From Candidatus Kerfeldbacteria bacterium (lineage in GTDB: Bacteria > Patescibacteriota > Patescibacteriia > UBA10025 > JAHIVO01), in assembly GCA_047946875.1 (NCBI GenBank), contig CP181398.1, forward strand, positions 15,154 to 79,153: 64,000 nucleotides of DNA, in the 5' to 3' direction. This document shows, one piece after another, positions 1-64,000 of this stretch. A program made the translations under genes and the position numbers. The notes below the pieces were generated by a model that ran no database searches, was not told the origin of the DNA, and saw only the letters and a program-made list of their open reading frames with translations. Position 1 is the stretch's first letter. The number at the start of each line of letters is the position of its first letter.

Positions 1-16
1 AATGTGATTTTTACCG

Positions 17-49
17 CCCACCCAAGCTATTGTTTGGGTGGGTTTTTTA
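17..49 (+). terminator. Rho-independent terminator (9-bp GC stem cccacccaa/ttgggtggg followed by a T6 run) for an upstream + strand gene outside the window
   Basis: Hairpin plus T-run seen directly in the sequence. Confidence 0.6.
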
Positions 50-112
50 TAACCCTTGCGTAATTTGAATATTGAAGAATTAAAAAAAACCGTTAATTCA
101 GAATCAGACAAG

Positions 113-140
113 GATAATAAAAAAATGGAGTTATCTCCAT
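113..140 (-). terminator. Rho-independent terminator on the minus strand (hairpin atggag-ttat-ctccat followed by a T8 run on the minus strand), downstream of the minus-strand tRNA
   Basis: Hairpin 125-140 with the A-run 113-124 on + (a T-run on minus). Confidence 0.55.
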
Positions 141-247
141 TTATAAAAAGCTGGTGCCCTCGGCAGCCCCGCTTTTAGCGGGATCTTTACTTCGTTACGA
201 GAATCGTGTCGAATCTGTTAGAGTAAGTTAAGTGTTATATTAAAAGA

Positions 248-322
248 TGGTGCCCTCGGCAGGAATCGAACCTACATCTCAGGCTCCGCAAGCTTGCGTC
301 CTATCCGTTGAACGACGAGGGC
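248..322 (-). tRNA. tRNA with a genome-encoded CCA. The hand-folded anticodon loop TTGCGGA gives anticodon GCG (Arg). The isotype is uncertain because the anticodon stem has one A:C mismatch
   Basis: Acceptor stem GCCCTCG/CGAGGGC, D arm, T-loop GGTTCGATTCC and 3' CCA on the reverse complement. Confidence 0.8.
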
Positions 323-345
323 GTATTTTTTTAACAATTTATTAT

Positions 346-849
346 TTATAATCTTAATAAACGGCTAAATCCATCGGAAAAAGATTCATCTTCTTTGTCA
401 GTATCTTCTATTATGTATTCAAGTAATATTTTTCTAATATTAAGTGGATTTTGATTTTCTAAAGAAATGGTAATAGATGGCTTAAATCCAGTTTTAAATT
501 CTAAATATAAATTTTTTACTTCCGGCGGTTCATAAATAATCCAGAATTGTTTTATTTCTTTCCATTCATAAAATGTATTATCACTAATTTGGATACCATC
601 TTCAAAAATTTTAATTTGTAGAGTAAGTGGTTCTCTTTTTGCTCTTATATAATAAATAAATATATACAAAAGAATTATCCCTAAAAATAAGTATCCTTGG
701 GTAGAAATTGCAAAGATAGTCAGACCGATTACTATGAGTGCTATTATTAAGTACCAAATGAATGATCTAGAATATTTTTGGAATTCCGGAAAATCCCATG
801 AAGTTAGCAGTTTACCTGGATCATTTGGAATTTTTTTATCGTCAGTCAT
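346..849 (-). CDS. Hypothetical membrane protein (two predicted TM helices)
   Basis: 167-aa ORF with hydrophobic segments and no recognisable motif. Confidence 0.45.
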   Translation of the reverse strand: MTDDKKIPNDPGKLLTSWDFPEFQKYSRSFIWYLIIALIVIGLTIFAISTQGYLFLGIILLYIFIYYIRAKREPLTLQIKIFEDGIQISDNTFYEWKEIKQFWIIYEPPEVKNLYLEFKTGFKPSITISLENQNPLNIRKILLEYIIEDTDKEDESFSDGFSRLLRL

Positions 850-864
850 ATAATTTAGTTGTTA

Positions 865-1089
865 TTAAATCAATTCTTTTAAAGATTCAATATGCTTTTC
901 TGTAACATGCTCTGAGTTTCTGATTAATATGTTTCTTAGAAGCCATTTAGTATTTTCTGGTTTTGAAATATCCCTTCTATGTATAGGTAAGTCTAGTTCA
1001 GGACTATTGATAAATATTTGTAATTCATTAGTTGAAGTTTCTGAATTTTCATTTGCATTTTGATGAAAATTATTTTCTCTATTTTCCAT
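865..1089 (-). CDS. Hypothetical small protein
   Basis: 74-aa ORF with no motif. Confidence 0.3.
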   Translation of the reverse strand: MENRENNFHQNANENSETSTNELQIFINSPELDLPIHRRDISKPENTKWLLRNILIRNSEHVTEKHIESLKELI

Positions 1090-1197
1090 AATGATATTAT
1101 TTGATAGACAGGAAATTTTTATCGATGCCTTCTTTTGTAAGAAGAGCGGAGAGGGTGGTCCCGCTAGTCAGCGGGATAAAGATTCTCTCTTTTTTAT

Positions 1198-1287
1198 TGG
1201 CGGTGGGAGTGGGATTCGAACCCACGAAGGGCTTGCACCCTTACTGGTTTTCAAGACCAGCGCCTTCAACCACTCAGCCATCCCACC
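1198..1287 (-). tRNA. tRNA-Ser (anticodon TGA), type II with a long variable arm, CCA encoded
   Basis: Acceptor GGTGGGA/TCCCACC, anticodon loop CTTGAAA, long variable arm, T-loop GGTTCGAATCC, discriminator G. Confidence 0.9.
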
Positions 1288-1583
1288 TTGTTTGATTATG
1301 TTTTCAGTTAAAAGAAGATTTGTATTTGAAGTCTCATTTATCCCGTCCATTGTGAAGTTCAACCCTTGTCCCGCCAACGGCGGGAACTTTGGCACTTCTC
1401 CTTGAAGTATTTTAGGCTTTGTCTTGAACTTTAACTATATAATTAGTATATATGTTTTTTTGTCCTTTGAACAGTATATTTTGCCTATTTTTTGTTAATT
1501 AAGCTAATATATATGGATTTTTCATCAACAATGCAGACTATCATACATATTTGGTAGTTGGCAATAGATGATGGTTTAAAACT

Positions 1584-2954
1584 CTAGATATTTTTAATAA
1601 CAGAGCCAGCCGGTGTGTCTTCGACTTGAAAGCCATTGTTTTCAATTTGTTTACGTAGTTCGTCAGCTTGATCATAATTTTTTTCGATGCGGGCAGTTTC
1701 TCGTTCAGTTACTAACTTTTTTACTTCAGCAGAGACATTAATTGGCTTAGCTTGTGCAAGATCAAGACCTAGCACCTCATCAAATTTGAGCAGAGAAGCT
1801 TTTTTTGCTTCAGGAGGATAGTCTGATTTTAATAAATCCCAAACGACAGCCAAGGCTTTTGGAGTGTTAAGGTCATCGTTGATTGCATCTATAAAGTGTT
1901 GTTCGAATTCAGCGCAGCCTACTTTAGGCTCACCATATTCTGCAGCAAAAGATGTTAAATTATCAAGAGCATTTTGAGCAGCGTCGAGTGCTTCCCATGA
2001 GAATGATAATTTTTTTCGATAATGTGTTCCTAAGACAAAATAACGATAGGCTAAAGGGTTGTATCCTTTTTCTTTGAATGTATCAAGTTTTACGAAATTG
2101 TTTTCTGATTTGGCCATTTTTTCTTCTTTCCCTAGTATTAGGAATTCATTATGCATCCAGAAGTTTACAAATTTTTTATTTGTTACTGCTTCTGTCTGTG
2201 CAATTTCATTGGTATGATGAACTGCGATATGATCTATTCCTCCACAGTGGATATCAAAGTGTTCACCAAGATATTTAGCTGCCATTACGGAGCACTCCAA
2301 ATGCCATCCTGGGAAACCTATGCCCCAAGGAGATTCCCATTCCATTTGACGCTTAGTATCTTTGGGAGAAAATTTCCACAAAGCGAAGTCAGTGGCGTTA
2401 CGTTTTTCTTCATTTTTTTTTATTCGAGCCCCTTCTTGTAGTTCGTTAAGATTTTGGCCTGTCAGTTTACCGTAGTCGTTAAGTTTACTTGTGTCGAAAT
2501 ATATACCATCTGATATTTGATAAGTAAATCCTTTTTCTTCTAATTTTTTTATCCAATCAATCTGTTCTGGGATATGGTCAGTTGCTTTGGCCCAAGTATC
2601 CGGTTCTAGAAGATTGAGATCTTTCATATTTTCTTTAAAAGCTTTGGTATAGAATTTGGCAATTTCCCATACTGTTTTATTTTGAGCTGCTGCACTTTTT
2701 TCCATTTTATCATCACCTTCATCTGCATCGGAAGTTAAGTGTCCAACATCGGTGATATTCATGACATGATTCACTTTAAAATTATTTGCAAGAAGAGTTC
2801 GTTTTAAAATGTCCTCAAAAATGTAACTACGTAAGTTACCGATATGTGCATAATTATAAACAGTCGGACCGCAGGTATATAATTTCACAACATTTTTTTC
2901 TATAGGACAAAAAACATCCTTCTTTCGTGTTAGGGTGTTGTAAAATTTTAGCAT
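1584..2954 (-). CDS. cysS: Cysteinyl-tRNA synthetase
   Basis: Class I motifs CGPTVY-YAHIGN, WH(L)ECS and a KMAKS (KMSKS-like) motif; 456 aa. Confidence 0.9.
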
Positions 2955-3018
2955 AGGGTAGTGAATTAGATGTTTTTTAATATAATAAAGAGAAGTTAAA
3001 TTCTTTATTACATAGGTA

Positions 3019-3534
3019 TTATAAGGGTTTTTTAGCTCTTTGAAAAGGGTGAGATTTGAGGCATGTGGGTTGGGGGACGAATTTTAATTTTATGTTACTA
3101 ATTATTAGGTCGTAGCTAGATAATAATCTTGCTTTTGTATATTTAGTCTGTTTTTCTATATCTTTTTCCTTACTTTCCAAAATTTTAAATTTGTCATACC
3201 ACGGGTTATCTATAGTAACATAGGGTGGAAGCTCAACATCAGGAAACTGATCAGCAGTTATTTCTACGAAAATATTTTCTTTTTGAAGCCAGGCATGAGA
3301 TTGATAACTATTGTTATTATTATTTCTAATTTCACCTAAGGTATATTCGAATATACCTTGATTCATATCATTTAAATATTTTCCTAATAGTAAGGAGGAT
3401 TCTCCACATGAATCTTTTGGAAAATTTCGTAGATTACCAATTAAAGAGTTTTTATTACATTTCAAAAGTGCAATTCTAAATTCAGTTGCTAATTTTTCAA
3501 GATATTCTAATTCTTTATCTTTTTTATCTACCAT
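3019..3534 (-). CDS. Hypothetical protein
   Basis: 171-aa ORF with no recognisable domain. Confidence 0.4.
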
Positions 3535-3555
3535 GATTTATATTGTTTAGGTAAT

Positions 3556-4311
3556 TTATACACCATCTTTGTTAACCTCATTAGGAAATTGTATCTTAAC
3601 CAAATTAATGATGTTTTCCAAGCTGTTATACAAAAATTGATACTGTTCTGCTAAAAATTGGGGTTTTTCATCTCTATCTTTTTGTTGCTTTTCTAATATT
3701 TCTGACTCATCACTCTTTTCAACTAAATTTTTTATAATAGCATAATAACTTGTTTGATTGTGTATTATTTCATTTCGATAGGGGTTAATAATTATTTTGT
3801 ATTCTTTATCACGAAATTTTTTTAATTTAAAATAGTAATTATTTCCATAACAATCCTTATTAATTTTATCAATTACTTTATCAAAATAAATATTTTTATC
3901 GTTTTTAATCTCCTCAAAAAATACATTTAAAAAATTACCCACCCTATTCCATGTGCTGTATAGTCTACTGTAGCCATCGTCCAGAAAGAAACAAAATAGC
4001 CAGTCAATATTTGAGGGGTTATATCCAGCGACGATTGGAGTTAATCCTAACTTTTTATAAAATAATACACTGGCAATTGAATATCTAAGACCGTCAATGC
4101 ATAATAGTAAATCATCCCAAATATAATCTACTTGGCCTTCTTTGTTAAATTTATTTTTTAAATAATTAATGCAATTTTTAAACTCAAGGTTTCTACTATT
4201 ATAACATTCATCTAGTTTATATTTTTCAGCTACACCTACAATGATATCATAATGGTTTTTTGTGATTTGTAGCGACTCGCGATTTAACTTTAGATCTAGT
4301 TTAGACAACAT
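3556..4311 (-). CDS. Hypothetical protein with a possible HEPN-like R-x4-H motif (PYRNEIIHNQ). Possibly Abi-like
   Basis: 251-aa ORF. The single RNxxxH motif is only weak evidence. Confidence 0.4.
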   Translation of the reverse strand: MLSKLDLKLNRESLQITKNHYDIIVGVAEKYKLDECYNSRNLEFKNCINYLKNKFNKEGQVDYIWDDLLLCIDGLRYSIASVLFYKKLGLTPIVAGYNPSNIDWLFCFFLDDGYSRLYSTWNRVGNFLNVFFEEIKNDKNIYFDKVIDKINKDCYGNNYYFKLKKFRDKEYKIIINPYRNEIIHNQTSYYAIIKNLVEKSDESEILEKQQKDRDEKPQFLAEQYQFLYNSLENIINLVKIQFPNEVNKDGV

Positions 4312-4364
4312 GGATCACGCTTTTTAAATTAATTACTAGATGAGAGTTTTTGATTATTTTAATA

Positions 4365-5366
4365 TTATTGTTGATATTCCATATAACATTTCATTGTTTC
4401 TTTTTCTCCAGACAGATATGCTCCTTCAAAAAACAACTCATTTTCTCCTGGCTCAAAATCAAAATATATAATTGTATTAAAGCTATTGCCATTTAATTCA
4501 ATATTTTTATCATTAACAGTTAGAGTTGAACCGGCAAAAGATCCTCTGATTTGGATTTCTTTTTCTGACAGGTACTCGTCAGGCAATAACTTCTCTCCAA
4601 ATCTTAAACACTTATTTGCCCCATCACTATCTTTTTCAATAAGTGGTCTCATAATTGTTAGATGTAGTGGCATACGTTGCACTGCCTCATTCGTAGTAAT
4701 TGTTTTGCTATTTATATTCTGATTGTTATTATTCTCTTTATCTAGTACGGCGATAAAACCTGCAATTAACATAATAATTAGGAATACAAAAAATATCCAC
4801 AAATCAAGCTGTTTCTTTTTTTCAATTTTTTTTGTGATTTTTTTCTTTACAAATATCACTACAGTTTTTGCTATTTTATCGTGCCAACTTAACTTCTCTT
4901 TACTAAAAGCAATTGCAATATAACCCATAAATAATATACTTGATGGAATTTTCCCCAATGACCTAATAAATGCAATATTATAATCAATCGGTTCTAAATC
5001 TCTAGTAACTACCCTGAGGCCTAATAATTTTTTTCCTATCGTTGAACCGCTTTTACCTTCAAAATAGATAAAGTACCCCCAAGTTAAAAACAGATAAAGA
5101 ATAATAAAAACTATATATTCATCTTGAAAACTAGGTGACAATATATACAAAATTACTAAAAATATACAATTAATAAATCCGTCAATTAAATAAGCAAAAA
5201 ATCTAATCCAAAATCCTGCATATTTAACAGTATCAATTTCTTGTTTTTGCTCTGAATATTTAATATTTTCTTGTTTGTTTTGTTTTATTTCTTGAGCTTT
5301 ATAGCCACAGTATTTACAAAATTTTACCCCTTCCGATATTTGTTTTCCACATTGTTCACAAAACAT
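4365..5366 (-). CDS. Zinc-ribbon plus RDD-family membrane protein with a C-terminal extracytoplasmic domain
   Basis: N-terminal CxxC...CxxC (MFCEQCG...CKYCG), then multi-TM RDD-like region (WIRFFAYLIDGFIN). Confidence 0.6.
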   Translation of the reverse strand: MFCEQCGKQISEGVKFCKYCGYKAQEIKQNKQENIKYSEQKQEIDTVKYAGFWIRFFAYLIDGFINCIFLVILYILSPSFQDEYIVFIILYLFLTWGYFIYFEGKSGSTIGKKLLGLRVVTRDLEPIDYNIAFIRSLGKIPSSILFMGYIAIAFSKEKLSWHDKIAKTVVIFVKKKITKKIEKKKQLDLWIFFVFLIIMLIAGFIAVLDKENNNNQNINSKTITTNEAVQRMPLHLTIMRPLIEKDSDGANKCLRFGEKLLPDEYLSEKEIQIRGSFAGSTLTVNDKNIELNGNSFNTIIYFDFEPGENELFFEGAYLSGEKETMKCYMEYQQ

Positions 5367-5424
5367 ATTATTTTCTAAATTTAATAATTAAACATATCAA
5401 GAAATCCATTATCTCGGTTACATG

Positions 5425-5600
5425 GGTTGGATCCGATACTTAGTTGTCTTGGCGGAGAGAGGGATTTACGCCTCGCCTCTGCTTTACAGAGGCTCGTTGT
5501 CCTGGGCAGAGCTGAATGTTCCCAGGGTCACATTCATCTACACTCGTCTATCGCTACGCTCTGTCTCGTTTCTGCCCGTTCGAATCCTAGTTATTTAATA
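5425..5600 (-). ncRNA. Candidate structured ncRNA or tRNA-derived pseudogene. It is a GC-rich (about 55%) island with several stable hairpins, and one segment resembles the 3' T-arm/acceptor of the adjacent tRNA-Ser
   Basis: Local GC spike in a 30% GC genome. Hairpins gcctctg/cagaggc and cctggg/cccagg. + strand 5452-5475 (ggcggagagagggatttacgcctcg) parallels tRNA-Ser 5649-5675. The overlapping + ORF 5427-5618 has atypical composition. Confidence 0.35.
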
Positions 5601-5649
5601 ATCCGTGTTAGAGTATAACTATAAAATTACTAAAATATATTCGTTCATT

Positions 5650-5737
5650 CGGAGAGAGAGGGATTCGAACCCTCGAGACCCGTGAAGGGCCTAACACCTT
5701 AGCAGGGTGCCCCGTTCAACCACTCCGGCATCTCTCC
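5650..5737 (-). tRNA. tRNA-Ser (anticodon GCT), type II, CCA not encoded
   Basis: Acceptor GGAGAGA/TCTCTCC, anticodon loop CTGCTAA, long variable arm, T-loop GGTTCGAATCC, discriminator G. Confidence 0.9.
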
Positions 5738-5749
5738 TCGTTAATAATG

Positions 5750-6460
5750 TTATAGATCACCTCTAGCAATTACTAGTCCCCAAATTTTTTTTACTCCAGC
5801 TTTTTTTAGAATTTCAGCACACTCTTCTAGTGTGGATAGGGTAGTAGCAACATCATCTATGATTATAACATTTTTATTGATAAAATCAAGAGATTTATTG
5901 ATTTTAAAAGCTGATTTTACATTTAAAATTCTTTCTTTTCTCGATAATTTAGTTTGAGTTTCAGTATTTTTGCCTCGATAAATAATATTAGGATTATACG
6001 GACTATTAGTTTTTTTAGCAATACTTGATGCTAGTAAATTGGATTGGTTAAAACCTCTTTCAAGTAGCCTTTTTTTATATAAGGGCATAGGAATAAATAC
6101 ATATTGTTCAGATTTTAGTTTTATATCGTTATTAAGATATTTATTAAATGTTTTTAGTAATAGTTTTGATAAGGGATATCGTAGATCCGTGATATATTTG
6201 TATTTAAAGTTATGAATTAATTTTTGAATTAATTGTTCATTTAAACTGGTGGCCACTAACAATCCATCTAGATTGGAATGACTTGTACATTTTTTACATG
6301 TTTCTCCATTATTTTTGATTCTGCATATAGGACAGGTTTGTTTATTGAGAAGATTAATTTTTTCAAAGCATTTATTACATAACCACAAATCATCTTGTCC
6401 ACATTGTAGACATTGTTTAGGAAATATAATATCTAGTATAAAATTTATTATTTTGTTCAT
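5750..6460 (-). CDS. comFC: ComF-family protein (ComFC-like): double zinc ribbon plus phosphoribosyltransferase domain
   Basis: N-terminal Cys pairs (CLQCG...CNKCF...CPICR...CKKC) and PRTase motif VIIIDDVATTLSTL. Confidence 0.8.
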   Translation of the reverse strand: MNKIINFILDIIFPKQCLQCGQDDLWLCNKCFEKINLLNKQTCPICRIKNNGETCKKCTSHSNLDGLLVATSLNEQLIQKLIHNFKYKYITDLRYPLSKLLLKTFNKYLNNDIKLKSEQYVFIPMPLYKKRLLERGFNQSNLLASSIAKKTNSPYNPNIIYRGKNTETQTKLSRKERILNVKSAFKINKSLDFINKNVIIIDDVATTLSTLEECAEILKKAGVKKIWGLVIARGDL

Positions 6461-6515
6461 AAAAACTTCCCATTTATAAGTGGGAAGGTTTTAAATAGTA
6501 ACTTTATTTGTTTAA

Positions 6516-9005
6516 TTATTTTAGCACAATCTCATCATTTTTGGTAGTAACTTTTATAGTGCTTCCTGGTTTAAATCTATTATGTAATAGTTCTTTTGCT
6601 ATTTCATTTTCGATCATTTCCTGTACGAATCTTCGGATAGCTCTAGCTCCTTGGTCTGGAGTAAAACTTTTTTTAGATATTAATTTAATAGTACTACTAT
6701 CTATTTTTATCTTTAAATCTTGTTCTTGTAATTTCTTTTCTAAATTTTTTAATTCTAAAGCTACAATCTTTTCAATAACTTCTTTAGTAAGTGGTTTGAA
6801 AACAATAATTTTATCTAGTCTGTTTAGAAGTTCTGGTCTAAAGCTTTGTTTCAAATCTTCAAGTACTTTTGTTTTCATTTTTTCAAATTGTTCCTTGGCA
6901 GTTTCTTGGTCTTCTTTAGTTTTTGCTCCAAATCCCATTGAAGCAGTTTTATTAAGACTAGACATTCCAATATTAGAAGTCATTATAATAATGGTATTTT
7001 TGAAATTTGTTTGCCTACCAGATGCATCAGTTAGGTGGCCATCTTCTAATATTTGTAGCAGTAGATTAAATACTTCTGGATGAGCTTTTTCTATTTCATC
7101 AAATAGCACAACTGAATAAGGTCGTCTTCTTACGGGTTCTGTAAGTTTATTACCTTCTTTATATCCTACATAACCAGCGGGAGCACCAATTAGTTTGGAG
7201 ACGTTAAAGCTTTCTACAAATTCAGACATATCTATTCTGATTAATGCTTTTTCATCTTCAAATATAGTTTTAGCAAGTACTTTAGCTGTTTCTGTTTTAC
7301 CGACACCAGATGGGCCCAAGAAAATAAATGAAGCAATAGGTCTATTAGGATCAGACAAGCCAACACGTGAACGACGGATAAAGTCAGCAACAATCTTAAG
7401 TGTTTCGTCTTGACCAATAATTTTCTCTGCTAGAATCTTTTCTAGATTTATTAGTCTTTCTTTTTCACTAATAACTAGGTCGTGTAGTGGTACTTTAGTT
7501 ATTTGTGAAATAACTTCAGCGATATCATCTTTAGTAATTTTTCCAATGAATTTTTTTTCGGATAGCGATTGCTTGTGTCTTAGACCAGATAGTTTCTCTA
7601 ATAAAATATTTTCTTTCACTTTCACTTTAACTGCATGTTCATAATTTTCTTTATTTACTAGCTCATTCTTTTCATCCTTCAATTTTTCTATACTTTTCTC
7701 AAGTTGATGTATTTCTTTTAACAGTCCATCGCCTTTATGTCTGATTTTAATTTTAGAAGCTGCTTCATCTATTAGATCAATAGCTTTGTCAGGTAAAAAT
7801 TTATCTTGTAAATATCTTTCACTTAAAGTTACTGCTGCTTCAATGGCCTCATCTGTGATGTGAACCAAATGATATTTTTCATAATTTTCTTTAATACCTT
7901 TAAGAACTTCTTTTGTTTCATCGAATGACGCCTCTTCAATAATTATAGGTTGAAACCTCCTTTCTAACGCAGTATCTGATTCAATATATTTCCTATATTC
8001 GTCTAAGGTAGTAGCTCCGATGGTCCTGATCTCTCCTTTTGCAAGAGCTGGTTTCAAAATATTTGCTGCGTCCATAGATCCGGCAGCTGAGCCCGTACCA
8101 ATTATTGTATGTAATTCATCAATGAATAGTATTATATTTGGATCTTTCTTAATCTCATCAATTATTTGTTTGAAGCGACTTTCGAATTCTCCACGATATA
8201 TAGTGCCAGCAATAACTAAACTTAAATCAAGTTTAAGTATTTTTTTATTAAGCAATACATCTGGCACATCTCCAGCAATAATTTTTTTTGCTAGTCCTTC
8301 TACTATTGCAGTTTTACCAACGCCTGGCTCACCAATTAATACGGGATTATTTTTGGTCCTACGTGAAAGTATATGAATCAAGCGATCAATCTCTGTTAGT
8401 CTTCCGATGACTGGATCAATACTTTTTTGTAGGCGATCGTTTGTAAGATTTGTAGCAAAGAAATCGAGAGCAGGGCGTGATGAAGAATTTTTTTCCTTAT
8501 TTGATTTGTCTGATTCTTTTGATTTGTCAAAAATTTGAGTTAAATCTGGAAATTTTGAAGTACTATTCATAACTGTATTCAAATGTGATTTTAGCTTATT
8601 TAGGTTTATTCGATTATTTTCCCATAAAGACATTAAAGCAGGAATATCGATTTGGATTAAACTATATAGTAGATGCTCCGTACCAATATATTTATGATTA
8701 TTTTGATGGGCAATTAAGGCTGCTTTTTCGATAACTTTTTTTGTATTGTCGTGAGTTTGAATATTGTTAGAGTTTTTATCATTAATTGGTTTATTATTTT
8801 TAATGATTTGACTACGTATTCTTTCTGAAGTTAATCCTTTTTGGATTAGTATTTCTGTAGCAATACTACCTTTTTGTAATATAAGACCATAAATCAAGTG
8901 CTCAGGATTGACGTATTCATGACCAAGTGAAATACCAAGTTCGCGAGCTTTCTTTAGGGAGCTCTTTAGGTGGGTTGTAAATTTATCTAGAATATTATTA
9001 TTCAT
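6516..9005 (-). CDS. clpC: ATP-dependent Clp protease ATP-binding subunit (ClpC-like class I AAA+ chaperone; ClpB not excluded)
   Basis: Two Clp_N repeats and two AAA+ modules (GEPGVGKTAIVEGLA; LGPSGVGKTETAKVLA); 829 aa. Confidence 0.85.
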   Translation of the reverse strand: MNNNILDKFTTHLKSSLKKARELGISLGHEYVNPEHLIYGLILQKGSIATEILIQKGLTSERIRSQIIKNNKPINDKNSNNIQTHDNTKKVIEKAALIAHQNNHKYIGTEHLLYSLIQIDIPALMSLWENNRINLNKLKSHLNTVMNSTSKFPDLTQIFDKSKESDKSNKEKNSSSRPALDFFATNLTNDRLQKSIDPVIGRLTEIDRLIHILSRRTKNNPVLIGEPGVGKTAIVEGLAKKIIAGDVPDVLLNKKILKLDLSLVIAGTIYRGEFESRFKQIIDEIKKDPNIILFIDELHTIIGTGSAAGSMDAANILKPALAKGEIRTIGATTLDEYRKYIESDTALERRFQPIIIEEASFDETKEVLKGIKENYEKYHLVHITDEAIEAAVTLSERYLQDKFLPDKAIDLIDEAASKIKIRHKGDGLLKEIHQLEKSIEKLKDEKNELVNKENYEHAVKVKVKENILLEKLSGLRHKQSLSEKKFIGKITKDDIAEVISQITKVPLHDLVISEKERLINLEKILAEKIIGQDETLKIVADFIRRSRVGLSDPNRPIASFIFLGPSGVGKTETAKVLAKTIFEDEKALIRIDMSEFVESFNVSKLIGAPAGYVGYKEGNKLTEPVRRRPYSVVLFDEIEKAHPEVFNLLLQILEDGHLTDASGRQTNFKNTIIIMTSNIGMSSLNKTASMGFGAKTKEDQETAKEQFEKMKTKVLEDLKQSFRPELLNRLDKIIVFKPLTKEVIEKIVALELKNLEKKLQEQDLKIKIDSSTIKLISKKSFTPDQGARAIRRFVQEMIENEIAKELLHNRFKPGSTIKVTTKNDEIVLK

Positions 9006-9124
9006 AATTATATTGTTTATTGTATGTGCATTATATTATAAAAAAACACCTCTCACAAGTCAAAAGGTGCTTTTCTGATTTTTTTTGTAGTAATTAGTTA
9101 TATATCTATTTGGTAATAATACTA

Positions 9125-10234
9125 TCAATACCAGGACCAAATACTATCCAGATAATAGAATAACGCTATTATAATTAATGGTATTGAAGCCCAGCCAACA
9201 ACTGAAGTTGTGATAAGATGCCATTTTTTTTGAGGAATTGGTAGTTCAGCTCCTTTTAGATCCGTTAGACTTCTATAGATTGCATAGTTAAAACAAAAAC
9301 CAAAAGGTATAGCCAAAATATAAAATAAGTTAGAAATTATTTGACTGATTAAATATTGATCCATTGCAAGTAGTCCAAAATTTAGAATCATAATTGGTAT
9401 GCCTATAGCGAGTGATAGCACAACATTACTTATTAATACTTGCCACCAATATCCACGAACAAATTCTTTACTTCTAAGTACAGCTTGCATACCACGCACA
9501 TTTTCTAGAACTAAAATATAGATTGCCAAACTAAACCAAATGGAAAATATTATTCCTGGGATACCCAAGAGCATGCCAGCTCCCATTGTTAGAAAACCTA
9601 CTATTATATTAACCCACCACATAGGTAATACTAGTTTAAACGCGTTGCCTAGTATTGTCCCTATAGAAACACCTTCATGATGTATAGTAAGTATTAAGGC
9701 TATTTGCATTAAAGTAAATACCAGAGCAATCAAAAATACAAACAAGAGCATACCAATAAATCCCATTGCATATAATATATAAGGAGATTGATAAAAAATA
9801 TCACCAATAAATTCGAGACCGCTAGAAAATAATGTAAACCCAAATATTGCAAATACAATTCCAAGTAGTACAGAACTGATTAGTCCAGTAATTATTAAGA
9901 TAACTAATAATTTGCCAATTTTTCTTTTGTATAAATCCCAAGAATAGCTAAATAAATCACCAATACCAGGGAATGATGCCGTGCCCGAAAAGGCGTTATT
10001 CTCTTTTTCTCTACCTTCTTGATCTCTTGTCTCTTTCTGAAATTTTTCTGCAGGACTAAATATTTTTTCTTTATCTTTGAGCGTATTATTTTGTTTATGG
10101 TAAGCACCAACTAATACTTTATTTATCTGTATATCACTCCAACCCTGAGCTTTTAGCTGGTTTTGTATTTCCATATCAGAAAGACCTTTAGCACGAGCTT
10201 GTTCAAGCCATTTATTTATATCATTATTAGCCAT
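9125..10234 (-). CDS. Polytopic membrane protein of unknown function with a small soluble N-terminal domain
   Basis: 369 aa with about 8 hydrophobic helices. Confidence 0.5.
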   Translation of the reverse strand: MANNDINKWLEQARAKGLSDMEIQNQLKAQGWSDIQINKVLVGAYHKQNNTLKDKEKIFSPAEKFQKETRDQEGREKENNAFSGTASFPGIGDLFSYSWDLYKRKIGKLLVILIITGLISSVLLGIVFAIFGFTLFSSGLEFIGDIFYQSPYILYAMGFIGMLLFVFLIALVFTLMQIALILTIHHEGVSIGTILGNAFKLVLPMWWVNIIVGFLTMGAGMLLGIPGIIFSIWFSLAIYILVLENVRGMQAVLRSKEFVRGYWWQVLISNVVLSLAIGIPIMILNFGLLAMDQYLISQIISNLFYILAIPFGFCFNYAIYRSLTDLKGAELPIPQKKWHLITTSVVGWASIPLIIIALFYYLDSIWSWY

Positions 10235-10250
10235 AGTTTTTTATTTTTAA

Positions 10251-10388
10251 TTAGATACTTAACATTGAGATAACAAAAGCAACAGCTGTTACAATTCCAG
10301 CGAATATTGCAGTTCCTAAGGCTATTTTTGTTGAGGTGGCAACTTTTGTCTCTACTTCTGTGTTTACTTTAGTTTTATTGTCATTCAT
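10251..10388 (-). CDS. Small (45 aa) C-terminally anchored membrane protein between htpX and the upstream membrane protein. Not in the ORF track because of its size
   Basis: Hand-translated as MNDNKTKVNTEVETKVATSTKIALGTAIFAGIVTAVAFVISMLSI*. It fills an otherwise empty 180-bp gap in a compact operon. Confidence 0.3.
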   Translation of the reverse strand: MNDNKTKVNTEVETKVATSTKIALGTAIFAGIVTAVAFVISMLSI

Positions 10389-10414
10389 ATATTTATTATA
10401 TTAATATATTAATT

Positions 10415-11311
10415 TTAGCGCATTCCACGCAAAGCAGCAATCCTTTCTTCAATAGGTGGATGCGTTGAAAACATCTTTGCTATTCCTTTTTTAGCCTTAT
10501 TGCCAAAAGGATTGGATATATATAAATGAGCCGAAGCATTATTTGCTTTTCTCATAGGTTCAATATTTTGTTGGCTAATTTTTTCTAGTGCTTTTGCTAA
10601 ACCTTCTGGATATCTTGTCAAAAGGGCACCCGAGGCATCAGCTAAAAATTCTCTTTTTCTGGCAATAGTAAATTTAATAAGTTGTGCAATTAAAGGTGTA
10701 ATTATTAAAGTTATTAATATTATTACTAAATGTATTCTTCCAGACGAATTATTTCTAGAAGATACCCTTCCACCAAATAGATTCGAGCGAAAGGTCATGT
10801 TAGATAATAATACAATGAAACTAACCATAATAATTACCATTGTCATGAGACGGATATCATAATTTTTAATATGTGCTAATTCATGTGCTACTACACCTTC
10901 TAATTCTTCATTTTGAAGTTTTTCAATAGCTCCAGTTGTAATTGCTATAGAGGCATGTTCAGGATTTCTGCCAGTTGCAAATGCATTAATTGCTGGATCA
11001 TTAATAATATGAATTTTTGGTACAGGTAAACCAGCTGTAATACAGAGATTTTCTACTATATTATAAACATAGGAATTTTGATCTTTTGATATAGGTTTTG
11101 CACCAGCAGTCCATAATGCAATCACATCACCGCGGTAATAACCCCCAATTGACATAAAAACTGCTATGGCAGATATTATAAATAACCATAAGTATCCCAT
11201 TTTAGTGTATTGGGTTAATAACCATCCAATACCAATTATTACTAAAATAAAAACAAAAGTAAGAGCCATTGATTTTCTTTTGTTACTTGCTATTTGAGAA
11301 TATAAAGTCAT
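10415..11311 (-). CDS. htpX: Zinc metalloprotease HtpX (M48 family)
   Basis: HELAHIKNYD (HExxH) motif, N-terminal TM helices, 298 aa. Confidence 0.85.
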   Translation of the reverse strand: MTLYSQIASNKRKSMALTFVFILVIIGIGWLLTQYTKMGYLWLFIISAIAVFMSIGGYYRGDVIALWTAGAKPISKDQNSYVYNIVENLCITAGLPVPKIHIINDPAINAFATGRNPEHASIAITTGAIEKLQNEELEGVVAHELAHIKNYDIRLMTMVIIMVSFIVLLSNMTFRSNLFGGRVSSRNNSSGRIHLVIILITLIITPLIAQLIKFTIARKREFLADASGALLTRYPEGLAKALEKISQQNIEPMRKANNASAHLYISNPFGNKAKKGIAKMFSTHPPIEERIAALRGMR

Positions 11312-11378
11312 AGTTAATTAATTATAAAAGGCCAAGAATATTTGGCCTTTTAAATTTTTAATATTAATTGGATGCATC

Positions 11379-11936
11379 TTAAAACTGCACTTTGACAGGA
11401 TCTTTTGCAGCTTCTTCTTCAAGTTCAAAAAATTCATAAGCTTTGAAACCCATCATACTTACGAACATATTGTTCGGAAAAACTTGAATCTTTGTATTGA
11501 AGTCACGAACGTTGCCATTATAAAATCTTCTAGCTGCTTGAATTTTATTTTCTGTATCAGTTAATTCGTCTTGAAGTTTCATGAAATTTTGGTTTGCTTT
11601 TAAATCAGGATAATTTTCTGCTACTGCAAATAAACTTTTTAATGTACCTGATAACATATTTTCTGCTTTACCTTGTTCTTCTGTGCCTTGTGCGTTCATT
11701 GCATTAGCTCGTGCTTTAGTTACATTTTCAAAAAGTTCTCTTTCATGTTTTGCATAACCTTTTACTGTTTCCAATAAGTTTGGAATTAAATCATAACGAC
11801 GTTTCAATTGAACATCGATATCTGACCAAGCTTCGTCTGTTTGGTTTCTTAGTTTTATTAGACTGTTATAAACTCCAACTAGCCAGAATATAATTATTGC
11901 GGCTAAGGCGATTAGTATCCATACAAATGGTGACAT
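11379..11936 (-). CDS. lemA: LemA-family protein
   Basis: N-terminal TM helix plus conserved LemA core ([35 protein letters not shown]). LemA-HtpX is a conserved pairing. Confidence 0.8.
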
Positions 11937-11959
11937 ATATTTTTTATTAAATTATTAAA

Positions 11960-12472
11960 TTAAGGAGTGATTAATAAAGTAATAGTATCAGCAATTACTT
12001 CATTGTTTTGATTAATATTATTATTTGATTTAATTATTATCTCCTGACCAGTTGAGAGATTATTGTAGGTTATTAGAGACTTATTACTTTTTTCGGTTGT
12101 TGAGGGGGGGAGGGTGAGATCCCACATATTAATGATTGTATCATCATTTATTATAGCAGAGATTTTTTTTGATATAAATTTACCATCAAAGTCTTTTAAG
12201 GTAGCATCGATTGTAATGTTAGAATCCTTGATTTCTGATATCTTACCAGTCCAATTGTATATTTGTTGACCTAATATTTGAGGGTTTTCAGAATATGAAG
12301 GTACTTTTGAAATATCTACAATTGGTAGGGGTGTTTTATTGTCAGTAGACTGCTTTTTTCCAATGTTAAAACTAGCAATACCAATAACTATCAAAATTAA
12401 AGCAAATAGACTAAAATAGGCTATTTTTTTGTTTTTTGATTGAAAAGTATAAAATATATTATTTGTTGACAT
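11960..12472 (-). CDS. Hypothetical secreted or membrane-anchored protein
   Basis: 170 aa with an N-terminal signal anchor. Confidence 0.4.
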   Translation of the reverse strand: MSTNNIFYTFQSKNKKIAYFSLFALILIVIGIASFNIGKKQSTDNKTPLPIVDISKVPSYSENPQILGQQIYNWTGKISEIKDSNITIDATLKDFDGKFISKKISAIINDDTIINMWDLTLPPSTTEKSNKSLITYNNLSTGQEIIIKSNNNINQNNEVIADTITLLITP

Positions 12473-12627
12473 ATACCCTTAAAATATGTTACAATTATAT
12501 CACTATTTTTGTATTTAGACAAATTAATTATCATAGAATTGGGGTGTTCTGGAAATAGCAAATCTGTTAGAAATTGCTAAGGTTAGGTAAATATTGATTT
12601 AATTAAGTAAATTAATCATAAACTAAC

Positions 12628-15600
12628 GTGTTTTTAATAAGAAAAATGCTTAAAAGAAGTATGAAAGGGTCTATTGTTGGCCTTTTTTTAATTTTTTTAC
12701 TCTTAATTTCATTAATCATTACTGAAAATATTGCAAAAGCAGAGATTGATATTCCATCTGAGCAGCCACCAGGGAATAATACAGCAGGTTTTATCAATAT
12801 TAGTGATATTAATCAAGGTAAACAAGGTCCTTTAAGATTGGGAACGAATGATATAGCTTCGCCTTTTAATTATCAATTGGAGGTATTAGGTGGAGGAGCT
12901 GATGCATCTAATGCTACTATACAAAACGACTTACTTATCTCCGACACATTAACTGGAACTAAAAATACTTTAGAAGTGAATTCTACTGACAATAAAGTTT
13001 GTATAGGTGAATGTATGAATATTGAAAATTCTAAGTTGGAAGTAAATGATCAAGGAGTTGTTATTAATCATACATTTGATAACGTCACAGATTCGACTAA
13101 TGCATTACGTGTATATAGTGAAGAGGGAGAAGCAATTTTTGGAAGCGGTACGGAAGGTGGTATTTATAGTTTAAGTACAGGGGATAATAACTCTATTTTT
13201 GGACTCAATGCTGTTGGTACAGCAGTTGAAGGAAATAATGCTTTAGGTACATATAGTTCTATAGCAGGTTTTACTGACACAGGTATTGCAATATATGGAT
13301 TAAACTCAAATTTATTTGGTCTTTGGTCAGCATATTTTGATGGCAGAGTTGAAGTAAGCGGTGATATTAGTGGATCAAAATTTATCTCTACCAATGATCC
13401 AAATTCTCTTGTGCCATATACTTTTGGTCAAGTAGTAAATAGTTTTGACTTTGGCGATAGTGAAATTTTATATCATGATGGTACTTATATTTGGCTGGCT
13501 AGTAATGATCAAATATTAAAAATTAGAGCTAGTGATGGTTTACAGATTTTTGAAACTGTTAATGTAATTACCAATCCCACTTCTATGATATTGGATGGTG
13601 AATACTATTGGGTAGTATTTGATACGGGTGTAATAAAGTTGGATCCAGAAGATGGTAATATTTCATGTTCGATTGTGTTGGATGATCCAAGAAGTATTGC
13701 TTATACAGGAAATAGTTATTGGGTAACAGAGAATGGTACTGGGCAATTTATAAATATTGATAGTGACTGCATTCAGATAGGTAGTGCAGTAGATTTTATT
13801 AATTCTAGTAGTTATACATTAGGAAAGATTATTTTTAATGGAAATTATTTATGGGCTTTAGCCACAAATAATAGTACGCAGGATGGTTTATTAATAAATA
13901 TTAATCCATCCACTGGAGATGCAATTGGTTGGCCAGGATTTACAAATAGTAATCCAATAGATATTTATTACGATAATTATTACTATTGGGTTTTAAATAA
14001 TGATACTCAGGGCACATTAAATAGATTTTATTTGCAAGATAATAATAAAGTTTGTACTGATATTGCGCCAGATGGTAGCCCTTTTTCTTGTGATAGTGAT
14101 GATGATTGTCAAAATGCGACTTTAGGATATTGTAATTTTGCAGTCCCATCTAATTTTGGGTCATATTTACTATCCCAGGATTCTGAAAGAGTTGAGAATA
14201 ATCCAACAAATTTTATTTTTGATAAAAGGAATGTTTGGGTTAATAATAACTGGGTAAATAATGATAGTAGTGAGGGCTCAGAGATTATTAAATTTTCTAT
14301 GGTCGATCCTACTGAGTTCGCGGTAATTAGTTTAGATTCACAAACTAATAAAATCGCGTTTGATCAAACATATTTATGGGCATCTTCTACTCTAGATGAT
14401 TTATTAAAAATTTATTCAGGACAGGGTTATGGCAAAATTGATCTTACCGATACTCTAGCATTACAAAATAATAATAGCTTAAGTACACAGTCAGGAAGTT
14501 TTGATATTTCTGGATCAGTAAAGGTGGATACGAATGTTGACAGTGAAGGAAATTTGAATGCGATAAATAACGTTTGGGGTGAGATGCAGTCGGACGATTT
14601 CATATTATCATCCGAATGGATCGAGACAGGTGATTTAATTTCAAGCTCATCCTCAATATTATCAATAACTTATACTTCGGATGATTTTTTAGTAGTAGGT
14701 GATAAATATTTCGGCCACATTCACTGGTCAGATGACGATGGAGACACTTGGAATGATGCAGGTACATTTGGACAATGGATATGGGGTATTACGGAAGCAA
14801 ATGACGGCACACTTTATGCATCTAGTGGTGATGAAGATAATCTTATTGCCAAAGTATATAAATCAACTGATAACGGTGTGACTTGGGTAGAAACAACCAC
14901 ACCATTTCCTAGTGCTAGTAATCATGCTTATGATTCTATATCGGCCAATGTGGATGGTGTGTGGTATATGTTTTTTGGAGCTAATGATGGAAACGTTTAT
15001 CGAACTTCAGATGGAGGGGATAATTGGTATTCTTCTGCGGTACCTGGAGGTGGGAATGGGAATATCAGTACAATGTTAGCGAGTAGTGATGGTTATATTT
15101 ACGCAGCATCAAAATGGCATAATAATATTATAAGAACTATAGACGGTGGTGAAAATTGGGAGATAATGACAGCAGTGCCAGGTGTATTAGGAATTTATAG
15201 CATTATTGAAGGAAATGACGGAAGTATATTTGTAGGAACCGGAGAAGAAGGGTCGGGTATTTATGCTAATATTTTTAAGTCATCCAATGGAGCAGTAAGT
15301 TGGCAAAATGTACTAAATCTAACCAGTGATAATATTGGTGATGTTCAATCATTAATTAATGTAAATGGAATATTGTATGCTTCTGCTAGGGAGGATCCAA
15401 ATATTGTACATATTTATAGATCTATTGATAATGGTGTTGTCTGGTCTGAGTTAAGTGCTCCAGGAGTTTTTGATGAAATTTATGATATGACTTTTTCAGA
15501 TGATGGAACAGTATATTTGGGTGGTGCGGGGAATTTTCCTAAGCAAGTATATAAAAGTGGATCATTATCTGAGGGAGACCACAGTTGTCCGAATGGTCAT

Positions 15601-15666
15601 TTTATAAAAAATATTGAATTGAATAATTTAAATCAGGTTATAGCTATTGAGTGTAGTCCAATATAA
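12628..15666 (+). CDS. Giant surface protein 1: signal peptide, the N-terminal module shared with the next two genes, Vgb/NHL-like beta-propeller repeats, and C-terminal BNR/Asp-box repeats
   Basis: Signal peptide. Repeated D-G-x-Y-x-W-hydrophobic blades (DGTYIWLASND, DGEYYWVVFDTG, GNSYWVTENG, GNYLWALATNN). Asp-box repeats SxDxGxTW (DDGDTWND, DNGVTWVE, DGGDNWYS, DGGENWEI, NGAVSWQN, DNGVVWSE). Confidence 0.7.
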   Translation: MFLIRKMLKRSMKGSIVGLFLIFLLLISLIITENIAKAEIDIPSEQPPGNNTAGFINISDINQGKQGPLRLGTNDIASPFNYQLEVLGGGADASNATIQNDLLISDTLTGTKNTLEVNSTDNKVCIGECMNIENSKLEVNDQGVVINHTFDNVTDSTNALRVYSEEGEAIFGSGTEGGIYSLSTGDNNSIFGLNAVGTAVEGNNALGTYSSIAGFTDTGIAIYGLNSNLFGLWSAYFDGRVEVSGDISGSKFISTNDPNSLVPYTFGQVVNSFDFGDSEILYHDGTYIWLASNDQILKIRASDGLQIFETVNVITNPTSMILDGEYYWVVFDTGVIKLDPEDGNISCSIVLDDPRSIAYTGNSYWVTENGTGQFINIDSDCIQIGSAVDFINSSSYTLGKIIFNGNYLWALATNNSTQDGLLININPSTGDAIGWPGFTNSNPIDIYYDNYYYWVLNNDTQGTLNRFYLQDNNKVCTDIAPDGSPFSCDSDDDCQNATLGYCNFAVPSNFGSYLLSQDSERVENNPTNFIFDKRNVWVNNNWVNNDSSEGSEIIKFSMVDPTEFAVISLDSQTNKIAFDQTYLWASSTLDDLLKIYSGQGYGKIDLTDTLALQNNNSLSTQSGSFDISGSVKVDTNVDSEGNLNAINNVWGEMQSDDFILSSEWIETGDLISSSSSILSITYTSDDFLVVGDKYFGHIHWSDDDGDTWNDAGTFGQWIWGITEANDGTLYASSGDEDNLIAKVYKSTDNGVTWVETTTPFPSASNHAYDSISANVDGVWYMFFGANDGNVYRTSDGGDNWYSSAVPGGGNGNISTMLASSDGYIYAASKWHNNIIRTIDGGENWEIMTAVPGVLGIYSIIEGNDGSIFVGTGEEGSGIYANIFKSSNGAVSWQNVLNLTSDNIGDVQSLINVNGILYASAREDPNIVHIYRSIDNGVVWSELSAPGVFDEIYDMTFSDDGTVYLGGAGNFPKQVYKSGSLSEGDHSCPNGHFIKNIELNNLNQVIAIECSPI

Positions 15667-15671
15667 TATTT

Positions 15672-18600
15672 ATGGAGTTTCTTTTTTCAAAAATTAAAAA
15701 AATTAAAATTAAGTATATTTACTATACTTTTGTAATTGTTGTAATTGCTGTTATTGGTATAGAAAAAGTAAATGCTCAATGGGAAATCCCTACTAATTTA
15801 CCACCAGATAGTAATATTTTTGTACCACTAAATGTAGGGCCTTATAAGCAAGCTAAAGAAGGTGGACTATTACTTGATCCATTATTCAATCCTTATGGAG
15901 CTGAGCCAGATATTGATTACTCTCTGGAAGTGAGAGGTAGTCAAGATGCGTATATTAATAATTTTGAAATTATTCCAGGAGGTAAATTAATAGTTGATAC
16001 TGATACTTTGTATGTAGATGGAGAATTTGATCAAGTAGGCATAGGTACATCAACATTTGAATTATCATCAACATTAGAAGTGCATGGTGGGAGTGTAAAT
16101 ATTGGTCAAGAAGGAGTAGGAAACGGAGTAGCGGGAATTGGTTTAACAGTGAATTCAAATACTGAAAGAGAATTAATTATTGCAGATTCTAATAGTAATA
16201 CGGATCCAACAGTTTTTGGTCAAGGTATTATTGATAGTAACGGTAATGGAGTTTATGGATTGAATGTGGCAAATGGAGTGGGTATTTCTGCTATTAGTAA
16301 TGATGCTTCTGCTGTGGTCGGTACGGTTTCATCTGCGTATGATCCAACAGAGCCAATTGTTGTCGCAGGAATATATGGTAATGCAACTGGGCTTGGTGCA
16401 TGGGCGGGATATTTTCAACAAAGGTTATTTGGTACTGGAGAGATCGTAGCAAATAAATTCTTGCCAAATAGATTGCAAAGTTCTGAAGTACCATATACAA
16501 CTGGCTGGAAGAAGAGCGATATTACAGATAGTGAATTAATTGATGTCAATTATATGACATTTGATAGGCAGTATATTTGGGCTTTGGGAGGTTATTGGTC
16601 AAGTATTAATCCAGAACATGTACTTATAATTGATCCAGACAATATGGGGGTGGTTGATAAAATAATACTATCAAATAACGATCATTATTTAGTAGATATT
16701 ATAGATGGCGGTGGGTATATCTGGGTCGCTCACAATTATAACTATGGTAGTAATCATCAGGCAGCGGTTACTAGAATTGATCCAGCTGATGTGCATAATT
16801 TTCAAACAACATATATTTATCCTGATGCTGGTAGTTCTGGTAATAATGATTCAGAATCTGTAAAGTTATTATATGATGATGAAACACTAGATGGGCCTTA
16901 TATTTGGGTGTTGAATAAATTGAATTATGATCCAGTACATTCAATAACTCAATTGGATATGGATGGAAATGTTGTTGTTACCTTTTCTATTAGTGATTTA
17001 GCTAATGGTGGAAATAAATGCTCTAGATATAATAATTATCTATATAGTGACACTGATCATTGTGATGACCGATTAGATAATGATGATGACGGTATAATAG
17101 ATAATGGGTTGTGTGAATATAATGCTCTGACTACTCCCATAGTGACGGATTCGGCTACTTGTGGAATTGCTGGAGGCACTTGGGTAGAAGCTTGCACTGA
17201 TCGGATTTTTGATAATCAGATAGATTGTGAAGCCGGTTCTGCTGTCTGGGCTGAGACGTGTAGCAATAGTTCTTGTTCTGACTCTGATGAATGTACGTTG
17301 TGTGGCGGAGCTGGTGTTTGGGATTCTGTAGGAGAGGTTTGTCCTGCTGATTTGAATTGTAATACTCAAGTAACCTGCGAGGGTACAGTTACTTGTGATG
17401 GTATTTGGACGGCTGGAGATGATCAATGTTTGGCAGATACTCCATTAGGAGTTTGTGCACCAACGATTTCATTAACTACTTGGGGAGAATGTATTAATGC
17501 TGGTGAGACATGGACATGGAACACTGCCTCTGGACCAGCTAATATTGATGAAAGGATAGTAGATGCATATATAGGGGTACCAAGCGGATTAACACTGGAT
17601 GGTGATGGTAATGTCTGGGTAACATTCCGCGGATCACCTGATTGGGATTATAGAGATATATTTTCTGGTGAAGGTTATGCAAAATTTAATGCTTCAGATC
17701 CAGAGTTGGCAGTAGATCAGTATGTATATTGTTCAGGTCCAGAAACTAGTCCAAGTGGAATAGCTTACGATGAATTAAATGATCAAATGTGGATAACGTA
17801 TGATCCATCCACTATGCATGATAATAGAGGTTTATCTAAAGTGGATGTTAGTAATGGCCAAGTAACTGGATTTATATCTGATAATTTTGGAGCACAGATA
17901 AAATATTTTATGGGCTCGCCTAGTGGGCCATCAATATGGATAAATGGAGGAGGTTCTATTATAAAGATTGATCCAGATACTAACGTAGTTGAAAATACTC
18001 GATATATTTATGGACATGATTTTGATTTCGATGAACGTGATCCTGCTAATCCGCAAATTTTAAGGACTACGGGTGATAACGCTGTTATATTGAAACATAC
18101 TATGGAGGATCCATATACTACTTCTACTAATGTTATTCTGGGTGCAAGCTCTGAAAAACTATTATTTGATGGTACAAATATTTGGTCATCTAATTATGGC
18201 ACTAATACTTTGACTAAATATAGTGCTCAAGGGGCAGAAAAATTAGGAGTGTATGATGTGGGTGTAAGTACGGATCAAATGATATCTGATGGGCAAGCTA
18301 TTTGGGTGCCATTTGAGGAATATTGGACAACAAAATATAAACGAATTGATATATTAAATGGTAATGTTGATGAATATGAATTAGTCCCAGATCTTGGAAA
18401 TACACATCATACCCTTGATACCGTATTTGATGGTAAAAATATTTGGCAAAGTGTTTTTTCTGAAGATCGTGAATCGATGATAATTAAAGTAGATTTATCA
18501 AGTTGTGATTTAGCTACAAAACTATGTTCAGTAGGTTCAGTGTTTAATTATCCTGATACATTAGATGGGCCAGAAAAATTGATATTTGATGGAGAATTCA

Positions 18601-21600
18601 TTTGGGCTTTTAATCATCATGAGCCAAAAGTATATAAATTTTCTACAGATCCAATAACGATTGAGGCAGAAATAACAGTTTCTGATATTTTAAGTGCTCC
18701 ATATGTTGATCATCATTATAGTAGGATGAATGCGGTTGAATTTGATGGGACAGATATATGGGTTGGTGCTTATTATACAGATAGTGATGGAAATAGTATT
18801 TATAAATTCAATCCAGAAGGAATAAATAATGATGGCGATCATGGTATCTGCAGTAATGATAGCTCCATAAGTTGTAATTTAACATCAGATTGTGGTGGCA
18901 ATGCTTGTAATGTTGTAATAAATGGTAAATATTCTGTATTAAATATGCCAGGCGAATGTTCTGTCAGTGAGGATAGTTGTATTATGGATTCGGATTGTGG
19001 TGGTTCTGAGACTTGCGATGGTATGTGGACTGGAGTTACTTCCTTAACTTTCGATGGTATTAATATGTGGGCAACTCATGAAGGTTTTGGTGATCATGAT
19101 TCTACTGGAGATGAATGCAAAGATAAATTGGATAATGATGGTAATGGACAGTGTGATTATGATGGAGCAGTAGGCTATCCCGGATGTAGCGGTAAGCCCG
19201 ATCCAGGTTGTAGTGATCCTGATACAGATACTTTAGAAATAACAGGAAGAAATTCGCGATATGAAGGGTCGAATAAAGTATTAACGAGAATCGTTGTTGC
19301 AACTGGCGAAATTGTGGAGAGCGTATCTATTAATCCAATAAAATATAGTAGTACTTATGTATATGATGCTGCTTTTGACGGCCAAAATATTTGGTTGGGA
19401 GGATCTGGTTTTAATGGAAATACCTTGGTACAATTTTATTCTGGAAGTGGATTTAATGATACTGATTATATAAATAATTTAATACTTAGAAATAATATTC
19501 CATTGCTTTCTCAGTATCGACAGGCCGGTAGTTTTGCTATGGCAGGGTCAATGAATATTGGTAATAAATTAATAGTTAAGGGAGACTTAGTTGTCCAAAA
19601 TAATACTTGGGGAGGGGCAGCTGATAATGTGAAGGATTTTGGTGTGGGATGTGATGACGGAGAATTTATGAAGGGTATTGGATTTACAAATGCCGGCGTA
19701 TACACAAGTGAAGTTGATTCTGAAAAAGCTCATGATGTAGCACTTGATTCTACATATATGTATGCTGTTGGTTGGAATTATGATGCTGTGAAATCGTGGC
19801 GCATAGAAAAACGCCTGAAAGCAACTGGAGAATTGGATACTAATTTTGGTTATGACTGTTCATCGGGCTCCTGTAATTTCACGGGAGATGGTGTAATAAT
19901 AGGATACAGTTCAAGTGATATGGCTCAAGCAATTTCAATTGATTCTACATATATGTATGTGGTTGGTAGTAGAGCTTCCAGTAATTGGCGTATAGAAAAA
20001 CGCTTGCTTTCTACCGGAGAGCTTGATTCTGGTTTTGGAGCTGGTGGTGTAATTGAAGGAAATGTTGTTACTGATGATGCTAGGGGTATTTCAATTGATT
20101 CTACATATATGTATGTTGTTGGTGATACTGATGGTGGTGACTGGCGCATAGAAAAACGCCTGCTTTCTACTGGTGCTTTGGATACTAGTTTTGGTTATGA
20201 CTGCTCATCAGCCCCCTGCAATTTTACCGGTGACGGAATTATAACTGGAGATTCTGATAGTCTGTATGCAAGGGATATTGAGATTGATAGTGACTTTATG
20301 TATGTTGTTGGTTGGGATGATGATACGGATAATTATTTGCGTATAGAAAAACGCCTGCTTTCTACCGGAGAACTGGACGCCAGTTTTGGTTCCGGTGGGG
20401 TGATAAATGGGACAATTACCGAAAATCTTGGTTATAGTATTATTCTAGACTCTACATATATGTACATATCGGAATACTTTCCAGCAACTGGTTTGCGCAT
20501 AGAAAAACGCCTGCTTTCTACTGGTGCACTGTGTACGGAAGCTGAATGTGGTCAGGAATTTGGCATAGGCGGGGCAATTATTACATCTTCCTATCCTGGA
20601 CATGATATAGCGGTTGATTCTATGTACATGTATGTGTCAATGTCTTTAAATAATAACTGGCACATAGAAAAACGCCTGCTTTCTACTGGTGCTTTGGACA
20701 CTAGTTTTGGTTATGACTGCTCATCAGGTGTTTGTGCCTTTACTGGAGACGGGATAATATCTGGTTTTACTGAAAGTGATAGGGCTTATGGCATAAAGAT
20801 TGATTCTACATATATGTATGTAGTTGGCGACGATGATATAGGCTACGACTGGCGCATAGAAAAACGCCTGCTCACCACAGGCGCAGTGGCCGCTGAAATA
20901 GACGGTGCAGTGCCTACCGGCATATACACTAGCGATACTACATCCGCTCAGGCTTTTGATATAGCTGTTGATTCTACATATATGTATACAGTTGGTTATA
21001 ATGATGGTGATGACTGGCGCATAGAAAAACGCTTAATTTCTAATGGAATTCTTGATTCTGGATTTGGAACTAGTGGTGTGGTAACAGGGGCCGCTTCTTC
21101 TAGTTTTGCCTATGCTATTGAGATTGATTCTATATATATGTATGTATCAGGACATGATGGATCTAATAACTGGCGCATAGAAAAACGCCTACTTTCTACT
21201 GGAGAACTGGACGCCAGTTTTGGCTATGACTGCTCATCGGGTGTTTGTGCCTTTACTGGAAACGGGATAATATCTGGTTTTGCTGAAAGCAATAGAGCTT
21301 ATGGTATAGACATTGATTCTACGTATATGTATGTGGTTGGTGATACTGATGGAGACGACTGGCGCATAGAAAAACGCCTGCTTTCTACCGGAGAACTGGA
21401 CGCCAGTTTTGATACGGATGGAGTGGTAGCAGGAGATGCTGCTAGTTATCAAGCGTGGGATATTGAGATTGATACTAACTCTATGTATGTTATTGGTTGG
21501 GATGATGATGCAACAAATTATTTGCGCATAGAAAAACGCCTGCTTTCTACTGGTGCTTTGGACACAACCTTTGATACGGATGGAGTGGTAAATGGAACTA

Positions 21601-22151
21601 TTGAGGGTAATTATTTCAACAATATTTCCATTGATTCCAACTATATGTATCTGGCAGGAACATTACAGTTGCCATCAGAGCATTTACGCATAGAAAAACG
21701 CCTGCTTTCTACAGGTGCGCTGTGTACGGCTGCTGAATGTGGTCAGGAATTTGGTACGAATGGTGTAGAAACAGAGGCAGTGGATAGGTATTATTCTACA
21801 ACCGATATTGCCGTTGATCCTACATATATGTATGTGGCTTTTAATTATGGAGCTGTTGGTAGTACTCACTGGCGCATAGAAAAACGTCTGCTTTCCGATG
21901 GTACTTTGGACCCGGGTTTTGGTTATGACTGCTCAACAAATGCTTGCTATTTTACGGGTAATGGCGTAGTAATTGGATCTACATATAGTCAAGTTCCTTA
22001 TGCTATTCAGATTGATTCTACATATATGTATGTAGTTGGTGAAGATGATATAGTCCCTGCTAATCACAACTGGCGTATAGAAAAACGCCTGCTTTCAACT
22101 GGCGGTGTAGCTGTTGGTGAAAGTCAAACACTGATGTGTCGTCCGTTATAA
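15672..22151 (+). CDS. Giant surface protein 2 (2159 aa): paralogous N-terminal module, propeller repeats, Cys-rich DxDxDG modules, and about 17 C-terminal delta-60-like tandem repeats
   Basis: Signal anchor. N-terminus aligns with ORFs 12628 and 22197. Repeats of W-R-I-E-K-R-L-L-S-T-G-x-L-D-x-S-F-G ... D-S-T-Y-M-Y-V-V-G. Confidence 0.75.
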   Translation: MEFLFSKIKKIKIKYIYYTFVIVVIAVIGIEKVNAQWEIPTNLPPDSNIFVPLNVGPYKQAKEGGLLLDPLFNPYGAEPDIDYSLEVRGSQDAYINNFEIIPGGKLIVDTDTLYVDGEFDQVGIGTSTFELSSTLEVHGGSVNIGQEGVGNGVAGIGLTVNSNTERELIIADSNSNTDPTVFGQGIIDSNGNGVYGLNVANGVGISAISNDASAVVGTVSSAYDPTEPIVVAGIYGNATGLGAWAGYFQQRLFGTGEIVANKFLPNRLQSSEVPYTTGWKKSDITDSELIDVNYMTFDRQYIWALGGYWSSINPEHVLIIDPDNMGVVDKIILSNNDHYLVDIIDGGGYIWVAHNYNYGSNHQAAVTRIDPADVHNFQTTYIYPDAGSSGNNDSESVKLLYDDETLDGPYIWVLNKLNYDPVHSITQLDMDGNVVVTFSISDLANGGNKCSRYNNYLYSDTDHCDDRLDNDDDGIIDNGLCEYNALTTPIVTDSATCGIAGGTWVEACTDRIFDNQIDCEAGSAVWAETCSNSSCSDSDECTLCGGAGVWDSVGEVCPADLNCNTQVTCEGTVTCDGIWTAGDDQCLADTPLGVCAPTISLTTWGECINAGETWTWNTASGPANIDERIVDAYIGVPSGLTLDGDGNVWVTFRGSPDWDYRDIFSGEGYAKFNASDPELAVDQYVYCSGPETSPSGIAYDELNDQMWITYDPSTMHDNRGLSKVDVSNGQVTGFISDNFGAQIKYFMGSPSGPSIWINGGGSIIKIDPDTNVVENTRYIYGHDFDFDERDPANPQILRTTGDNAVILKHTMEDPYTTSTNVILGASSEKLLFDGTNIWSSNYGTNTLTKYSAQGAEKLGVYDVGVSTDQMISDGQAIWVPFEEYWTTKYKRIDILNGNVDEYELVPDLGNTHHTLDTVFDGKNIWQSVFSEDRESMIIKVDLSSCDLATKLCSVGSVFNYPDTLDGPEKLIFDGEFIWAFNHHEPKVYKFSTDPITIEAEITVSDILSAPYVDHHYSRMNAVEFDGTDIWVGAYYTDSDGNSIYKFNPEGINNDGDHGICSNDSSISCNLTSDCGGNACNVVINGKYSVLNMPGECSVSEDSCIMDSDCGGSETCDGMWTGVTSLTFDGINMWATHEGFGDHDSTGDECKDKLDNDGNGQCDYDGAVGYPGCSGKPDPGCSDPDTDTLEITGRNSRYEGSNKVLTRIVVATGEIVESVSINPIKYSSTYVYDAAFDGQNIWLGGSGFNGNTLVQFYSGSGFNDTDYINNLILRNNIPLLSQYRQAGSFAMAGSMNIGNKLIVKGDLVVQNNTWGGAADNVKDFGVGCDDGEFMKGIGFTNAGVYTSEVDSEKAHDVALDSTYMYAVGWNYDAVKSWRIEKRLKATGELDTNFGYDCSSGSCNFTGDGVIIGYSSSDMAQAISIDSTYMYVVGSRASSNWRIEKRLLSTGELDSGFGAGGVIEGNVVTDDARGISIDSTYMYVVGDTDGGDWRIEKRLLSTGALDTSFGYDCSSAPCNFTGDGIITGDSDSLYARDIEIDSDFMYVVGWDDDTDNYLRIEKRLLSTGELDASFGSGGVINGTITENLGYSIILDSTYMYISEYFPATGLRIEKRLLSTGALCTEAECGQEFGIGGAIITSSYPGHDIAVDSMYMYVSMSLNNNWHIEKRLLSTGALDTSFGYDCSSGVCAFTGDGIISGFTESDRAYGIKIDSTYMYVVGDDDIGYDWRIEKRLLTTGAVAAEIDGAVPTGIYTSDTTSAQAFDIAVDSTYMYTVGYNDGDDWRIEKRLISNGILDSGFGTSGVVTGAASSSFAYAIEIDSIYMYVSGHDGSNNWRIEKRLLSTGELDASFGYDCSSGVCAFTGNGIISGFAESNRAYGIDIDSTYMYVVGDTDGDDWRIEKRLLSTGELDASFDTDGVVAGDAASYQAWDIEIDTNSMYVIGWDDDATNYLRIEKRLLSTGALDTTFDTDGVVNGTIEGNYFNNISIDSNYMYLAGTLQLPSEHLRIEKRLLSTGALCTAAECGQEFGTNGVETEAVDRYYSTTDIAVDPTYMYVAFNYGAVGSTHWRIEKRLLSDGTLDPGFGYDCSTNACYFTGNGVVIGSTYSQVPYAIQIDSTYMYVVGEDDIVPANHNWRIEKRLLSTGGVAVGESQTLMCRPL
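19690..22150 (+). repeat. In-frame tandem repeat array (about 17 units of about 165-180 bp) encoding delta-60-like repeats
   Basis: Recurring near-identical DNA words tggcgcatagaaaaacgcctgctttctac and gattctacatatatgtatgt. Confidence 0.8.
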
Positions 22152-22196
22152 AAAATGAATAATTTATCCCCCTGCAGGGGATTATAATAAAAAATT

Positions 22197-24539
22197 ATGG
22201 ATTATAATAAAAAAAATAAATTTATAAAAAAAATCACATTTTATAGTATATTTTTTGTAATTGTTTTTTCTGTTGTAGGGATAAAAATAGTTAATGCCGA
22301 ATGGATAGAGCCAAGCAGTCAACCACCTAGTGAAGTCTTTTATGCTCCGATAACTACAACTTCAGAACCACAAGCTAAGGATGGATATTTATTAATCGAT
22401 CCTGTTGATTATCATCCAAGTGATGATAGTTCGTTAGGTTTTAATATAGATAAACCATTAGTTGTGCGTGGAGAGGGTATAAATTTTGAAACACAAAATG
22501 TCTATAATGATAAATTGATTGTAAATACTGATACTTTATATGTTGATCCATTTTTGTATGCTGATCCGTGGGTAGGGATAGGTACAACTAGCAGGGTAAG
22601 TAATGAGAAGTTAACCATTTTTGGTCAGACAGTCCAGATTGGTACTTCGGATGATCCAATTAATGATAGGGCATTGAGTAGTTATAGCGCTGATGATGTT
22701 GGTATTTATGTAGAAACAGGTGGAATAAGTAGAGCAGGTATTTATGCCATAAAAACAAGCAATAATAGTAGAGCAATCTATGGTCAAAGTCTTGGTAGTA
22801 ATGTAGGGGTAAGAGGAGAAAGTACTTACGGATATGGTATCTATGCCAGTACTGATTCAACTAATTATGGAGCGGTCTATGGCAGTAATAGTGGTTCTGG
22901 TTTTGCAGGATATTTTGATGGGCCAGTTAATTCAGTTTCAGATATGATTGCTGATGTATTTTTACCAAGAAAATTACAAAAATCATTAATTTCATATGTT
23001 TCTGGAAACCACGTAAGCTCAACACCGATTGGAAATTTCCCTCCAGCAGAAATTAGCGGTGGAAATGTGATATTTGACGGTGATTATGTTTGGGTGGGAG
23101 TTAATAATGGAAGGGATACTAATGATGTAGAACTTTTCAAAGTAAGGGCATCAGATGGAGTATTAATGGATTCTTTCGCAATACCTGACGCATGGTCAAT
23201 TTTAGAAATGGAATTTGATGGAAGATATATTTGGATATTGGGATACTATGCAAATATTACTAGATTTGATACGGTCACTGGAACTTCAATTTATTTGGAT
23301 GATACTGACAGTGGGTTGGTTCCGGGTGGTGCGGAAAATATTGAACTGATAAAAGTAGGTGATGAAATATATTTGTTTGTAGGAGAGAATATTGCCGGTG
23401 GTAATGATTTAATAATAATAAAAACAAGTGCATTTGATGGTTGGACGGATATTGATGATCTCAGGGAAATAATAAATTTGGATCCTTGGGCTACAAATGT
23501 AAAAGAAATTGTTTCAGATGGTGAGTATATATGGTTGGGGGATATAACCGGAGAAAATTTAGTACGGATGTGGGCAGAAGATCCGGATCAGAATGTAGAC
23601 ACTACACATCCTGTTTTGACAATTGATATGACAACTGCTGATTATTCATGCCTACCTTTTGGAATATTTTTTGACGGTTCATATATATGGTGTTTGCCAC
23701 GCGAACAAGCAGGAAACTATTTTGTGAGAATATGGGCTGAAGATCCAAGTGATGAAAGACATCCGATAACAAGTTATGATTTTTCTGACGATGGGAAATA
23801 CAATACTATGGTTTTTGACGGAACATATTTATGGACAAATAATTATTTAGAAGGAGAATTAAAGAGAATATTGGCTGCTGATCCGGCAAGCTATGATAAT
23901 ACCAAAGATACCTTTATAATGGGATTTGAAAGCCATGAAAATATGGTTTTTGATGGAACATATTTATGGCTTGTAGAAGATGGAAACCAGCCATATTTGC
24001 ATAAGTATTTCTCTGGAACCGGTATGGGGCATACCAATCTAGGAAGTATTGTAGAATTAGATAAAGTTTCTGGATATTGTTCAGTAACTACTACACAGCA
24101 ATGCTTATATGACTGGCAATGCCCAGATTCAGAAACATGTGATGCGGGAAATACAGTTCAGTCGGGTGATGTATACATTGAAGATTCTGCATTTTCTTAC
24201 AATAATCATTGTTATGCAAATCTAACGCATCATTATGACCGATCTTGTGCTACAGCTACAGTAGCTAGTGATTGTAATGGTTTATTAAATCCTACATGTG
24301 TGGGCGGAGATCTGAGGGTAGTAGATGATGTTCAGGTAGAAAATAATAAATGGGGTGGTATATGTGAGGATGGAATAACAGCCTGTACATCTAATGCTGA
24401 TTGTAGCGTTGCTTGTTATGGTGGTACTGTCGCCGTGGATGTTGATGGCAATGCTTCTTGTGATGATGGTGATTATATGAGCGGGGTAGAATTAGATATT
24501 AATGGTGAAATAATTAATATATATTGTTGGGAATTGTAA
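22197..24539 (+). CDS. Surface protein 3 (780 aa): paralogous N-terminal module, propeller repeats and a Cys-rich C-terminus
   Basis: Signal anchor. N-terminus aligns with the preceding two genes. Blades DGDYVWVGVNNG, DGRYIWILGYY, DGEYIWLGD, DGSYIWCLP, DGTYLWTNN, DGTYLWLVEDG. Confidence 0.7.
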   Translation: MDYNKKNKFIKKITFYSIFFVIVFSVVGIKIVNAEWIEPSSQPPSEVFYAPITTTSEPQAKDGYLLIDPVDYHPSDDSSLGFNIDKPLVVRGEGINFETQNVYNDKLIVNTDTLYVDPFLYADPWVGIGTTSRVSNEKLTIFGQTVQIGTSDDPINDRALSSYSADDVGIYVETGGISRAGIYAIKTSNNSRAIYGQSLGSNVGVRGESTYGYGIYASTDSTNYGAVYGSNSGSGFAGYFDGPVNSVSDMIADVFLPRKLQKSLISYVSGNHVSSTPIGNFPPAEISGGNVIFDGDYVWVGVNNGRDTNDVELFKVRASDGVLMDSFAIPDAWSILEMEFDGRYIWILGYYANITRFDTVTGTSIYLDDTDSGLVPGGAENIELIKVGDEIYLFVGENIAGGNDLIIIKTSAFDGWTDIDDLREIINLDPWATNVKEIVSDGEYIWLGDITGENLVRMWAEDPDQNVDTTHPVLTIDMTTADYSCLPFGIFFDGSYIWCLPREQAGNYFVRIWAEDPSDERHPITSYDFSDDGKYNTMVFDGTYLWTNNYLEGELKRILAADPASYDNTKDTFIMGFESHENMVFDGTYLWLVEDGNQPYLHKYFSGTGMGHTNLGSIVELDKVSGYCSVTTTQQCLYDWQCPDSETCDAGNTVQSGDVYIEDSAFSYNNHCYANLTHHYDRSCATATVASDCNGLLNPTCVGGDLRVVDDVQVENNKWGGICEDGITACTSNADCSVACYGGTVAVDVDGNASCDDGDYMSGVELDINGEIINIYCWEL

Positions 24540-24549
24540 ATTAATATTT

Positions 24550-25300
24550 AAATAAAGGACGCCTCCGCTAAAGGTGTTCGGGGAAACAAGTTTATATTCA
24601 TCCCCGACAAGTTGGGGTATCTATAGGTTTAGAAGAGACACCTAAAATGATAAATGAATAATTATGCATTTTAAGAAATTTCATCCGCCACATCTATATT
24701 TGGACAATTGTACTTATTTTTTAAGTAGTCGTACCCTTGATAAAAAAAGATATTTTAATACAGATCATAAAAAAGGAATTTTAGCAGATATTTTAAAAAG
24801 TGCTAGTAAAAGATACAAAATTATTTTATACGGTTGGGTTATTTTGGAAAATCATTATCATCTTTTAATTAAAGTAGATAATAAAAAGCAATTAATTAAT
24901 TTTATTAAGACGTTACATGGCAAAAGCGCGATTGAGTTGAATAAATTTGAGAATAAACCTAAAAGGAAAATCTGGGTAAATTACTGGGACAAATGTGTTG
25001 AGAGTGAAAAAGATTTTCATACACATTTAAACTATATACATCATAATCCCATTAAACATAAATATGTAAAAGATATGAGTGATTATAAATATTCAAGTTA
25101 TCAATATTATTTAAGTAAATATGGTTACGAGTGGTTAGAAAATTGTTTTTATATATATCCAATAATTGATTTTACTTCGCAAGATATTTAATAAATTATA
25201 AATTTGAGGACGCCCAAACTTGTTTGGGGAGGAAGTAAGTAAGTACCCCTCAACAAGTTGAGGCATCCATCAGGTAAAATCGAGTCGGGGTATCCACTGG
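24550..25300 (+). mobile_element. IS200/IS605-type (Y1 HuH transposase) element: tnpA flanked by left and right subterminal hairpin units in direct orientation
   Basis: Left unit 24555-24650 and right unit 25206-25300 share GGACGCC...TTYGGGG...CCYCRACAAGTTGRGG. The hairpins ccccgacaagttgggg (24602-24617) and cctcaacaagttgagg (25248-25263) differ by compensatory changes. Size about 750 bp, typical for IS200. Confidence 0.6.
24664..25191 (+). CDS. tnpA: Y1 HuH tyrosine transposase (Transposase_17; IS200/IS605 TnpA or REP-associated RAYT-like)
   Basis: HuH motif NHYHLLIKV. C-terminal catalytic-Tyr region THLNYIHHNPIKHKYV...YKYSSY matches the YIxxNPV signature. 175 aa. Confidence 0.75.
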   Translation: MHFKKFHPPHLYLDNCTYFLSSRTLDKKRYFNTDHKKGILADILKSASKRYKIILYGWVILENHYHLLIKVDNKKQLINFIKTLHGKSAIELNKFENKPKRKIWVNYWDKCVESEKDFHTHLNYIHHNPIKHKYVKDMSDYKYSSYQYYLSKYGYEWLENCFYIYPIIDFTSQDI

Positions 25301-25306
25301 TTAGAA

Positions 25307-25430
25307 AAGGGACGCCCGAATTCGTTTGGGAAATAAGTTAACAATTATCCCCCGACAAGTCGCCCGTCTGCAACGCAAGCTTGCGAGCGGGCAGAGGGCA
25401 TCCGTCAGGAAAGTATAAGTTGAGGTGAAC
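25307..25430 (+). repeat. Third, solo copy of the IS-end-like structured repeat unit. It contains a longer GC palindrome (gcccg...cgcaagcttgcg...cgggc)
   Basis: Shares GGACGCC, TTTGGG and CCCCGACAAGT words with the units at 24555 and 25206. Confidence 0.5.
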
Positions 25431-25460
25431 AGTAAATAAATAAGCTATAATTATATATAA

Positions 25461-28400
25461 ATGTCCAAATTAACTAAAAAAAGTATACAAGTATTAATAA
25501 TTCTTTGTGTTGCGGTAGTTTTAGCTGCCGGGTTATTTAGTTTGATTTATTTTACTCAACATACCCCTCAACAAAAACATTATGTGATTAAGGAAGTGCC
25601 ACCTGATCCTGAAACAGTGATTGACAAAGTAGTACAGGAATCGGGTAGGAATTATATTGATAAGCGGGATGATGAAGGCAATCTTGTTTTTAACGAGGAT
25701 GGTGCTCTAACGCGTATTTTTTACGGGGCTGATATTTTTTATCAAACAGAAGATGGGGATTATCAGGATATTGATACGACAATTGTGACAGCACAGGGAG
25801 ATTATGATTATGAAAATACAACTAATGTTTCTAAAACGTATTTCAAAGCAGAAACTCAGGAAGATGATTTTATAAAATATGAAGTGGCTGGTGAGAGGGG
25901 TGTAACTTTTTCTTTTGCAGGGGTTGATAAATCAACACCAGAAGTAAGTAGTAATACTATTACATATCCCGATATTTATGAGGGTATTGATGCAAAATAC
26001 ACGATTTCAGGCAGCAAGATTTTGGAAGAGCTGATAGTTGAAGAAGAGCCAATAGTTGACCGAATAGACCAGAATATTAAACTACAGGACGTTTATTACA
26101 AAGAGCAGGATAATGGCTCAATAACATTCCATGATAATGCAACTGGTCATATAGTATTTTTTGCTATTCAACCCATAATGTATGAATTGGAAGAAAGTAC
26201 GGGTTTTAAGAAACAAATTGATGAAAGTGAATCAATGGAAGTGGAAAACCTGACATTTAGTTATGGGTTGCATTATGAAATAACAGAGGCGGATAATGGT
26301 GATATTGTTATAAGTAAAGTAATTGATGATGAGGGCAGGAAGTGGCTGGAGCAGGCAAACTATCCAGTGGCTATTGATTTTACTTTTTCGGCTATTGATT
26401 CGACTGTGGCTCTCTCGGGGGAGTCTTTAAGACACAACTGGAGTGGTACTAATTATTATATGACTACCCCAGCTACTATATCACGAGTAGGAAATTTAAA
26501 TACTAGTGTGGCTAGGTGGTATTATCGTAGCTTTTTTAGTTTTGATACTGGCTCAGAATGGGCTAGTTATGGAAGTAGTGATATTGTAGGAGCAAAATTT
26601 ACATTTTATATGTGGAAAACAGGTACCTGTAGTAACTGTGCAGTTTATGATTATCAAGGCGATTGTAGGTGGAATACCCATCCGTGTTGGCAGCATCGAT
26701 GTGGATTGTGTACCAATGCTGGGGGGGATGTAGGTGAGGAGTCGGCCAGTGGGATATCTGCCAACTCTGGCGCTGATATATGGGACAGTCTTCCTTATCA
26801 TCCCGGAGGAAATGGTTTTTCTGATGCCTATTATAATGTAGTTATGACACCTGAAGGAGCTGTTGATCTGAATGGCATACCAACAACACAAGCTGAATGT
26901 TCAGCAAATCCAGATGACTGCAAAAGAGAAGTATTTGTTGGCATTGATTCAGTTAGCCAGACTGGAGAAACACAAATTGCCCTTTTTGATACAAGTGGCT
27001 TAACGGTAAATGAAGGCAACTGGAAAGGGGTTAGAACTTTTAATTCAGGCAGTGGTGCCCTGGATCCAACTCTGGAAGTAGTTTATATGCCAAAGTTTGA
27101 TATCAATGTAGTGCCTCTTGATTCTGATGAAATGTTAACTATTGAGTGGGATGATAATAGTGATAATGAATCAGGATGGGAGCTTCAGCGGTGTATAGAT
27201 CCAACTCCAGTGGATCCACCTTTTGAATGTGATGATTCTGATTATTTTGATGCGAATCATGTATCTTTTTCTCCTATTCCAACCGGTGATTCAAGCGACT
27301 CATGTGGGACTGATTGCACCTATACGTGTACTACAACGGAAGTAGAAACTGTCGGTGGTTGTACGATAGACAATGATGGTCTTGAATCAGATTCGTTGTA
27401 TTATTATCGGGGTCGTATTATCCATGTTTCTGACCTAGTTTCTGGCCCAACGTCTGTGTGGAGTGAAGACGATGATGGTTCAGGATATAATCATGAGTGG
27501 ACCAGGGCAACTGAGATCCTTTCATCAGTCCTTGAATTATCTTCACCTGTTTGGGATAGTCTGAGGATTTATGGAGGTGGTAGTCCAACTGATGCTTATA
27601 TTGATTCTCACGTAAATTCAAATCCACTTCATACAAAATATGCTTTGGGTGTAAGAGATGAAGATACTTGGAGAAATTGTTTTGCGGAAGATTCGGGTGG
27701 TGGGATATATACATTTCAACTCCCAATAACTACTAATCCGTATACAGTTGATTTTGCGCATAATATGGTTTGGTGGATGACGGATGTATTTGGCTGGCAA
27801 ATGACAGCAGCAATAAATGTTGAAAGTACTGATGATTGTCAAATATATCCTAATCGTGAATTTAAACTTTGTGAATGGGCACAGGATACCAGAAGCCCAG
27901 ATAATTATTTAAATACTCCTACTTCTTATGAGAATTGTAGCTTGGATACTGGGAAAGCTTATAGCCGAGCACGTGACCCTTCTCCACCAACTTTTATTAA
28001 CAATGACCCTTATGGTGGTTATTTTCCTGCAATTACTGTACAAATGGATACTACGCCATTTAGCCTGCCTGTAACGACTCTTAATCCTTCTGATACAGAG
28101 TATGCCATGTCGGTAACTAATGTGAATACAGGTAAAACTAAATTTTTTGGGGATACATCAGATCTTCAAGAGTGGACTATGGGTCAACCTGTGATTCCTG
28201 ATTGGGGCACGCAGTTTCTATGGAATAATAATAATCCTCGCACTGTTTATAATTTGGAGTCGGCAACCTGCTATAAGTTTAGAGCAATATCCAAAAATGG
28301 AGAGCCCACAGAGGTGGGAGAGGTGGGAGAGGATGAGTCGTGGGGTTTTCCTGATTCTGATGAATTTCCGTCAGAAGCGGAAGGTGGTTTTACCGATGAT

Positions 28401-31400
28401 TTATGGTCGGTAGGATATCCGTCAGAGGAATATTGTACTCCTTTATCACCACCAGACCAACCAACTGTAACTTGTGGCTTTAACCAAGAAAAAAGTATTA
28501 TAATAAAGCCGAAGGTATTATCTCAATTGATAAATGATGATGATAAATCAATTTTAAGTATAAAAACAGCAAATGCTTCAGTAAAACTCGCTGATGCAAA
28601 TAGTGAAGGTTATTATTGTGATGTTAGTTTTACAGATGATATAAATACAGGAACAATTTATTATAAAATTCAGCGTTGCGCTCGAAGTGATATAGGGTCT
28701 TGTGCGGATGGAGATTTTATTACAGTCAGCTCAAATAGTACTCTTAAATCATTTATTGATGAGAGCGTCTTTCCTGGTTTAGCATGTGATATTAATAACG
28801 AAGTTTATGAATATAGAGTCCAGGCTGATAATACCATAGTAGAACCTTCAGATTGGTCAACCGTGGCAGAAGATATATTACCACCATGTCAACCAACACC
28901 CGCGCCAACTGCAAATAATTTTCAGAAACAGACTATGACATTTAATTGGACGGCACCATTATTTGGATCTCCAATTTCTGGGTTTAATAGTGGTTATTAC
29001 ACATATTTACTTGATAGTCCTACGGATCTTTCACCAGTCAAGAGATTTCAATCGGTTCTATTTTTGACAACCTACACTCCTCTTCCTTCTTTATATACAA
29101 ATACTCCTTATTATTTTGAAGTTTCTGGTGTTGATGATAGATCAAGGGAAGGTGTTCGTTCACCACAAGGTGGCCCATTTTATACTTTAGCTGATAATCC
29201 AAATTTTACGGTAGAATGTGGTTATGATAGTTCTGATTATTGCACAGTAGATATAACTAATCATGGTTTAAATGATGTCGAGAATCATCCACCTGATTAT
29301 TGTTTAAGTAGAAAAGTTGGTTCTAGTTCTAGTTGGCGATATTATAACTATGAAAAGAGTAATTGGGGTATATCTGGTCCGGCAACTTGTGATGGACAAA
29401 CTTCAGATTATTGGCGAAGTGCTAAAACTGATTATACAACTTCTTGGAGTTTAACAGATTATAATTTAACTTGTAATACTTTATATACTTATAGAATAGA
29501 AGCAAAAAACGATGTAGGAATTGTGACACCTTCTCCTCACGAAGAATCTGATACTACGACTATTTGCCCACCGTTAAATGTTAGACATACTTATAATGGA
29601 TATTTAAGTGGATACAGAATTAGAGTGGCTTGGGATAATCCACCACCAACTATACCACCAACATTACCTGATGAAATAAGGATTTATAAAGATGCTACTT
29701 GTGGAGGAGATTATGAAGTTATGCCTACTGGGTCAACAGAAACAGATAATAGTACTGATCCAAATTATGGTACCGATGCATCGTTATATGCTAATATTGA
29801 GAAGCCATATAGTGTTTGTTATTATAAGGATGGAGTTTTAGGTAGGCCAGGAGATGGAGATTTGAATGCTTATACATCTATTCAAACACCTACGGGTGTT
29901 AGTTTTAGCAGCGTAACAAAAGATTCAATGGTTGTTAATTATCGGGGAACTTTAACACGTCTTAGTGGAAATAGTTTAGATTTCTATATGTCTTATACTA
30001 ATGGAGGGTCTGGTGGGAGCAATCCTTCATGGATACCAGGATCCTATAATGATACAGGATTATCGACAAATTATCAGTATTGCTATAGGGTGAGAGCAAA
30101 GAATAATGAAACTGGAGCATATACGACTGGTGATTACACAAACTACGGTCCAGCAGGTGATCAAGATGATTGTAAATATACTCTTGCTAGTATACCAAAG
30201 CGTCCGGTTCGTAGTCAGGTTGATTCGTCAACTGTCAATGTGATTATTAGAGAAGGTGATGGTAATCCTCACGGAATAGGATTAGCAGATGATACAGATT
30301 ATGCAATTTGTGTGACAGAGTATAATATTGATGGTTCTGTATATCAAGAAGGTTATGTCCAAAATAATAATACTGTGAATTGGTTACCACCGCCTGAAAA
30401 ATGTGGAGATAGTGATACGGGAGTATCTTGGGATACTAGAGCGGGTTGGGGATTGGATAGTGGAGTGGATATTACTGGAGTTGAATCATCTAAAAAATTT
30501 GGATTTTCTGTAAAAGCAAGAAATGGTGATGATATAAATACAAATTTTGGTCCAGAGGCAACATTATTTTTAGTTAAGAATAATGTTGTAGGTTGGGCTT
30601 GGTCTGCAAATATTGGATGGGTATCATTAAATTGTCTTAATTTTTTCAAAGACCAAGACTATGGATTTAGTTGTGATCCAGGAGAACATTGGGGAATAAA
30701 TACAAGTTATGAGCCTACTAGGACAATTAATCCTGTAGAAGGGTATGCTTGGTCAGCATCTGGTCAGGCGCTGAAGGAAACTCTGAGTATTTCTGAAACT
30801 ACTCAGATTGGAGTAAATGCAGGTCCAAAAGGAATTACTTATGACTCAGAAACTCCTGGTGGACCGTATGTGTGGGGAGTAGTTTGGGCTAGTGATCATA
30901 TTTTGTTCAGATTGAATTCAGTTGATTTAACATTTGATACTTTTTTGATTGGTACGGCTGGTGATGACCTTAGAGATATAGTATTAGCTAATGGATATTT
31001 ATGGATTACTGCAAACACAACAGGTAAGCTGTATAAAGTGGATCCCGCAAATCCATCAGGCGGAGCGGTAGATACTTTGGATTTTGAAACTTCCGCTTTT
31101 ATATCTGGTTGTGCTTCTGAGGATTGCCATCCATTTCATATTGCTTATGACGGAACAGATTTGTGGATTAGTAATGATGTAGCTAATAATGAAGGTTTGA
31201 TATTTCGGGTGAACACTAATGATGGTTTGGAACGTAATTGTGACGGTACGGAATTTTCTGGTAATAATAACGATCGATGTAATTTGGGGACAACTTATTC
31301 TGGCTGGCCGTTTGTGCTTAATAATGATGTTTGGGTAGTTAATAAGTTACCATTAGGTGTTTCTAAAATTTCTATTGCTGATGGAAGTATTTCTTCTTAT

Positions 31401-34400
31401 CCTTTAACTACTTCGAATCCATATGCGATTGATTACGATGGTCAGTATCTCTGGATCACGCACAACAATAATCCTGGCATAGTTACTATATTAAATCCGA
31501 ATGATGGTAGTGAGGTTAATAGTTTCGTTGTTGGTAGTCAACTAAGGGGAATAATACCTTTTAATAATTCAATGTGGGTAGCGAGTCTCGGTGATGATAC
31601 AGTGATTCAATTAGATCCATATACACAGAGTGTAGTGGATACTTACAATGTTGGGGATGAACCGTGGGAACTGACAACAGACAATGACGCAAATATTTGG
31701 ATTACCAATCATGGTTTATCTAAAAATGTTTCAAAAATAAATTTAAGTGACGAATCAGTTAAAGTAGGCTTAGGTTGGATCAGTCTAAATAAGGCTGTTT
31801 GTTCAAATGATTCACAACAAGGATGTACTGATGATGATGAATGTGGAGTGGTTACTGATCTATGTGTAGATACGCCAGCGGAAGAAGTAAGTGAAGATAT
31901 TATCGTGGCTGGTGATCCACCGTCTGGAGATGTTGCTTATGGCTTTTGTTATGATAACGATGCTCCTTCTTCTGGTGAAAAATATGGAGAGTGTTCGAAA
32001 ACAACTGGTCAAAGTTGTACAGAATCTGATTTAGCAAACTGCTTAGATATTGAAGAGTATTGTATTTATTATACTTGCCAAACTGGTGATATATGTATTG
32101 ATCCTGTTTCTCCCCCAAGTCCTGCGGGTTGGGTTAAAGAATGTCGAGATACTGCAACTGCGAATTTCAATGGAGAGACTAGAGAGATAGAGGGATGGGC
32201 AAGAATATTGTCATCAAAAAAACAAGGCGAACAATATACACCTCCTTTTGATGATTGGGGTTGGATAAAACTTGGTGGACAATATGACGATGGCGAAGGA
32301 AATACAGGCGATTATAATTTAGCTGGAACGGAAATTGATTCTCAGTTATTTTTAGGTGATCCAGATGTATCTGGTGATAGTTTATCACTATATACAATAT
32401 TTGGTTGGGGGTGGAATGCTGATATTTCAGATTATACGGCAACTTCAGATTGGTTACCGTCTATAAATATTAGTAATAATTTCGCTGCGAGACGTGGACT
32501 TGAACGCGTTCATAATTCGGCCATGATCTTAGATTCGAACGGTGATCCACATATTGCTTGGGAAGTTTTTGATACTGTTCATCTTTATTATGATATTTAT
32601 TATCTAAAGTTGGTAGCAGGTAAATGGTTTACGATATCGGGAGTTGAATATCAACCTGGAGCGATGGATCCCTTTGGTTCTATGTTAAGTGTAGGATATG
32701 GATCTGGTTTATATGACGATGGGAGGCATATAAGATTTCCTTCATTAGCTCTTGGCGCTGATGATTACCCTCATCTAGCCGGAGCTTATGAAGAGAGTGT
32801 CTGGAGGGGCAGCCAAAATGAGGGGGGCGATATAATCTATACAAAATGGAACGGCTCTCAGTGGACAAGTTCTGATGGTGTAACATCAGGTTATGATGTA
32901 GTTGGTGGGGAAGCTAGTGATGATGATCATGCTCAAGTTCCAATTTTGAAACTTAATGATAGCGATGTTCCGAATATTGTGTATAGAGTAGGAATATCTG
33001 GTTATGGTGATATTTATTTTAAAGTTTGGGATGGTCGGATTTGGAATACTATTGATGGAACTTCGGATAGTTTGAATGTTAGTAACATTACTAATTCTAG
33101 TTCAGTAACTCCAAAATTAATAATGGATGGTAATACTCCACATATTGTATATATAGATAGTGGATTGGCTAAATATAGATGGTGGGATGGTACTAACTGG
33201 GTATCAGCAGGTCTTGATGAGCCTTTTGACACATATGTCTGTTCTAATAATTTTTTAACAAGTTGTACCGAGGCTACTGAACAAGCGGATTGTGGATGGT
33301 ACTGTCATGATAATTCAGTCAACGCTGGTAATCTATGTTCTGTTGATATTGATTGTGGCACTGATTATTGGGCACAATGTTTACATAATAGGTGTGAGAG
33401 TGAAGATGTGGCAGTTAATTGGGGATTGAAGACATGTAATGGTTTTGTAGATGGAACTAAATGTTACGACGACGATGATTGTCCTGTGAGCTTGGATTGT
33501 CAGAAATTATCTAATATTGAGTGGAATGTATATGGAACAGAGGCGGCTAGTTTTGATTTGTATGACGAAAGCACTCCTGGAGTTGTATTCCGTGGTTCAA
33601 CTGGAATTTATTATCTTAGGTGGGATTCAACTATTGATAACGGTGACGGAACATTTGGCGCCTGGGTGTCAGTCAGTGGTGGAGATCTTGAATCATCAGA
33701 TTTGGTAATCTCTAATGCTGGAGGGAGAGCAGGACGTGTTCCTTCTGTAATTATTGGAGATGATAATTATCCCAGAATTATTTGGGGAGAAGAAATTTCA
33801 AATCTGTCAGATATTACTTATAAACAGTGGGATGGGTCTCAATGGCAAACTATAGATGGTATAGCATCTCCTTTACCACCTGCACCACCAAACGTAGCTA
33901 ATCAATCTGCTTATATTTCTGAAACTCCTGCTGTTCAGTCATATAGTCCTTCTGTACAACTAGATCGATTTGGTAATCCTCATGCACTTTGGTCAGAAAT
34001 TAATTATAGCGGTTATTCTTGTGGTGAGTTTGGTAATGGAGGTGTTATTGATGGTATTGATGGGGATATTCATGATATAGAGATTGATTATGATAATAAC
34101 GCTATTTATCTAGCCGGTGTCTCTGATGATGGTGGAGTACCGCATTGGCGAATAGATAAAAGAAGATTTGATACAGGGGCATTAATTGCAGCTTTTGATA
34201 CTGATGGTTTTATAAATGGTGATGCTGATACTCTTTCGGCTTGGAATATAGAATTAGACAAAGATAATAATAATTTCTATATTGTTGGTAGAGAATCAGT
34301 GGGTGATGATTGGCGATTGGAGAGGAGAAATATGGATACTGGTAGTATTGATTGGCCAGACAATCCAAGCGGGGTCGTTAGAATGGGTTATGGTAATGCT

Positions 34401-37400
34401 ACCGACGGAATAGATCTAAAAATTGATAGTGAGAATATATATATAACTGGAGTTGATGATAGTGATAATTGGCGGATAGAAAAAAGAAGTAAAAATAATG
34501 GAAATTTAGTTACGAATTTTGGTACTGATGGTTTTATTATTAGTACGGATGGAAATAATGCGAAAAAAATATTGATCGATGATACTTATATGTGGGTAGT
34601 TGGTCAAGATGATAATCTCCATTGGAGGATTGAAAAGCGATTATTAAGTAATGGTGATTTAGTTACTACATTCGGTAATGCAGGAATATTTACTGGCTCT
34701 TCGACTAATCCAGATAGTGGAAATATTTATGATGTTACGATTGATGGTGATAATATTTATATTGTTGGGAAAACTACTGATAATAATTGGTTGACTGCTA
34801 AATTGGATATTAATTCAGGAATATTGGATGAGGATTTTGGTGTGGATGGATATGTAGAGACATCCTATGCATCAGCTGTTAATTTTATTTATGGTATAGA
34901 GGTCAGTGGTGATGATATTATTATTGCTGGTAGTTTAGGTGATGGTTTAGATAATGATTGGCATTATGAAATAAGGAATAAAAATACAGGTATTATTAAT
35001 GAAATTGTTGTAAATAATGGTTGGCAAAATGGTTTAATTGATTCTGTCAATGGTAGTTTGGTTTGGGGAATGGACGGTGATGATGATTATATGTATATAT
35101 TTGGTAATGATGATAGTGGTAATTGGCGAATAGAAAGACGATGGAAATCAACTGGTACATTAGATAATCACTATAATACAAATGCTTTTAGTGATTGCAA
35201 AGATCCAGAATATCCTATGTGTATATATACTTCGCCATCGTTCGAATGTCTGGGTGGGGATATATTTTATAGTCGTTGGACACCAGGAAATGTCCAAGGT
35301 GGAATAGGTTGGGTAGAATTCATGCCAGCCGGAGCTCTACTTGGAGTACCGTGGGTTCAGACTGCTTTTGCAGATATCTTTGGTACAGAGGGTGTTAGTT
35401 TATCTCCTCCGCCACGTGGTAGTGGAGAATACACTGCGACATATTTGATTTTATCTAACGGTAGTATTGAAGGCATACCTACGTATTATTATGGCGATAG
35501 TAGTCGGCAACCATCAACTCAATTTTATGAAGGTGGATTAAATCCATTGATTGAGGGATCTAGTCTTCCGTTTGGTGAAGATGCACTATCAAAAATTAAT
35601 GTCGATGCTTTAGTATCTGGGCCGGACTTTAATAGATATGGGCATCCTTTAACAACAGTTACACAAAGTGGTATTGATATTAGTGATAGCAGTCAATTAG
35701 GTGATTCACCTTTACTAAATGGAGGTGTTTATCATTATATCGGAAATGCATCGATAGACGATGAAATGACTTTTATAATAGGTGATTCAGATCCAACTCC
35801 AGCAACAGATCCAGAAACAACAGGAAATGGATTAATAGTTATAGATGGTGATCTAGAAATAAATGCCAATACTTATTATGAGGCAGGTGTTTTGGCAGAT
35901 ATTACAGAGATGCCATCGGTAGGTCTTATTGTCCGAGGTAATATTTATATTAGTCCTTTCGTGACAGAGTTAGCCGGAGTATTTGTAGCTTTAGACAATC
36001 CTGATACAGCAGATATTTCGGAAGGTATTATTAGTACAAGCAGAAAGAGCCCACTTATAACTGAGACAGCAGATAATGATGATGCTTATGTATCTGTAAT
36101 TGGTTCGGATTATGATAATACTAATCAAACTGTTCCAGATAATGAATCATTAAAATTTGGTAAAGAAGTTGCCGATATTGGCAATTATCAATTTAGATTA
36201 AAGGCAACTTTAAATACAAATTTATTAGGGGTAACGAGCACTGAGCCAAATATTCCTATCATGGTAAGAGTTGGGGATGTTGGCACTGCTCCATTTGATG
36301 ATTTTTGGTTGAATAATTCTGACGATATAAACGGTTATGATATCAACTTTGCAGATGCTGATGGTACACCATTAGATTTTCATATTGAAAAATTTGAAAA
36401 TAACCAAGAAATAATAGTTTGGGTTCAAGTCCCACAACTAGATATTAATTCTTTAAATGACTATATTTGGATGTATTATGGTAGTGTTTCTCCTGTTAGC
36501 CAGCAGGATGAAAATGGCACTTATAATAGTGAATACGTTGGAACTTGGCATCTGAATGAAACATCTGGAGATCGTCATAATTCGACCAGTACAATTTCTA
36601 TTGATGGTGTGCCATCAGCATCACTGGCAAATGAACCTGGCGGTATTGCAGCAGGAGCTGATAAATTTGATGGTACTGGAGGAACTCTGGATAATGGCTA
36701 TTGCTTTGAAGGTTTAAATACTGGCGGCGTGAATAATCTTTGTAGGTATGATATTGATTGTGAGGACCCTGCAGGAACTCTTTGTACAGATGTTCAAGGA
36801 GGATCTAATCCTGGTGGTTGTATGGTCCCAGACCCAACAGGAAGTTATCTTGAAATGCCTATTAATATACTTAGTGGAGCTGGTAACTTTACTATTGAAG
36901 CTTGGGTGAGAACTTCTACAACTGATAATTTGGTTACTATAATCGAACAAAGAGATGAGAATAACGCGGGTGATGGTAGTTATCAGCTTAGGATTTATAA
37001 TGGAATAGAACTTCATTTTTACTATTGGCAATATTTTCCTGGTATTAGCTTTAGTATTTCAGCAAATGATTCTAATTTAAATAATGGAAGTTGGCATCAT
37101 GTAGCAGTTACAATAAATAATACAAATGATGAAGCTATACTATATATTGATGGAGTTGCGGAAGCTACTAGGATAGATATGACAGATATAATTGATATAG
37201 ATGCTGAAAATAGTACTTATGTAGGTGCAGATATTTCCAATACAGGTGGTCATGGTTGGCCTTGCTATAAAGTAGATAGTTATTTTAATGGAGATATTGA
37301 TGAAATTAGGATATCTAATACAGTACGATCAGCTGAATATATTCAGGCAACTTATCTTGCAGAAAATGGTTCTAGTTCATTTATAACTTGGGGGACTCAA

Positions 37401-38663
37401 GAAGAAGTTGAAAATCAAACTGATCGTACATTTTTAAGATTTCCGTTCGGACCAGGTACTATCAATGATATATTACCAAATTCAGAAATTAGGAATGCAT
37501 ATCTAAATCTAACGGATGATGGTAATAGTTCTAATGGTCCGTTTGATGCAAAAATATATTTAATTGATTATGGTGATGTGGTTGAATTTACAGTAGCAAA
37601 TTGGCCTGCTCAAGATTTGTACAATGTTAATGTATCTAATGGTATGACTTATAGTATTGATACTAATACTTGGGATAGTACTATAGATTCTGAGAATATG
37701 AGTGTGGATATTAAATCTTTGATTCAGAGGTATGTAAATAGTGATGAATATGGTCAATCTTATGCTGATGGAGATATTACATATCTTGGTCTTGTTATTA
37801 ATGAAGGTGATGCCGACGTTGGAGATTTTAGATCATTCTATTCTCAAGAAGATACTACTGGCCATGCCCCAGAATTAATTGTCGAACATTCACCACGAAG
37901 AACATATTTAACTATTGATCCTTCAAATGTAAATGATGATGTTCACGCTTGGGGTAGCGCTGCGGGTGAATATTCATTAAATTCTAGTTGTCTGTATGTT
38001 GGTAGTTATTCAAATAATCCTAATAGAATTTTCTATCGTTTTATACCAGATACAGCCTATACAATATTACCTGATAATTCTGAAATTATTGAAGCTCATT
38101 TAAGATTAAATAATACTGGTTGTGCGACTGGAACAGAACCTTTTCAAATACGACAAGGATTGTTAAATAAAAATGTAGCGGGAACAACTTTTAATGATAT
38201 GCCTACAATTTCATCTAATCCATATAATTTTGGATTAACTCAAGACGTTTTTGAAGTATCACAAGAGTTATTAGAAAATGAGTTTAATAATTCAAATATT
38301 GTATTAGATGATATCTCAAATTTAGTTCAGTCATGGATAGATGATACTATCGTTAATTATGATTTTGGTAATGATATTGGTTTAAGGTTGCGACGTGGTA
38401 ATAAATCTTCAGAGATTATAAACGGAGCAGGTGAATATAGAGCTGTCAGTGAAGATGCTTCGATTTTGGAAGTTGATTATTTAGTACCATTACAGGTTAG
38501 TGGACTTTTCGTTGCTCGTGGATATAATTTTGATAGAAAGTATACCAAAGATCTTGCTCCGTCCGAAAGGATTGTGTATGATGGTAGGGTAGTAGCAAAT
38601 ACGCCACCCGGACTTGCTGATTTTTCTAAAGCACTTCCAATTTATCAAAGAGTAGCGCCGTAA
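25461..38663 (+). CDS. Giant (4400 aa, 13.2 kb) membrane-anchored surface protein: N-terminal TM, Fn3-like modules, Vgb/NHL-like propeller repeats, Cys-rich modules, delta-60-like repeats and a C-terminal LamG/ConA-like lectin domain
   Basis: N-terminal TM VLIILCVAVVLAAGLFSLIYF. Blades DGTDLWISND, DGQYLWITHNNN, DANIWITNHG. WRIDKRRFDTGALIAAFDTDG-type repeats. LamG-like segment GTWHLNE...FTIEAWVRT...SWHHVAVT...FNGDIDEIRISN. Confidence 0.75.
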   Translation: MSKLTKKSIQVLIILCVAVVLAAGLFSLIYFTQHTPQQKHYVIKEVPPDPETVIDKVVQESGRNYIDKRDDEGNLVFNEDGALTRIFYGADIFYQTEDGDYQDIDTTIVTAQGDYDYENTTNVSKTYFKAETQEDDFIKYEVAGERGVTFSFAGVDKSTPEVSSNTITYPDIYEGIDAKYTISGSKILEELIVEEEPIVDRIDQNIKLQDVYYKEQDNGSITFHDNATGHIVFFAIQPIMYELEESTGFKKQIDESESMEVENLTFSYGLHYEITEADNGDIVISKVIDDEGRKWLEQANYPVAIDFTFSAIDSTVALSGESLRHNWSGTNYYMTTPATISRVGNLNTSVARWYYRSFFSFDTGSEWASYGSSDIVGAKFTFYMWKTGTCSNCAVYDYQGDCRWNTHPCWQHRCGLCTNAGGDVGEESASGISANSGADIWDSLPYHPGGNGFSDAYYNVVMTPEGAVDLNGIPTTQAECSANPDDCKREVFVGIDSVSQTGETQIALFDTSGLTVNEGNWKGVRTFNSGSGALDPTLEVVYMPKFDINVVPLDSDEMLTIEWDDNSDNESGWELQRCIDPTPVDPPFECDDSDYFDANHVSFSPIPTGDSSDSCGTDCTYTCTTTEVETVGGCTIDNDGLESDSLYYYRGRIIHVSDLVSGPTSVWSEDDDGSGYNHEWTRATEILSSVLELSSPVWDSLRIYGGGSPTDAYIDSHVNSNPLHTKYALGVRDEDTWRNCFAEDSGGGIYTFQLPITTNPYTVDFAHNMVWWMTDVFGWQMTAAINVESTDDCQIYPNREFKLCEWAQDTRSPDNYLNTPTSYENCSLDTGKAYSRARDPSPPTFINNDPYGGYFPAITVQMDTTPFSLPVTTLNPSDTEYAMSVTNVNTGKTKFFGDTSDLQEWTMGQPVIPDWGTQFLWNNNNPRTVYNLESATCYKFRAISKNGEPTEVGEVGEDESWGFPDSDEFPSEAEGGFTDDLWSVGYPSEEYCTPLSPPDQPTVTCGFNQEKSIIIKPKVLSQLINDDDKSILSIKTANASVKLADANSEGYYCDVSFTDDINTGTIYYKIQRCARSDIGSCADGDFITVSSNSTLKSFIDESVFPGLACDINNEVYEYRVQADNTIVEPSDWSTVAEDILPPCQPTPAPTANNFQKQTMTFNWTAPLFGSPISGFNSGYYTYLLDSPTDLSPVKRFQSVLFLTTYTPLPSLYTNTPYYFEVSGVDDRSREGVRSPQGGPFYTLADNPNFTVECGYDSSDYCTVDITNHGLNDVENHPPDYCLSRKVGSSSSWRYYNYEKSNWGISGPATCDGQTSDYWRSAKTDYTTSWSLTDYNLTCNTLYTYRIEAKNDVGIVTPSPHEESDTTTICPPLNVRHTYNGYLSGYRIRVAWDNPPPTIPPTLPDEIRIYKDATCGGDYEVMPTGSTETDNSTDPNYGTDASLYANIEKPYSVCYYKDGVLGRPGDGDLNAYTSIQTPTGVSFSSVTKDSMVVNYRGTLTRLSGNSLDFYMSYTNGGSGGSNPSWIPGSYNDTGLSTNYQYCYRVRAKNNETGAYTTGDYTNYGPAGDQDDCKYTLASIPKRPVRSQVDSSTVNVIIREGDGNPHGIGLADDTDYAICVTEYNIDGSVYQEGYVQNNNTVNWLPPPEKCGDSDTGVSWDTRAGWGLDSGVDITGVESSKKFGFSVKARNGDDINTNFGPEATLFLVKNNVVGWAWSANIGWVSLNCLNFFKDQDYGFSCDPGEHWGINTSYEPTRTINPVEGYAWSASGQALKETLSISETTQIGVNAGPKGITYDSETPGGPYVWGVVWASDHILFRLNSVDLTFDTFLIGTAGDDLRDIVLANGYLWITANTTGKLYKVDPANPSGGAVDTLDFETSAFISGCASEDCHPFHIAYDGTDLWISNDVANNEGLIFRVNTNDGLERNCDGTEFSGNNNDRCNLGTTYSGWPFVLNNDVWVVNKLPLGVSKISIADGSISSYPLTTSNPYAIDYDGQYLWITHNNNPGIVTILNPNDGSEVNSFVVGSQLRGIIPFNNSMWVASLGDDTVIQLDPYTQSVVDTYNVGDEPWELTTDNDANIWITNHGLSKNVSKINLSDESVKVGLGWISLNKAVCSNDSQQGCTDDDECGVVTDLCVDTPAEEVSEDIIVAGDPPSGDVAYGFCYDNDAPSSGEKYGECSKTTGQSCTESDLANCLDIEEYCIYYTCQTGDICIDPVSPPSPAGWVKECRDTATANFNGETREIEGWARILSSKKQGEQYTPPFDDWGWIKLGGQYDDGEGNTGDYNLAGTEIDSQLFLGDPDVSGDSLSLYTIFGWGWNADISDYTATSDWLPSINISNNFAARRGLERVHNSAMILDSNGDPHIAWEVFDTVHLYYDIYYLKLVAGKWFTISGVEYQPGAMDPFGSMLSVGYGSGLYDDGRHIRFPSLALGADDYPHLAGAYEESVWRGSQNEGGDIIYTKWNGSQWTSSDGVTSGYDVVGGEASDDDHAQVPILKLNDSDVPNIVYRVGISGYGDIYFKVWDGRIWNTIDGTSDSLNVSNITNSSSVTPKLIMDGNTPHIVYIDSGLAKYRWWDGTNWVSAGLDEPFDTYVCSNNFLTSCTEATEQADCGWYCHDNSVNAGNLCSVDIDCGTDYWAQCLHNRCESEDVAVNWGLKTCNGFVDGTKCYDDDDCPVSLDCQKLSNIEWNVYGTEAASFDLYDESTPGVVFRGSTGIYYLRWDSTIDNGDGTFGAWVSVSGGDLESSDLVISNAGGRAGRVPSVIIGDDNYPRIIWGEEISNLSDITYKQWDGSQWQTIDGIASPLPPAPPNVANQSAYISETPAVQSYSPSVQLDRFGNPHALWSEINYSGYSCGEFGNGGVIDGIDGDIHDIEIDYDNNAIYLAGVSDDGGVPHWRIDKRRFDTGALIAAFDTDGFINGDADTLSAWNIELDKDNNNFYIVGRESVGDDWRLERRNMDTGSIDWPDNPSGVVRMGYGNATDGIDLKIDSENIYITGVDDSDNWRIEKRSKNNGNLVTNFGTDGFIISTDGNNAKKILIDDTYMWVVGQDDNLHWRIEKRLLSNGDLVTTFGNAGIFTGSSTNPDSGNIYDVTIDGDNIYIVGKTTDNNWLTAKLDINSGILDEDFGVDGYVETSYASAVNFIYGIEVSGDDIIIAGSLGDGLDNDWHYEIRNKNTGIINEIVVNNGWQNGLIDSVNGSLVWGMDGDDDYMYIFGNDDSGNWRIERRWKSTGTLDNHYNTNAFSDCKDPEYPMCIYTSPSFECLGGDIFYSRWTPGNVQGGIGWVEFMPAGALLGVPWVQTAFADIFGTEGVSLSPPPRGSGEYTATYLILSNGSIEGIPTYYYGDSSRQPSTQFYEGGLNPLIEGSSLPFGEDALSKINVDALVSGPDFNRYGHPLTTVTQSGIDISDSSQLGDSPLLNGGVYHYIGNASIDDEMTFIIGDSDPTPATDPETTGNGLIVIDGDLEINANTYYEAGVLADITEMPSVGLIVRGNIYISPFVTELAGVFVALDNPDTADISEGIISTSRKSPLITETADNDDAYVSVIGSDYDNTNQTVPDNESLKFGKEVADIGNYQFRLKATLNTNLLGVTSTEPNIPIMVRVGDVGTAPFDDFWLNNSDDINGYDINFADADGTPLDFHIEKFENNQEIIVWVQVPQLDINSLNDYIWMYYGSVSPVSQQDENGTYNSEYVGTWHLNETSGDRHNSTSTISIDGVPSASLANEPGGIAAGADKFDGTGGTLDNGYCFEGLNTGGVNNLCRYDIDCEDPAGTLCTDVQGGSNPGGCMVPDPTGSYLEMPINILSGAGNFTIEAWVRTSTTDNLVTIIEQRDENNAGDGSYQLRIYNGIELHFYYWQYFPGISFSISANDSNLNNGSWHHVAVTINNTNDEAILYIDGVAEATRIDMTDIIDIDAENSTYVGADISNTGGHGWPCYKVDSYFNGDIDEIRISNTVRSAEYIQATYLAENGSSSFITWGTQEEVENQTDRTFLRFPFGPGTINDILPNSEIRNAYLNLTDDGNSSNGPFDAKIYLIDYGDVVEFTVANWPAQDLYNVNVSNGMTYSIDTNTWDSTIDSENMSVDIKSLIQRYVNSDEYGQSYADGDITYLGLVINEGDADVGDFRSFYSQEDTTGHAPELIVEHSPRRTYLTIDPSNVNDDVHAWGSAAGEYSLNSSCLYVGSYSNNPNRIFYRFIPDTAYTILPDNSEIIEAHLRLNNTGCATGTEPFQIRQGLLNKNVAGTTFNDMPTISSNPYNFGLTQDVFEVSQELLENEFNNSNIVLDDISNLVQSWIDDTIVNYDFGNDIGLRLRRGNKSSEIINGAGEYRAVSEDASILEVDYLVPLQVSGLFVARGYNFDRKYTKDLAPSERIVYDGRVVANTPPGLADFSKALPIYQRVAP
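34070..35170 (+). repeat. Degenerate delta-60-like tandem repeats within the 4400-aa gene
   Basis: About 6-7 units with motif Y(I/M)xG...DNWRIEKR...G.LD..FG. Confidence 0.6.
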
Positions 38664-38689
38664 GCTAATGTATATTTAATAATTTTTAA

Positions 38690-39064
38690 TTGATAATGAG
38701 TAAATTTAAGAATTACAAGGATTTGGATATTTGGCAGAAAGCGTTTAATATGAGTTTGATGGTTTTTAATTTATGCAAAAAGATTCCTTTTAATTCGGTA
38801 AATAAAGTATTAGTTAATCAGATTGTTCGTTCTGTAACTTCGATCGCTGGCAATATCGCTGAAGGTTCTGGAGGAGCTACTAGAAAAGATTTTATTAATT
38901 ATTTGCAGAATGCTAGAAAATCAGCTCTGGAAACTGATAATTGGCTTGAATTCATTTTTTCAACCAACAAAGTGACTAGTGCATCAAAGAAAATGTTAAA
39001 GGAAAAATCTCAAGAAATAATAAAGATTCTAACGACAATTATTAAGAAATCCAAATTAAAATAA
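38690..39064 (+). CDS. Four-helix-bundle protein (23S rRNA intervening-sequence protein family)
   Basis: Family-typical core SIAGNIAEGSGG...KDFINYLQNARKSALETDNWLEF. Confidence 0.7.
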   Translation: MIMSKFKNYKDLDIWQKAFNMSLMVFNLCKKIPFNSVNKVLVNQIVRSVTSIAGNIAEGSGGATRKDFINYLQNARKSALETDNWLEFIFSTNKVTSASKKMLKEKSQEIIKILTTIIKKSKLK

Positions 39065-39102
39065 TTATACATAATAAATTTTAAATTATAAATTAGACAA
39101 AT

Positions 39103-40242
39103 ATGGCAAAAAATGTAAGTTATTTAGGAATCGACGTTGGTGGGTCAAGTTTAAAGATTGTTGAACTTGTAAATGTCAATAATAAACCACAATTAGTTAC
39201 TTATGGCTTTATTAATGATATTCCGAATATGATTAATGATAATAGTCTTTCTGCAAAAGCTGAGGTTGCTTCACATTTAAAACATTTATTAAAGGAATCA
39301 AATACAACAACCACCCAGGCAGTAGCTGCATTGCCTAGTTTTAGTGTATTTAGCTCTATTATAAATTTACCCTCAATGAGCAAAAAAGACCTAATTTCGG
39401 CTGTTAGGTGGGAAGCAAAGAAATTTGTACCTATTCCTTTGGAGGAAATGATCCTAGATTGGGAAGTTTTAGGAGAAAAAGACGAAAAAATTGATAAAAT
39501 TAATAAAAATGAGCCAAAAGAAGATAATAAAAATGATAATTCTAATAAAAAAGACGATAAAGGCCTGAAAATAGCTAAAAAGGATGAAAAACTCAATAAA
39601 AACAACATAAAAGTACTTTTAACGGCTGCACCTAAGAATTTAGTAAATAAGTACGTAGAGTTATTTAAAGCAGTTGGTTTACAGCTTGTGGGGTTAGAAA
39701 CGGAGTCTTTTGCCCTAGAAAGGTCCTTAATCGGTAATGATAAGAATCCAATAATGGTAATTGATGTAGGTGGAAGTGTTACAAATATTATCATATATTC
39801 TGAGGGAATACCTATATTAAATAGAAGTATCGACGTTGGAGGTAATTCTTTAAGCAAATCTTTGTCTGAAGTTATGGATTTATCTTTCGAACAAGCAGAA
39901 CAATATAAAAAAGATTTGAGTTTTACATCTACAGATGAATCGCTTGATAGTTTACCAATACCATTAAGTAAGGTGATAAATTCCATAATAAATGAGGTTA
40001 AATACATCATTAATATCTACCAAAATCAGAATAATGGCCCTATTTCTAAGATAATATTATCAGGTGGATCTTCATATATAATCAATTTATCTAGGTATGT
40101 ACAAGATATTTTTAATATTAAGACATATATAGGTGATCCTTGGGCAAGAGTAGTACACCCTGTTGAGATCGATAAATTACTGAAGCAATTAGGACCGAGG
40201 ATGGCCATCCCTATTGGTTTAGCAATGAGAGAAATAAGCTAA
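39103..40242 (+). CDS. pilM: Type IV pilus assembly protein PilM (actin-like ATPase) with a Lys/Asp-rich low-complexity insertion
   Basis: N-terminal YLGIDVGGSSLKIVEL and central VIDVGGSVTNIIIY actin-fold motifs. Sits in a pil operon. Confidence 0.7.
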   Translation: MAKNVSYLGIDVGGSSLKIVELVNVNNKPQLVTYGFINDIPNMINDNSLSAKAEVASHLKHLLKESNTTTTQAVAALPSFSVFSSIINLPSMSKKDLISAVRWEAKKFVPIPLEEMILDWEVLGEKDEKIDKINKNEPKEDNKNDNSNKKDDKGLKIAKKDEKLNKNNIKVLLTAAPKNLVNKYVELFKAVGLQLVGLETESFALERSLIGNDKNPIMVIDVGGSVTNIIIYSEGIPILNRSIDVGGNSLSKSLSEVMDLSFEQAEQYKKDLSFTSTDESLDSLPIPLSKVINSIINEVKYIINIYQNQNNGPISKIILSGGSSYIINLSRYVQDIFNIKTYIGDPWARVVHPVEIDKLLKQLGPRMAIPIGLAMREIS

Positions 40243-40314
40243 AATTGTAAATAATAGTCTTTCTAGTATGACATTTACTAAATTTGTGACATGTAAAAAA
40301 TAGGCTATTTTGCC

Positions 40315-40343
40315 TTGACTTTCTCATTTAAATGTGCTAGAAT
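40315..40343 (+). promoter_or_regulatory. Sigma70-type promoter: TTGACT, 17-bp spacer, TAGAAT
   Basis: Near-consensus hexamers with optimal spacing about 120 bp upstream of the PilN-like ORF. Confidence 0.55.
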
Positions 40344-40460
40344 ATATATATAAGCTAATAAACTTGCTGATATTGGCTTTACATTTATTTAATTGATAAA
40401 AAAGCATATTTTTTAGATAAATAAAAATAAAAAAGCAAAAAACAAAAATAAAATCAGCAT

Positions 40461-42536
40461 ATGGCCATAAATCTGCTCCCATTGGAGCAAAAATCAAAAT
40501 TAAAAAAACAAAAATCAGTTTCGGAAACACGTAATATTGAAATGACGGGTCCGAAAAAGATGGAAAAATCAAAATCATCAATTCAAAGTGGTGGTGTTTT
40601 AGGTTTTTTTATACAAGCTTTTAGAGCACCTAAGGTTGTAGAAAAAGAAGTAGAGAAAAAACAAGCATCTCAAAATATTGAAGAGACAAAAATATTATTT
40701 AAAGAAAAAATACAATATAAGACTTCAAGGCCTGTACCGAAAGTTAAATATCATATTCCTACGCGTAAATCTGAATCTTTAAATAAACAATTATCTTATC
40801 AAGATGGAAATAAAATAACTAGTATTTTTGATAGACCAAAAAAAACAAATTACAATCAGTCTAAACAATCTGAAGTTGATACTTCTAACAAACCAAAAGA
40901 TCAGTTTCCTAAATATCATTCTGTTAGTACTGAGGAGCTTGTAGGAAAAAAGAAGATCAAACCAAGTAAGGTGAAAATAATAGAAGTGGTTTCTGAAAAT
41001 GGGGATAATAAAAAAAATAAGATATCAATTTGGAAAAAAATTAAAACTTGGTTTGGTAATATTTTTAGTAAAAAGGTGAAACAGGAGAAACCAGCACCTG
41101 ATCCAGAAAAGATATCAGAATTATCTGGTTTCCCAAAACCAAAAAAAGTAGAGTTGGAAGTATCATATGAAAAAGAAATTTTAAGACAGTTTAATAAAGG
41201 AAAAGAAGAAGTAAAAAATATTTATATAGAACCTCAGAAAGAAATTATCAAAAAAGTAGAACCTAAAAAAGATGATTTTGACTTAGAAATTAAAAAAGAA
41301 GAACCGATTTTAGTAGAAGAAGTTGTTGAAGAGATTTTACCGGAAACAGAAATTAAGAAAACAATTACATATGTTGATCCTCCAAAAGTTGCTCAGGCCA
41401 AACCTATAGAAAAAAAGAAAATTAAAATTGAACCAGAAATTGTACTTGATATTCCAAAAAAAGAAAAACATAAGAAAAATTATTTTAGGTGGTTTACAGA
41501 TTTTTGGAAATCATTTATTTCTATGTTTCAATCTTTAAAAAATAAAAACAAAAAAATTATTTCTGAACCAATAACTATTGTTGAAGAAAATACAAAAGTT
41601 GAATATGAAAGTAACAAACCTTCTTTTAAAGAAATAGATTTTAATAAGCCTTCTTTAGATGAACCGGAACCAAAATTAGATAATATTCCAGCACCTCCTT
41701 TACCACCGAAAGAAGAAAATATTTTCAGTCATGATGATATGTTAGATAATATAAAATCCGAAATTAATGCTGCTAAAGAAAGTAATGATTTACCAGTACC
41801 TCCGCCGCCATTGCCTTTCGATATTGATCAAGATGATGCTCAGGACAACGAAAAAGAAATTGTTGAATCTTCATTGTTAACTTCAGCTGATGCTGTTGAA
41901 GGATTATCCGGAATGGATTGGGAAGTTAATTTGATACCAGAAGAGGAACAGGAAAAAAATATCCCCGTTTCTAAAATTTTATATTTAGTTATGGTTGTAA
42001 TAGTTTCTGGTGCAATAGTCTTTGGAGGATGGTTATGGGTATATTATTATTTTAATACGATTTCGACCACAATTAGTGAGATTGATGCAGAAATATCACT
42101 TAAAGAAGCTGATATAGCCAAATACAGTCAAGTACAGCAAGATGCTCGCATAGTACAAGATAAAATAAAGAATGTTCAGGAATTGTTAGATAATCATATA
42201 TATTGGTCAGAATTTTTTAATAAATTAGAATATTATACTACCACTGAAGTTTACTATAATTCTATGAGTGTAGATGTAAATGGAACAGTTACATTAAGTG
42301 CGGTAGGCAGTAGTTATGAAAAAGCAGTTAAACAGTTAATGGTATTTGAGAGAGCAAGTGATTTTGTATCTATAGCAACAATTAGTGATATAGTATTCCA
42401 AGATGTCATTGTAGAGTTAGAAGAAGGTCAAGAAGCTGAGATCCAGTCTGTAGAGTCTGATGAGGAAAATGTGATATTCAATATCAATTTAGAGATTCAA
42501 CCCGAAATATTTTATTATTCCAAAATAAGTTTATGA
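40461..42536 (+). CDS. pilN: PilN-like T4P assembly protein with a roughly 500-aa Lys/Glu-rich, polyproline-containing N-terminal extension
   Basis: C-terminal single TM plus PilN-like coiled-coil/periplasmic region (ILYLVMVVIVSGAIVFGGWLW...). N-terminal low-complexity region with PPLPP and PVPPPPLPF motifs. Confidence 0.55.
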   Translation: MAINLLPLEQKSKLKKQKSVSETRNIEMTGPKKMEKSKSSIQSGGVLGFFIQAFRAPKVVEKEVEKKQASQNIEETKILFKEKIQYKTSRPVPKVKYHIPTRKSESLNKQLSYQDGNKITSIFDRPKKTNYNQSKQSEVDTSNKPKDQFPKYHSVSTEELVGKKKIKPSKVKIIEVVSENGDNKKNKISIWKKIKTWFGNIFSKKVKQEKPAPDPEKISELSGFPKPKKVELEVSYEKEILRQFNKGKEEVKNIYIEPQKEIIKKVEPKKDDFDLEIKKEEPILVEEVVEEILPETEIKKTITYVDPPKVAQAKPIEKKKIKIEPEIVLDIPKKEKHKKNYFRWFTDFWKSFISMFQSLKNKNKKIISEPITIVEENTKVEYESNKPSFKEIDFNKPSLDEPEPKLDNIPAPPLPPKEENIFSHDDMLDNIKSEINAAKESNDLPVPPPPLPFDIDQDDAQDNEKEIVESSLLTSADAVEGLSGMDWEVNLIPEEEQEKNIPVSKILYLVMVVIVSGAIVFGGWLWVYYYFNTISTTISEIDAEISLKEADIAKYSQVQQDARIVQDKIKNVQELLDNHIYWSEFFNKLEYYTTTEVYYNSMSVDVNGTVTLSAVGSSYEKAVKQLMVFERASDFVSIATISDIVFQDVIVELEEGQEAEIQSVESDEENVIFNINLEIQPEIFYYSKISL

Positions 42537-43123
42537 ATTGGTTATCTATAAAAAGAATTACATCAACAATCTTTGTTAAATATTTTATAATAATATTGAT
42601 AGTTTTATCTTTAATAATTTTAGGTGGAGGTTATTATTTATTTATTCAAGATAAGATGACGGAGATACAAAAAGTTGGATTAGTAGATTTGCAAAGTCGT
42701 TTAAATAAAAAAGATGCAACAGATAGAACCTTGGTTATGTTAGAGATGTTAAATGACGATTATAATAAATTAAATGAAGATCAATTACAAAAACTGGGAA
42801 GTATATTACCAAAAAAATCTGAAATTCCTTTTTTAGTGATTGAAATCCAAAATTTTATAAAAGATAATGAATTAATTTTAGGTAGTATTGATGTAGGACC
42901 TTTAAGCACTTTAGAAGAGGTCTCTACTATTAATGGATTATCTCAAAATACATTTGAAGAGTTAAACATTACCTTAAGCATTAGTGGTATTGATAGTTAT
43001 TCTAAACTAAAAGATTTTTTAGATAGTTTAAGTGAGCAATTGCCAATTATTGAGTTAACATCATTAAATTATGTTCCAGGTAATGAAACTTACTCTTTAA
43101 ATTTAACTACTTATTATCAATAA
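42533..43123 (+). CDS. pilO: PilO-like T4P assembly protein
   Basis: N-terminal TM, coiled coil and a PilO-like C-terminal domain. Start overlaps the pilN stop by 4 nt. Confidence 0.55.
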   Translation: MNWLSIKRITSTIFVKYFIIILIVLSLIILGGGYYLFIQDKMTEIQKVGLVDLQSRLNKKDATDRTLVMLEMLNDDYNKLNEDQLQKLGSILPKKSEIPFLVIEIQNFIKDNELILGSIDVGPLSTLEEVSTINGLSQNTFEELNITLSISGIDSYSKLKDFLDSLSEQLPIIELTSLNYVPGNETYSLNLTTYYQ

Positions 43124-43134
43124 TTAATACAAGA

Positions 43135-44088
43135 ATGTTGGTACAAAAAACCAGTTTAAATAAAAGAACAAAAGGATTACTGATGATTTTGGTAGGTATT
43201 ATTATTATTGGAGGAGGGTATTTTGGATTTATGGCAATATCAGATAAAACATCTCAACCAGAAAATAATTTAATTACTAATAATGGTACTATTAATTTAT
43301 CGAATGTGCAATCAGGAGTGGATGGTGAGATATTTGATGATCCTCAATTTTTAAGCTTAAGTAAAAATAAGTTTGATGGTTTTACGGACCAATATTCTGG
43401 TATTACATTGAGTGATTCTAAACCAATCGAAATAACTTCATCACAAGTAAACAATCCAAAAACAGGAAATAGATTAATAATTTCTTGGCAGTTACCCGAA
43501 TACGTAAATTTTGATACAGTTTCGATTTATAGATCTTTAAGTCCAGGGTTTGTTGGTGAGCAAATATATTCAGCCACAATCGAATCAATAAAATCAAATA
43601 AAATAACAAGTTACCAAGATAGGGATGTAGAGAATACTCATAAGTATTATTATATTGTACAGTCAGAAATTTATGACGGATCTACTCTAAGTGCAAGTAA
43701 TAGCGGATCCCAATTTAATGGAATGCCTACGGATGAAATCCCTCCAGCATCACCTGAATTTGTGCAAGTACAAGGATTATCTGATGGAGATATTGAAATA
43801 TCATGGTTTAATCCCGAGGATAGCGACTTGGACATGATTAAAGTCTATCGTTCAACGGAAAAAGGTAATTTAGGGATAAATATATACGGTAAAGAGAGTG
43901 GTAATATTGGGCTTGAAAAGGTAGGAGGTTTAATGAATTATATTCTTGATACTTCAGCAGAAAATAATATCGTTTATTATTATATCGTCACTAGTGTAGA
44001 TATAAGTGGGAATGAATCATCAACAGACATTGTTTCGTCTTCATATAAATCATACTTTTACAATCCTTTTGACCCAATTGATTTTTAA
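43135..44088 (+). CDS. Membrane-anchored protein with two fibronectin-III-like domains, inside the pil operon
   Basis: N-terminal TM. Two modules each ending in YYYIV (ISWQLP...YYYIVQS and ISWFNP...YYYIVTSVDISGNES). Confidence 0.5.
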   Translation: MLVQKTSLNKRTKGLLMILVGIIIIGGGYFGFMAISDKTSQPENNLITNNGTINLSNVQSGVDGEIFDDPQFLSLSKNKFDGFTDQYSGITLSDSKPIEITSSQVNNPKTGNRLIISWQLPEYVNFDTVSIYRSLSPGFVGEQIYSATIESIKSNKITSYQDRDVENTHKYYYIVQSEIYDGSTLSASNSGSQFNGMPTDEIPPASPEFVQVQGLSDGDIEISWFNPEDSDLDMIKVYRSTEKGNLGINIYGKESGNIGLEKVGGLMNYILDTSAENNIVYYYIVTSVDISGNESSTDIVSSSYKSYFYNPFDPIDF

Positions 44089-44100
44089 ATATTTAAATAT

Positions 44101-45873
44101 ATGTCAGAACAATTAACACAAAATACAAGTAAAATCCTAGATTCTTTGATATCAGATGGGTTGATTGATGCTGGAAAAATTACTGAACTTAGGGTAAAAG
44201 AAAAAGATGAAAAGAAATTGTTAGAATTTTTAGTCAGTAATGGTAATATTTCGGAAGAAGATTTGGTAAAAGCAAAAGGAAAGGTTTTAAATGTAAATTA
44301 TGTTGAATTATTTGGTAAGACAATATCTCCATCCATTTTAAATTTAATACCTAGAGAATTGGCCGATAACTATCATGTTGTAGCTTTCCAAAAAAATATA
44401 AATGAAAATGCAAAAGAAGCAGAATTATATGTTGCTATGGTTAATCCTGGTGATTTTAAAGCTTCCGAAGCTATTGAATTTATTGCTAGAGAAAATAATT
44501 TAAAGTTAAAGTATTTTATTATTTCTCCTAGTGGTTTTCGATATGCTGTTAAGCAGTACTCTTCTTTAGATTCAGAGGTTGAGGAAGCATTGGCAAATAA
44601 AGTTGGAGAAGATAAAGAACAAGGAATTGATGATTTAATGAACAATGAAAAGGGGATGGATAAGGTTGTGAAAAGTGCTCCGGTTGCTAAAATGGTTAAT
44701 GTTATATTAAAACATGCCGTAGAAGGAGGCGCTTCTGATATACATATAGAGCCGGTTGAGAATGAAACAAGAGTGCGTTATCGTGTTGATGGTGTCTTAC
44801 ATACTTCTCTTGTGTTGCCTCGTTATGTTCATTCTGCAATTATCGCTAGGATTAAAGTACTAGCTAATTTGAAGTTGGATGAAACAAGAGTCCCACAAGA
44901 TGGTCGTTTTCGAACAGAGTGGGATGGTAGAATAATTGATTATCGTGTTTCAACCTTGCCATTGTTTAGCAACGAAAAAGTAGTAATGCGTATTTTGGAT
45001 AGAGCTTCTGTTGTATTGGATGTAGAAAAATTAGGTTTTGAAGGAAAAAGTTTAGAAATAATGAAAGAAGCTGTGAAAAAAACAGTAGGTATGATTCTGT
45101 TAACTGGTCCTACTGGTTCTGGTAAATCAACAACTTTATCAGCTTTGATGTCTATCATTAATAATGAAAATATTAATATTGTTACTTTAGAAGATCCTGT
45201 TGAGTATTATATTGACGGAATTAATCAATCACAAATTAATGCTGATGTTGGATTAACTTTTGCAGCTGGTTTAAGATCAGTTTTACGACAAGATCCTGAT
45301 GTTATTATGGTTGGTGAGATTCGTGACAATGAGACTGCTGAGTTAGCTGTACACGCTGCTTTAACTGGTCATTTGGTGTTATCTACTTTACATACCAATG
45401 ATGCGTTTGGAGCAGTGCCACGTTTTATTGATATGGGGATTGAACCATTCTTGATTACGTCATCTCTAAATACTGTCGTGGCTCAGCGTTTAGTTAGACG
45501 TTTATGTTCACATTGTATATATGAGGTAACTCTTCCAGAAACTTTGCAAGCTGAAGTAGATAAGCATTTATTACAGATACCGGATGAAAATATAATATTA
45601 CGATTAGGAAAAAAACCAGATAAATTTCAATTTTTTGAAGCAAAGGGATGCACACGTTGTGAAAATTCTGGGTATAAAGGTAGAATCTTGATAAATGAAA
45701 TTTTAGAAATTGACGACGAATTAAAAAAAGTTATTGTTAGTAATCCAACTGTTGATGCTTTAAAAGAAACCGCGCAACGTCAGAATATGATTTCTGTAAT
45801 TCAGGATGGTATTTTGAAAGCACTTGAGAAAAAAACATCAATATCTGAAATTATACGTGTTACTAAAGAATAA
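44101..45873 (+). CDS. pilB: Type IV pilus assembly ATPase PilB (GspE family)
   Basis: Walker A LLTGPTGSGKSTTL, Asp box, His box, and tetracysteine motif CSHC...CTRC; 590 aa. Confidence 0.9.
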   Translation: MSEQLTQNTSKILDSLISDGLIDAGKITELRVKEKDEKKLLEFLVSNGNISEEDLVKAKGKVLNVNYVELFGKTISPSILNLIPRELADNYHVVAFQKNINENAKEAELYVAMVNPGDFKASEAIEFIARENNLKLKYFIISPSGFRYAVKQYSSLDSEVEEALANKVGEDKEQGIDDLMNNEKGMDKVVKSAPVAKMVNVILKHAVEGGASDIHIEPVENETRVRYRVDGVLHTSLVLPRYVHSAIIARIKVLANLKLDETRVPQDGRFRTEWDGRIIDYRVSTLPLFSNEKVVMRILDRASVVLDVEKLGFEGKSLEIMKEAVKKTVGMILLTGPTGSGKSTTLSALMSIINNENINIVTLEDPVEYYIDGINQSQINADVGLTFAAGLRSVLRQDPDVIMVGEIRDNETAELAVHAALTGHLVLSTLHTNDAFGAVPRFIDMGIEPFLITSSLNTVVAQRLVRRLCSHCIYEVTLPETLQAEVDKHLLQIPDENIILRLGKKPDKFQFFEAKGCTRCENSGYKGRILINEILEIDDELKKVIVSNPTVDALKETAQRQNMISVIQDGILKALEKKTSISEIIRVTKE

Positions 45874-45896
45874 TTATTAAATAATTATATAAATAT

Positions 45897-46286
45897 ATGG
45901 AAAGTCAGAATAATAAGAAAATTAAAATCGTATTAATTGAAGATGATACTTTCTTGGGAGGTATGTATGTTGCAAAACTTAATTTAGAAGGCTTTGATGT
46001 AAAATTAGCAGATGATGGTGAAAAAGGGCTAAAGTTAGTTAAATCTGAACAACCAGATCTAGTATTGCTTGATATTATTTTACCAAAAATGAGTGGATTC
46101 GATGTTTTGAAAGATATAAAAGCAAATAAAGATACCAAAGATTTGCCTGTAATTTTACTTACAAACTTAGGTCAGCGTGAAGATGTTCAAAAAGGTATAA
46201 AATTAGGGGCGAAAGATTATTTAATAAAAGCTCATTTTATGCCATCTGAAGTAGTTACAAAAATTAAAGCATTACTACAAAAATAA
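45897..46286 (+). CDS. Single-domain CheY-like response regulator (PilH/PilG-like), between pilB and pilC
   Basis: Receiver motifs: acidic IEDD pocket, phospho-acceptor D in LLDIILP, T in LLTNL, K in LIKA. Confidence 0.8.
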   Translation: MESQNNKKIKIVLIEDDTFLGGMYVAKLNLEGFDVKLADDGEKGLKLVKSEQPDLVLLDIILPKMSGFDVLKDIKANKDTKDLPVILLTNLGQREDVQKGIKLGAKDYLIKAHFMPSEVVTKIKALLQK

Positions 46287-46301
46287 TAATAATTATTAAC
46301 T

Positions 46302-47504
46302 ATGGCTAATTTTGCTTACAAAGCTAGGAATAAAGAGGGTGAAATACTGAACGGTGTTGTTATTGCTCCAAATGAAAATATCGCTTATGGGACATTAAGA
46401 GATAAGAATTTGACGATCGTAACTTTGCGAGAACAAAAGAAATTTAAAATGGGGAGTATTAGTATAGGCTCTGTGGTTAAAGCAAAAGATTTAGTAATTT
46501 TTGCCAGGCAATTATCTGTCATGATCTCATCAAGTGTACCGATCGTAAGAGCTTTACGAGTATTGATTAAACAAACTGAAAACGTACAATTCAAAACAAT
46601 AATATCTGATATTGCAGATGAGGTTGATGGTGGTGCTAAACTATCTCAGTCAATGGCAAAATATCCAAAAGTGTTTGGAAACTTTTTTGTGCAAATGATT
46701 CGTTCAGCTGAAACAACAGGTAGGCTGGATGAAATTCTTGAGTACCTTGCCGATCAAACAGAAAAAGATTTTGATATTATGGCAAAGGCAAAGGGAGCAA
46801 TGATTTACCCGGCATTTATTATGGGAACGTTTTTATTAGTTGGTGTTGGGATGATGATGTTTGTTTTACCACAGATCACAAGTATTTTTGCTGAATCTGA
46901 GGCTGAGCTTCCATTACCTACGGTACTGTTTATGGGTCTAAGTGATTTTTTATTAGCATATTGGTGGTTAATATTAGCATTTATAGTAATACTTGCAGTA
47001 GCTTTTAAATTTGCAATAAGCACAAAGGTAGGGCGTGAAAAATTTGATATTTTTAAAATTAGGATGCCGATTTTCGGATCAATTTTTAATAATTTATATA
47101 TAACTAGGTTTTCAAGATCGTTATCTACCCTGATAGCCTCTGGTGTTCCTTTAACTACCTCACTAGATATTGTAGCTGACTTGGTTAGTAATACTTTGTA
47201 TAGGGATTTAACAAAAAAAACTATAAAGAAGGTTGAGGCCGGCGCTTCTATAACAAGTGTTTTTATTGCTAGTAAAGATGTTCCATTAATGTTGTCTCAG
47301 ATGATGAGTGTCGGAGAGCAGTCTGGTCAGCTGGATAAAATTTTACTAAAAGTAGCAGAATTTTATACAAGAGAGTTAGAAAATTCACTGAATAATTTAA
47401 CTGCATTAATAGAGCCTATTATTATGGTGGTTTTGGGTGTTGGGGTTGGTTTGTTAGTATCTGCAATTATCCTTCCTATGTATAATTTATCTGATGCAAT
47501 TTAA
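46302..47504 (+). CDS. pilC: Type IV pilus inner-membrane platform protein PilC (GspF family)
   Basis: Two T2SS-F repeats; 400 aa with 3-4 TM segments. Confidence 0.85.
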   Translation: MANFAYKARNKEGEILNGVVIAPNENIAYGTLRDKNLTIVTLREQKKFKMGSISIGSVVKAKDLVIFARQLSVMISSSVPIVRALRVLIKQTENVQFKTIISDIADEVDGGAKLSQSMAKYPKVFGNFFVQMIRSAETTGRLDEILEYLADQTEKDFDIMAKAKGAMIYPAFIMGTFLLVGVGMMMFVLPQITSIFAESEAELPLPTVLFMGLSDFLLAYWWLILAFIVILAVAFKFAISTKVGREKFDIFKIRMPIFGSIFNNLYITRFSRSLSTLIASGVPLTTSLDIVADLVSNTLYRDLTKKTIKKVEAGASITSVFIASKDVPLMLSQMMSVGEQSGQLDKILLKVAEFYTRELENSLNNLTALIEPIIMVVLGVGVGLLVSAIILPMYNLSDAI

Positions 47505-47523
47505 TTAATTGATGGATTGTGTT

Positions 47524-47552
47524 TTGACTTTTGTTGAAAAATGTGATATACT
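47524..47552 (+). promoter_or_regulatory. Strong sigma70-type promoter with an extended -10 (TTGACT, 17-bp spacer with TGn, TATACT) for the major pilin. It gives a leader of about 200 nt
   Basis: Read directly from the sequence. The leader contains a 7-bp inverted repeat acggatc...gatccgt at 47652-47690. Confidence 0.5.
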
Positions 47553-47762
47553 ATATTTAACATATTATAAAATATTTGTTCTTTACGTTTATTTAACTAT
47601 CATTAAGAAAGGTTAAATAAGTAATAATCTAATAAGTAATAATTGAGTACGTTACGGATCATTTCGAACTAAAAATCGGATCCGTGATCTGTGAATATTG
47701 AATTGTTGCAGATTATGATTGTTTATTTCTTTCTTATAAAAATGAAAGGGGGTGTAATAGTA

Positions 47763-48230
47763 ATGAAAAGAAAAGGTTTTACATTAATTGAGTTATTGGT
47801 CGTTATTGCCATTATTGGTATTTTGGCCACAATTGGTTTAGTAGCTTTGAACGGTGCTCGTGAAAAAGCCCGTGATGCTACTAGAAAATCTGATTTATCA
47901 CAGTTAAAGACTGCTTTGGTACTATATGCTGATGATTATGGTAGTATTTATCCAGCTGGACCTAATGATTCATTAACAGCTGATGGTATTTTTCACGGCA
48001 CCGAAGGTAGTAATCCAGTATTTAACGAATATATTAGTAAAGCAATATCAGACGTTACTAATGCTGGTACATTAATATATGTTTATGGAACATGTGCTGA
48101 TTCAAATGGTACTGCTAATGCAGGTTTCTTGCTTTATGCAGGTCTAGAAGCACCAGAAAGTACATTTTTTTGGATTGCCGGTGATGGTACTTCAGGAGAT
48201 GGTGATGCAGCTCCAGGTACTTGTGGTTAA
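47763..48230 (+). CDS. pilA: Major type IV pilin (class III signal peptide)
   Basis: MKRKG/FTLIELLVVIAIIGILA prepilin motif with E+5. RBS aaaggggg upstream. Strong terminator downstream. The ORF track start at 47691 is probably upstream of the true start. Confidence 0.8.
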   Translation: MKRKGFTLIELLVVIAIIGILATIGLVALNGAREKARDATRKSDLSQLKTALVLYADDYGSIYPAGPNDSLTADGIFHGTEGSNPVFNEYISKAISDVTNAGTLIYVYGTCADSNGTANAGFLLYAGLEAPESTFFWIAGDGTSGDGDAAPGTCG

Positions 48231-48263
48231 TTTTTAACCAATGTAATTACAGATTTTAATAAC

Positions 48264-48296
48264 AAAAAGCGTTCAATTTATTGAGCGCTTTTTGTA
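48264..48296 (+). terminator. Rho-independent terminator after the major pilin gene
   Basis: Stem gcgttcaa/ttgagcgc, loop ttta, followed by tttttgtattgtttg. Confidence 0.65.
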
Positions 48297-48346
48297 TTGT
48301 TTGATTTTTGGTATAATTGACTTAATAAGTAATTAAAATTATTTCA

Positions 48347-49339
48347 ATGTCACGTATCGACACTTCAATTGTAATAGTTAACTGGAATGGGTTGAAACAT
48401 CTACAAGTTTGTTTTGAATCATTACTAAAGCAAAGTTACACAAATTTTAATATTATTTTTGTAGATAATGGTTCAGTTGATGACTCTGTGGGTTTTATTA
48501 AAGATAATTTTCCTCAAGTAACAATAATTCAACTAAAAAAGAATTTTGGTTTTGCCGAAGGGAATAATATGGGCATTAGGGAAGCACTAAAGAATAATCA
48601 AATTCAATATATAGTAGCATTGAATAATGATACGGAAGTTAAGAGTGATTGGTTGGAAAATTTAATAACAGTTGTTAAGCATGATAAGATGGTAGGTGTG
48701 GTAGCAAGTAAAACATTGTTTTTTGATCAGCGAGATAAGATTGATTCAGCTGGTGACTTTTTTTTGGCTGGGACTATGAAAGTGGTTACTCGTGGTTATC
48801 AGGAAATTGATAAGGGTCAATATAATAATATTCAGGAGTGCTTTAGTGCTAGAGCTGCAGCAGTTCTATATAAGACAGAGATGTTAAAGAGTGTTGAGTT
48901 ACATGGAGATTACTTTGATAGTAATTTTTTTGCATATATTGAGGATACTGATTTATCTATTCGAGCAAGATTAATGGGATGGAAAATATTATACAGTCCT
49001 AAAGCTATTGTCTATCACAAAGTAGCAGCTACTTCTAGCAATATTTCACATGCGTTTCGTAAATATTATTCTGGTAGAAATAGACTATTTACAATGATAA
49101 AAAATTATCCAGTTAAATTGTGGCCGAAAGTTATGAATGGTAGTGAGTCTGTCGATAGAAATTATTCATTATCGTTCATAAAATCACTGTATGTATATAT
49201 AAAAATAATATTATTAGTATTATTTTCTTTCCCAAGTTTATTGGTTAAACGAAAAATTATTCAGAATAAAAAGAAGATTAACACTCAACAGATATATGAT
49301 TGGGTTGATAAATTTTCTTTAAATAACCAAAATGATTAA
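48347..49339 (+). CDS. Family 2 glycosyltransferase
   Basis: GT2 N-terminal motifs VIVNWNG and FVDNGSVDDS, plus a DTD (DxD) motif. Confidence 0.8.
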   Translation: MSRIDTSIVIVNWNGLKHLQVCFESLLKQSYTNFNIIFVDNGSVDDSVGFIKDNFPQVTIIQLKKNFGFAEGNNMGIREALKNNQIQYIVALNNDTEVKSDWLENLITVVKHDKMVGVVASKTLFFDQRDKIDSAGDFFLAGTMKVVTRGYQEIDKGQYNNIQECFSARAAAVLYKTEMLKSVELHGDYFDSNFFAYIEDTDLSIRARLMGWKILYSPKAIVYHKVAATSSNISHAFRKYYSGRNRLFTMIKNYPVKLWPKVMNGSESVDRNYSLSFIKSLYVYIKIILLVLFSFPSLLVKRKIIQNKKKINTQQIYDWVDKFSLNNQND

Positions 49340-51287
49340 TAAAATTCTAGACAACATGGAGGTGATTCGTAATAATATTGTTTTGGTTATTTTTTCATTA
49401 TTAATCTTCGTACCAACTTTTTTTACAGGGGAGTGGAATAAGTGGATACAGTCATTTATATTGGTCTTAGTTTTTTTATTAATATACTATGCAGTAAAAT
49501 TATTTGGAGATCAGAGATATAAATTTAAAAATTTTAAAGAAAAATATTTATTAAATCCTAATACTTATTTAATAATTTTTTTCATTGTAATAATTGTTAC
49601 ATCTTTTTTTTCTACAAATAAATATAAAAGTTTTAGTTTGTTGTTTTTGATGTTTGGATTTATATCAATATATTTCGTGGCTTATTTATTTTTTAATAAC
49701 TGGGAAAGATTTTTAAAAATTACAAAGATTATTTTTTTTACTGGTGTTGTGGTATCCCTGATATCATTGATAATGTATTTCTTTCAATCTTCATCTAGAG
49801 CTAGTGGTTTTCTATATAACGCTAATGCATTGGGTAGTTATATGATATTTAGTATATTATTAGGTTTGCCATTTATATTAGTTGAGAGTAAAAGGAGGTA
49901 TCTATATTTTGTTGGGTGGATTAGTATTACATTGTCATTATTTTTAAGTTTTTCATATACCGCTTGGGTTGGTTTAATTCTTCCAATTATTTTTTTTATT
50001 ATTTATTTTCGAAAAAAGATATTTATAAAAAGATATTTAATATTATTATTATTGTTTGTCGTTATTTTTTTAATTGTTATCGTTGGTATAAGATACCAAC
50101 AAACTAATGATTTATCTGAGTCAATAAAAGTATATAAAGTAATAACATTAGAACATATTATTTTTAGTTTTAATCAAAGATTTGATTTTAATTTAGCAGC
50201 ATTTGATATAGCAAAAGACAATATCATAACTGGCAGTGGTTATAATACATTTCAATCAACTTATGGTAGGTATTGGTATTCAATTTTTGAACAACCTAGG
50301 TATGCCCATAATTATTTTATACAAACATTATCAGATATTGGTGTAGTAGGATTTTTATCATTTATTATGTTTATAATATTATTGTTAAAGAATTTTTATT
50401 ACCTAGTAAAAAATCAGGTTAATGAGCACAAAAAAATAATAATTCTTGTTTCATTTTTGGCAATTCTTGGTTCAATAATTCATTCACTATTTGATTTTGG
50501 TTGGCAATTTCCTTCAGTTTACATTTTATTTTGGATCTTAGCAGGAAGTTTAATGGCTTTATCAAAAGAAGAGTATATAATTGAAGATAGTATAAATGAT
50601 AATAAACAGAATAAAAATAAAATTATTAAAGTTGGAGTTATGATACTTGCATTAATAATTTTAGGAAGAGGAATTACTTTGCTTGGAGCAAATTATCATT
50701 TTCAACAAGCTGAAATATCAAAAATTAATAAAGAATATGCATTAGAGTCAGAATATTTGTTGAAGGGTTATAATTTAGATCCCAAACCAACAAAGTTGGT
50801 AGATTATGTCCAGGCAAAAATTCAATTATCTGCAACATTAACAAAGGATGATTATATCGAATTGGAGGATTATATGTTGAGGTTAATAAATATAAATAAT
50901 GAGGAATATTTTGCTCATTGGATGCTTGGAAAAGTGTATTTTTTACAAAAAAAATATGATCAAGCGATTATTCAATATAAAACTGCTATAGAATTTAATC
51001 CAGTTTTTAGACCTGATTTTCATTATGATTTAGCTCTGGTTTATTATGAACAAGGAGATCTAATAGTTGCTAAACAAACAATTTTTAAAATTTTAGATAT
51101 ATATCCAGAGGGGATACATACAAGTAATCCTAACCTTCCACAGCAATTAGCTTTTTTAAATTTATTATTGGGTAGAATTTATGAAGATCAAGATGACATT
51201 GTAAAGGCAAGGCAATATTATACAATATCTTTGGAGTTGAAACCAGATTTTTCTCTTGCAGAAGGTCAGTTGAAAAAATTATATTAA
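49332..51287 (+). CDS. Wzy_C / O-antigen-ligase-like polytopic membrane protein with C-terminal TPR repeats. Candidate PglL/PilO-type O-oligosaccharyltransferase
   Basis: About 12 TM helices. Wzy_C-like periplasmic loop GSGYNTFQSTYGRYWYSIFEQPRYAHNYFIQTLSDIGVVG. TPR-like C-terminus. Confidence 0.6.
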   Translation: MINKILDNMEVIRNNIVLVIFSLLIFVPTFFTGEWNKWIQSFILVLVFLLIYYAVKLFGDQRYKFKNFKEKYLLNPNTYLIIFFIVIIVTSFFSTNKYKSFSLLFLMFGFISIYFVAYLFFNNWERFLKITKIIFFTGVVVSLISLIMYFFQSSSRASGFLYNANALGSYMIFSILLGLPFILVESKRRYLYFVGWISITLSLFLSFSYTAWVGLILPIIFFIIYFRKKIFIKRYLILLLLFVVIFLIVIVGIRYQQTNDLSESIKVYKVITLEHIIFSFNQRFDFNLAAFDIAKDNIITGSGYNTFQSTYGRYWYSIFEQPRYAHNYFIQTLSDIGVVGFLSFIMFIILLLKNFYYLVKNQVNEHKKIIILVSFLAILGSIIHSLFDFGWQFPSVYILFWILAGSLMALSKEEYIIEDSINDNKQNKNKIIKVGVMILALIILGRGITLLGANYHFQQAEISKINKEYALESEYLLKGYNLDPKPTKLVDYVQAKIQLSATLTKDDYIELEDYMLRLININNEEYFAHWMLGKVYFLQKKYDQAIIQYKTAIEFNPVFRPDFHYDLALVYYEQGDLIVAKQTIFKILDIYPEGIHTSNPNLPQQLAFLNLLLGRIYEDQDDIVKARQYYTISLELKPDFSLAEGQLKKLY

Positions 51288-51326
51288 TTTAGTATAATAA
51301 ATTTATTAGAATCCTATAATAAGGTT

Positions 51327-51830
51327 ATGAAATTTAATAATAAGGGGTTTACATTAATTGAATTATTGGTAGTAATTGCCATAATTGGAATTTTAGCAGC
51401 TTTTGGTTTATTAGCTTTAAACGATGCAAAAGAATCAGCACGTGATTCTGTTCGAGTTTCTGATTTATCTCAATATAGATTGGCAATGCAGTTGTATTAT
51501 GACAGTTATGGGCATTACCCAATTCCAGTGACAGCAAGCCTAATCCCAAGTAAGACTGGTCCAGATACAAGCTATGAGGTTGTGTTAAATTCAGTTGATG
51601 GCTCTATATTTTCAGTAACCAATAATCCTATAGTACCCGAGTATATTAGCGGAGTATTAGTTGATCCTTTTAATACATTAGATTATCATTATTTCTATGA
51701 TACTGATGATGGTAATCATCAAGAATATGTTTTATGTTTTTATAAAGAGAGTGTTAATTTTACTTCAAGGTATTTTCATTCATCAGGTTCATTTGCGGAA
51801 GGCCCTGATTGTGTAGGTTTAACTTTGTAA
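51327..51830 (+). CDS. Type IV pilin or minor pilin
   Basis: MKFNNKG/FTLIELLVVIAIIGILA prepilin motif. Confidence 0.75.
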   Translation: MKFNNKGFTLIELLVVIAIIGILAAFGLLALNDAKESARDSVRVSDLSQYRLAMQLYYDSYGHYPIPVTASLIPSKTGPDTSYEVVLNSVDGSIFSVTNNPIVPEYISGVLVDPFNTLDYHYFYDTDDGNHQEYVLCFYKESVNFTSRYFHSSGSFAEGPDCVGLTL

Positions 51831-51832
51831 TT

Positions 51833-52252
51833 ATGAATAATAATCAAAAAGGCGTAAATTTAGTCTCAGTAATAATCTCAATAATAGTGATTGGTGTCAT
51901 TATTGGTGGTGGATTTTTGTTACTTAATAATGAGCGATCGAAAACTAGAGATGCAAAAAGACTTTCTGATATAACTAGAATACAGGCGGCTTTTGAATTT
52001 TTATATAATGATACGGCGAGTTATGAATTAGCAGCTATTACTGGTTGTGATGTAGTTGGTAGTACAGTAGATACGTGCAATCTAAAACAATACATGCCAT
52101 CTATTGTGAATATGAAAGATCCAGGTAAATTTAGTTATGTTGTAAATGTGGTGCCTGATGAAGAAACTTATACTATAGTATTCCGACTTGAGAATAGTTA
52201 TAATAATTATGCTTCAGGTGCACATACTTTGACCCCAGTCGGGATTAGGTAA
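51833..52252 (+). CDS. Pseudopilin-like protein (atypical: no E+5)
   Basis: MNNNQKG/VNLVSVIISIIVIGVIIGG hydrophobic N-terminus. Start inferred at the internal Met of the ORF 51809-52252. Confidence 0.5.
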   Translation: MNNNQKGVNLVSVIISIIVIGVIIGGGFLLLNNERSKTRDAKRLSDITRIQAAFEFLYNDTASYELAAITGCDVVGSTVDTCNLKQYMPSIVNMKDPGKFSYVVNVVPDEETYTIVFRLENSYNNYASGAHTLTPVGIR

Positions 52253-52332
52253 TTTTTTATGTATAATATACGCTTTATTAGGTGTTTTTTTGTTTCTCAT
52301 TTTTACTATTTTTTGGTATAATAAACAGTATT

Positions 52333-53085
52333 ATGAATATAATATTAGTCACAATTTTAGGTTTGGTGGTTGGAAGTTTTCTGAACGCTGTCATTTATCG
52401 TCTTCATGTAAAAGTAAGTTTTATGCGAGGTCGTTCGTATTGTCCAAGTTGTAAACATGATTTAAGTGCAAAAGATTTAGTGCCATTATTTAGCTTTTTA
52501 TTCTTAAGAGGTAAGTGTAGATATTGTAGCAAAAAAATATCTTGGCAATATCCATTGGTAGAATTTTTTATTATGGTTTCTTTTTTAATATTATATTGGC
52601 AATTTGGTTTGAGTTTAGATTTTTTCGTTTATTTAATATACACAGGTTTTTTAGCCGTTATTTTTGTATATGACTTAAAATATTATTTGATATTGGACAA
52701 GGTAAGTATCCCAGCCATAGTTGTTGCTTTTTTATTATCATTTTTTGTGTTAGAAATTGGAATAGTTAGTTTACTAATAAGTGTATTAATTGGTGGTGGA
52801 TTTTTTCTGTTACAGTTCGTAATTTCAAAAGGAAAATGGATAGGTGGTGGGGATATACGGCTAGGAGTTCTTATGGGGTTAATGCTTGGCTACCCAGTTA
52901 TCTTGGTGGCTTTATTTATAGCTTATATTTTAGGATCCGTAATTGGAGTAGTGCTGATAGCTGGTAAAAAAAAGAAATGGAAGAGCCAGGTTCCATTTGG
53001 TACTTTTTTATCTATAGCAACTTATATAGCTTTTATATTTGGTGAGTATATCGTAAATTATTATCAAGATTTATTTTTATTATGA
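52333..53085 (+). CDS. pilD: Prepilin peptidase PilD (A24 family)
   Basis: CPSC...CRYC zinc motif and the catalytic GGGD region (IGGGDIRLGVLMG). The ORF track starts at 52282; a Met at 52333 fits better. Confidence 0.8.
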   Translation: MNIILVTILGLVVGSFLNAVIYRLHVKVSFMRGRSYCPSCKHDLSAKDLVPLFSFLFLRGKCRYCSKKISWQYPLVEFFIMVSFLILYWQFGLSLDFFVYLIYTGFLAVIFVYDLKYYLILDKVSIPAIVVAFLLSFFVLEIGIVSLLISVLIGGGFFLLQFVISKGKWIGGGDIRLGVLMGLMLGYPVILVALFIAYILGSVIGVVLIAGKKKKWKSQVPFGTFLSIATYIAFIFGEYIVNYYQDLFLL

Positions 53086-53786
53086 CAAAAGATTCACAAA
53101 AAGGATTCACATTAGTTGAACTTTTAATTGTTATTTTCATAATTGGAGTTTTATTAATAGTAGTAGCAGTAAATTTTGATAGAGGTAAACGTTCGAATGA
53201 CTTGAAAGCTGCGGGTTTAGATATTGAAAGAAATTTTCGTCAAGCACAGAATTATAGTATTAGTGGTAATACATATAAATACTGTTCCGAAATAAGCACA
53301 AATTCATTTTATAGGTGCAGCATTGATACTGACTGTCCACCAAATGTAGAACCACCATCACTTGGTACTTGTATTACATCGGTTCCGCCAGGAGGGTATG
53401 GGATTCAGATTTCTTCAACTGAAAATTATATATTGTTTGGGAATACTACTGCTGATAATACCTTTCTTGATAATATTGAAGATTATGAAATTATTTATAA
53501 TAATTTGACATTGAATGGTATGCATATCAGTCAAATTAAATTCGGTGATCAACCATCATTTACAGCAGCTTCAGTCGCTAATAAAGTAGATGTGATTTTT
53601 TCCGTACCAACAGGACAAATTAGTTTTTATCTTGATGATGTAGAAGTTCTTGATGAAAATGATCAACCTATTGTGACATTAGAAATATTAGTTAGTAGTG
53701 ATTATGTATCAACTAGTTGTAGAAAAATTACTATTAATAGAATAACGGGATTAATAAATGAAATTCAAAGTGATTGTAGTATTTAG
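53082..53786 (+). CDS. Minor pilin / pseudopilin (FimT/GspH-like)
   Basis: KG/FTLVELLIVIFIIGVLL prepilin motif. Confidence 0.7.
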   Translation: MTKDSQKGFTLVELLIVIFIIGVLLIVVAVNFDRGKRSNDLKAAGLDIERNFRQAQNYSISGNTYKYCSEISTNSFYRCSIDTDCPPNVEPPSLGTCITSVPPGGYGIQISSTENYILFGNTTADNTFLDNIEDYEIIYNNLTLNGMHISQIKFGDQPSFTAASVANKVDVIFSVPTGQISFYLDDVEVLDENDQPIVTLEILVSSDYVSTSCRKITINRITGLINEIQSDCSI

Positions 53787-53795
53787 AAAATTATT

Positions 53796-54404
53796 ATGTT
53801 GAAAAAAATAATAAAAAATGAATCAGGTCAAAGTTTAATGGAAATGTTAATAGCTATTTTCATTTTAATTTTAGCTTTGACAGCTACTATAGTTTTGATA
53901 GTTACTAGCATTAATGCTGCTAGAGATAGTATGAATAAATTAGTTGCTACAAATTTATCAAGAGAGGGGATTGAAATAGTTAGAAATATTAGAGATAGTA
54001 ATTGGATTCATCCTGACGGAGAAGATTGGGATAAAGATTTGGATACAGACAATACAGCCATCCCAGAGATTGATGGAACCAGTAATATAAGTTTGGATTT
54101 TACTCCGGCTGATTTTTCTAATCCTTTATTGGTAGGTATAAAATTATCCGGCAATGATTATGTCCAAGGGGCATCGGCGACTGGTAATAATACTTTGTTT
54201 ACAAGATTGATATACTTAAATCCTATTTGCCATGATTATTCTAACCCACCTGCAGTTGATGAAACAATAATTGATACAGGCACATGTGCTGGAAACTATG
54301 AAAAAGTGGGTGTAAGAGTAATATCAGAAGTTAGGTGGCATGCGACTAATTCAAATAGGAAAGTTATATTAGAAGATCGTTTGTATAACTGGCAAAATTT
54401 ATAA
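53796..54404 (+). CDS. Minor pilin (PilV-like)
   Basis: G/QSLMEMLIAIFILILAL prepilin motif. Confidence 0.6.
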   Translation: MLKKIIKNESGQSLMEMLIAIFILILALTATIVLIVTSINAARDSMNKLVATNLSREGIEIVRNIRDSNWIHPDGEDWDKDLDTDNTAIPEIDGTSNISLDFTPADFSNPLLVGIKLSGNDYVQGASATGNNTLFTRLIYLNPICHDYSNPPAVDETIIDTGTCAGNYEKVGVRVISEVRWHATNSNRKVILEDRLYNWQNL

Positions 54405-54412
54405 ATAATAAG

Positions 54413-55162
54413 ATGTCTAAACAACAAAAATTAAATAATTCAGGCTTTACTTTGATAGAAATGCTAATTGCTATTTCAATTTTTTCACTTGTATTGATAG
54501 TGGCAACAAACATCTACATAACTATTAATAATAGTCAGCGCAAAGTTGTAACTCAGCAAAAAATTCAGGATGATATTAGATTTTTATTTGAGGCGATAGC
54601 TCAAGAAATTAGATTGGGGAGTATAAATTATGATTTTTATGAGAATAATAATATAAATTTACATACTGGTTTAGGAGGTTCAGATAATAGTATTTTAGCA
54701 ATCAATAGTCAGTCAGGAGATGAAATATTTTTCAGACGTAGTAGTGATCCATTTAATACTAATAATGGACAAGGAAATAAAGTTGAATATTGTACAGTAA
54801 ATGATTTTAATGATTGTGCTTTGGATGATGATACATTATGGCAAAGCGTTACACCGGCGGGTGTTGAAACTTTAGATCTCCGTTTTGCAATTACCCCGTC
54901 CGCCAATCCATTTGTAGAAACATCCACAGTTAGTTGTACGAGTAATGCTGAATGTGATTTGGGGTATGTTTGTGATACTATTGATGACTATATATGTGAG
55001 TATGATAGTGATGGTCAAAATTTTCAACCAAAAGTAAGATTTGTTTTAAATTCGCGGGGTATAGGTAGAAATAAGGGGGAAGAATCGGAAATTTTAATGC
55101 AAACAATAATTTCTACAAGAATATTTACTGGTGCAGTTCAAAATCTAAATTATGAATTATAA
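54413..55162 (+). CDS. Minor pilin (PilW-like)
   Basis: SG/FTLIEMLIAISIFSLVL prepilin motif. Confidence 0.6.
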   Translation: MSKQQKLNNSGFTLIEMLIAISIFSLVLIVATNIYITINNSQRKVVTQQKIQDDIRFLFEAIAQEIRLGSINYDFYENNNINLHTGLGGSDNSILAINSQSGDEIFFRRSSDPFNTNNGQGNKVEYCTVNDFNDCALDDDTLWQSVTPAGVETLDLRFAITPSANPFVETSTVSCTSNAECDLGYVCDTIDDYICEYDSDGQNFQPKVRFVLNSRGIGRNKGEESEILMQTIISTRIFTGAVQNLNYEL

Positions 55163-56654
55163 ACTTTTAAAAAATCAGCAAGGTTCAATTCTGTTATATT
55201 CTTTAATTGTAATTTCTATAATTTCAGCGATATCTATAATCGTATCTATTATTGTGGTTAATCAGATTAAGCTAACAAGTGGAGCTGCTAATGGTACACA
55301 GGCATACTATGCTGCCGAAGCTGGTATTGAGAAAGGTTTGTTTGCAGTTCGTTCGATGAGAGATGACCCTGATTTTTATTTAGAAGAACCATTAGAATTA
55401 AATTATTCGGCTATTAATATTATAAAAGGTTACTCTGACAGTAGCTTTGTAAATAAAGCTTCGTTTGATATATCACAGGCCGCAGCGGTTACTCCAAAGA
55501 TTGAAAATCAAGAAATCAAAGAAAATGAATCTGTGCAAATTGATTATTATGATGTAGACGATCCATTACGAGTAGATCCATTAACTCCAGAAGTTGTAAG
55601 TTTGACTATTCAGAACTCAGGAGATAATCCGGCGTCATGGGCCGAAGTATCTTGGACGGCTTGGGATAATCAAGGAGAATTGTTGACTTCAACTTCAGCA
55701 AGAAGAGTTATTGGTCCATCTGATTTGTCTAGAGTGAATGGCTGGCCAATAAATGATTTAGATGTATTTGAGGATGATGCAGTAGGATACAGAGTAAGAA
55801 TCAAAGCGTTAAAAGCGATACCTACAGATACAGAGCCTGGCGATTTGTCGAGTGTTACGGTTACTCCATATGACGGAGATGGAGATGAAATTTTTGATTT
55901 ACCATCACAAGTGGTTATTAAATCCATTGGAGAAAGGGGAGGTTTTAAGCAATCTCTTGTAGCTTCAGTTCCATGGAAATTGCCATTGTTCGGATTGTAT
56001 GATTATGTATTGTTTAGTGAAAGTGATATTTACAAGGATATTATTCTTAATGCTCCAACCTATAGTTCTGGGGTTATTCAGGTGGAAGCGGATATCCAGG
56101 GACTTTTTGGAACCTGCGAGAGTTGTAGTGCCTGCGAGAGTTTTGGCTGGAACGGATTAGATTGTCCTCTTCAACCACTTGGCGCGGATATACGTTGCGC
56201 AGACCAATCATCTTTTGGTGCGATTTGTAAATTAGCTGCTGATAATAGTGATAATGCTTTGGGATTCATTTTACCAGTTCCTGATAATGTACCGGAGGGA
56301 GATGAGTATTATGTATCAATAAAAGCAACTTACTTTGGATGTGATGAAGTTCCTGCCATCGATTGTGGTAGAGATATTGCTGTAGAAATAAATGGACAGT
56401 CAGTAGTTGTTAGCGATCAGGTACCATCTGGAGATCAGACAGATCATATCTGTACAATTCCTATTAGTTTCTCATTGGGTGATCCGACACTACCGGAGGA
56501 TGACAGCAGCCGAACGATTAAATTTACTGTTCATCCATATGGGTCAGCTACTGGTACCTCGGGAGTTGATCCAGGCGAATGGCATGATAGTGAATATGTT
56601 TTAGCTGATTGGTATCAGCTCAGTACTTATAAAATGTTTGATGATTGTTATTAA
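55152..56654 (+). CDS. PilX-like pilus tip or assembly protein
   Basis: Hydrophobic N-terminus followed by the PilX_N-like motif AYYAAEAGIEKG; 500 aa. Confidence 0.55.
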   Translation: MNYKLLKNQQGSILLYSLIVISIISAISIIVSIIVVNQIKLTSGAANGTQAYYAAEAGIEKGLFAVRSMRDDPDFYLEEPLELNYSAINIIKGYSDSSFVNKASFDISQAAAVTPKIENQEIKENESVQIDYYDVDDPLRVDPLTPEVVSLTIQNSGDNPASWAEVSWTAWDNQGELLTSTSARRVIGPSDLSRVNGWPINDLDVFEDDAVGYRVRIKALKAIPTDTEPGDLSSVTVTPYDGDGDEIFDLPSQVVIKSIGERGGFKQSLVASVPWKLPLFGLYDYVLFSESDIYKDIILNAPTYSSGVIQVEADIQGLFGTCESCSACESFGWNGLDCPLQPLGADIRCADQSSFGAICKLAADNSDNALGFILPVPDNVPEGDEYYVSIKATYFGCDEVPAIDCGRDIAVEINGQSVVVSDQVPSGDQTDHICTIPISFSLGDPTLPEDDSSRTIKFTVHPYGSATGTSGVDPGEWHDSEYVLADWYQLSTYKMFDDCY

Positions 56655-58684
56655 TGGATATGGGTATCAAGGAAGTACAACAAAGAATAGAGAAACTGAA
56701 AAAAGAGATAAATCACCATCGTTATCTTTATCACGTTTTGGATAAGCAAGAAATATCTGACGCTGCTTTGGATTCTCTGAAGCATGAACTTGATCAATTA
56801 GAAAAAGAAAATCCTGAGTTAATAACCCTAGACTCACCTACGCAACGTGTTAGTGGTCAGGCGATGGATAAATTTACAAAAGTCGCTCATCAAACAAGGA
56901 TGGTATCATTAACTGATGCTTTTTCATTTTCTGAGATTGAAGATTGGGAAAAAAGAAATAAGAAATTGTTAACCTCTTCAGAAAAATTAGATTATTATGC
57001 AGAACTGAAGATGGATGGTTTGGCAATGTCTCTAATATACAAAGATGGTAAGTTGGTAAAAGGTGTTACGAGAGGGGATGGAAAAATTGGTGAAGATGTA
57101 ACAAGTAATATAAGAACTATTGAAGCAATACCATTAATATTAAATAATAATAAATTAAAGCTAAATATCCCAAGTGAAGTAGAGGTGAGAGGTGAGGTTT
57201 ATATGCTTAAGTCTGTTTTTGATAAGTTGAATAAAGAACAAGAAAGCAATAATCAATCTAAGTTTGCTAATCCACGTAATGCAGCGGCTGGTTCTATTCG
57301 TCAACTTGATTCAAAAATTGCTGCTTCTAGGGAGCTTAGTTTTATGGCTTATGACTTAGTTACAGATTTTAGTCAGAAGACTCATCAAGAATCACATGAG
57401 CTATTAGAAAAAATTGGTTTTAGATCAGGCATGATTCATAATAAGCATTGTAATAATGTTAATGAAGTGCAAAAACATTTTGAAGATATTGGTAAACTTA
57501 GAAATGGATTAAAATTTTGGACTGATGGGGTGGTAGTAAATATTAATAATATTGAAACATATAAAAAACTTGGAATAGTAGGAAAAGCGCCTCGAGGTTC
57601 TATTGCTTACAAATATCCAGCAGAGCAAGCAACTACTATAGTTGAAGATATTCAAGTGCAGGTAGGTAGGACAGGAGCATTAACCCCGGTTGCTCATTTG
57701 AAGCCTGTGCAAGTAGCTGGTTCTACTGTGGCGCGTGCTACATTACATAATATAGATGAAATAGAGAGGTTGGGTGTGAGAATTGGGGATACTGTTATTA
57801 TTCAGAAAGCTGGTGATATTATACCTGATGTTGTAGAAGTACTACCAAAATTACGAACAGGAAAAGAAAAGAAATATAAAATGCCTACACATTGTCCCGT
57901 ATGTAATGCCAAGGTGAATAGAAAAGAAGGAGAAGTAGCATATTATTGTGATAATAAAGATTGCTATGCTTTACAACATCAATCTATGAAGCATTTTATT
58001 TCCAAGAAAGCGTTTGATATTGATGGGTTGGGACCTAGAGTATTAGATCAATTGTTTAAAGCAGATCTTATTAAAACACCAGCAGATCTTTTTGATTTAA
58101 AAATAGAAGATTTACAACCATTAGAAAGATTTGCAGATAAATCGGCAGAGAATTTGGTAGAGTCAATTAAAGATGCTAAAAAAATTTCATTAGCAAAATT
58201 TATTTATGCTCTTGGTATTCGTCACGTAGGAGAGGAGACGGCGATCACATTATCGCAGGAATACAAAACATTTGGTAAAATAATCAATATTCCTCTTAAA
58301 AAATTGGAAGCATTGAATGATATTGGTGGGGTTGTTGCAAAAAGTATTAATGAATATTTTCAAAATAAGGCAAATATTGATCTGGTAAATAAATTATTAA
58401 ATAAAGTTACAATTATTAAAGAAGTTAAAAAGATTCTATCGGACTTAAATACGAAGTTGGTAGATAAAAAAATAGTTGTTACAGGAATACTAGAAAGTAT
58501 GTCGCGTGACGAAGCTAAAGAGCAGATAAGAAGAGCGGGAGGTAAGTGGGTTTCATCAGTTTCAAAAAATACGGATTTCGTAGTAGCAGGAGATAAACCT
58601 GGGTCAAAAGTTGATAAAGCAAAGAAGTTGGGGATTAATGTGATTTCAGAAGAAGAATTTAAAAAATTGTTTAATCCAAAATAA
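56645..58684 (+). CDS. ligA: NAD-dependent DNA ligase
   Basis: KMDG adenylation motif, four-Cys zinc finger (CPVCNAKV...CDNKDC), HhH and C-terminal BRCT; 679 aa. Confidence 0.95.
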   Translation: MLLMDMGIKEVQQRIEKLKKEINHHRYLYHVLDKQEISDAALDSLKHELDQLEKENPELITLDSPTQRVSGQAMDKFTKVAHQTRMVSLTDAFSFSEIEDWEKRNKKLLTSSEKLDYYAELKMDGLAMSLIYKDGKLVKGVTRGDGKIGEDVTSNIRTIEAIPLILNNNKLKLNIPSEVEVRGEVYMLKSVFDKLNKEQESNNQSKFANPRNAAAGSIRQLDSKIAASRELSFMAYDLVTDFSQKTHQESHELLEKIGFRSGMIHNKHCNNVNEVQKHFEDIGKLRNGLKFWTDGVVVNINNIETYKKLGIVGKAPRGSIAYKYPAEQATTIVEDIQVQVGRTGALTPVAHLKPVQVAGSTVARATLHNIDEIERLGVRIGDTVIIQKAGDIIPDVVEVLPKLRTGKEKKYKMPTHCPVCNAKVNRKEGEVAYYCDNKDCYALQHQSMKHFISKKAFDIDGLGPRVLDQLFKADLIKTPADLFDLKIEDLQPLERFADKSAENLVESIKDAKKISLAKFIYALGIRHVGEETAITLSQEYKTFGKIINIPLKKLEALNDIGGVVAKSINEYFQNKANIDLVNKLLNKVTIIKEVKKILSDLNTKLVDKKIVVTGILESMSRDEAKEQIRRAGGKWVSSVSKNTDFVVAGDKPGSKVDKAKKLGINVISEEEFKKLFNPK

Positions 58685-58716
58685 AAAAGGAGTCTATTTT
58701 AAAGACTCCTTGTTAA
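58682..58716. terminator. Bidirectional terminator hairpin between convergent ligA and the minus-strand orphan gene
   Basis: Stem aaggagtct/agactcctt, flanked by an A-run on + (a T-run on minus). Confidence 0.55.
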
Positions 58717-58719
58717 AAA

Positions 58720-59724
58720 TTAGAATGGACATTGGGTGACTGAACTTTTGGTGATCTCGGGATCAAAAATCAAACGAGTTTTTCTTTCTTTTGGTGAGAG
58801 TTTTCTCCATTCGGAAATCATCATCTCAACCAAATGGGATAATTCTTCAAAACTTCCATATATATTGCGGAATTCGAAGTTTGTATAATTATCATGACCA
58901 GAGAAGGTAATAAAATGACCATTGGAACCTATTAAGGCTATCGTATATTGCCCCAATGCGGTCCAGACAAGCAAGGTTATATCATGGAATTGTGCTTTTA
59001 AACCAGAACAGATGCGTTTTTTCTCATGATCAATCATAATCTGTTTTGCTCCAGCAGTATATACCTGTTGGGCAAAACGATTTGTGAGCGTTTCTATCAT
59101 GTCTTTGAGTTTGACCATACGTGGCTCATTGTTTTGCCATGCTTGGATAGCTAGGTCAAAAACATCAAAAACTACATTGGAAAATAGATCCGTTTGGTTG
59201 AGCAGCTTTTTCCAGCCTTGCTTTGGTTTTTGGTATATGACAATTTCAATTTTATTGTCAATAAACTCCCCAATATATTTCCCTTCCTCGATCATATTAT
59301 TTGTAGGACTTTTAAACCAATTTTGAACCTGTACCCAGATGATTGAATCGAGAATATCTAAATCAACACCTTGAAGATAATCAATAATGTAAGAGTGGCT
59401 ATTTTCAGGACTCCATTTTACTGTCTTGATAATTTGGTTTTTTGAACCGGCCAAGACTACAGAGTTTTTTACCGATGATCTTTGGCCTCGGCGTTCAGGA
59501 TTATCATTATCTGGTCTAGGCTCAATGGTGTCAGAGAAAATTTCATTATTTCCGTTCTTATCTTTTTTTACCCAGAGAAATAATGTTTCAGCATCAGTTC
59601 GTTGAACTTTGATGCAAATACCTGGATCATTATCACGAGAATCGTAAATTTGTTCTAGGATTTTTACCAGGATTGGAAACTGTTTTAAAAGTTTATTCCT
59701 TTTTTGTTTAGGTTGAGACTTCAT
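58720..59724 (-). CDS. Orphan hypothetical protein (334 aa). GC about 37%, above the local background
   Basis: Long ORF with a good RBS (aaggag about 7 nt before ATG) and no recognisable motifs. Confidence 0.55.
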   Translation of the reverse strand: MKSQPKQKRNKLLKQFPILVKILEQIYDSRDNDPGICIKVQRTDAETLFLWVKKDKNGNNEIFSDTIEPRPDNDNPERRGQRSSVKNSVVLAGSKNQIIKTVKWSPENSHSYIIDYLQGVDLDILDSIIWVQVQNWFKSPTNNMIEEGKYIGEFIDNKIEIVIYQKPKQGWKKLLNQTDLFSNVVFDVFDLAIQAWQNNEPRMVKLKDMIETLTNRFAQQVYTAGAKQIMIDHEKKRICSGLKAQFHDITLLVWTALGQYTIALIGSNGHFITFSGHDNYTNFEFRNIYGSFEELSHLVEMMISEWRKLSPKERKTRLIFDPEITKSSVTQCPF

Positions 59725-59740
59725 ACGAAGGCTCCTTTCT

Positions 59741-59805
59741 TCACTTTTTCAGCGTTCCGCTGATATGGATTGGTTTCAATTTACAACTAGCGTTCCGCTA
59801 GTCAA
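59741..59805 (-). promoter_or_regulatory. Candidate promoter (-35 agtcaa at 59800-59805, -10 aattta at 59778-59783 on +, i.e. TTGACT...TAAATT on minus) with two related palindromic operator-like sites
   Basis: Palindromes tcagcgttccgctga (59741-59755) and ctagcgttccgctag (59787-59801), centres about 46 bp apart. One overlaps the promoter spacer and one lies in the 5' UTR. Confidence 0.4.
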
Positions 59806-59866
59806 GTGTTAAAGTGCAAAGTTGATATAAATTACCATTTAAACAACTATTTTGTCAATAAAAAAT

Positions 59867-59926
59867 CCCCAGGCTGTCCAAAATTGAGACACGGATGTGT
59901 TCAAAAATTGGACAATATGCCTGGGG
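59867..59926. other. Large imperfect stem-loop (15 paired bases in two stem segments) in the divergent intergenic region. On the minus strand it is followed by a T-run
   Basis: Arms ccccaggctgtccaa and ttggacaatatgcctgggg. Confidence 0.4.
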
Positions 59927-59982
59927 GAGGGGGTTTGTGAGTAAGAGAATTTACTCAAATTTCTATTATATATAGTTAAAGC

Positions 59983-60010
59983 AAAAAGGCTAAACATTAT
60001 TAGCCTTTTT
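59983..60010. terminator. Bidirectional intrinsic-terminator-like hairpin that belongs to no flanking CDS
   Basis: Stem aggctaa/ttagcct, with an A5 run before and a T5 run after. Confidence 0.45.
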
Positions 60011-60138
60011 AACTTCCTATAATTATAGGTAAATAAAAGATCAGAATATAATATATCCTATAAAATATCGAGAGTCAAAACGTGCAAAGTGGATTATAGT
60101 ATTTGTTTTTGGTTATTAAAAATGATATAATTTCTTAT

Positions 60139-60426
60139 ATGATACTAAAGTTAAATGAAATAGAAAGGTTGGCAAAGCTAGCCAGAATTAATTTAACAGA
60201 AGCTGAGAAGAAGAAGTTTGGTAAACAAATTTCTTCGGTTTTAGAATATGTTGAACAAATTAAAGAAGTTGATACTTCTAAAGTAAAAGAAAAATCTCAT
60301 CTAAAAGATTTGGATAATGTTTTTAGGGAGGATAAAATTTTAGAAAGCACTGAATCAAAAAACAGTATTGAACAATTTCCTGATAAGGCAGGAAATCTTA
60401 ATAAAGTTAAAGCAGTGATGGAATAA
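60139..60426 (+). CDS. gatC: Asp/Glu-tRNA amidotransferase subunit C
   Basis: MILKLNEIERLAKLARINLTEAEKKKF...VDTSKV matches the GatC family. The ORF track begins at 60103, but the upstream codons overlap a TGnTATAAT promoter-like element at 60124-60132. Confidence 0.75.
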   Translation: MILKLNEIERLAKLARINLTEAEKKKFGKQISSVLEYVEQIKEVDTSKVKEKSHLKDLDNVFREDKILESTESKNSIEQFPDKAGNLNKVKAVME

Positions 60427-60428
60427 AT

Positions 60429-61889
60429 ATGGATTATAATAAATTAAATATTGAAGAAGCCGCAAAGGGTTTGCAAGAGAAAAAGTTTTCAGCTAGTGAA
60501 TTAGTTGATTCTTGTTTTGAGCAGATAAATAAATATGATAATGAGATAGGGGCATTTTTAGAAATATCAAAAGATCTAGCAATAGAGCAAGCTAAAGAGG
60601 CGGATAAAAAAATATCAAAAGGAGATAAAGGTTTATTAACAGGAGTACCATTATCAATTAAAGATATTATATTAGTTAAAGATGTTAAAGCAACAGGCGG
60701 TTCTAAGATTTTAGAAAATTATATTGCCACTTATGATGCTACAGTTATAAAAAAATTGAAAGATGAAGGAGCGATATTCTTAGGTAAGGTTAATCTAGAC
60801 GAATTTGCTATGGGATCTTCAACTGAAAATTCTGCTTATAAAAAAACTAAAAATCCTTGGGATAAAGAGAGAGTACCTGGCGGTTCATCAGGGGGATCAA
60901 CTTCTTCTGTGGCTGCTGATATGTGTCTAGGATCTCTCGGTACTGATACGGGAGGATCTATTCGACAACCAGCTTCATTTTGTGGGGTAGTAGGGCTTAA
61001 ACCAACATATGGTCGCGTATCGAGGTATGGAGTAATGCCAATGACCTCTTCATTGGATCAAGTAGGTCCAATCACAAAAACGGTGAAAGATGCTGCAATA
61101 TTATTTAATGCGATCGCTGGTATTGACCCAAATGATTCTACTACTTATAAAAAAGAAAATATTAACATTGATAATATTACTAAAGATATAAAGGGCTTAA
61201 AGATTGGTATACCAAAAGAATATTTTATTGAGGGTATGGACCCTGAAGTACAAAAGAGTATCGATCAAGCTATCAAACAGTTTGAAGAATTGGGGGCTAA
61301 GGTAGTAAAAGTAAGCTTACCTTTAACGAAACATGCTTTAGCAATTTATTATATTATGGCAAGTTCAGAAATATCATCAAATTTAGCAAAATACGATGGT
61401 ATTAGATATGGATATTCTGCAACTAAGGACACGGCTGAAAATTTATTGGATGTTTATGTGAATTCACGTTCGAAAGGTTTAGGTAGTGAAGCTAAGCGTA
61501 GAATAATGATGGGGACATATTCTTTGTCGTCAGGATACTATGATCAGTATTATATTAAAGCCCAAAAAGTAAGAGTATTGATTCAGGAAGAATTCAATAA
61601 TATTTTTAAGAAAGTTGATTGCCTTATTTCACCTACGACTCCTTCTACTGCTTTTAAAATTGGAGAAAAATTTGAAGATCCTTTAATGATGTATCTTTCA
61701 GATATATATACAGTACCAGCAAATATAGGAGGCATTTGCGGAATATCAATTCCAGCTGGAATGTCTAATAATTTACCAATTGGATTGCAAATTATGGGTA
61801 AGTCATTTGATGAGGAGATGATATTACGGGCTGGTTATAATTTCGAAAAAGTAACGGATTGGCATACAAAAAGACCAAGTTTAGATTGA
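60429..61889 (+). CDS. gatA: Asp/Glu-tRNA amidotransferase subunit A (amidase family)
   Basis: Amidase signature GGSSGGS and catalytic Ser-cisSer-Lys context; 486 aa. Confidence 0.95.
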   Translation: MDYNKLNIEEAAKGLQEKKFSASELVDSCFEQINKYDNEIGAFLEISKDLAIEQAKEADKKISKGDKGLLTGVPLSIKDIILVKDVKATGGSKILENYIATYDATVIKKLKDEGAIFLGKVNLDEFAMGSSTENSAYKKTKNPWDKERVPGGSSGGSTSSVAADMCLGSLGTDTGGSIRQPASFCGVVGLKPTYGRVSRYGVMPMTSSLDQVGPITKTVKDAAILFNAIAGIDPNDSTTYKKENINIDNITKDIKGLKIGIPKEYFIEGMDPEVQKSIDQAIKQFEELGAKVVKVSLPLTKHALAIYYIMASSEISSNLAKYDGIRYGYSATKDTAENLLDVYVNSRSKGLGSEAKRRIMMGTYSLSSGYYDQYYIKAQKVRVLIQEEFNNIFKKVDCLISPTTPSTAFKIGEKFEDPLMMYLSDIYTVPANIGGICGISIPAGMSNNLPIGLQIMGKSFDEEMILRAGYNFEKVTDWHTKRPSLD

Positions 61890-61946
61890 CAGACGAATGA
61901 ATATTGATATACTAACTAATAATGATTATTAATTTATTATAAAAAT

Positions 61947-62366
61947 ATGGCAGACAAACAAACTACCTCTAAGGATGAAAAATTTAATTCTAAAATTTTG
62001 TTGGTTGAAGATGACAAGATGTTAGCTGATATGTACATAACAAAATTTTCTAAAGAAGGTATGAAAATAATGAGAGCCGAAGACGGTGCCGAAGGCTTGA
62101 GTATGGCTAAAGAACATAAGCCTGATTTAATACTGTTAGATATAATCATGCCAAAATTAGATGGATTTGCAGTATTGAGAGAGCTAAGAAAGAATAAAGA
62201 CACTGAAAATGTTCACGTCTTATTGTTAACCAATTTAGGACAGTCTGAAGATGTAGAAAAAGGAAGAGAGTTGGGGGCTGATGATTATTTTATCAAAGCA
62301 AATCATACTCCAGCTGAGATAGTAGAAAAAGTAAAATATATGTTAACAAATAAAATTCATAAATAA
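61947..62366 (+). CDS. Single-domain CheY-like response regulator, a paralog of the one at 45897
   Basis: Receiver motifs and about 50% identity to ORF 45897 (LLDIIMPKLDGF / LLLTNLGQ). Confidence 0.8.
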   Translation: MADKQTTSKDEKFNSKILLVEDDKMLADMYITKFSKEGMKIMRAEDGAEGLSMAKEHKPDLILLDIIMPKLDGFAVLRELRKNKDTENVHVLLLTNLGQSEDVEKGRELGADDYFIKANHTPAEIVEKVKYMLTNKIHK

Positions 62367-62370
62367 AAAC

Positions 62371-62847
62371 ATGGAAAAATCAAATTTTAAAGAAAAAACA
62401 GTTGTAATATTAAAACCAGATGCTTTGCAACGAAGTCTCATGGCAGATATTATAGGGAGATTTGAAAAAAAAGGATTAGAGTTAGTAGCACTTAAAATGA
62501 TGTCAATCGAAGATGCATTAATTGCAGAACATTATGGGCATCATGCTGATAAACCTTTTTTTGCAGATCTAAAAGAATTTATGCAAGCATCTCCTGTAGT
62601 AGTAATGATATGGCAGGGTGTAGAAGCAGTACAGATGGTACGCCAGTTATTGGGAGCTACATCTGGACGAAAAGCTGATATAGGTACGATCCGTGGAGAT
62701 TTATCAAATAGTGTTAGTAGAAATTTAGTGCATGGTTCTGATTCTATTGAGAGTGCAGAGGTTGAGATAAAACGGTTTTTTAAAGATAACGAAGTATTTG
62801 ACTGGAAAAAACAAGATTTTGGACACATTTATGGAGATGATGAGTAA
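62371..62847 (+). CDS. ndk: Nucleoside diphosphate kinase
   Basis: Active-site NLVHGSD motif and N-terminal ERT(V)V(I)LKPD; 158 aa. Confidence 0.9.
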   Translation: MEKSNFKEKTVVILKPDALQRSLMADIIGRFEKKGLELVALKMMSIEDALIAEHYGHHADKPFFADLKEFMQASPVVVMIWQGVEAVQMVRQLLGATSGRKADIGTIRGDLSNSVSRNLVHGSDSIESAEVEIKRFFKDNEVFDWKKQDFGHIYGDDE

Positions 62848-62989
62848 TGTATAAATAGTTCAATTATCAATTCACACACTATGAATATAAATAGTAAGGT
62901 CTGTCTGTCGTAGGATTGGTTTTTTTATTGCAAAAAAATATTGAGTAGGGTAGTATTTTTGTTAAATATAATAATCATAATAAATCACA

Positions 62990-64000
62990 ATGACAATACA
63001 AATAGTAATTTTATTTATTTTAATAGTTCTATCGGGATTTTTTTCTGGGTCAGAGGTTGCTTTGTTGTCCATAACCCCTGTTCGAGTAAGAACATATTTA
63101 AAAGAAAAACGTAAAGGATCGGTAGCATTAGATAGATTGAAGGCAAATCCAAGAAGAATGATTATTACTATTTTGATTGGCAATAATGTTGTTAATATTG
63201 TTGCTGCTTCTTTAACAGCCTATATTGCCTCACAAAAATTTGGTTCTACTGGCATAGGTATTCTTACTGGAATATTAACTTTAGTAATTTTAATTTTTGG
63301 AGAAATTACACCAAAAACATTGGCTAGTCGCTATGCTGGTAGGTTCTCGTTGCTGGTTGCTAGACCTATAGAGATGATGAGTACATTGTTATACCCGTTA
63401 GTTTATGTTTTAGAAAAATTAACAATGACACTTGAGAGTTCAGTGAAATTAGAAGCTCATGCTGTGATTACAGAAGCAGATATCAAAAATATGATTGAAT
63501 TTGGAGTTGAACATAAGATAGTCCAGCCAGAGGAACAATATATTATTAATAGAGCATTAGCCTTTTCTGATATAACTGCTAGTAAAATAATGATTCCTTT
63601 GAGAGATGTATTTGCTATTGAGCAAAATATTGCTATAGATATGTCTATTATCAATATAATTGAAAGTGGTTATACGCGAATACCACTTTATGATAAAATC
63701 AAAGAAAATATTATTGGTATTGCGATGGTGAAAGATGTTGCAAGAGAGATGATTGAAAAAAGAGGAAAAAAACTGTTAAAGAATATTTTGGTGGAGCCGA
63801 TATATGTGCCAAAAAATATTAGAATTGACTATTTGTTTAGAATTTTTCAAACCAAAAGAAAACATATTGCTGTAGTCCACGATATAAACAAAAAAGCTGT
63901 AGGTATTGTTACCTTAGAGGATTTAATTGAAGAGTTGGTCGGAGAGATTGTAGATGAAAGTGATAAAGAAAATAATGAATTAAATATCCATGCAAACAAA
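62990..64000 (+). CDS. CNNM/HlyC-CorC-family transporter (DUF21 plus tandem CBS), truncated at the 3' window edge
   Basis: Hand-translated open frame from the ATG at 62990 to the window end. DUF21 motif SGFFSGSEVALLS and CBS-like repeats. Confidence 0.7.
   Translation, partial: MTIQIVILFILIVLSGFFSGSEVALLSITPVRVRTYLKEKRKGSVALDRLKANPRRMIITILIGNNVVNIVAASLTAYIASQKFGSTGIGILTGILTLVILIFGEITPKTLASRYAGRFSLLVARPIEMMSTLLYPLVYVLEKLTMTLESSVKLEAHAVITEADIKNMIEFGVEHKIVQPEEQYIINRALAFSDITASKIMIPLRDVFAIEQNIAIDMSIINIIESGYTRIPLYDKIKENIIGIAMVKDVAREMIEKRGKKLLKNILVEPIYVPKNIRIDYLFRIFQTKRKHIAVVHDINKKAVGIVTLEDLIEELVGEIVDESDKENNELNIHANK

What the first reader, a model, noticed from the sequence alone, without database searches (positions are those of the whole stretch)
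12628..38663. 26-kb island of four consecutive giant surface proteins (1012, 2159, 780 and 4400 aa) directly upstream of a type IV pilus locus
Three tandem genes (12628, 15672, 22197) share a paralogous N-terminal module that begins with a signal anchor and an (E/Q)W(E/I)xPSxxPP element. All three, and the 4400-aa protein, carry the same W-containing propeller blades (DG.Y.W...). The island further combines BNR/Asp-box, delta-60-like repeats, Cys-rich DxDxDG modules and a LamG lectin domain. A 13.2-kb gene is exceptional for a small low-GC genome. Next to a pilus machine, this looks like a dedicated cell-attachment or host-interaction apparatus of an episymbiotic CPR-type bacterium. The N-terminal module shared by the first three genes resembles no family I can name.
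Basis: partly seen in the sequence, partly recalled or inferred. Interest (0 to 1): 0.75.

Follow-up and report, generated by a model that had tools for sequence, protein, structure and literature searches.

The report
Giant surface-protein genes fused to pilus operon
A tiny-genome Patescibacteria (Kerfeldbacteria) bacterium spends 2% of its DNA on four huge, previously undescribed surface proteins that always sit, in the same order, in front of its type IV pilus genes, so they are most likely part of one conserved cell-attachment apparatus rather than a mobile island.

Summary
The ORFs of 1012, 2159, 780 and 4400 aa are intact, and the 4400-aa protein is recorded on four contigs. The genome is a 1.31-Mb Candidatus Kerfeldbacteria MAG. 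The first three proteins share a ~240-aa N-terminal module, a 7-bladed FDGxxxW propeller, and a two-Cys C-terminal knob. About 75 database clusters have this same layout. None is named or matched by Pfam or NCBIfam, and all named ones are Patescibacteria.

It is not an island. In at least 11 other genomes the order P1-P2-P3-P4 is fixed next to ClpC-M48-LemA. In 9 further loci the P4 C-terminus is followed within about 200 bp by pilM-pilO-pilB-pilC-pilin.

The giant protein is an expanded form of a ~500-aa protein. That small protein lies directly upstream of pilM in a distant relative. About 3900 aa of fn3, propeller, delta-60, DUF2341/LamG and DNRLRE modules have been inserted into it.

The N-module is distantly related to tail-fibre-like proteins, but its fold could not be predicted.

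Function is inferred, not shown: pilus-coupled adhesion or host recognition. I rate it a new variant of a known kind.

The parts
12466..12495 (+). Best sigma-70-like promoter match (TTGACA-18-TGnTACAAT, 11 of 12) in the divergent intergenic region upstream of P1
   Evidence: sequence read. This is a consensus match only. Promoter-like sites overall are no more frequent than in shuffled sequence.
12628..15666 (+). P1 (1012 aa from the GTG start; alternative starts at 12646 and 12661). Layout: signal peptide (res 1-38, ...AKA|E); N-module (res 39-271); 7-blade FDGxxxW propeller (res 272-601); YSGxG...NNxWG linker; inserted BNR/Asp-box propeller (res 690-975); two-Cys C-terminal knob (res 987-1012, ends CSPI).
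   Evidence: Sortilin/BNR_2 matches are below cutoff. NCBI name: WD40/YVTN/BNR-like repeat-containing protein.
15672..22151 (+). P2 (2159 aa). Layout: signal peptide (...VNA|QWE); N-module (res 36-280); two FDGxxxW propeller regions (res 285-1260) interrupted by Cys-rich segments with DNDxDG motifs at res 464 and 1149; first half of the C-terminal knob (Cys 1311).
19659..22112 (+). P2 delta-60 (DUF5122) region. It holds 14 repeats, read as two 7-repeat units that are 55% identical. The region is inserted between the two conserved cysteines of the C-terminal knob. The protein ends ...TLMCRPL.
   Evidence: Pfam DUF5122 30.6 bits against cutoff 27. TIGR02608 70 bits against cutoff 76.5. Repeat positions. 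Internal duplication E=3e-140. The orthologue P0003 lacks the insert.
22197..24539 (+). P3 (780 aa), the minimal family architecture. Layout: signal peptide (...VNA|EWI); N-module (res 35-270); 7-blade propeller (res 272-605); C-terminal knob (res 606-780; Cys755 and Cys777; ends CWEL).
   Evidence: AF2 model. Foldseek. Family alignment A5.
24664..25191 (+). REP-associated tyrosine transposase (RAYT, Y1_Tnp) gene between P3 and P4. It is flanked by three copies of an element of about 90 nt, GGACGCC...ATCC, starting at 24557, 25208 and 25310.
   Evidence: NF047646 102.9 bits against cutoff 80. Pfam Y1_Tnp. Repeats. A RAYT sits at the same position in L011.
25461..38663 (+). P4 (4400 aa). It has an N-terminal transmembrane anchor (res 10-32) and then a very long extracellular chain.
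   Evidence: NCBI XOU94464 'DUF2341 domain-containing protein', recorded on 4 contigs.
25566..26555 (+). P4 conserved N-domain (res 36-365). It is 25-42% identical in the clade's orthologues. No family match.
   Evidence: Weak DUF7948 match, E=0.008.
27048..30530 (+). P4 variable fn3-rich region (about res 530-1690). Pfam fn3 hits at res 1149-1229 and 1476-1551.
30546..30830 (+). P4 core block 1: GWAWSxNIGWVS-type motifs (res 1696-1790). Collinear with res 22-127 of the 499-aa pilM-upstream protein P0185.
30843..31760 (+). P4 inserted 7-blade FDGxxxW/YVTN-like propeller (res 1795-2100).
   Evidence: TIGR02276 26.8 bits against cutoff 27.85.
31761..32450 (+). P4 core block 2: further GW motifs and a Cys-rich segment (res 2100-2330). 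GWGWNAD matches P0185 res 208-217.
32463..34010 (+). P4 repeat region with recurring D-x-x-G-x-P-H-I/L-A/V-W motifs (res 2335-2850). It may be another propeller. It is conserved within the clade but absent from P0185.
   Evidence: Read from the translation. Conserved at 22-33% identity in L032-L037. The fold was not tested.
34038..35180 (+). P4 delta-60 repeats (about 6, res 2860-3240). They are 30-33% identical to those of P2.
35190..36215 (+). P4 core block 3 (res 3244-3585): GIGWVEFMP...PPPRGSGxYT...GNGLIVIDGDLEINAN...IVRGNIYI. Collinear with P0185 res 223-437.
   Evidence: No PDB, Pfam or NCBIfam match.
36330..37346 (+). P4 inserted DUF2341 (res 3624-3688) and Laminin_G_3 (res 3793-3962).
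   Evidence: E=2.5e-11 and E=4.1e-21, both above cutoff.
37368..38480 (+). P4: two DNRLRE domains (res about 3970-4340).
   Evidence: NF033679 54.7 bits against cutoff 34, 2 stretches. Alignment A8.
38487..38660 (+). P4 core C-terminal motif ...VSGLFVARGYNFDRKY...VYDGRVVANTPPGLxDF..LPxYxRVxP. This is the most conserved part of the protein. It is shared with P0185 at 53% identity.
38690..39064 (+). 23S-rRNA-IVP (four-helix-bundle) gene inserted between P4 and pilM. It is absent at this site in all 10 other loci that show this junction (L011, L030-L037, L038).
39103..48230 (+). Type IV pilus core operon: pilM (39103-40242); 691-aa protein (40461-42536); pilO (42533-43123); 317-aa protein (43135-44088); pilB (44101-45873); response regulator (45897-46286); pilC (46302-47504); pilin (47691-48230). 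A terminator-like hairpin lies at 48262-48295.
   Evidence: The same gene order follows P4 in L030-L037.
48347..56654 (+). Distal pilus genes: GT2 glycosyltransferase; Wzy_C/TPR O-antigen-ligase-like protein; second pilin (51327-51830); prepilin peptidase (52282-53085); three N_methyl minor pilins (53082-55162); 500-aa unknown protein (55152-56654).

Best explanation
This is a vertically conserved, co-oriented gene block of about 44 kb in a Kerfeldbacteria-type Patescibacterium. It joins two sets of undescribed surface proteins to a complete type IV pilus (T4P) machine.

P1, P2 and P3 are ancient paralogues. Each has four parts: a Sec signal peptide with a conserved Ala at position -1; a module of about 240 aa that begins at the mature N-terminus with (E/Q/A)W-x-E-P-x3-PP; one or two 7-bladed propellers; and a C-terminal knob closed by two cysteines and ending C-R/W/S-x-L. 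The N-module is distantly related to tail-fibre-like proteins. Extra binding domains are inserted into or just before the knob: a BNR propeller in P1 and two delta-60 propellers in P2.

P4 is anchored in the membrane by an N-terminal helix. It is a roughly nine-fold expanded version of a protein of about 500 aa that lies directly upstream of pilM in a distant relative. Its four core blocks are kept in order. About 3900 aa of fn3, propeller, delta-60, DUF2341/LamG and DNRLRE modules have been inserted between and before them.

Most likely mechanism (inferred): the pilus-associated core of P4 places a long multi-lectin chain at or near the pilus machine. P1-P3 form fibre-plus-propeller appendages. 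Together with the pilus they recognise and hold a host cell or a surface glycan. Lineage-specific swapping of the inserted modules would tune specificity.

Shown: gene integrity, domain content, family membership, fixed order and orthology, and linkage to pilM. Inferred: export, surface display, oligomeric state, ligand binding and co-transcription.
For: The exact products are recorded on 4 contigs and the organism is named.

N-module family:
- N-module paralogy.
- An exhaustive profile search gave 666 hits. About 75 cluster representatives carry the whole module at res about 30-275 of proteins of 630-2100 aa.
- All of these have blade motifs, and 73 of the 149 top representatives held on file end in C-x-x-L.
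- Ala at position -1 is at least 90% conserved.
- The P3 model shows a confident 7-blade propeller and a C-terminal domain.

Conserved order:
- Fixed order ClpC-M48-LemA-h170 <-> P1-P2-P3-P4 is seen in L002-L011 and L039.
- Each tandem gene scores about 1.3-5x better (2-3x or more in most cases) to the window paralogue at the same position in 8-9 of the 10 loci L002-L011.

Linkage to the pilus:
- The P4 C-terminus is followed within about 40-200 bp by pilM-...-pilB-RR-pilC-pilin in all 8 metagenome loci and in L011.
- The 499-aa protein P0185 lies directly upstream of pilM in a genome whose PilB is only 45% identical. It is collinear with P4 blocks 1696-1815, 2312-2321, 3281-3517 and 4343-4393.

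Domains:
- Binding-type domains.
- Insertions sit inside the knob.
- Accessory domains differ between orthologues: RCC1 in L039, and P4 lengths of 2418-4400 aa.

Tail-fibre link:
- 15 of 25 N-modules hit phrog_5906, and a few hit tail-fibre PHROGs.
- Relatives P0103 and P0130 end in Peptidase_S74.

Transcription:
- No terminator-like hairpin lies in any intergenic gap between P1 and the pilin gene. The first strong one is at 48262.
Against: - There is no experimental or expression evidence of any kind.
- No recognised cell-wall or membrane anchor was found on P1-P3, so how they would stay on the cell is unknown.
- AlphaFold2 could not fold the N-module. pLDDT was 54 with 25 sequences, and residues 30-140 stayed below 50 in the whole-protein model. 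'Fibre-like' therefore rests on weak sequence relations only.
- The tail-fibre link is thin. Only 3 of the 149 top representatives on file have an S74-like end, and no match was found in 50,697 phage genomes.
- The link between the P4 core and pilM outside this clade rests on one genome, L038.
- The propellers, LamG and DNRLRE domains are generic. They could equally serve enzymes or a structural coat.
- A RAYT gene and an IVP gene interrupt the block in this genome, so a single transcript is not assured.
Confidence: 0.6

Rival explanations
1. P1-P4 are general envelope or coat proteins, such as an S-layer-like or fibrous surface layer. They would be needed for cell integrity, and their position next to the pilus genes would reflect only shared envelope biogenesis. 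They would not be host-recognition adhesins.
For: The block is a fixed core feature of the lineage, not a variable one. It sits next to the envelope and protein-quality-control genes M48, LemA and ClpC. P1-P3 lack any known anchor, as S-layer proteins that self-assemble often do. Vampirococcus giant proteins were proposed to make a fibrous surface (PMC8080830).
Against: Accessory binding domains are swapped between orthologues: BNR, RCC1 and delta-60 in the knob position, and P4 length varying from 2418 to 4400 aa. That pattern suits ligand specificity better than a lattice. The P4 core occurs as a small protein bound to the pil operon in a genome that lacks P1-P3 at that locus.
Confidence: 0.2
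2. They are secreted or surface-bound enzymes, such as glycoside hydrolases, lyases or sialidase-like propellers. They would attack the host cell wall or scavenge polysaccharide, as proposed for giant genes of predatory Omnitrophota.
For: There are sub-threshold matches of the P1 Asp-box propeller to Sortilin/BNR_2 and to an F510_1955 glycosylhydrolase model. LamG, DNRLRE and fn3 domains often accompany carbohydrate-active enzymes. Giant genes have been linked to cell-wall degradation (bioRxiv 10.1101/2023.11.21.568195, listed, not read).
Against: No catalytic domain reaches any curated cutoff in 8351 aa. The F510_1955 match scores 31.5 bits against a cutoff of 175. The best structural analogues of the propeller are non-enzymatic scaffolds: WD40 proteins, BamB and YncE.
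Confidence: 0.1
3. It is a remnant of a prophage or a phage-tail-like element. On this view P1-P3 are tail fibres, and the block is a horizontally acquired island.
For: There are PHROG tail-fibre and tail-protein matches for some N-modules, and relatives carry S74. GC content is raised relative to the flanks, 0.34-0.42 against 0.28-0.32. A transposase-family gene lies inside the block.
Against: No other phage gene was found between 1 and 64 kb in the ORFs scanned. The N-module gave no tblastn match in 50,697 phage genomes. P1-P3 lack the S74 domain. The block has the same chromosomal neighbours and order in at least 11 genomes. The higher GC fits the Gly/Asp/Thr-rich composition (inference).
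Confidence: 0.03
4. It is an assembly or annotation artefact, in which the 13.2-kb ORF is a chimera or hides frameshifts.
For: None found. Repetitive proteins can in principle be mis-assembled.
Against: The identical 4400-aa product is recorded on 4 contigs, including one of 1.31 Mb. There are no DNA-level tandem repeats in the region. Orthologous uninterrupted ORFs of 2418, 2996, 3133 and more than 3500 aa share the same N- and C-termini.
Confidence: 0.02

Closest known systems
Giant membrane/surface proteins of CPR bacteria, e.g. Vampirococcus lugosii (ten proteins of 1392-4163 aa; Moreira et al. 2021, PMC8080830)
   Same: The host is an ultrasmall-genome CPR bacterium. The proteins are very long and membrane-associated, built from interaction domains (WD40-type propellers and others). 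They are encoded alongside a rich T4P repertoire and were proposed to mediate host recognition and attachment.
   Different: The proteins here belong to families that no source names. They form a fixed four-gene array that is physically joined to pilM and conserved across many genomes. One of them can be traced to a small pilus-operon protein. None of this is described in that paper. Sequence relatedness to the Vampirococcus proteins was not tested.
PilY1/PilC-type type IV pilus adhesins (Pfam PF05567)
   Same: They are Sec-exported non-pilin proteins encoded with pilus genes. Their C-terminal part is a 7-bladed beta-propeller, and they act in adhesion (established knowledge).
   Different: No PF05567 match was found in P1-P4. 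The N-terminal module, the knob and the C-x-x-L end differ. P1-P4 are encoded upstream of pilM, not in the minor-pilin operon. This is a resemblance in working principle only.
Phage tail fibres/tailspikes with a C-terminal intramolecular chaperone (Peptidase_S74, PF13884), and bacterial 'tail fiber domain-containing' proteins
   Same: Distant relatives of the N-module (P0103, P0130) combine the same N-terminal motif and Gly-rich GVYG repeats with an S74 domain. Some N-modules hit tail-fibre PHROGs. The overall plan is a stalk followed by a distal binding head.
   Different: P1-P3 have no S74 domain, no phage neighbours and no match in phage genomes. Trimer formation is untested.
Type IV pili as drivers of episymbiosis in Saccharibacteria (PMC9894109, PMC12206443)
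   Same: The pilus machine is the same (PilM, PilO, PilB, PilC, PilD, pilins) and the host group is CPR. In those organisms the pili are experimentally required for host association.
   Different: The one of those papers that was opened (PMC12206443; PMC9894109 was not read) describes pilins and machinery. A term search of it found no giant proteins or conserved gene upstream of pilM. The organism here belongs to a different class and is uncultured.
Giant genes of Omnitrophota (bioRxiv 10.1101/2023.11.21.568195)
   Same: Very large multi-domain extracellular proteins in small-celled, probably predatory or symbiotic bacteria.
   Different: Those proteins are far larger (tens of thousands of aa, per the abstract) and are linked to cell-wall degradation. 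No relation to them was tested here.

Membership tests
Type IV pilus system | Assembly ATPase (T2SSE), platform protein (T2SSF), PilM/PilO alignment proteins, prepilin peptidase, and pilins with the N_methyl motif | tested here: met
   PilB E=1.5e-129, PilC E=4e-59, PilM E=6e-44, PilO E=1.6e-5, Peptidase_A24, and five N_methyl proteins. No pilT was seen inside this locus.
delta-60 repeat / DUF5122 beta-propeller | Score above the curated cutoff of PF17164 or TIGR02608 | tested here: met
   P2 scores 30.6 bits on PF17164 against a cutoff of 27. TIGR02608 scores 70 bits, below its cutoff of 76.5. P2 has 14 WRIEKR-type repeats. The P4 repeats are 30-33% identical to those of P2.
Laminin_G_3 / DUF2341 / DNRLRE / fn3 domains | Score above the curated cutoff | tested here: met
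   Laminin_G_3 76.1 against 27.6; DUF2341 44.3 against 23.4; fn3 29-30.8 against 25. DNRLRE 54.7 against 34.
BNR/sialidase-type or Sortilin-Vps10 propeller | Score above the Pfam cutoff; Asp-box S-x-D-x-G-x-x-W repeats | tested here: inconclusive
   Sortilin-Vps10 27.6 against 33. BNR_2 23.9 against 31.4. Five Asp-box motifs at P1 res 701-932.
Phage tail fibre with intramolecular chaperone | C-terminal Peptidase_S74 domain; phage gene neighbourhood | tested here: not met
   No PF13884 match in P1-P4. No phage tblastn match. The neighbours are chromosomal. Only distant relatives carry S74.
Phage tail fibre with intramolecular chaperone | Homotrimeric fibre fold | not testable with these tools
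   Only monomer AlphaFold2 was available, and the N-module came out at pLDDT 54 or lower.
PilY1/PilC pilus adhesin | Match to PF05567 (Neisseria_PilC); gene located in the minor-pilin operon | tested here: not met
   No such match at E<=0.01. The genes lie upstream of pilM.
Genomic island (horizontally acquired) | Patchy presence among relatives, an integrase or tRNA boundary, and variable neighbours | tested here: not met
   The neighbours and order are the same in L002-L011 and L039. The paralogues are positionally orthologous. The only mobile-type gene is a RAYT, and one sits at the same site in L011.
Known surface-anchoring classes (LPXTG sortase signal, SLH and similar) | Pfam/NCBIfam match to an anchor domain or motif | tested here: not met
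   No such family appears. P1-P3 instead end in the conserved C-R/W/S-x-L.
P1-P3 family (unnamed; defined here) | Signal peptide; (A/E/Q)W-x-E-P...PP N-module of about 240 aa; FDGxxxW propeller; YSGxG...NxWG; C..G.F.KGI...C-R-x-L at the C-terminal end | tested here: met
   All three window proteins and about 75 cluster representatives show every element. In P2 the knob is split by the delta-60 insert.
P4-core / pilM-upstream protein family (unnamed; defined here) | N-terminal hydrophobic helix; GWAWSxNIGW(I/V)S motifs; GNG-LVV-G-L-I-N block; C-terminal VYDGRVVANTPPGL; gene immediately 5' of pilM | tested here: met
   P4, the P4-like proteins of L011 and L030-L037 (L030, L031, L034 and L036 hold only C-terminal parts, so only the later features can be checked there) and P0185 share the blocks, in order. 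All precede pilM. In the window a 124-aa IVP gene intervenes.
REP-associated tyrosine transposase | NF047646 above cutoff | tested here: met
   102.9 bits against a cutoff of 80.

The most novel reading that the evidence does not exclude
Two linked ideas remain open.

1. The protein of about 500 aa with 'GWAWS' motifs that lies upstream of pilM (P0185 type) may be an unrecognised, widespread structural component of Patescibacteria type IV pili. It would act as a base- or tip-associated scaffold. This lineage would then have inflated it into a 4400-aa multi-lectin arm.

2. The three always-co-inherited paralogues P1, P2 and P3 may assemble through their tail-fibre-like N-modules into one heterotrimeric fibre. 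That fibre would carry three different propeller heads.

Together these would make a pilus-coupled host-recognition organelle built partly from phage-fibre-like parts.
Probability: 0.12. Interest if true: 0.8.

Novelty: new variant of a known kind. Interest (0 to 1): 0.55.

Why it matters
How Patescibacteria find and hold their hosts is one of the main open questions about this very large, mostly uncultured part of bacterial diversity. Type IV pili are so far the only attachment component tested genetically, and only in Saccharibacteria.

This locus offers three concrete leads:
- A defined, conserved set of candidate partners for the pilus in a different class: three fibre-plus-propeller proteins and one membrane-anchored giant.
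- Two protein families that no database names.
- A traceable route by which a small pilus-operon protein became a 4400-aa giant through domain insertion.

If a P0185-type protein turns out to be common upstream of pilM, it can be tested directly in the genetically tractable Saccharibacteria. If not, this remains a well-documented lineage-specific example of the known 'giant surface protein' theme.

Tried and rejected
- Two of the three word-index homologue searches gave a single hit each, and the third gave few full-length hits. Only the exhaustive profile search revealed the family.
- AlphaFold2 of the N-module alone, with 25 sequences, gave pLDDT 54.5 and no usable fold. In the whole-P3 model residues 30-140 stayed below 50. 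No fold search on the N-module was therefore meaningful.
- Foldseek against PDB and BFVD returned only generic propellers. The afdb50 library was not available.
- Profile searches of PDB sequences found nothing significant. The queries were the N-module, P4 core block 3, the P4 C-terminal region and P0185.
- tblastn of the N-module against 50,697 phage records gave no match.
- The first attempt to scan genome contigs failed because the 25-sequence alignment had no conserved stretch to search with. A 5-sequence subgroup alignment worked.
- Tandem Repeats Finder found no DNA-level repeats in the giant genes. Recent repeat amplification and assembly collapse were therefore rejected.
- An Rfam search of the RAYT-flanking repeats gave no match. 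Their folding energies are unremarkable, with z-scores of -0.8 to -2.1.
- Prophage, island and artefact explanations were rejected, as set out under the rivals.
- Literature searches found no description of these families. The 2026 'Pam pilus' preprint concerns different proteins, Ig-like pilins in Saccharimonadia and Microgenomatia.


Full report
**What is there**

- P1: 12628-15666, 1012 aa, GTG start.
- P2: 15672-22151, 2159 aa.
- P3: 22197-24539, 780 aa.
- P4: 25461-38663, 4400 aa.

Two small genes interrupt the series:
- A REP-associated tyrosine transposase gene at 24664-25191 (NF047646, 102.9 bits).
- A 23S-rRNA-IVP gene at 38690-39064.

A complete type IV pilus locus follows. In order it encodes pilM, a 691-aa protein, pilO, a 317-aa protein, pilB, a response regulator, pilC and a pilin. 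Then come a GT2 glycosyltransferase, a Wzy_C/TPR protein, a second pilin, the prepilin peptidase, three minor pilins and a 500-aa unknown. LigA begins at 56645.

The exact P2, P3 and P4 products are recorded in NCBI for a Candidatus Kerfeldbacteria MAG. Each is recorded on 4 contigs, the longest 1.31 Mb. The window matches a 79-kb contig, SWBX01001492.1. The four genes take about 2% of that genome, and P4 alone takes 1%. An artefact is excluded for practical purposes. There are no DNA tandem repeats in the region. Uninterrupted orthologues of 2418 to more than 3500 aa exist elsewhere.

**The P1-P3 family**

The three N-termini are paralogous over about 270 residues (30% identity; E=3e-26 and 3e-18). 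P1 and P3 align over about 610 residues.

A profile of the module was searched against 1.84 billion representative proteins and gave 666 hits. About 75 of them carry the whole module at residues 30-275 of proteins of 630-2100 aa. Reading those proteins shows one architecture:
- A signal peptide with a nearly invariant Ala at position -1.
- A mature N-terminus (A/E/Q)W-x-E-P-x3-PP-x-x-N...Q-x-K-x-G-x-L.
- A VDTDTLYVD...VGIGT segment.
- Gly-rich GVYG repeats ending in WAGYF-x-GR.
- FDGxY/I-W blades.
- A YSGxG...N-x-WG linker.
- A terminal C-x-x-G-x-F-x-KGI...I-x-C-R-x-L.

Of the 149 top representatives held on file, 73 end in C-x-x-L. Every named member is a 'hypothetical protein' from Patescibacteria. 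No Pfam, NCBIfam or PDB entry matches the module.

AlphaFold2 of whole P3 with 35 homologues gave these results:
- A confident 7-bladed propeller at residues 270-610, pLDDT about 88.
- A moderately confident C-terminal domain.
- Beta-strands at pLDDT about 70 for residues 146-252.
- No fold for residues 30-140.

Foldseek found only generic 7-blade propellers. The best TM-score normalised to the target was 0.74, to YncE.

**Accessory domains sit in or next to the knob**

In P2 the two conserved cysteines are 845 residues apart. Fourteen delta-60 repeats lie between them, arranged as two 7-repeat units that are 55% identical. The orthologue P0003 has the uninterrupted knob.

In P1 a propeller with five Asp-boxes lies between the N-x-WG linker and the knob. 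The P1 orthologue in L039 carries RCC1 repeats instead.

**Relation to tail fibres**

- Fifteen of 25 N-modules match the unannotated phrog_5906 (best E=4.8e-10). A few match tail-fibre or tail-protein PHROGs.
- More distant hits share only the N-terminal motif and the Gly-rich repeats.
- Two of them, P0103 and P0130, end in a Peptidase_S74 intramolecular chaperone domain (E about 1e-17). That domain is a hallmark of trimeric fibres.
- P1-P3 themselves lack S74, and the N-module has no match in 50,697 phage genomes.

The stalk-like, possibly trimeric nature of the N-module is therefore a lead, not a result.

**Not an island**

A scan of one genome per species returned 10 Patescibacteria loci with full N-modules, L002-L011. 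Three of them are labelled 'uncultured Gammaproteobacteria' in automated TPA records. That is probably a mislabel, given ClpC identities of 72-75% to the window.

In all 10 loci the order is ClpC-(369-aa membrane protein)-M48-LemA-170-aa protein on one strand. P1-like, P2-like, P3-like and P4-like genes diverge on the other strand. L039 shows the same arrangement.

In 8-9 of the 10 loci each tandem gene's N-module scores about 1.3-5 times better to the window paralogue in the same position than to the other two, and 2-3 times or more in most cases. The triplication therefore predates these species, and all three copies are retained.

The raised GC of the block fits its Gly/Asp/Thr-rich composition. 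This is inference.

**P4 and the pilus operon**

A metagenome scan with the P4 C-terminus found 8 loci. In every one the P4-like gene ends 40-200 bp before pilM. The same operon follows: pilM, a 691-aa homologue, pilO, a 317-aa homologue, pilB, a response regulator, pilC and a pilin. L011 shows the same junction. L032 and L037 show P3-like, P4-like and pilM on a single contig.

P4 orthologues range from 2418 to 4400 aa. They share five blocks: residues 1-365, about 1470-1790, 2100-2330, 3244-3585 and 3964-4400. All end in ...VYDGRVVANTPPGLxDF..LPxYxRVxP.

A profile search with the C-terminal region found one more distant protein, P0185 (499 aa). Its gene lies directly upstream of pilM-pilN-like-pilO-pilB-pilC-pilin. 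That genome has 44% GC over the 17.5-kb locus, and its PilB is only 45% identical. The upstream neighbours there are LepA, RecJ and RNase H, not P1-P3.

P0185 is collinear with four of the P4 core blocks only:

| P0185 residues | P4 residues | Feature |
|---|---|---|
| 22-127 | 1696-1815 | GWAWSxNIGWVS motifs |
| 208-217 | 2312-2321 | GWGWN motif |
| 223-437 | 3281-3517 | core block 3 |
| 441-494 | 4343-4393 | C-terminal motif, 53% identical over the last 50 residues |

P4 is therefore best read as a small pilus-operon protein into which about 3900 aa have been inserted:
- An N-domain and fn3 repeats before the first core block.
- A YVTN-like propeller after the first core block.
- A further repeat region and delta-60 repeats before the third core block.
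- DUF2341, Laminin_G_3 and two DNRLRE domains before the C-terminal motif.

P0185 and the core blocks match nothing in Pfam, NCBIfam or PDB.

**How it most likely works**

Shown:
- Intact genes.
- Signal-peptide or anchor features.
- Binding-type domains.
- Fixed order and orthology.
- Tight linkage of the P4 core to pilM.

Inferred:
- P1-P3 are exported and cleaved after the conserved Ala.
- P4 is a type II membrane protein with a very long outward chain.
- The proteins act with the pilus in recognising and holding a host cell or surface glycan.
- Exchange of inserted modules tunes specificity.

The best promoter-like site lies just upstream of P1 (12466-12495, 11 of 12). No terminator-like hairpin occurs in an intergenic gap until 48262, after the pilin gene. 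This is compatible with long transcripts, but it rests on consensus matching only.

I give this explanation 0.6. The rivals are a structural coat (0.2), surface enzymes (0.1), a phage remnant or island (0.03) and an artefact (0.02).

**Comparison with what is known**

The general theme is published: giant membrane proteins with interaction domains in CPR bacteria, proposed to bind hosts alongside type IV pili. One example is Vampirococcus lugosii (PMC8080830). Pili are experimentally needed for episymbiosis in Saccharibacteria (PMC9894109 and PMC12206443, listed; only PMC12206443 was opened).

I found no description of the following:
- The P1-P3 family.
- Its fixed triplet.
- The conserved array joined to pilM.
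- The derivation of the giant from a small protein upstream of pilM.

PilY1-type adhesins work in a similar way, as an exported propeller protein with a pilus. Membership of that family was tested and not met.

**Verdict**

CPR origin, the unnamed module and non-accidental pilus linkage hold. 'Island' does not. Function is untested.
- Novelty: a new variant of a known kind.
- Interest: 0.55.

Noticed in passing
window 24557-25415 (and L011 12026-12496): The RAYT gene between P3 and P4 is flanked by three copies of an element of about 90 nt, GGACGCC...ACAAGT...ATCC, starting at 24557, 25208 and 25310. These are the only intergenic copies of the GGACGCC head motif in the 64-kb window; three further heptamer matches lie inside P2. 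There is no Rfam match. A RAYT that is only 30% identical occupies the same P3/P4 gap in L011, so it looks like an old resident rather than a recent insertion.
   Followed up: partly
window 38690-39064; L004 17512-17775; L011 3144-3473: A 23S-rRNA-IVP (four-helix-bundle) gene sits between P4 and pilM only in this genome. Related copies sit at other positions of the same block in other genomes: between P3 and P4 in L004, and between M48 and LemA in L011. These small genes seem to move around the locus.
   Followed up: no
L038 8001-9500 (protein P0185): A 499-aa protein with GWAWSENIGWVS motifs and a VYDGRVVANTPPGL end lies directly upstream of pilM in a distant genome. It matches no Pfam, NCBIfam or PDB entry. 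It may represent an unrecognised pilus-operon family.
   Followed up: partly
window 48347-51287: A GT2 glycosyltransferase and a Wzy_C (O-antigen-ligase-like) protein with TPR repeats lie between the two pilin genes. This suggests pilin glycosylation.
   Followed up: no
window 39103-56654; L036 9137-10216: No pilT-like retraction ATPase was seen in the window's pilus locus. The related locus L036 has a second, PilT-like ATPase ORF between the response regulator and pilC.
   Followed up: no
window about 12000-12600: GC skew changes sign exactly at the divergent intergenic region. It runs from about -0.16 to +0.04 (mostly negative) upstream and +0.2 to +0.37 from P1 onward. From 12.6 kb to 58.7 kb every large gene is on the + strand. 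Whether this marks a replication feature or only strand and composition bias was not examined.
   Followed up: no
L006, L008, L010 (record titles): Three TPA MAGs labelled 'uncultured Gammaproteobacteria bacterium' carry this Patescibacteria-type locus, with ClpC 72-75% identical to the window. The taxonomic labels are probably wrong.
   Followed up: no
window 12628-12663: The P1 start is ambiguous. It could be GTG at 12628 (1012 aa), ATG at 12646 (1006 aa, as on other contigs) or ATG at 12661 (1001 aa, NCBI XOU94460).
   Followed up: partly
L039 3403-8471: The P1 orthologue in GCA_018813575.1 is called as two genes (281 + 1389 aa). It carries RCC1-type repeats in addition to faint BNR matches. 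It is an example of accessory-domain exchange, or of a frameshift.
   Followed up: no
L019 9515-10096 (candidate division WWE3): A homologue of the P4 N-domain (res 110-320, 29% identity, E=1e-17) occurs in a WWE3 genome, outside the P4 context. That domain is therefore a separate, more widespread module.
   Followed up: no

Follow-up and report, generated by a model that had tools for sequence, protein, structure and literature searches.

The interval between two large surface-protein genes of a Candidatus Kerfeldbacteria genome very probably holds a REPtron, that is, a gene for a REP-associated tyrosine transposase (RAYT, of the class 2 TnpAY1 type) bracketed by its cognate repetitive palindromes (REPs). 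The host belongs to the CPR bacteria, and the gene is an ordinary, single-copy RAYT gene. It lies in a window (the whole stretch of DNA analyzed) of 64,000 nt. An earlier note on this DNA, made from the letters alone, had described the place as an IS200/IS605-type transposase with three structured repeat units, inserted between two giant adhesin genes. Much of that description survives closer analysis, in a form that favors the RAYT branch for the enzyme, where the note had left IS versus REP/RAYT undecided, and that revises the nature of the repeats.

The 175-aa open reading frame carries the HUH motif NHYHLLI (H64-Y65-H66) and a tyrosine region, YIHHNPIKHKYV...YKYSSY, containing Y124, N128, H132, and S144-S145; both regions had been picked out in the earlier note. 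A profile search of the Transposase_17 type, which the note had named as its own check, came out in its favor, with Pfam Y1_Tnp (PF01797) matching at 38 bits against a cutoff of 23. The top PDB match is TnpAREP of Escherichia coli (4ER8, E 5.3e-8); the TnpA proteins of IS608 and ISDra2 match at E ~0.01. In a residue-level alignment, Y124, N128, and H132 correspond to TnpAREP Y115, N119, and H123, and H64/H66 fall inside the aligned block that holds the HMH motif of TnpAREP (H59/H61). All five residues (H64, H66, Y124, N128, and H132) are invariant in 12 homologues, as are S144-S145, and the conserved C-terminal tail ends in YPIIDFT. These comparisons place the protein among the HUH/Y1 enzymes of the IS200/IS605 superfamily.

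Within that superfamily, the evidence from the protein favors RAYT over IS200, because the NCBIfam equivalog model NF047646 (REP_Tyr_transpos) is matched above its cutoff (102.9 bits versus 80, E 1.4e-29, profile positions 5-146 of 146) and the IS200 model NF033573 below its own (26.9 bits versus 55), because the tyrosine motif is Y---NP, because there is a C-terminal extension with SS, and because the gene occupies one place per contig. The motif YIHHNP (Y124-IHH-N128-P129) represents the class 2 signature Y---NP (Quentin 2018), whereas subclass 1.1 has Y---Q; a C-terminal extension that runs past the IS200 core and carries conserved SS is a RAYT feature. The locus thus combines the HUH and Y---NP motifs, a family HMM score above cutoff, the SS-bearing extension, flanking REPs, and low copy number, all expected of a RAYT, and does not show the HMM score, Y---Q motif, multiple copies, or tnpB expected of IS200/IS605 subclass 1.1. 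No tnpB-like ORF adjoins the gene, whose neighbors encode proteins of 780 and 4400 aa. The IS200/IS605 label therefore holds for the superfamily and gives way to RAYT for the branch. Exact subclass placement was attempted and set aside: NHYH, WD, YIHHNP, SS, and the length of 175 aa fit no single row of Quentin's table.

The REP is 21 nt long: the tag GGAYG stays unpaired at the 5′ end, and the stem-loop CCYNAAC-TT-GTTNRGG, 7 bp closed by a TT loop, makes up the rest (the coordinates of all features are collected in Table 1). Position 5 of the tag (G) is read as unpaired because position 22 is rarely C. Each of the three units consists of two inverted 21-nt REP hairpins, tags outward, at ~19 nt spacing, forming a REPIN-like doublet ("HH dimer"). 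The units begin with GGACGCC at 24557, 25208, and 25310 and are ~75% alike; A and B have the same orientation on opposite sides of the RAYT gene, at distances of 42 nt from the start of its ORF and 17 nt from its end. The three structured units of the earlier description are thus present, each as two inverted REP hairpins and not as a single subterminal hairpin, and the stretch GGACGCC...TTYGGGG, which had been taken for a linear motif, is itself a hairpin. GGACGCC makes a poor marker: three of its six matches in the window (at 20375, 21209, and 21398) are unrelated and sit in coding repeats of a gene for a 2159-aa protein.

Preservation differs among the units. Unit B consists of a left REP (25208-25228, GGACGCCCAAACTTGTTTGGG), a 19-nt spacer, and a right REP on the minus strand (25248-25268, GGATGCCTCAACTTGTTGAGG). 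As single-stranded DNA, it folds into one long imperfect hairpin on either strand (−14.6 and −15.7 kcal/mol, z −2.5 and −3.1), with arms that are 77% complementary, so that it has the REPIN geometry of an inverted pair, short spacer, and single hairpin. In unit A, the left REP (24557-24583) keeps the GGACGCC tag, with the 5′ half of the stem replaced by TCCGCTAAAGGT; the right REP (24602-24622, AGATACCCCAACTTGTCGGGG, minus strand) has a mutated tag and one A.C mismatch. The whole unit folds no better than shuffled sequence (z −0.95). Unit C, which also folds no better than shuffles, has a left REP (25310-25330, GGACGCCCGAATTCGTTTGGG) with loop TC and two G.T pairs, and a right REP in two pieces (25350-25362 and 25396-25403) that when joined give CCCCGACAAGTCGGGGCATCC, a perfect hairpin. 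The third unit does stand before the gene for the 4400-aa protein, as a doublet in which 33 inserted nucleotides interrupt the right hairpin. That insertion folds on itself at −12.9 kcal/mol (RNA parameters), and no second copy was found among all sequences compared. The anticodon arm of tRNA-Arg was considered as its source and rejected, since E values of 0.09 (window) and 0.57 (all sequence compared) mark the 13-nt match as a chance one. A further REP fragment between units B and C, similar to the right REP of unit A, had escaped the earlier note.

Table 1. Coordinates of the features of the locus (positions within the 64,000-nt window)
Feature	Position	Strand	Description
Upstream neighbor, gene for the 780-aa protein	22197..24539	+	N-terminal domain paralogous to the 1012-aa and 2159-aa proteins
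Whole putative REPtron block	24557..25413	+	Doublet A, RAYT gene, doublet B, REP fragment, doublet C; ~857 bp
Unit A, decayed REP doublet	24557..24622	+	Alignable end to end with the corresponding L129 doublet, which is intact
RAYT gene (TnpAREP-like HUH Y1 enzyme, predicted)	24664..25191	+	175 aa, intact ORF
Unit B, the sole intact REP doublet	25208..25268	+	Both stems perfect 7-bp palindromes
REP fragment	25283..25297	-	AGTCGGGGTATCCAC on the plus strand; tag and half stem of a GGATACCCCGAC-type REP
Unit C, REP doublet with defects	25310..25403	+	After removal of the insertion, alignable through the spacer with both other units and the L129 doublet
G+C-rich hairpin insertion in the right REP of unit C	25363..25395	+	33 nt, CCCGTCTGCAACGCAAGCTTGCGAGCGGGCAGA
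Downstream neighbor, gene for the 4400-aa protein	25461..38663	+	Start codon 48 nt past the end of the block

The hairpins CCCCGACAAGTTGGGG (24602-24617) and CCTCAACAAGTTGAGG (25248-25263) differ by a two-sided change from C:G to T:A and a one-sided change from G:T to A:T. These paired changes had been reported as compensatory, and copies of the REP in other genomes bear this out. A scan of reference genomes with the pattern GGAYGCCYNAACTTGTTNRGG returned at least 120 stretches with the REP, and the 147 exact pattern matches among those listed strongly covary: stem pair 9:18 is Watson-Crick in 133 of 147 (76.7 expected), pair 8:19 in 134 of 147 (108.9 expected), and six complementary stem variants occur. 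The foot tag in these 147 listed copies is GGAYG and not the canonical GT[AG]G; "atypical" structures without GTAG are known for subclass 2.6 and class 3. Rfam at gathering thresholds called three tRNAs and nothing else in the whole window, and relaxing the search of the region to E values up to 10 gave chance-level matches only, with no known RNA family that fits.

Among the matches listed, pairs running plus then minus with tags outward, as in unit B with its 19-nt spacer, are the commonest arrangement (50 cases, with spacers mostly of 13-21 nt), and heterodimers account for 43 of 49 outward-tag dimers. The listed copies avoid long open frames, 26% falling inside one versus 83% of random positions. 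Many copies are found in several genomes of Poribacteria, Armatimonadetes, and Anaerolineae; no Kerfeldbacteria contig is among the matches listed. Only one of the 120 listed stretches, L103, has a strong RAYT match, and another, L091, has a weak one (22% identity, E 4e-5). A metagenome scan with the GAC/GTC stem variant of units A and C yielded 22 stretches, none from the source organism and most of them single copies in high-G+C contigs; two further loci, L129 and L148, came from it. In the literature searched, no paper connected REPs with CPR bacteria, Poribacteria, or Armatimonadetes.

Association of this REP with RAYT genes recurs elsewhere. The same core lies within ~150 nt of homologous RAYT genes in L002, L004, L129, and L103, with a variant form in L148, and both unit B 21-mers (GGACGCCCAAACTTGTTTGGG, and GGATGCCTCAACTTGTTGAGG in reverse complement) are base-identical on both sides of the L002 homologue, whose protein is 62% identical. 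More distant homologues have their own, different palindromes at equivalent positions. In four other homologues, the palindromes adjoin the gene only, within flanks of up to ±10 kb.

Four co-oriented paralogous large genes (1012, 2159, 780, and 4400 aa) make up the genomic setting, and they and the RAYT gene all lie on the plus strand with short gaps. The 4400-aa protein has Pfam DUF2341 and Laminin_G_3 domains and shares repeats with the 2159-aa protein. The downstream neighbor is giant, as the earlier note had it; the upstream one, at just 780 aa, is not, and "adhesin" is a putative label for either. The gap between the two is 921 nt, and the orthologous site can be recognized by orthologues of the 780-aa protein, at 47% identity in L129 and 52% in L151. 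In L129, this site is occupied, with a REP doublet and a RAYT gene following the orthologue. L151 has eight genes collinear with the window and lacks the block: 39 nt separate the stop of its 791-aa gene from the ATG of the giant gene, with neither RAYT nor REP between them, in keeping with the claim of an insertion between two genes. Flanking the site, the window and L151 share TTGGGAATTGTAAATT to its left and TATAAGTT to its right. Because L151 is without the whole block and L129 has doublet and RAYT after the same upstream gene, the ~857-bp block was gained or lost as one unit, a pattern of presence and absence that would fit an autonomous element too.

The suggestion that the element supplies or disrupts the promoter of the gene for the 4400-aa protein found no backing. 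Neither promoter-like nor terminator-like sites were called in 25192-25460, the region scanned was no richer in promoter-like sites than shuffles were, and the block as a whole contains no terminator-like site. In a fragmented assembly of this organism from JGI, the contig ends within the gene for the 780-aa protein and not at the REPs, so that contig breaks are uninformative as a test for repeats here.

The exact 175-aa protein occurs at one place per contig on three contigs (one of the 0.2-1 Mb class), and no paralogue of the RAYT from the 1.31-Mb contig is among the homologues listed. No REP copies beyond the locus were found in 76 kb of the source contig (up to 3 mismatches and a structure-aware scan), which is ~6% of the ~1.3-Mb genome. 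A search for the 780-aa protein returned no paralogue from the source genome, while giving the L129 and L151 loci. With only unit B intact, units A and C damaged, the gene single-copy, and the block present in some relatives and absent at the same site in another, this looks more like a low-copy or aging system than like one that is expanding.

If it works as TnpAREP of E. coli does, the enzyme would engage a REP in its folded form, together with the 5′ tag, where the DNA is single-stranded, such as at a replication fork. Cleavage near the REP would then proceed through Y124, while H64, H66, N128, and H132 would coordinate a metal ion, and the enzyme would join the strands again; REP doublets could in this way be excised, copied, or rearranged in trans. 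Conservation of the spacer between copies suggests that the doublet is what gets copied. Binding, cleavage, and mobilization of REPs by this RAYT are thus expectations drawn from a related enzyme.

Three other explanations deserve weighing. The palindromes could be no more than a chance likeness of short G+C-rich sequences in an A+T-rich intergenic region, as the shuffle-like folding of units A and C and the modest similarity among the three units (~75%) might lead one to suspect; this is refuted by the identical 21-mers beside a homologous gene in an independent genome (L002), by alignment of the units over their full length, through the spacer, with the corresponding L129 doublet, and by the strong covariation over 147 listed copies. 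Alternatively, the block could be an autonomous IS200/IS605 insertion sequence with tnpA only, in which unit A at one side and units B/C at the other are subterminal ends and the 857 bp move by "peel and paste." Its discrete limits and clean absence from the collinear L151, as with seamless insertion or excision, the like-oriented hairpins at both ends (units A and B are direct), and a protein of the same superfamily would all suit such an element. We nevertheless consider it highly improbable: the protein passes the RAYT model and not the IS200 model, its motif is Y---NP and not the Y---Q of subclass 1.1, and the gene is single-copy per contig with no same-genome paralogue among its homologues. 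Moreover, the hairpins are symmetric inverted doublets, and elsewhere they lie far from transposase genes (among the 120 listed stretches, RAYT matches are confined to L103 and, weakly, L091). The doublet and RAYT behind the same upstream gene in L129 also speak against it; since the L129 orthologue of the 780-aa protein is just 47% identical and yet is followed by both, long residence at this site can be argued.

A reading to which we give some weight, while thinking it unlikely, is that the locus is a fossil, its enzyme drifting or kept for another single-strand DNA task and its hairpins local leftovers. Any effect of the hairpins would then be as RNA or DNA structure between co-transcribed large genes, for instance through pausing or protection of the upstream transcript. 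Two of the three doublets are damaged, the 76 kb of source contig holds no other REP copies, four other homologues have palindromes beside the gene only, and published work reports REPtrons in species without a REP family. The four large genes and the RAYT gene share a strand with short gaps, and the L151 counterparts are 39 nt apart, so that read-through transcription is plausible. The ORF is nonetheless intact with every catalytic and metal-binding residue conserved, and the block lacks a terminator-like site. Unit B, moreover, has no defects and shares its REPs base for base with the 62%-identical L002 homologue, an identity that would be hard to maintain in the absence of selection or recent activity.

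Whether a lineage of GGAYG-tagged RAYTs and REPs spreads horizontally as whole REPtrons is a further question, and here we offer the idea tentatively, as possible more than probable. The 21-nt core adjoins RAYTs of only 39-62% identity, in CPR bacteria and Poribacteria. A tree of 12 RAYTs places those with the GGAYG REP in two groups with weak support (31-59%), and at such support no conclusion was drawn from it about REP switching versus transfer. If the idea is true, a RAYT system would be self-mobile and not strictly vertical and domesticated, with an active example in CPR genomes.

What the locus contributes is mostly of value for annotation. NCBI already names the gene product "REP-associated tyrosine transposase"; the REP doublets and the GGAYG tag, which are unannotated, explain a 921-nt gap in an array of large surface-protein genes. 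A by-product of wider reach is a REP type whose tag departs from GTAG and whose stem clearly covaries, together with a cognate clade of RAYTs found across several little-studied phyla. The occupied (L129) and empty (L151) orthologous sites form a natural before-and-after pair for the question of whether a whole REPtron can move. Current understanding of REP/RAYT systems is not overturned.

The E. coli REPtron, in which TnpAREP (4ER8) acts with REP/BIME elements (Ton-Hoang 2012; Messing 2012, PMC3479197), provides the closest solved relative. The tyrosine and the N and H ligands align, at low overall identity (36 bits), and both proteins have a C-terminal extension absent in IS200 transposases; in E. 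coli too, inverted REP pairs flank the gene, likewise three in number. The tag, in contrast, is GTAG there and GGAYG here, and the long bulged hairpin of the E. coli REP is replaced by a short perfect stem of 7 bp with a 2-nt loop. The host, a CPR bacterium of ~33% G+C, is unlike E. coli, which has hundreds of dispersed REPs where the 76 kb examined here has none beyond the locus.

REPIN-RAYT systems of Pseudomonas and enterobacteria (Bertels and Rainey 2011, PMC3116915; Bertels 2017, PMC5581495) share the unit of two inverted REPs with a short spacer and the single-copy transposase flanked by doublets, and here doublet and RAYT stand behind the same upstream gene in L129 as well. Systems of this kind are described as mostly inherited vertically within lineages, whereas the present REP core occurs in several phyla and the block is missing from the equally close relative L151. 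With IS200/IS605 elements (IS608 and ISDra2 TnpA; subclass 1.1), the locus has in common the HUH/Y1 fold family (PF01797) and, by analogy for the 175-aa protein, the probable recognition of single-strand DNA hairpins that unites IS200/IS605 and RAYT enzymes. It differs in its sub-cutoff IS200 score, its Y---NP motif, and the lack of tnpB and of multiple copies, and in hairpins that are inverted doublets and that in other genomes also occur without the gene.

The GTAG- and CGTC-tagged REP superfamilies and the TIRYT/TIRtrons (Di Nocera 2013, PMC3733652) offer the nearest parallel for the repeats themselves: a short palindrome, an unpaired terminal tag, and an extragenic position, with TY-type loops, stems of 6-9 bp, and outward-tag dimers, mostly heterodimers, as typical features. 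In L004 and L103, the single inverted REP on each side of the gene is reminiscent of a short terminal inverted repeat. GGAYG is neither GTAG nor a listed GTAG variant. GGACG does include GACG, the complement of CGTC; CGTC repeats are described with A-T pairs at the start of the stem and with a CCA tail, and as lacking an associated transposase (Di Nocera 2013, PMC3733652), whereas the GGAYG REPs come with a transposase of their own.

In a window of 33% G+C, the 780-aa and 4400-aa genes of a large gene array are parted by a 921-nt gap (stop at 24539 to ATG at 25461) that holds the 175-aa ORF and three G+C-rich units. The sequence details that an earlier note had recorded at this locus are all correct; its observation is confirmed and its interpretation refined. 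Three further GGACGCC matches in the window, in the coding repeats of the 2159-aa gene, are unrelated to the units.

Features of the locus and its surroundings (window positions)
Feature	Position	Strand	Remarks
Large gene array (1012, 2159, 780 and 4400 aa)	12628-38663		co-oriented, partly paralogous
175-aa ORF	24664-25191	+	within the 921-nt gap
GGACGCC-starting units	starts 24557, 25208, 25310		G+C-rich
Unit A	24557-24622		left tag kept, 5' half of left stem gone; right REP with mutated tag and a mismatch
Unit B	25208-25268		intact, both stems perfect
REP fragment	25283-25297		
Unit C	25310-25403		left REP weakened; right REP split by 33-nt insertion
33-nt hairpin insertion	25363-25395		G+C-rich, inside right REP of unit C

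The ORF had been read as a HuH transposase of the IS200/IS605 type, the choice between IS and REP/RAYT being left to a further check. The HUH/Y1 assignment stands (Pfam Y1_Tnp, 38 bits, cutoff 23), and the evidence from the protein points to the RAYT branch, since the IS200 model gives 26.9 bits (cutoff 55) and the protein passes the NCBIfam equivalog NF047646, REP-associated tyrosine transposase (RAYT), with 102.9 bits (cutoff 80); NCBI already uses the latter name for it. Among solved structures, E. coli TnpAREP matches best (4ER8; E 5.3e-8), with IS608 and ISDra2 TnpA at E ~0.01. Y124, N128 and H132 align with the TnpAREP catalytic Y115 and ligands N119 and H123, and H64/H66 fall inside the aligned block holding its HMH motif (H59/H61); all five residues, together with S144-S145, are invariant across 12 homologues. 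The tyrosine motif, YIHHNP, fits the Y---NP signature of class 2 (TnpAREP) and not the Y---Q of IS200 transposases (Quentin 2018). The identical protein is found on three contigs, at one place each; it lies on SWBX01001492.1 (79 kb, GCA_008633345.1) and, in a Candidatus Kerfeldbacteria MAG (Patescibacteria/CPR), on a contig of 1.31 Mb. None of its homologues is a paralogue from that larger contig.

Homologous loci in other genomes define the repeat. At L002 (RAYT 62% identical), 21-mers base-for-base equal to those of unit B, GGACGCCCAAACTTGTTTGGG and, on the opposite strand, GGATGCCTCAACTTGTTGAGG, lie on either side of the gene. At L004 (53%) one copy directly precedes the ATG and another, inverted, directly follows the stop, and L103, in Poribacteria (39%), has the same bracket plus a run of tandem copies. 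These loci give a module of 21 nt, a REP in which an unpaired 5' tag, GGAYG, precedes a stem of 7 bp closed by a TT loop (CCYNAAC-TT-GTTNRGG). The three structured flanking units had been described as a linear motif with one hairpin apiece; the units are there, but homologous loci show two inverted REPs instead. With tags outward and ~19 nt between the REPs, units A, B and C are REPIN-like doublets, a form called 'HH dimer' by Di Nocera 2013 (PMC3733652). The three units and a doublet at the corresponding position of L129, a relative's orthologous site, align over their full length, spacer included, so the copied unit is the doublet and not the single hairpin. As a whole, the unit B doublet folds into a single long, imperfect hairpin too (z -2.5 on one strand, -3.1 on the other).

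Without its insertion, the right REP of unit C is a perfect CCCCGACAAGTCGGGGCATCC; a second copy of the insertion was found in none of the sequence examined. Its 13-nt match (ACGCAAGCTTGCG) to tRNA-Arg(GCG), in the anticodon arm at 287-299, is at chance level (E 0.09 for the window, 0.57 for all examined sequence). Another 13-nt exact match, TACCCCTCAACAA, links part of the unit B right REP to 25562-25574, within codons 1-40 of the 4400-aa gene (E 0.07), and is probably chance.

The pattern GGAYGCCYNAACTTGTTNRGG, which leaves positions 8, 9, 18 and 19 wholly or partly unconstrained, was scanned over one reference genome per species, with at least 120 stretches listed. Among the 147 matches listed, 133 have a Watson-Crick pair at 9:18 and 134 have one at 8:19, where column frequencies predict 76.7 and 108.9, with complementary stem variants CG/CG, CC/GG, TC/GA, CA/TG, TG/CA and CT/AG, bearing out the structural covariation proposed earlier; a third covarying pair, 10:17 (A:T to G:C), occurs in units A and C. 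The commonest arrangement among the matches listed is, as in unit B, plus-then-minus (50 pairs, spacers mostly 13-21 nt). Heterodimers, unit B likewise being one, account for 43 of the 49 plus-then-minus dimers listed, an excess that points to selection on the individual small hairpins rather than on the long one. Only 26% of REP copies among the matches listed lie inside long open frames, against 83% of random positions, and many copies occur in several Poribacteria genomes, one Armatimonadetes and one Anaerolineae. A RAYT match is strong only at L103 among the 120 stretches listed, and weak at L091 (22% identity, E 4e-5), so the hairpins lie dispersed, apart from the gene. In other phyla, then, the GGAYG-tagged REP type is repetitive, extragenic and palindromic. 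At L003, L152, L153 and L155 (RAYTs 44-54% identical), different palindromes hold the corresponding positions and were seen only beside the gene, the usual pattern of RAYT-specific REPs.

Tandem arrangements also occur. Directly upstream of the L103 RAYT homologue (3081-3304; Poribacteria chromosome OX638316.1), six same-strand REPs start 37-43 nt apart, forming a tandem array and not inverted doublets. Upstream of the 46%-identical RAYT of L155 (~9830-9930), three tandem copies of a ~30-nt unit, GGAGTGCGTCAGCTTGTTCCATTTTCTCCC, precede the palindrome proper to that gene, GCGTCAGCTTGCTGACGC. An Anaerolineales contig (L074) bears at its end (17-205) three same-strand REP copies spaced exactly 84 nt, which suggest a longer tandem repeat containing the REP. 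The REP-bearing SBAY01 contigs labelled 'Nitrospira sp. Bin_21_1' (L006, L017, L033, L051, L071, L101, L117, L119) have only ~37% G+C. For Nitrospira this seems a low value, and the bin may be a mixture or carry the wrong label.

Orthologous sites in relatives bear on how the locus arose. In L129 the 780-aa gene has an orthologue with 47% identity. After it come an intact REP doublet, a further REP and the beginning of a RAYT gene, of which the contig contains 44 residues, 73% of them identical. L151 shares with the window a collinear run of eight genes (33-85% identity); RAYT and REP are absent there, and only 39 nt separate its 791-aa gene from the giant gene. Set against this empty site, the occupied one indicates that the block (~24557-25413) was gained or lost as one unit. 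Such clean presence or absence is the sole point for an autonomous IS200-type element, a reading that we consider very improbable given the HMM scores, the tyrosine motif, the single gene copy, the symmetry of the doublets and the gene-free dispersal of REPs in other genomes.

If the REPtron, a RAYT gene bracketed by its own REPs, works like E. coli TnpAREP, its enzyme would bind the folded REP and 5' tag on single-stranded DNA, cleave nearby via Y124 and a bound metal ion, and rejoin the strands, with REP doublets mobilised or rearranged in trans. In the Kerfeldbacteria genome only unit B looks competent. No further REP was found outside the locus within 76 kb of the source contig, ~6% of the genome (≤3 mismatches; structure-aware scan), so more than ~50 evenly spread copies are unlikely; when metagenomes were scanned for the stem variant seen in units A and C, no contig of the source organism came up. 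The system appears low-copy or ageing here. A weaker form of the REPtron reading, in which the locus is a fossil and its hairpins are at most structural elements, is doubtful, though worth keeping in mind.

An effect of the block on the 4400-aa gene is possible. The block parts genes that abut in L151 and adds several hairpins to what is probably a read-through transcript. The suggestion that the element supplies a promoter finds no backing, as neither promoter-like nor terminator-like sites were called from the RAYT stop to the ATG. No terminator-like site was called anywhere in the block.

As for the large genes themselves, the 1012-, 2159- and 780-aa proteins have an N-terminal domain of ~350 aa in common, and the 2159- and 4400-aa proteins a long tandem-repeat run with the recurring motif WRIEKRLLSTGxLD. 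The L151 orthologue of the 2159-aa gene has only 1297 aa, so repeat number differs among relatives. A perfect palindrome, CCCCTGCAGGGG, unrelated in sequence to the REPs, occupies 22168-22181, in the 45-nt gap between the 2159-aa gene and the 780-aa gene. The latter is split into two called ORFs, of 493 and 225 aa, in a JGI assembly that apparently represents this organism (L157, 228-2380); the cause is a frameshift or else a misassembly.

No paper linking REPs to CPR bacteria, Poribacteria or Armatimonadetes was found in the literature searched; REPs with other tags or none have already been published, as have REPtrons from genomes that lack a REP family. Canonical REPs carry a GT[AG]G tag, whereas those of the Kerfeldbacteria locus do not. 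The locus nonetheless shows the protein-level features of RAYT/TnpAREP and the REPtron arrangement, and it most likely belongs to this already known type.

Follow-up and report, generated by a model that had tools for sequence, protein, structure and literature searches.

Pilin-specific O-oligosaccharyltransferases (O-OTases) of the Wzy_C type have been described as TfpO (PilO; in P. aeruginosa 1244 and Acinetobacter) and TfpM (Moraxellaceae), proteins of 420-470 aa that do not possess a C-terminal domain outside the cell and that target a C-terminal Ser/Thr of the pilin (PMC9829042). PglS of Acinetobacter baylyi is specific for ComP and its gene adjoins that of this pilin-like substrate, while the Neisseria PglL is a general O-OTase of many proteins, which are modified at internal Ser/Thr sites of low complexity; the Pfam profile PglL_A (PF15864) separates PglL from WaaL (Schulz 2013). 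The active sites of the ligases and O-OTases contain an Arg/His pair, R288 and H338 in E. coli WaaL and R298 and H349 in PglL, and the equivalent residues are essential in WaaL, PglL and TfpM (PMC3643930, PMC9829042). Two further proteins are relevant because of their architecture. WsfB of Paenibacillus alvei combines Wzy_C with TPR repeats, and its counterparts in S-layer protein O-glycosylation are WsaB and the TPR protein WsaA of Geobacillus. TfpW is a pilin arabinosyltransferase with an ArnT/Emb-like GT-C fold and a DDX motif, which uses polyprenyl-P-arabinofuranose as donor.

In this study we have analysed a stretch of 64,000 nucleotides (the window) from the genome of an ultrasmall Candidatus Kerfeldbacteria bacterium (Patescibacteria, CPR), a host that the initial annotation had correctly taken for a CPR-like organism. 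The pil locus of the window contains a gene (49332-51287, + strand) for a 651-aa Wzy_C protein with TPR repeats, and we propose, with modest confidence, that this protein serves the type IV pilus as a dedicated O-oligosaccharyltransferase.

Organization of the pil locus

The three genes which had been described as a pilin O-glycosylation module were indeed found on the + strand between the major pilin and further pilins; the order is major pilin, GT2 glycosyltransferase, 651-aa Wzy_C and TPR protein, further pilins and prepilin peptidase (Table 1). The upstream set consists of PilM, a 691-aa protein, a PilO-like protein, an fn3-like 317-aa protein, the PilB ATPase, a single-domain response regulator and PilC, where the PilB and PilC ORFs were assigned by strong similarity to genes with T2SSE and T2SSF matches in related loci. 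No secretin was detected in the pil locus by the Pfam profile search, which, together with general knowledge of the Patescibacteria, points to a monoderm host.

Table 1. Features of the pil locus, with positions counted from the first nucleotide of the window
Feature	Position	Strand	Evidence or remarks
Pilus assembly genes 5' of the pilin	39103..47504	+	PilM, PilO-like, PilB, PilC etc.; Pfam
Promoter-like site 5' of the major pilin	47524..47552	+	TTGACT-17-TATACT with TG extension; consensus scan 10/12
Major prepilin, 155 aa, proposed acceptor	47763..48230	+	N_methyl PF07963 2.4e-9; RBS and ATG
Terminator-like hairpin and T-run, directly 3' of the pilin gene	48262..48295	+	15-pair stem, 5 GC pairs
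GT2 (GT-A fold), 330 aa	48347..49339	+	PF00535 1.6e-23; PF13641 1.5e-13
Membrane domain, aa 1-452 of the 651-aa protein	49332..50687	+	WaaL/O-OTase-type Wzy_C
Large extracytoplasmic catalytic loop, aa 254-332 (79 aa)	50091..50327	+	Invariant residues, topology
C-terminal TPR domain, aa 453-651 (199 aa)	50688..51287	+	TPR_2, TPR_1, TPR_8, TPR_11
Second pilin, 167 aa	51327..51830	+	N_methyl 5.4e-10; synteny
Pilin-like protein, ~139 aa	51833..52252	+	Degenerate prepilin motif KG/VNLVSV, without Glu5
Prepilin peptidase PilD	52282..53085	+	A24_N_bact 1.7e-32; Peptidase_A24 2.4e-10
Three minor pilins and 500-aa protein	53082..56654	+	N_methyl matches; synteny; operon end before ligA

The major pilin ORF (47691-48230) does encode a prepilin, but its reported beginning has to be corrected: the GTG at 47691 is a mechanical ORF start, and the true start is almost certainly the ATG at 47763 (MKRKG/FTLIELL), since a ribosome-binding site, AAAGGGGG, lies 5' of this codon and the resulting N-terminus matches those of the orthologs. 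The leader is thus read as MKRKG and the mature N-terminus as FTLIELLVVIAIIG. The C-terminal disulfide-loop region is ...FFWIAGDGTSGDGDAAPGTCG, and the protein ends in GTCG, its last residue being Gly and not Ser/Thr. Among the orthologs (52-71% identity) the last residue is G, C, D, T, F, A, P, H or S and is not conserved, while most of the pilins adjoining the enzyme gene have kept a DG[T/x]S motif ahead of their last Cys. In the one enzyme-less locus considered, the related pil locus L031, the pilins do not have the DGTS...Cys C-terminal motif.

The hairpin behind the pilin gene is the sole terminator-like site found within 47400-52400, and it probably attenuates transcription, by which pilin would be produced in excess over the products of the downstream genes. 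The number of promoter-like sites in this AT-rich region did not exceed the shuffled expectation, and the site 5' of the pilin is a weak candidate. The second pilin gene stands directly 3' of the enzyme gene in most orthologous loci, and its product is a possible second acceptor. The next, pilin-like gene probably starts at the ATG at 51833; its product had no Pfam match, and every locus compared has an ortholog of 137-147 aa. The 500-aa protein is PilX_N-like in one ortholog (weak PilX_N match, L005).

The GT2 enzyme carries a C-terminal hydrophobic anchor, and the 3' end of its gene overlaps the gene of the 651-aa protein by 8 nt. Its closest relatives in NCBIfam and PDB are chain-extending glycosyltransferases (rhamnosyltransferase TIGR01556, EpsD, chondroitin synthase, GalT1) and not enzymes of the GtrB/DPMS type. 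GT2 orthologs occur in 10 distinct loci and are missing from at least 7, and the slot between the pilin and the enzyme holds exclusively glycosyltransferases, either GT2 or, in L029, PMT_2 and GT2. GT2 is an optional glycan-building accessory. The proposed module as a whole is supported, and the computational checks suggested for it were all favourable, but the pilin stands as acceptor by gene order only and GT2 is not an obligate member.

The 651-aa protein is a Wzy_C enzyme with an outward-facing active site

The enzyme family was established by a clear match to Wzy_C (PF04932) over residues 199-345, with 64 bits against a cut-off of 31.7, in agreement with the initial annotation; Wzy_C was also matched in 5/5 orthologs tested (best 8.3e-21). 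When a profile of the membrane domain was compared with the PDB, the WaaL structure 7TPG (E=3.4e-4) was the only non-TPR match. The AlphaFold2 model (pLDDT 82, pTM 0.82) has the same fold: Foldseek aligned it to 7tpg_B with a TM score of 0.63 over 446 columns, the only membrane-protein match among the 50 matches listed. According to the model and the topology prediction there are 13 TM helices with the N-terminus inside; the catalytic loop lies outside, as does the TPR domain.

Over 17 orthologs the catalytic loop contains the invariant elements Q282-R283, G301xG303 and E320-Q-P-R323-Y-A-H326-N-Y, and R156, R283, R323, H326 and D388 are invariant in the enzyme as a whole. The conserved Arg and His that had been expected in the outer loop are accordingly present: R283 aligns to R288 and H326 to H338 of E. 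coli WaaL, in a weak alignment (E=0.011), and H326 also corresponds, with modest significance (E=3.4e-4), to H313 in the WaaL structure 7TPG. Constraint is concentrated on the outer face, the outside loops of the orthologs having 62% identity and 27% invariant positions vs 25% and 1% in the cytoplasmic loops. Taken together, the HMM match, the fold, the residues and the outer-face conservation make the protein look like an active enzyme of the WaaL/O-oligosaccharyltransferase type.

Two narrower family assignments were ruled out. Even with the E-value limit raised to 10, PglL_A matched neither the window protein nor any of 4 orthologs, which rules out membership in the PglL family, and Wzy_C_2 (PF11846) was not matched in the 651-aa protein, whose C-terminal domain is TPR, which excludes membership in the PglS family.

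The TPR domain (TPR_2 5.4e-15 over residues ~490-650) is set outside the cell by TM13 in the predicted topology, and in the PDB it is most similar to consensus TPRs and to the TPR domains of OGT and SPY. Its mean identity among the orthologs is 38%, with 14 invariant positions (7%). We propose it as the docking site for the acceptor protein. A structural pilus-biogenesis factor, in which a TPR scaffold like PilF/PilW would be held by Wzy_C as a non-catalytic membrane anchor, might also explain the weak similarity of this domain to PilF and PilW and the constancy of the gene in the operon even where GT2 is missing. We regard this as very improbable, as conservation in the protein is highest in the catalytic residues and the outer loops (27% invariant vs 7% in the TPR domain), the R...H-N active site would not be held invariant across 28-49% identity in a simple membrane anchor, and PilF-type pilotins serve secretins, of which this locus has none.

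Conservation of the gene order

The placement of the enzyme gene next to a pilin gene is a general feature of the orthologs. In ~20 distinct Patescibacteria loci (14 of 15 GTDB species matches and further individually examined loci) every ortholog checked, down to 28% identity, belongs to the same pil operon, with a pilin gene just before it. The two genes abut in L001, L005, L018, L021-L023 and L030, and in the window and nine other loci they are separated only by glycosyltransferase gene(s); the enzyme gene belongs to the constant operon core also in loci without GT2. Because the arrangement recurs in ~20 independent loci it is not a chance juxtaposition, and because the gene follows the main pilin in ~20 related genomes its product most probably glycosylates the pilus subunit. 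The pilin is named as acceptor on account of conserved gene order only, not of chemistry, and gene order cannot separate the pilin from other surface acceptors.

It was therefore considered whether the enzyme could be a general protein O-oligosaccharyltransferase similar to PglL or WsfB, which would modify many surface proteins with pilins as one substrate or none, and which would be placed in the pil operon for co-expression. S-layer proteins or giant proteins encoded just upstream would be its candidate targets, and giant putative surface proteins (1012, 2159, 780 and 4400 aa) are in fact encoded directly 5' of pilM in the window, as are single giant ORFs in L029-L031. With its 13 TM helices and the large outside C-terminal domain the enzyme is closer to PglL and PglS, which act generally or at an internal sequon, than to TfpO and TfpM, which are short, and WsfB, with the same combination of Wzy_C and TPR, acts on an S-layer protein in a monoderm. 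However, the enzyme gene always immediately follows the pilin gene and never adjoins the giant ORFs, the PglL_A profile is without a match, and enzymes of this kind, e.g. the Neisseria PglL, are typically unlinked to pilin genes; we consider a general enzyme unlikely.

The relatives outside the pilin context bear on another question, whether the lipid-linked glycan is passed to a non-protein acceptor. The initial annotation had named envelope-polysaccharide loci as the context that would speak against a pilin-modifying role, and the orthologs did not lead there, since all of them down to 28-31% identity follow a pilin gene. Homologs in other contexts are much more distant (<=26% identity, ~160 bits or less), and distant Patescibacteria homologs adjoin a Wzx-like flippase and GT1, a polysaccharide-type context. 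In a diderm locus two Wzy_C-TPR genes follow pilMNOPQ and are followed by sugar-biosynthesis genes. These neighbourhoods, and the fact that Wzy_C includes WaaL ligases and some polymerases and that the only solved relative is a ligase, would be compatible with a ligase or polymerase acting on a glycolipid or a wall polymer, whose product might be needed locally for the crossing or anchoring of the pilus. Against this reading, which seems to us decidedly unlikely, Wzx, a chain-length regulator and an initiating transferase were not found in the pil locus by Pfam search, and the WaaL/O-OTase-type His-Asn motif, on which to our knowledge Wzy polymerases do not depend, is invariant. As far as we know, Patescibacteria do not have LPS and lipid A is absent in the phylum, so the classical WaaL acceptor is missing; the attachment of wall polymers in monoderms is normally carried out by LCP enzymes. 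The position of the gene, wedged between two pilin genes in ~20 loci, would also be left unexplained.

Proposed function

In the pilus-dedicated O-oligosaccharyltransferase that we favour, the glycan would be assembled on undecaprenyl pyrophosphate on the cytoplasmic side, and the genes for its initiating enzyme and its flippase would be located elsewhere; within the 64-kb window no initiating phosphoglycosyltransferase, sugar-nucleotide genes or flippase were found. The membrane-anchored GT2, where present, would add a sugar, and the lipid-linked glycan would be flipped to the outer face. There the active site may bind the glycan donor, with Arg156, Arg283 and Arg323 holding the pyrophosphate and His326 acting as the base, and the glycan would be transferred en bloc to a Ser/Thr of the membrane-embedded pilin ahead of its polymerisation by PilB/PilC. 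The TPR domain, brought outside by the 13th TM helix, would dock the pilin head, and the likely site is the C-terminal disulfide loop of the pilin with the conserved DG-T-S motif. As in PglS/PglL, glycosylation is likely to take place at an internal site. The analysis itself shows the enzyme family with its fold and topology, the conserved catalytic residues, the constraint on the outer face and the strict position beside the pilin gene; donor, acceptor and site, as well as the part played by the TPR domain, are what we infer.

More tentatively, and with considerable doubt, it can be suggested that across this clade of Patescibacteria (Kerfeldbacteria and relatives) the biogenesis of the type IV pilus includes, as an obligatory step, pilin glycosylation by a TPR-guided Wzy_C transferase. 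If these proposals are true, no protein-glycosylation system would have been defined in CPR before this one, and the pilin O-OTases, so far TfpO, TfpM, PglS and PglL, would gain a fifth class. The exchangeable glycosyltransferase slot, empty in some loci and filled by GT2 or by PMT_2 and GT2 in others, would then diversify the pilus glycan, which would mediate host recognition or phage evasion in these episymbionts.

Comparison with known systems

The enzyme shares with TfpO and TfpM the location of a Wzy_C gene immediately downstream of the pilin in the same orientation, a presumed Und-PP-glycan donor and, as in TfpM, where H286 is required, a conserved catalytic His. Membership in this group is ruled out by the length of 651 aa, the outside TPR domain and a pilin that does not end in Ser/Thr; unlike TfpO/TfpM, the enzyme is an invariable part of the operon throughout a deep clade and belongs to a monoderm CPR host. 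PglS, as described, likewise has 13 TM helices, a C-terminal extracytoplasmic domain and an adjoining pilin-type gene, and the residues of its proposed active site (R159, R271/R278, H324, E379) are similar to those found here by numbering only. The C-terminal domain of our protein is a canonical TPR array, in contrast to both PglL and PglS.

With WaaL of Cupriavidus metallidurans (7TPG) and E. coli the enzyme has in common the fold, the R288/H338 equivalents and the outward-facing active site. WaaL differs in having 12 TM helices, no TPR domain, a lipid A-core acceptor and a gene in LPS core loci; a function as O-antigen ligase was rejected, as the gene is in the pil operon in all loci and no LPS genes were found within the 64-kb window.

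The closest architectural precedents are WsfB and TfpW, and the fusion of TPR to a protein O-OTase, although correctly recognized, is less unusual than had been claimed in view of WsfB, of PglL with its reported TPR motif and of the GT-C enzyme TfpW. TfpW (P. aeruginosa Pa5196/PA7) is a 646-aa polytopic glycosyltransferase encoded immediately 3' of pilA, with a large periplasmic C-terminal TPR domain, and in both proteins the best structural match of this domain is the OGT TPR domain. The two share the TPR domain and the gene position only: fold and HMM assign our enzyme to WaaL/Wzy_C, without ArnT or PMT match, which excludes the TfpW type. WsfB, by its described architecture, resembles it in the Wzy_C domain with C-terminal TPR, in the monoderm host and in the protein acceptor. 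WsfB is, however, encoded together with a full set of glycan-biosynthesis genes in an S-layer glycosylation (slg) cluster, beside the gene of the S-layer protein, and targets an S-layer protein, whereas the gene described here is part of a pil operon and has no more than one or two glycosyltransferases nearby.

Layout of the pil locus

The Candidatus Kerfeldbacteria (Patescibacteria/CPR) genome carries in the window one type IV pilus locus with every gene on the + strand, and no secretin was found in it. The initial annotation had marked a candidate pilin O-glycosylation module at 47691-51287, and these coordinates were right except for the start of the pilin ORF: 47691 is a mechanical GTG, and the real start is ATG 47763 (MKRKG|FTLIELL), preceded by the ribosome-binding site AAAGGGGG. 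The GT2 glycosyltransferase gene ends 8 nt into the 651-aa gene. The sole terminator-like hairpin within 47.4-52.4 kb stands 3' of the pilin gene, a layout that is usual where far more pilin is produced than products of the downstream genes. The GC content is slightly lower over 48-52 kb (0.27-0.28); horizontal acquisition was considered, and membrane-protein composition together with deep conserved synteny was found to be the better explanation.

The third pilin-like gene is listed from a TTG overlapping the preceding gene, and ATG 51833 is indicated as its start by the orthologs (137-147 aa); its product has a degenerate prepilin motif, KG|VNLVSV, without Glu5. In all related loci with a flank long enough to show it, the single-domain response regulator stands at the same place. 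In more distant loci (L021-L023, L030, L031) a PilT-like second ATPase, absent from the window locus, stands between the regulator and PilC.

Coordinates of the features in the window and in related loci of other genomes
Feature	Position	Strand	Remarks
HEPN protein	3556-4311	-	251 aa; Cthe_2314-like, PF18730, 1.2e-11
Four very large ORFs	12628-38663	+	1012, 2159, 780, 4400 aa
IS200-like Y1 transposase	24664-25191	+	PF01797, 2.1e-9
23S rRNA-intervening-sequence protein	38690-39064	+	PF05635, 1.4e-27
pil locus	~39.1-56.7 kb	+	
PilM, 691-aa protein, PilO-like protein, fn3-like protein		+	first genes of the locus
PilB		+	
Response regulator	45897-46286	+	129 aa, between PilB and PilC
PilC		+	
Major pilin	47763-48230	+	
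Terminator-like hairpin	48262-48295		
GT2 glycosyltransferase	48347-49339	+	
Wzy_C+TPR protein	49332-51287	+	651 aa
Second pilin		+	3' of the Wzy_C+TPR gene
Pilin-like protein (third pilin-like gene), start as listed	51809-52252	+	
PilD, three minor pilins, 500-aa protein, ligA		+	in this order
L029, giant ORF	1-2106		
L030, giant ORF	1-1499		
L031, giant ORF	1-2181		
L026, giant ORF	1-734		
L026, pil and Wzy_C-TPR genes	5480-13154		diderm bacterium
L014, inserted ORF	6222-6806		194 aa

Surroundings of the locus

The four very large ORFs lie directly upstream of pilM and their domain matches are sparse (BNR/sortilin-like, DUF5122 propeller, Laminin_G_3, DUF2341 and fn3). Elsewhere, too, a giant ORF (1425-3934 aa) ends just before pilM: three further pil loci of Patescibacteria and one diderm locus show this. 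Adhesins or surface proteins associated with the pilus may be encoded by these ORFs. The Y1 transposase gene is located between giant ORFs, and the 23S rRNA-intervening-sequence protein gene has no rRNA gene near it and is the only one between the 4400-aa ORF and pilM.

In the region of about 12000-12600, at about 12.5 kb, the coding strand flips (before this point every ORF of 110 aa or more is on the - strand, after it nearly all are on the + strand) and the GC skew shifts from about -0.05 to about +0.26. A replication origin would fit this, as would a mere divergent strand-bias boundary; dnaA was not seen in the 64-kb window. The HEPN protein adjoins an uncharacterised 171-aa ORF, with which it may form a toxin/defence pair.

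Family, fold and topology of the 651-aa protein

A 100% identical protein, encoded on a 1.31-Mb contig of an NCBI MAG, is named "O-antigen ligase family protein". In the HMM comparison proposed by the initial annotation, Pfam Wzy_C matched residues 199-345 with 64 bits (cut-off 31.7); PglL_A did not match. TPR families of Pfam cover about residues 490-650, and the full protein retrieved TPR proteins only from the PDB sequences, whereas a profile built from five orthologs (their N-terminal 450 residues) retrieved one PDB entry, the Cupriavidus O-antigen ligase WaaL (7TPG, E=3.4e-4), pairing ...EQPRYAHNYY... of the enzyme with ...LEHAHNDIVE... of WaaL. The AF2 model built from 17 orthologs was confident (pLDDT 82.3, pTM 0.82), and among the 50 Foldseek matches listed from the PDB the sole membrane protein was 7tpg_B (TM 0.63 over 446 columns), the others being TPR proteins, among which the TPR domains of O-GlcNAc transferase and SPINDLY stand out. 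Thirteen TM helices and an intracellular N-terminus are indicated both by hydropathy and by the model; in the predicted topology a 79-residue loop (residues 254-332) is outside and TM13 takes the 199-residue TPR domain outside as well. From its sequence and model the protein thus looks like an enzyme of the WaaL/O-oligosaccharyltransferase (O-OTase) type with an outward-facing TPR domain. An exhaustive HMM search collected 182 clusters (50% identity) at E <=1e-30, mostly of 580-660 aa, inside a superfamily of about 64,000.

Conservation of the putative active site

Among 17 orthologs with 27-50% identity to the window protein, sixty positions are invariant, including R156, N163, N165, S208, T210, W212, Q282, R283, G301, G303, the stretch E320-Q-P-R323-Y-x-H326-N-Y, H384 and D388. 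The conserved outer-loop Arg and His that were to be looked for are among these, since R283 and H326 fall on R288 and H338 of E. coli K-12 WaaL in a weak profile-profile alignment (E=0.011). The roles of such residues were drawn from the literature: WaaL R288 and H338 are essential and correspond to PglL R298 and H349 (PMC3643930), the equivalent His is required by TfpM (PMC9829042), and the proposed active site of PglS consists of R159, R271/R278, H324 and E379 (PMC12800693), a set which R156, R283, R323, H326 and D388 resemble by residue number alone.

The conservation is concentrated on the outer face: mean pairwise identity is 62% in the outside loops (27% of positions invariant), 25% in the cytoplasmic loops (1%) and 38% in the TPR domain (7%). 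An outer-leaflet enzyme should show such a pattern and a passive anchor should not, so that a purely structural role of the protein in the pilus locus appears very improbable.

Gene order in related loci

The conserved genomic context is the main evidence tying the enzyme to the pilus. Orthologs of 49, 41, 35 and 29% identity are each encoded in the same operon, directly after the first pilin. Scanning one genome for each GTDB species gave 15 loci; in 14 of them, all Patescibacteria-type and reaching down to 28% identity, a synteny script recovered the order PilB-RR-PilC-pilin-(GT2)-enzyme-pilins-PilD-minor pilins-LigA. Further loci were reached by three PilC-guided context look-ups: two, with PilC homologs 65% and 58% identical, also have the enzyme after a pilin. 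The third, L031, is a Kerfeldbacteria pil locus at a greater distance (PilC 53% identical); it carries no Wzy_C gene, and its pilins are without the C-terminal motif found in pilins elsewhere.

The initial annotation named as refuting its reading a best match to a polymerase or ligase of a cell-envelope polysaccharide pathway with orthologs outside pil loci. Outside pil loci only more distant homologs (<=26% identity, at most about 160 bits) were found, one adjoining a Wzx-like flippase and a GT1, others in unrelated contexts, and orthologs down to 28% are in pil operons; a ligase or polymerase of a non-protein envelope glycan is an alternative that we regard as improbable. A general protein O-OTase is likewise a rather unlikely reading of an enzyme placed so constantly behind a pilin gene, even if the giant-ORF proteins could be alternative glycosylation targets.

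Small proteins adjoining the distant homologs in L006, L026 and L027 were considered as pilins and are not. In L026, from a secretin-bearing bacterium, pilMNOPQ and a small TPR-like membrane protein are followed by two tandem Wzy_C-TPR genes and then by sugar-biosynthesis genes (GT4, DegT aminotransferase, GT2), an independent case of Wzy_C-TPR genes linked to a pilus operon. Four MAGs (L010, L013, L018, L020) are titled 'uncultured Gammaproteobacteria bacterium' despite a typical Patescibacteria pil operon, and these labels are probably wrong.

The glycosyltransferase slot and the putative acceptor

The GT2 is an optional part of the locus: it is present in 10 distinct loci (window, L002, L004, L010, L011, L013, L014, L015, L020, L029) and absent from L001, which is among the closest orthologs, and from L005, L018, L021-L023 and L030. 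L029 has an additional PMT_2 (GT-C) gene, placed after the pilin and before the GT2. What separates pilin and enzyme is therefore glycosyltransferases only, and this slot looks like a small glycan-diversification cassette ahead of a constant transferase. The PMT_2 gene raised the idea that the GT2 is a polyprenyl-phosphate sugar synthase of the GtrB/DPMS type; this is unlikely, since in NCBIfam and the PDB the GT2 is most closely related to chain-extending GT-A enzymes, and the profile searches of the PDB matched neither a GtrB nor a DPMS structure. In L014 a 194-aa ORF, which by eye resembles a Y1/REP-associated transposase from its HYHLL motif, is inserted between the GT2 and Wzy_C-TPR genes.

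A conserved N-terminal helix and, at the C-terminus, a disulfide loop are common to the enzyme-adjacent pilins. In the closer clade this loop has the motif [FY][FYW]W[IVL]xx-D-G-[T/x]-S-x-[DE] a short way ahead of the last Cys; in the window pilin it reads FFWIAGDGTSGDGDAAPGTCG. A conserved Ser/Thr as last residue was absent among the enzyme-adjacent pilins compared, so the C-terminal-residue rule of TfpO/TfpM is inapplicable, and an internal Ser or Thr, as for PglS/PglL, would be the more likely glycosylation site.

Discussion

What the analysis shows is the Wzy_C family, the fold and topology, the catalytic residues, the constraint on the outer face and the fixed position in the pil operon. 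The pilin glycosylation proposed initially is supported as a candidate function, and we incline, at slightly better than even chances, to a pilus-dedicated O-OTase. As to donor, acceptor, site and TPR role, we infer that a glycan would be built on undecaprenyl pyrophosphate, extended by the membrane-anchored GT2 where present, and flipped; the Wzy_C domain would then transfer it to a Ser/Thr of the membrane-embedded pilin, whose head might be docked by the outside TPR domain, with the arginines holding the pyrophosphate and His326 acting as the base. The modified subunits would then be polymerised by PilB and PilC.

Type IV pili are thought to mediate the host contact of CPR/Patescibacteria and are their best-supported host-contact organelles. 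Pilin glycosylation as such will not surprise glycobiologists, but the locus provides a concrete candidate CPR system on this organelle, in which pilin and enzyme form a testable pair for protein glycosylation. If confirmed, pilus glycans would be a conserved feature of ultrasmall episymbionts, the variable slot would offer a way into host or phage specificity, and the glycoengineering toolbox, currently built on PglL, PglS and TfpM, would gain a compact O-OTase of monoderm origin with a TPR module for acceptor binding. In the sole experimental study found on Saccharibacteria pili, O-glycosylation was predicted only computationally and no enzyme was named (PMC11623550).

The system had been called unusual, and the literature searched contained no account of such an enzyme from CPR pil operons; the fusion to TPR itself has O-OTase precedents. 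WsfB of Paenibacillus alvei, which acts in S-layer glycosylation, is reported as a Wzy_C protein with a C-terminal TPR motif, PglL is also reported to have one, and for WsaB the TPR is in a separate partner, WsaA (PMC2943079). TfpW, a GT-C enzyme of P. aeruginosa Pa5196, is encoded immediately downstream of pilA, and its periplasmic TPR domain, like that of our enzyme, has OGT as best match. WaaL has 12 TM helices against 13 here; PglS is described with the same layout as the enzyme, 13 TM helices and an outside C-terminal domain (PMC12800693).

In its working the enzyme would come closest to TfpO, TfpM and PglS, the Wzy_C O-OTases linked to pilins, yet it belongs with none of them: the PglS HMM Wzy_C_2 does not match, its size is wrong for TfpO/TfpM, and its cognate pilin is without a C-terminal Ser/Thr. 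It is best classed as a fifth, TPR-bearing type of pilin-associated Wzy_C transferase, set apart from PglL and PglS by the Pfam HMMs PglL_A and Wzy_C_2 alone and compared with TfpO and WsfB by description, and as an enzyme that has a constant place in the pil operons of a Patescibacteria clade, accompanied by a variable glycosyltransferase slot.

Follow-up and report, generated by a model that had tools for sequence, protein, structure and literature searches.

Between ligA and gatC, in a genome assigned to Candidatus Kerfeldbacteria, lies a gene for a 334-aa protein that is read from the opposite strand to both of its neighbors and is preceded by two similar inverted repeats. The question raised by this locus is what those repeats are and to what they belong: a pair of operator sites on the DNA, as a preliminary description had proposed, or part of something transcribed together with the gene. 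The stretch of DNA analyzed, referred to here as the window, is 64,000 nt (64 kb) long. The position of the gene, antisense to ligA and to gatC/gatA, was confirmed in coordinates and strands, and the features needed here are as follows (P0, P1, P2, and R1 are explained below).

56645-58684, plus strand: ligA, to which the ORF is antisense
58684..58714, minus strand: intrinsic terminator hairpin, AAGGAGTCT..AGACTCCTT then TTTTTATTTT (terminator scan and inverted repeat)
58689..59856: inserted cassette of about 1.18 kb, comprising exactly terminator, ORF, leader, and promoter
58720..59724, minus strand: ORF of 334 aa with an ATG start (ORF list)
59732-59736, minus strand: Shine-Dalgarno (SD) sequence AGGAG, 7 nt before the ATG (read from the sequence)
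59749-59763: inverted repeat TCAGCG-TTC-CGCTGA, with 6-nt arms and a 3-nt center
59749..59763, minus strand: the same repeat as hairpin P2 (UCAGCG-GAA-CGCUGA), 12 nt upstream of the SD
59769..59828, minus strand: match to covariance model R1 (P0-like region, P1, and linker), 22.1 bits, E=5.8e-4
59787-59801: inverted repeat CTAGCG-TTC-CGCTAG, with 6-nt arms and a 3-nt center
59786..59802, minus strand: the corresponding hairpin P1 (ACUAGCG-GAA-CGCUAGU), identical to the family consensus P1
59829..59858, minus strand: probable cassette promoter, TTGACA at 59858-59853, an 18-nt spacer, and TGgTAATTT at 59837-59829 (-10 at 59834-59829)
60139-61889, plus strand: gatC/gatA, to which the ORF is antisense

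The inverted repeats and the leader RNA

The inverted repeats upstream of the ORF are real and non-random. Their 11-nt common core (AGCGTTCCGCT) occurs exactly twice in the 64 kb, both times upstream of this gene; with up to one mismatch there are three matches against 0.12 expected, and none of 100 shuffles reaches three. The third match (28672) is within a 4400-aa ORF and forms no hairpin. G+C-rich inverted repeats of the 6-3-6 form number only 11 in the whole window. The preliminary description had two 15-bp palindromes, and two inverted repeats with a shared core are indeed present; they are not perfect over 15 bp, each consisting of two 6-nt arms about a 3-nt center, and the similarity between the two units is confined to the 11-12-nt hairpin core. 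The repeat nearer the gene, said to lie next to the ribosome binding site, is 12 nt from the SD.

Related loci were collected by exact-protein lookup (L001, L004, L005, L081, L082, L084, and L085) and by a protein-pattern scan of metagenomes with a 10-sequence sub-alignment (L006-L026). Tandem hairpins were found in every family locus with enough upstream sequence (about 40 loci, with proteins down to about 20% identical). These include 19 of 19 loci from the protein-based metagenome scan, L001, L004, and L005, and the nearest relatives of the window (L081, L082, L084, and L085). The layout runs from a strong, near-consensus sigma70 promoter through a variable hairpin (P0, present in most loci and beginning a few nucleotides further on), P1, a linker, P2, and the SD to the start codon. 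The family consensus is ACUAGCG-GAA-CGCUAGU for P1 and CUACG-GAA-CGUAG for P2; what is invariant across the whole family is the presence of two hairpins, each topped by C-R-[RAA]-Y-G. The loops vary (GGAAC, GGAAU, AGAAC, AAAAU, and GGAAA), and it is the stem sequence that is conserved, not pairing alone.

Clades differ in detail. In the major clade the 3' arm of P2 continues directly into the SD (GUAGGAG; CUACGGAACGUAGGAG) and P1 is followed by a U-rich stretch, UUCUUU; there is no such tract in the window's clade. The P2 of the window and its long linker (containing GAAACCAA) are a variant found in the nearest relatives. The L082 leader, for example, reads CUAACGGAACGUUAA-19 nt-UCGGCGGAACGCCGA, and its P2 (UCGGCG-GAA-CGCCGA) differs from that of the window by a compensatory A-U to G-C change. 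Pairing of the linker with the SD, as in a fourU-like thermometer, was considered and rejected, as the linker changes between clades with no compensating change in the SD.

P1 and P2 are predicted de novo by RNAalifold from 34 leaders. A covariance model (R1), built from 34 leaders of other loci with the window left out, scores true leaders at 45-88 bits, and L015, which is outside the model, at 57.5 bits. In the window, the match at 59769..59828 is the only one below E=0.01 in 64 kb, and the sole other match is the P2 hairpin, scored as P1-like (10.6 bits, E=0.65). R1 detects the window's own subclade weakly, and because it generalizes poorly to that subclade the latter was aligned separately. 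Pairing holds in 92.9% of the cells of the 35-leader alignment, and compensatory changes are seen at 13 of 18 pairs; none of 500 shuffles reaches these values (slid controls are 18-45% paired). For P1 alone the figures are 97.5% and six of eight. The separate alignment of the window's subclade is 96.4% paired, with six of 12 pairs compensatory, and its P2 is 100% paired, with four of six; all of these covariation counts are uncorrected for phylogeny, with the changes seen in several independent clades.

The departures from Watson-Crick pairing are informative as to strand. A DNA operator for a dimeric repressor should be conserved symmetrically on the two strands, with G·T and A·C departures equally tolerated. 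In P1, there are 46 G·U cells and no A·C cells, and over all pairs together 68 versus 21. That G·U is tolerated and A·C is not argues for selection on the sense-strand RNA, not on a strand-symmetric DNA palindrome. The leader is also conserved beyond the coding sequence: over 30 loci its core is 75% identical in nucleotides, versus 50% amino-acid identity for the proteins, and among pairs of loci whose proteins are less than 40% identical the figure for the leader core falls no lower than 71%.

The promoter has a bearing on whether the hairpins are transcribed at all. By a strict criterion, 22 of 35 leaders have a TTGACA-17-TAnnnT promoter immediately before P0, ending at the start of the R1 model, and weaker versions are visible in most of the others as well as in the four nearest relatives (L081, L082, L084, and L085). 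Since this conserved promoter is upstream of both hairpins (about 40 loci), both are expected to be transcribed. In the window, the probable promoter at 59829..59858 would place both hairpins inside a 5' UTR of about 98 nt, and the transcription start is probably upstream of both, judging from the promoter consensus. The promoter proposed in the preliminary description, TTGACT-16-TAAATT, is present as a sequence at 59805..59778, where it overlaps P1 and matches at nine of 12 positions. A function for it found no support: promoter-like matches in the region are at chance frequency (eight, versus 7.2 +/- 2.5 in shuffles), and this one has no counterpart in the four nearest relatives.

In the loci and genomes scanned, the leader is restricted to one kind of gene. 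A DNA pattern made up of P2, the linker, and half of P1 was run against one genome for each of 185,579 species and gave 51 matches, where about 35 would be expected by chance from an information-content estimate. The full motif was present in 17 of the 51, each with a family member downstream on the same strand (hmmsearch E 1e-84 to 1e-109). The remaining 34 have no P1 5' arm and no downstream family member, and they score at most 18 bits or go undetected by the covariance model. Hosts of the full motif are Saccharibacteria, Moraniibacteriota, Paceibacterota, Giovannonibacteria, and other Patescibacteria; two more MAGs are assigned by label to Bdellovibrionales, and a further two bear no label beyond "bacterium."

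Neither the leader of the window nor those of 10 related loci matched any Rfam 15 family at E<=1 (cmscan), and a scan of the whole window at the Rfam gathering thresholds returned three tRNAs only. No description of the leader motif was found in a literature search. On these comparisons, what had been taken for palindromes are two hairpins, P1 and P2, in a 5'-leader RNA that is conserved and specific to one Patescibacterial family. In position, fixed strand, covariation, and gene association, the leader belongs with structured cis-regulatory 5'-UTR RNAs in general, and it is best described as a strongly supported new cis-regulatory RNA tied one-to-one to a new protein family. The idea that this gene has dedicated regulation therefore survives as a conserved regulatory element; the pair of DNA operators does not, given a promoter upstream of both sites and the tolerance of G·U and not A·C. 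As a motif, it combines strong covariation and more than 40 representatives with the lack of an Rfam match, and so far it has been found almost only in Patescibacteria.

The protein family

The 334-aa protein is labelled by NCBI as a hypothetical protein of a Candidatus Kerfeldbacteria MAG. It had been called an orphan, which it is only by word-index search: such searches, with the protein or with a family profile, gave almost no matches, and the family came to light when 1.84 billion cluster representatives were searched exhaustively with phmmer (86 clusters at E<=1e-3, 23 at E<=1e-10). A search of genome contigs with the single protein found no match, nor did exact-sequence lookup in the contig index. 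Family members are nearly all 300-330 aa and can be aligned over their full length at 20-30% identity; by these alignments, the protein is a member of an uncharacterized family found in Patescibacteria.

As stated in the preliminary description, no domain is recognizable. There was no significant match to Pfam, NCBIfam, PHROG, PADLOC, or PDB profiles, for the protein or for the family, and PADLOC-DB v2 gave no families at E<=10 for the protein. The Pfam domain DNA_pol_A_exo1 (3'-5' exonuclease) came up for the window protein only, at 12.3 bits and E=0.15 against a gathering threshold of 23.6 bits, and for none of 74 family members, and was rejected. With the family alignment as input, AlphaFold2 gave a confident model (pLDDT 91, pTM 0.87), from which Foldseek yielded no identity: no PDB match at E<1e-3 for the full model (TM-scores about 0.2-0.3 or lower) or for residues 121-334 predicted separately (pLDDT 91.9). 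Nor did it find a known RNA-binding fold, hints of clamp, Whirly, and p32 folds being weak and not significant, or any similarity to Kid/MazF-type folds. In BFVD there is one marginal, unnamed match to the model (E=9e-4). The family has few invariant polar residues, among them D44 in an R-A-D motif, and is mildly acidic (median pI 6.2). The leader motif is thus linked one-to-one with a family whose structure is confidently predicted and for which no relatives are known.

A toxic, defense, or addiction-like role, suggested earlier, was not borne out. Beyond the lack of a PADLOC match, no copies were found in phage, plasmid, or IMG/VR collections, family loci showed no defense-island context, and a conserved neighbor or partner gene sought across them was not found, nor was a linked regulator gene.

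Possible modes of regulation

The most parsimonious proposal is that the gene's own product binds the leader, making this a candidate case of autogenous regulation in the manner of the thrS and ribosomal-protein operators. The leader would be a two-site binding platform for a trans-acting factor, which when bound at P2 would block access of the 30S subunit or ribosome to the SD and so repress translation. That there may be two sites for one factor is suggested by the near-identical hairpin tops, the position of P2 at the SD, the tolerance of loop variation, and the conservation of stem sequence. The product of the gene itself, as a dimer or a cooperating pair of monomers, would be the most economical factor, since the motif occurs with no other gene, there is no linked partner, and the leader is retained through transfer. 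With such feedback, the cassette would bring its own complete regulatory circuit to each host it enters. Translational control through a factor on the two hairpins, probably the gene's own product, is put forward tentatively, as an account nearly as apt to be right as wrong.

The likeness to thrS and its ThrRS, and to ribosomal-protein leaders, lies in a gene-specific 5' leader with two similar hairpins near the SD that is conserved beyond the coding sequence; the logic expected here would be for the product to bind the mRNA that encodes it and so block the 30S subunit. The differences are that the fold has no PDB match and that no mimicry of a stable RNA was found for the leader hairpins: there is no C-R-RAA-Y-G hairpin in the E. 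coli rrn operon, used as a proxy, and rRNA mimicry was rejected on that basis.

Some observations count against autoregulation. The family is mildly acidic, with few invariant polar residues, and the Foldseek results include no known RNA-binding fold for the 334-aa protein. In the window, 12 nt separate P2 from the SD, which makes occlusion less obvious than it is for the major clade. Some riboswitch candidates, too, occur solely with a single, functionally uncharacterized gene family, such as yjdF, a gene-specific orphan candidate according to the abstract of PMC4793209.

That last comparison brings in the next possibility, that the leader is a small tandem-hairpin riboswitch resembling guanidine-II, in which ligand-dependent interactions between the loops alter accessibility of the SD. 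In its favor are the presence of two short, similar hairpins whose loop nucleotides are conserved, the variable linker between them, and the place of the second beside the SD, along with an RNA more conserved than the protein and the existence of gene-specific candidates of the yjdF type. Guanidine-II (mini-ykkC) RNAs likewise have tandem short hairpins with covarying stems, a variable linker, and a second hairpin by the SD. Their loops, however, are an invariant ACGR tetraloop, whereas those of the leader are R-R-A-A-Y on a C-G pair (GAA or AAA triloops), neither invariant nor self-complementary. The genes are also different: guanidine carboxylases and transporters for guanidine-II, a single family of hypothetical proteins here. 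The guanidine-II model (RF01068) had no cmscan match to the leader in the window or in the 10 related loci. Very few unpaired nucleotides are conserved, the linker differs between clades without a covarying anti-SD, and no alternative expression-platform pairing is conserved. With only one gene family regulated and no Rfam match, a riboswitch seems unlikely.

A more ambitious claim can be made that spans both of these readings: either the cassette is a self-contained CPR/Patescibacteria RNA-protein module with a new RNA-binding domain, or the leader is a new class of mini-riboswitch of the guanidine-II type. This is rather doubtful. In the former case, a protein whose fold has no detectable relative in the PDB would specifically recognize two RAA-triloop hairpins on the mRNA that encodes it; in either, a lineage in which hardly any regulation has been characterized would yield a new RNA-ligand pair amenable to experiment. 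To our knowledge, gene regulation in the CPR is almost unexplored and most CPR proteins are unannotated. The RNA element is tiny and defined by sequence, so binding of protein or ligand would be readily testable and would give the family its first function.

The hairpins could instead be bound by a global post-transcriptional regulator of the host (CsrA/RsmA-like or another RNA-binding protein) or by an sRNA. GGA in hairpin loops, at two sites of which one is at the SD, is the classic layout of a CsrA target, and it is shared by the leader; a highly conserved partner would also account for the high conservation of the RNA sequence. The CsrA/RsmA site, with its invariant GGA loop core and A(N)GGA, is nonetheless not what the leaders have. 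Several have AGA or AAA in place of GGA, with AGAAC in eight of 35 P2 hairpins and AAAAU in P1 of L018 and P2 of L085. The hairpins are conserved whole and only before one gene family, with no further copies in the 64-kb window, and as the cassette moves between distant CPR lineages the same factor would be needed in every host. Regulation of this kind is accordingly thought improbable.

There is also the type III toxin-antitoxin arrangement to consider, in which the leader RNA would be a partner sequestering the protein, along with the simpler idea that it is a 5' stabilizer or processing signal of the mRNA. Both draw on the presence of a repeated RNA element upstream of a stand-alone mobile gene with a strong promoter, and on the UUCUUU that follows P1 in the major clade. 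With ToxIN and CptIN, the locus has in common a compact mobile unit in which repeated structured RNA precedes one protein gene under one promoter. Type III systems, however, encode a ToxN/AbiQ-like endoribonuclease, whose ORF comes after a terminator and at least two tandem direct RNA repeats, each about 34-45 nt long. The leader has two hairpins of about 15 nt, not an array of 34-45-nt direct repeats, and there is no terminator between RNA and ORF. The protein is unrelated to ToxN-like endoribonucleases and has no similarity to AbiE, to other PADLOC models, or to Kid/MazF-type folds. A stabilizer would not need conserved loops, and the U-rich tract is missing in the window's clade. We regard either role as very improbable.

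The original proposal, DNA operators for a repressor with one over the TTGACT-16-TAAATT promoter and the other downstream of it, is scarcely tenable. In its favor, the promoter-like match at 59805..59778 exists and both sites in the window are perfect inverted repeats. Against it, matches of this kind are no commoner than chance would give, and the nearest relatives do not have this one; P1 shows G·U and no A·C cells when homologous leaders are compared, there is no linked regulator gene, and in most loci a consensus promoter lies upstream of both hairpins.

Insertion between ligA and gatC

The ligA-gatC interval was compared in three syntenic relatives (L078, L079, and L080), whose LigA proteins are 82, 73, and 70% identical to that of the window. 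Gene order is shared, with type IV pilin genes, a 500-aa protein, ligA, gatC, gatA, a response regulator, and NDK. In all three, gatC directly follows ligA, with gaps of 320, 102, and 917 bp respectively, and the family gene is absent. The window at 59953-60133 aligns at 85% identity with the L078 sequence just upstream of gatC, and a CCCCAGG...CCTGGGG hairpin that follows the ligA stop codon in L078 lies beyond the cassette in the window, at 59867-59940. From the flanking alignment and the position of this hairpin, the insert spans about 58689-59856. It is bracketed by a 9-nt direct repeat (AATAAAAAA) at 58680-58688 and 59857-59865 that is present as a single copy in L078; this could be a target duplication or microhomology, and as an A-rich 9-mer in an AT-rich genome it is only suggestive.

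The preliminary description had also pointed to composition, giving the gene about 37% G+C against about 30% around it. By measurement the window has 33.1% and the gene 35.6%, a value equaled or exceeded by 29% of 1-kb windows; raised total G+C was accordingly rejected as evidence of horizontal transfer, and GC3 was used instead, together with synteny. The GC3 of the gene is 0.322, compared with a mean of 0.21 (sd 0.05; 41 ORFs), the highest among the real ORFs of the window. The sole ORF above it, 1091-1405, overlies a tRNA-Ser gene and is spurious. Absence of the gene from this interval in the three relatives and its GC3 support the earlier suggestion of horizontal acquisition. Gene and leader were inserted here recently as a single-gene cassette, a clean natural example of a promoter-leader-ORF-terminator unit moved into a housekeeping interval.

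The terminator of the cassette gene, with its T-run after the hairpin on the minus strand, is inside the inserted segment; as the locus now stands, its hairpin is also directly 3' of the ligA stop codon.

The ligA–gatC interval

In the window's lineage the ligA–gatC interval (58685–60138 in the window, compared with L078, L079 and L080, the syntenic relatives without the family gene) is a variable spot. The interval is 320, 102 and 917 bp long, respectively, in these three relatives, and the 917-bp version holds an unrelated 73-aa ORF on the minus strand. In L080 a GIY-YIG ORF has also been inserted, 3' of gatA. Two hairpins lie in the window's interval:

59867–59940, long hairpin, CCCCAGGC...GCCTGGGG, followed by GAGGGGGTTT
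59983–60010, second hairpin, AAAAAGGCTAA/TTAGCCTTTTT

The counterpart of the first is found directly 3' of the ligA stop codon in L078, and that of the second upstream of gatC. Both are ancestral, and their separation from ligA in the window is an effect of the insertion of the cassette (terminator, ORF, leader and promoter). The cassette is flanked by a 9-nt direct repeat, AATAAAAAA (58680–58688 and 59857–59865), of which L078 has one copy at the corresponding site. Possible explanations are target-site duplication and microhomology, although its A-rich sequence makes the repeat weak evidence for either.

Hosts, neighbors and structural comparison of the family

An extra 5' hairpin (GAUCGAGGUGUUCUCGAAUC) is present upstream of P0, the variable leader hairpin, in one leader subclade (L017, L024, L064 and L070). 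The full leader and gene also occur in two MAGs labelled "uncultured Bdellovibrionales" (L060 and L071), the only named hosts that do not belong to the Patescibacteria. These two cases could stem from mis-binning or from a transfer to hosts outside the CPR.

In 10 of 34 scanned loci the family gene has a tRNA gene, whose identity varies, within about 750 nt. By a rough estimate this is several-fold above the expectation from tRNA density, which hints at preferred insertion beside tRNA genes. The loci are:

L001, L004, L006, L007, L009, L010, L035, L039, L070, L072

When the AF2 model of the family protein (m1e6ea1585187) was compared with BFVD, the single structural match was a marginal one, to A0A1P8DIX0, a viral protein that carries no name (E 9e-4; 216 columns; TM 0.50 on the target).

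Other features of the window

Two giant ORFs are found in the window:

15672–22151, plus strand, 2159 aa
25461–38663, plus strand, 4400 aa

The first contains three copies (at 20371, 21205 and 21394) of a 15-nt inverted repeat, AACTGGACGCCAGTT, probably representing a repeated coding module. A further ORF at 1091–1405, with 45% GC and a GC3 of 0.46, was rejected as spurious; it overlaps a tRNA-Ser(tga) gene on the minus strand (1198–1287).
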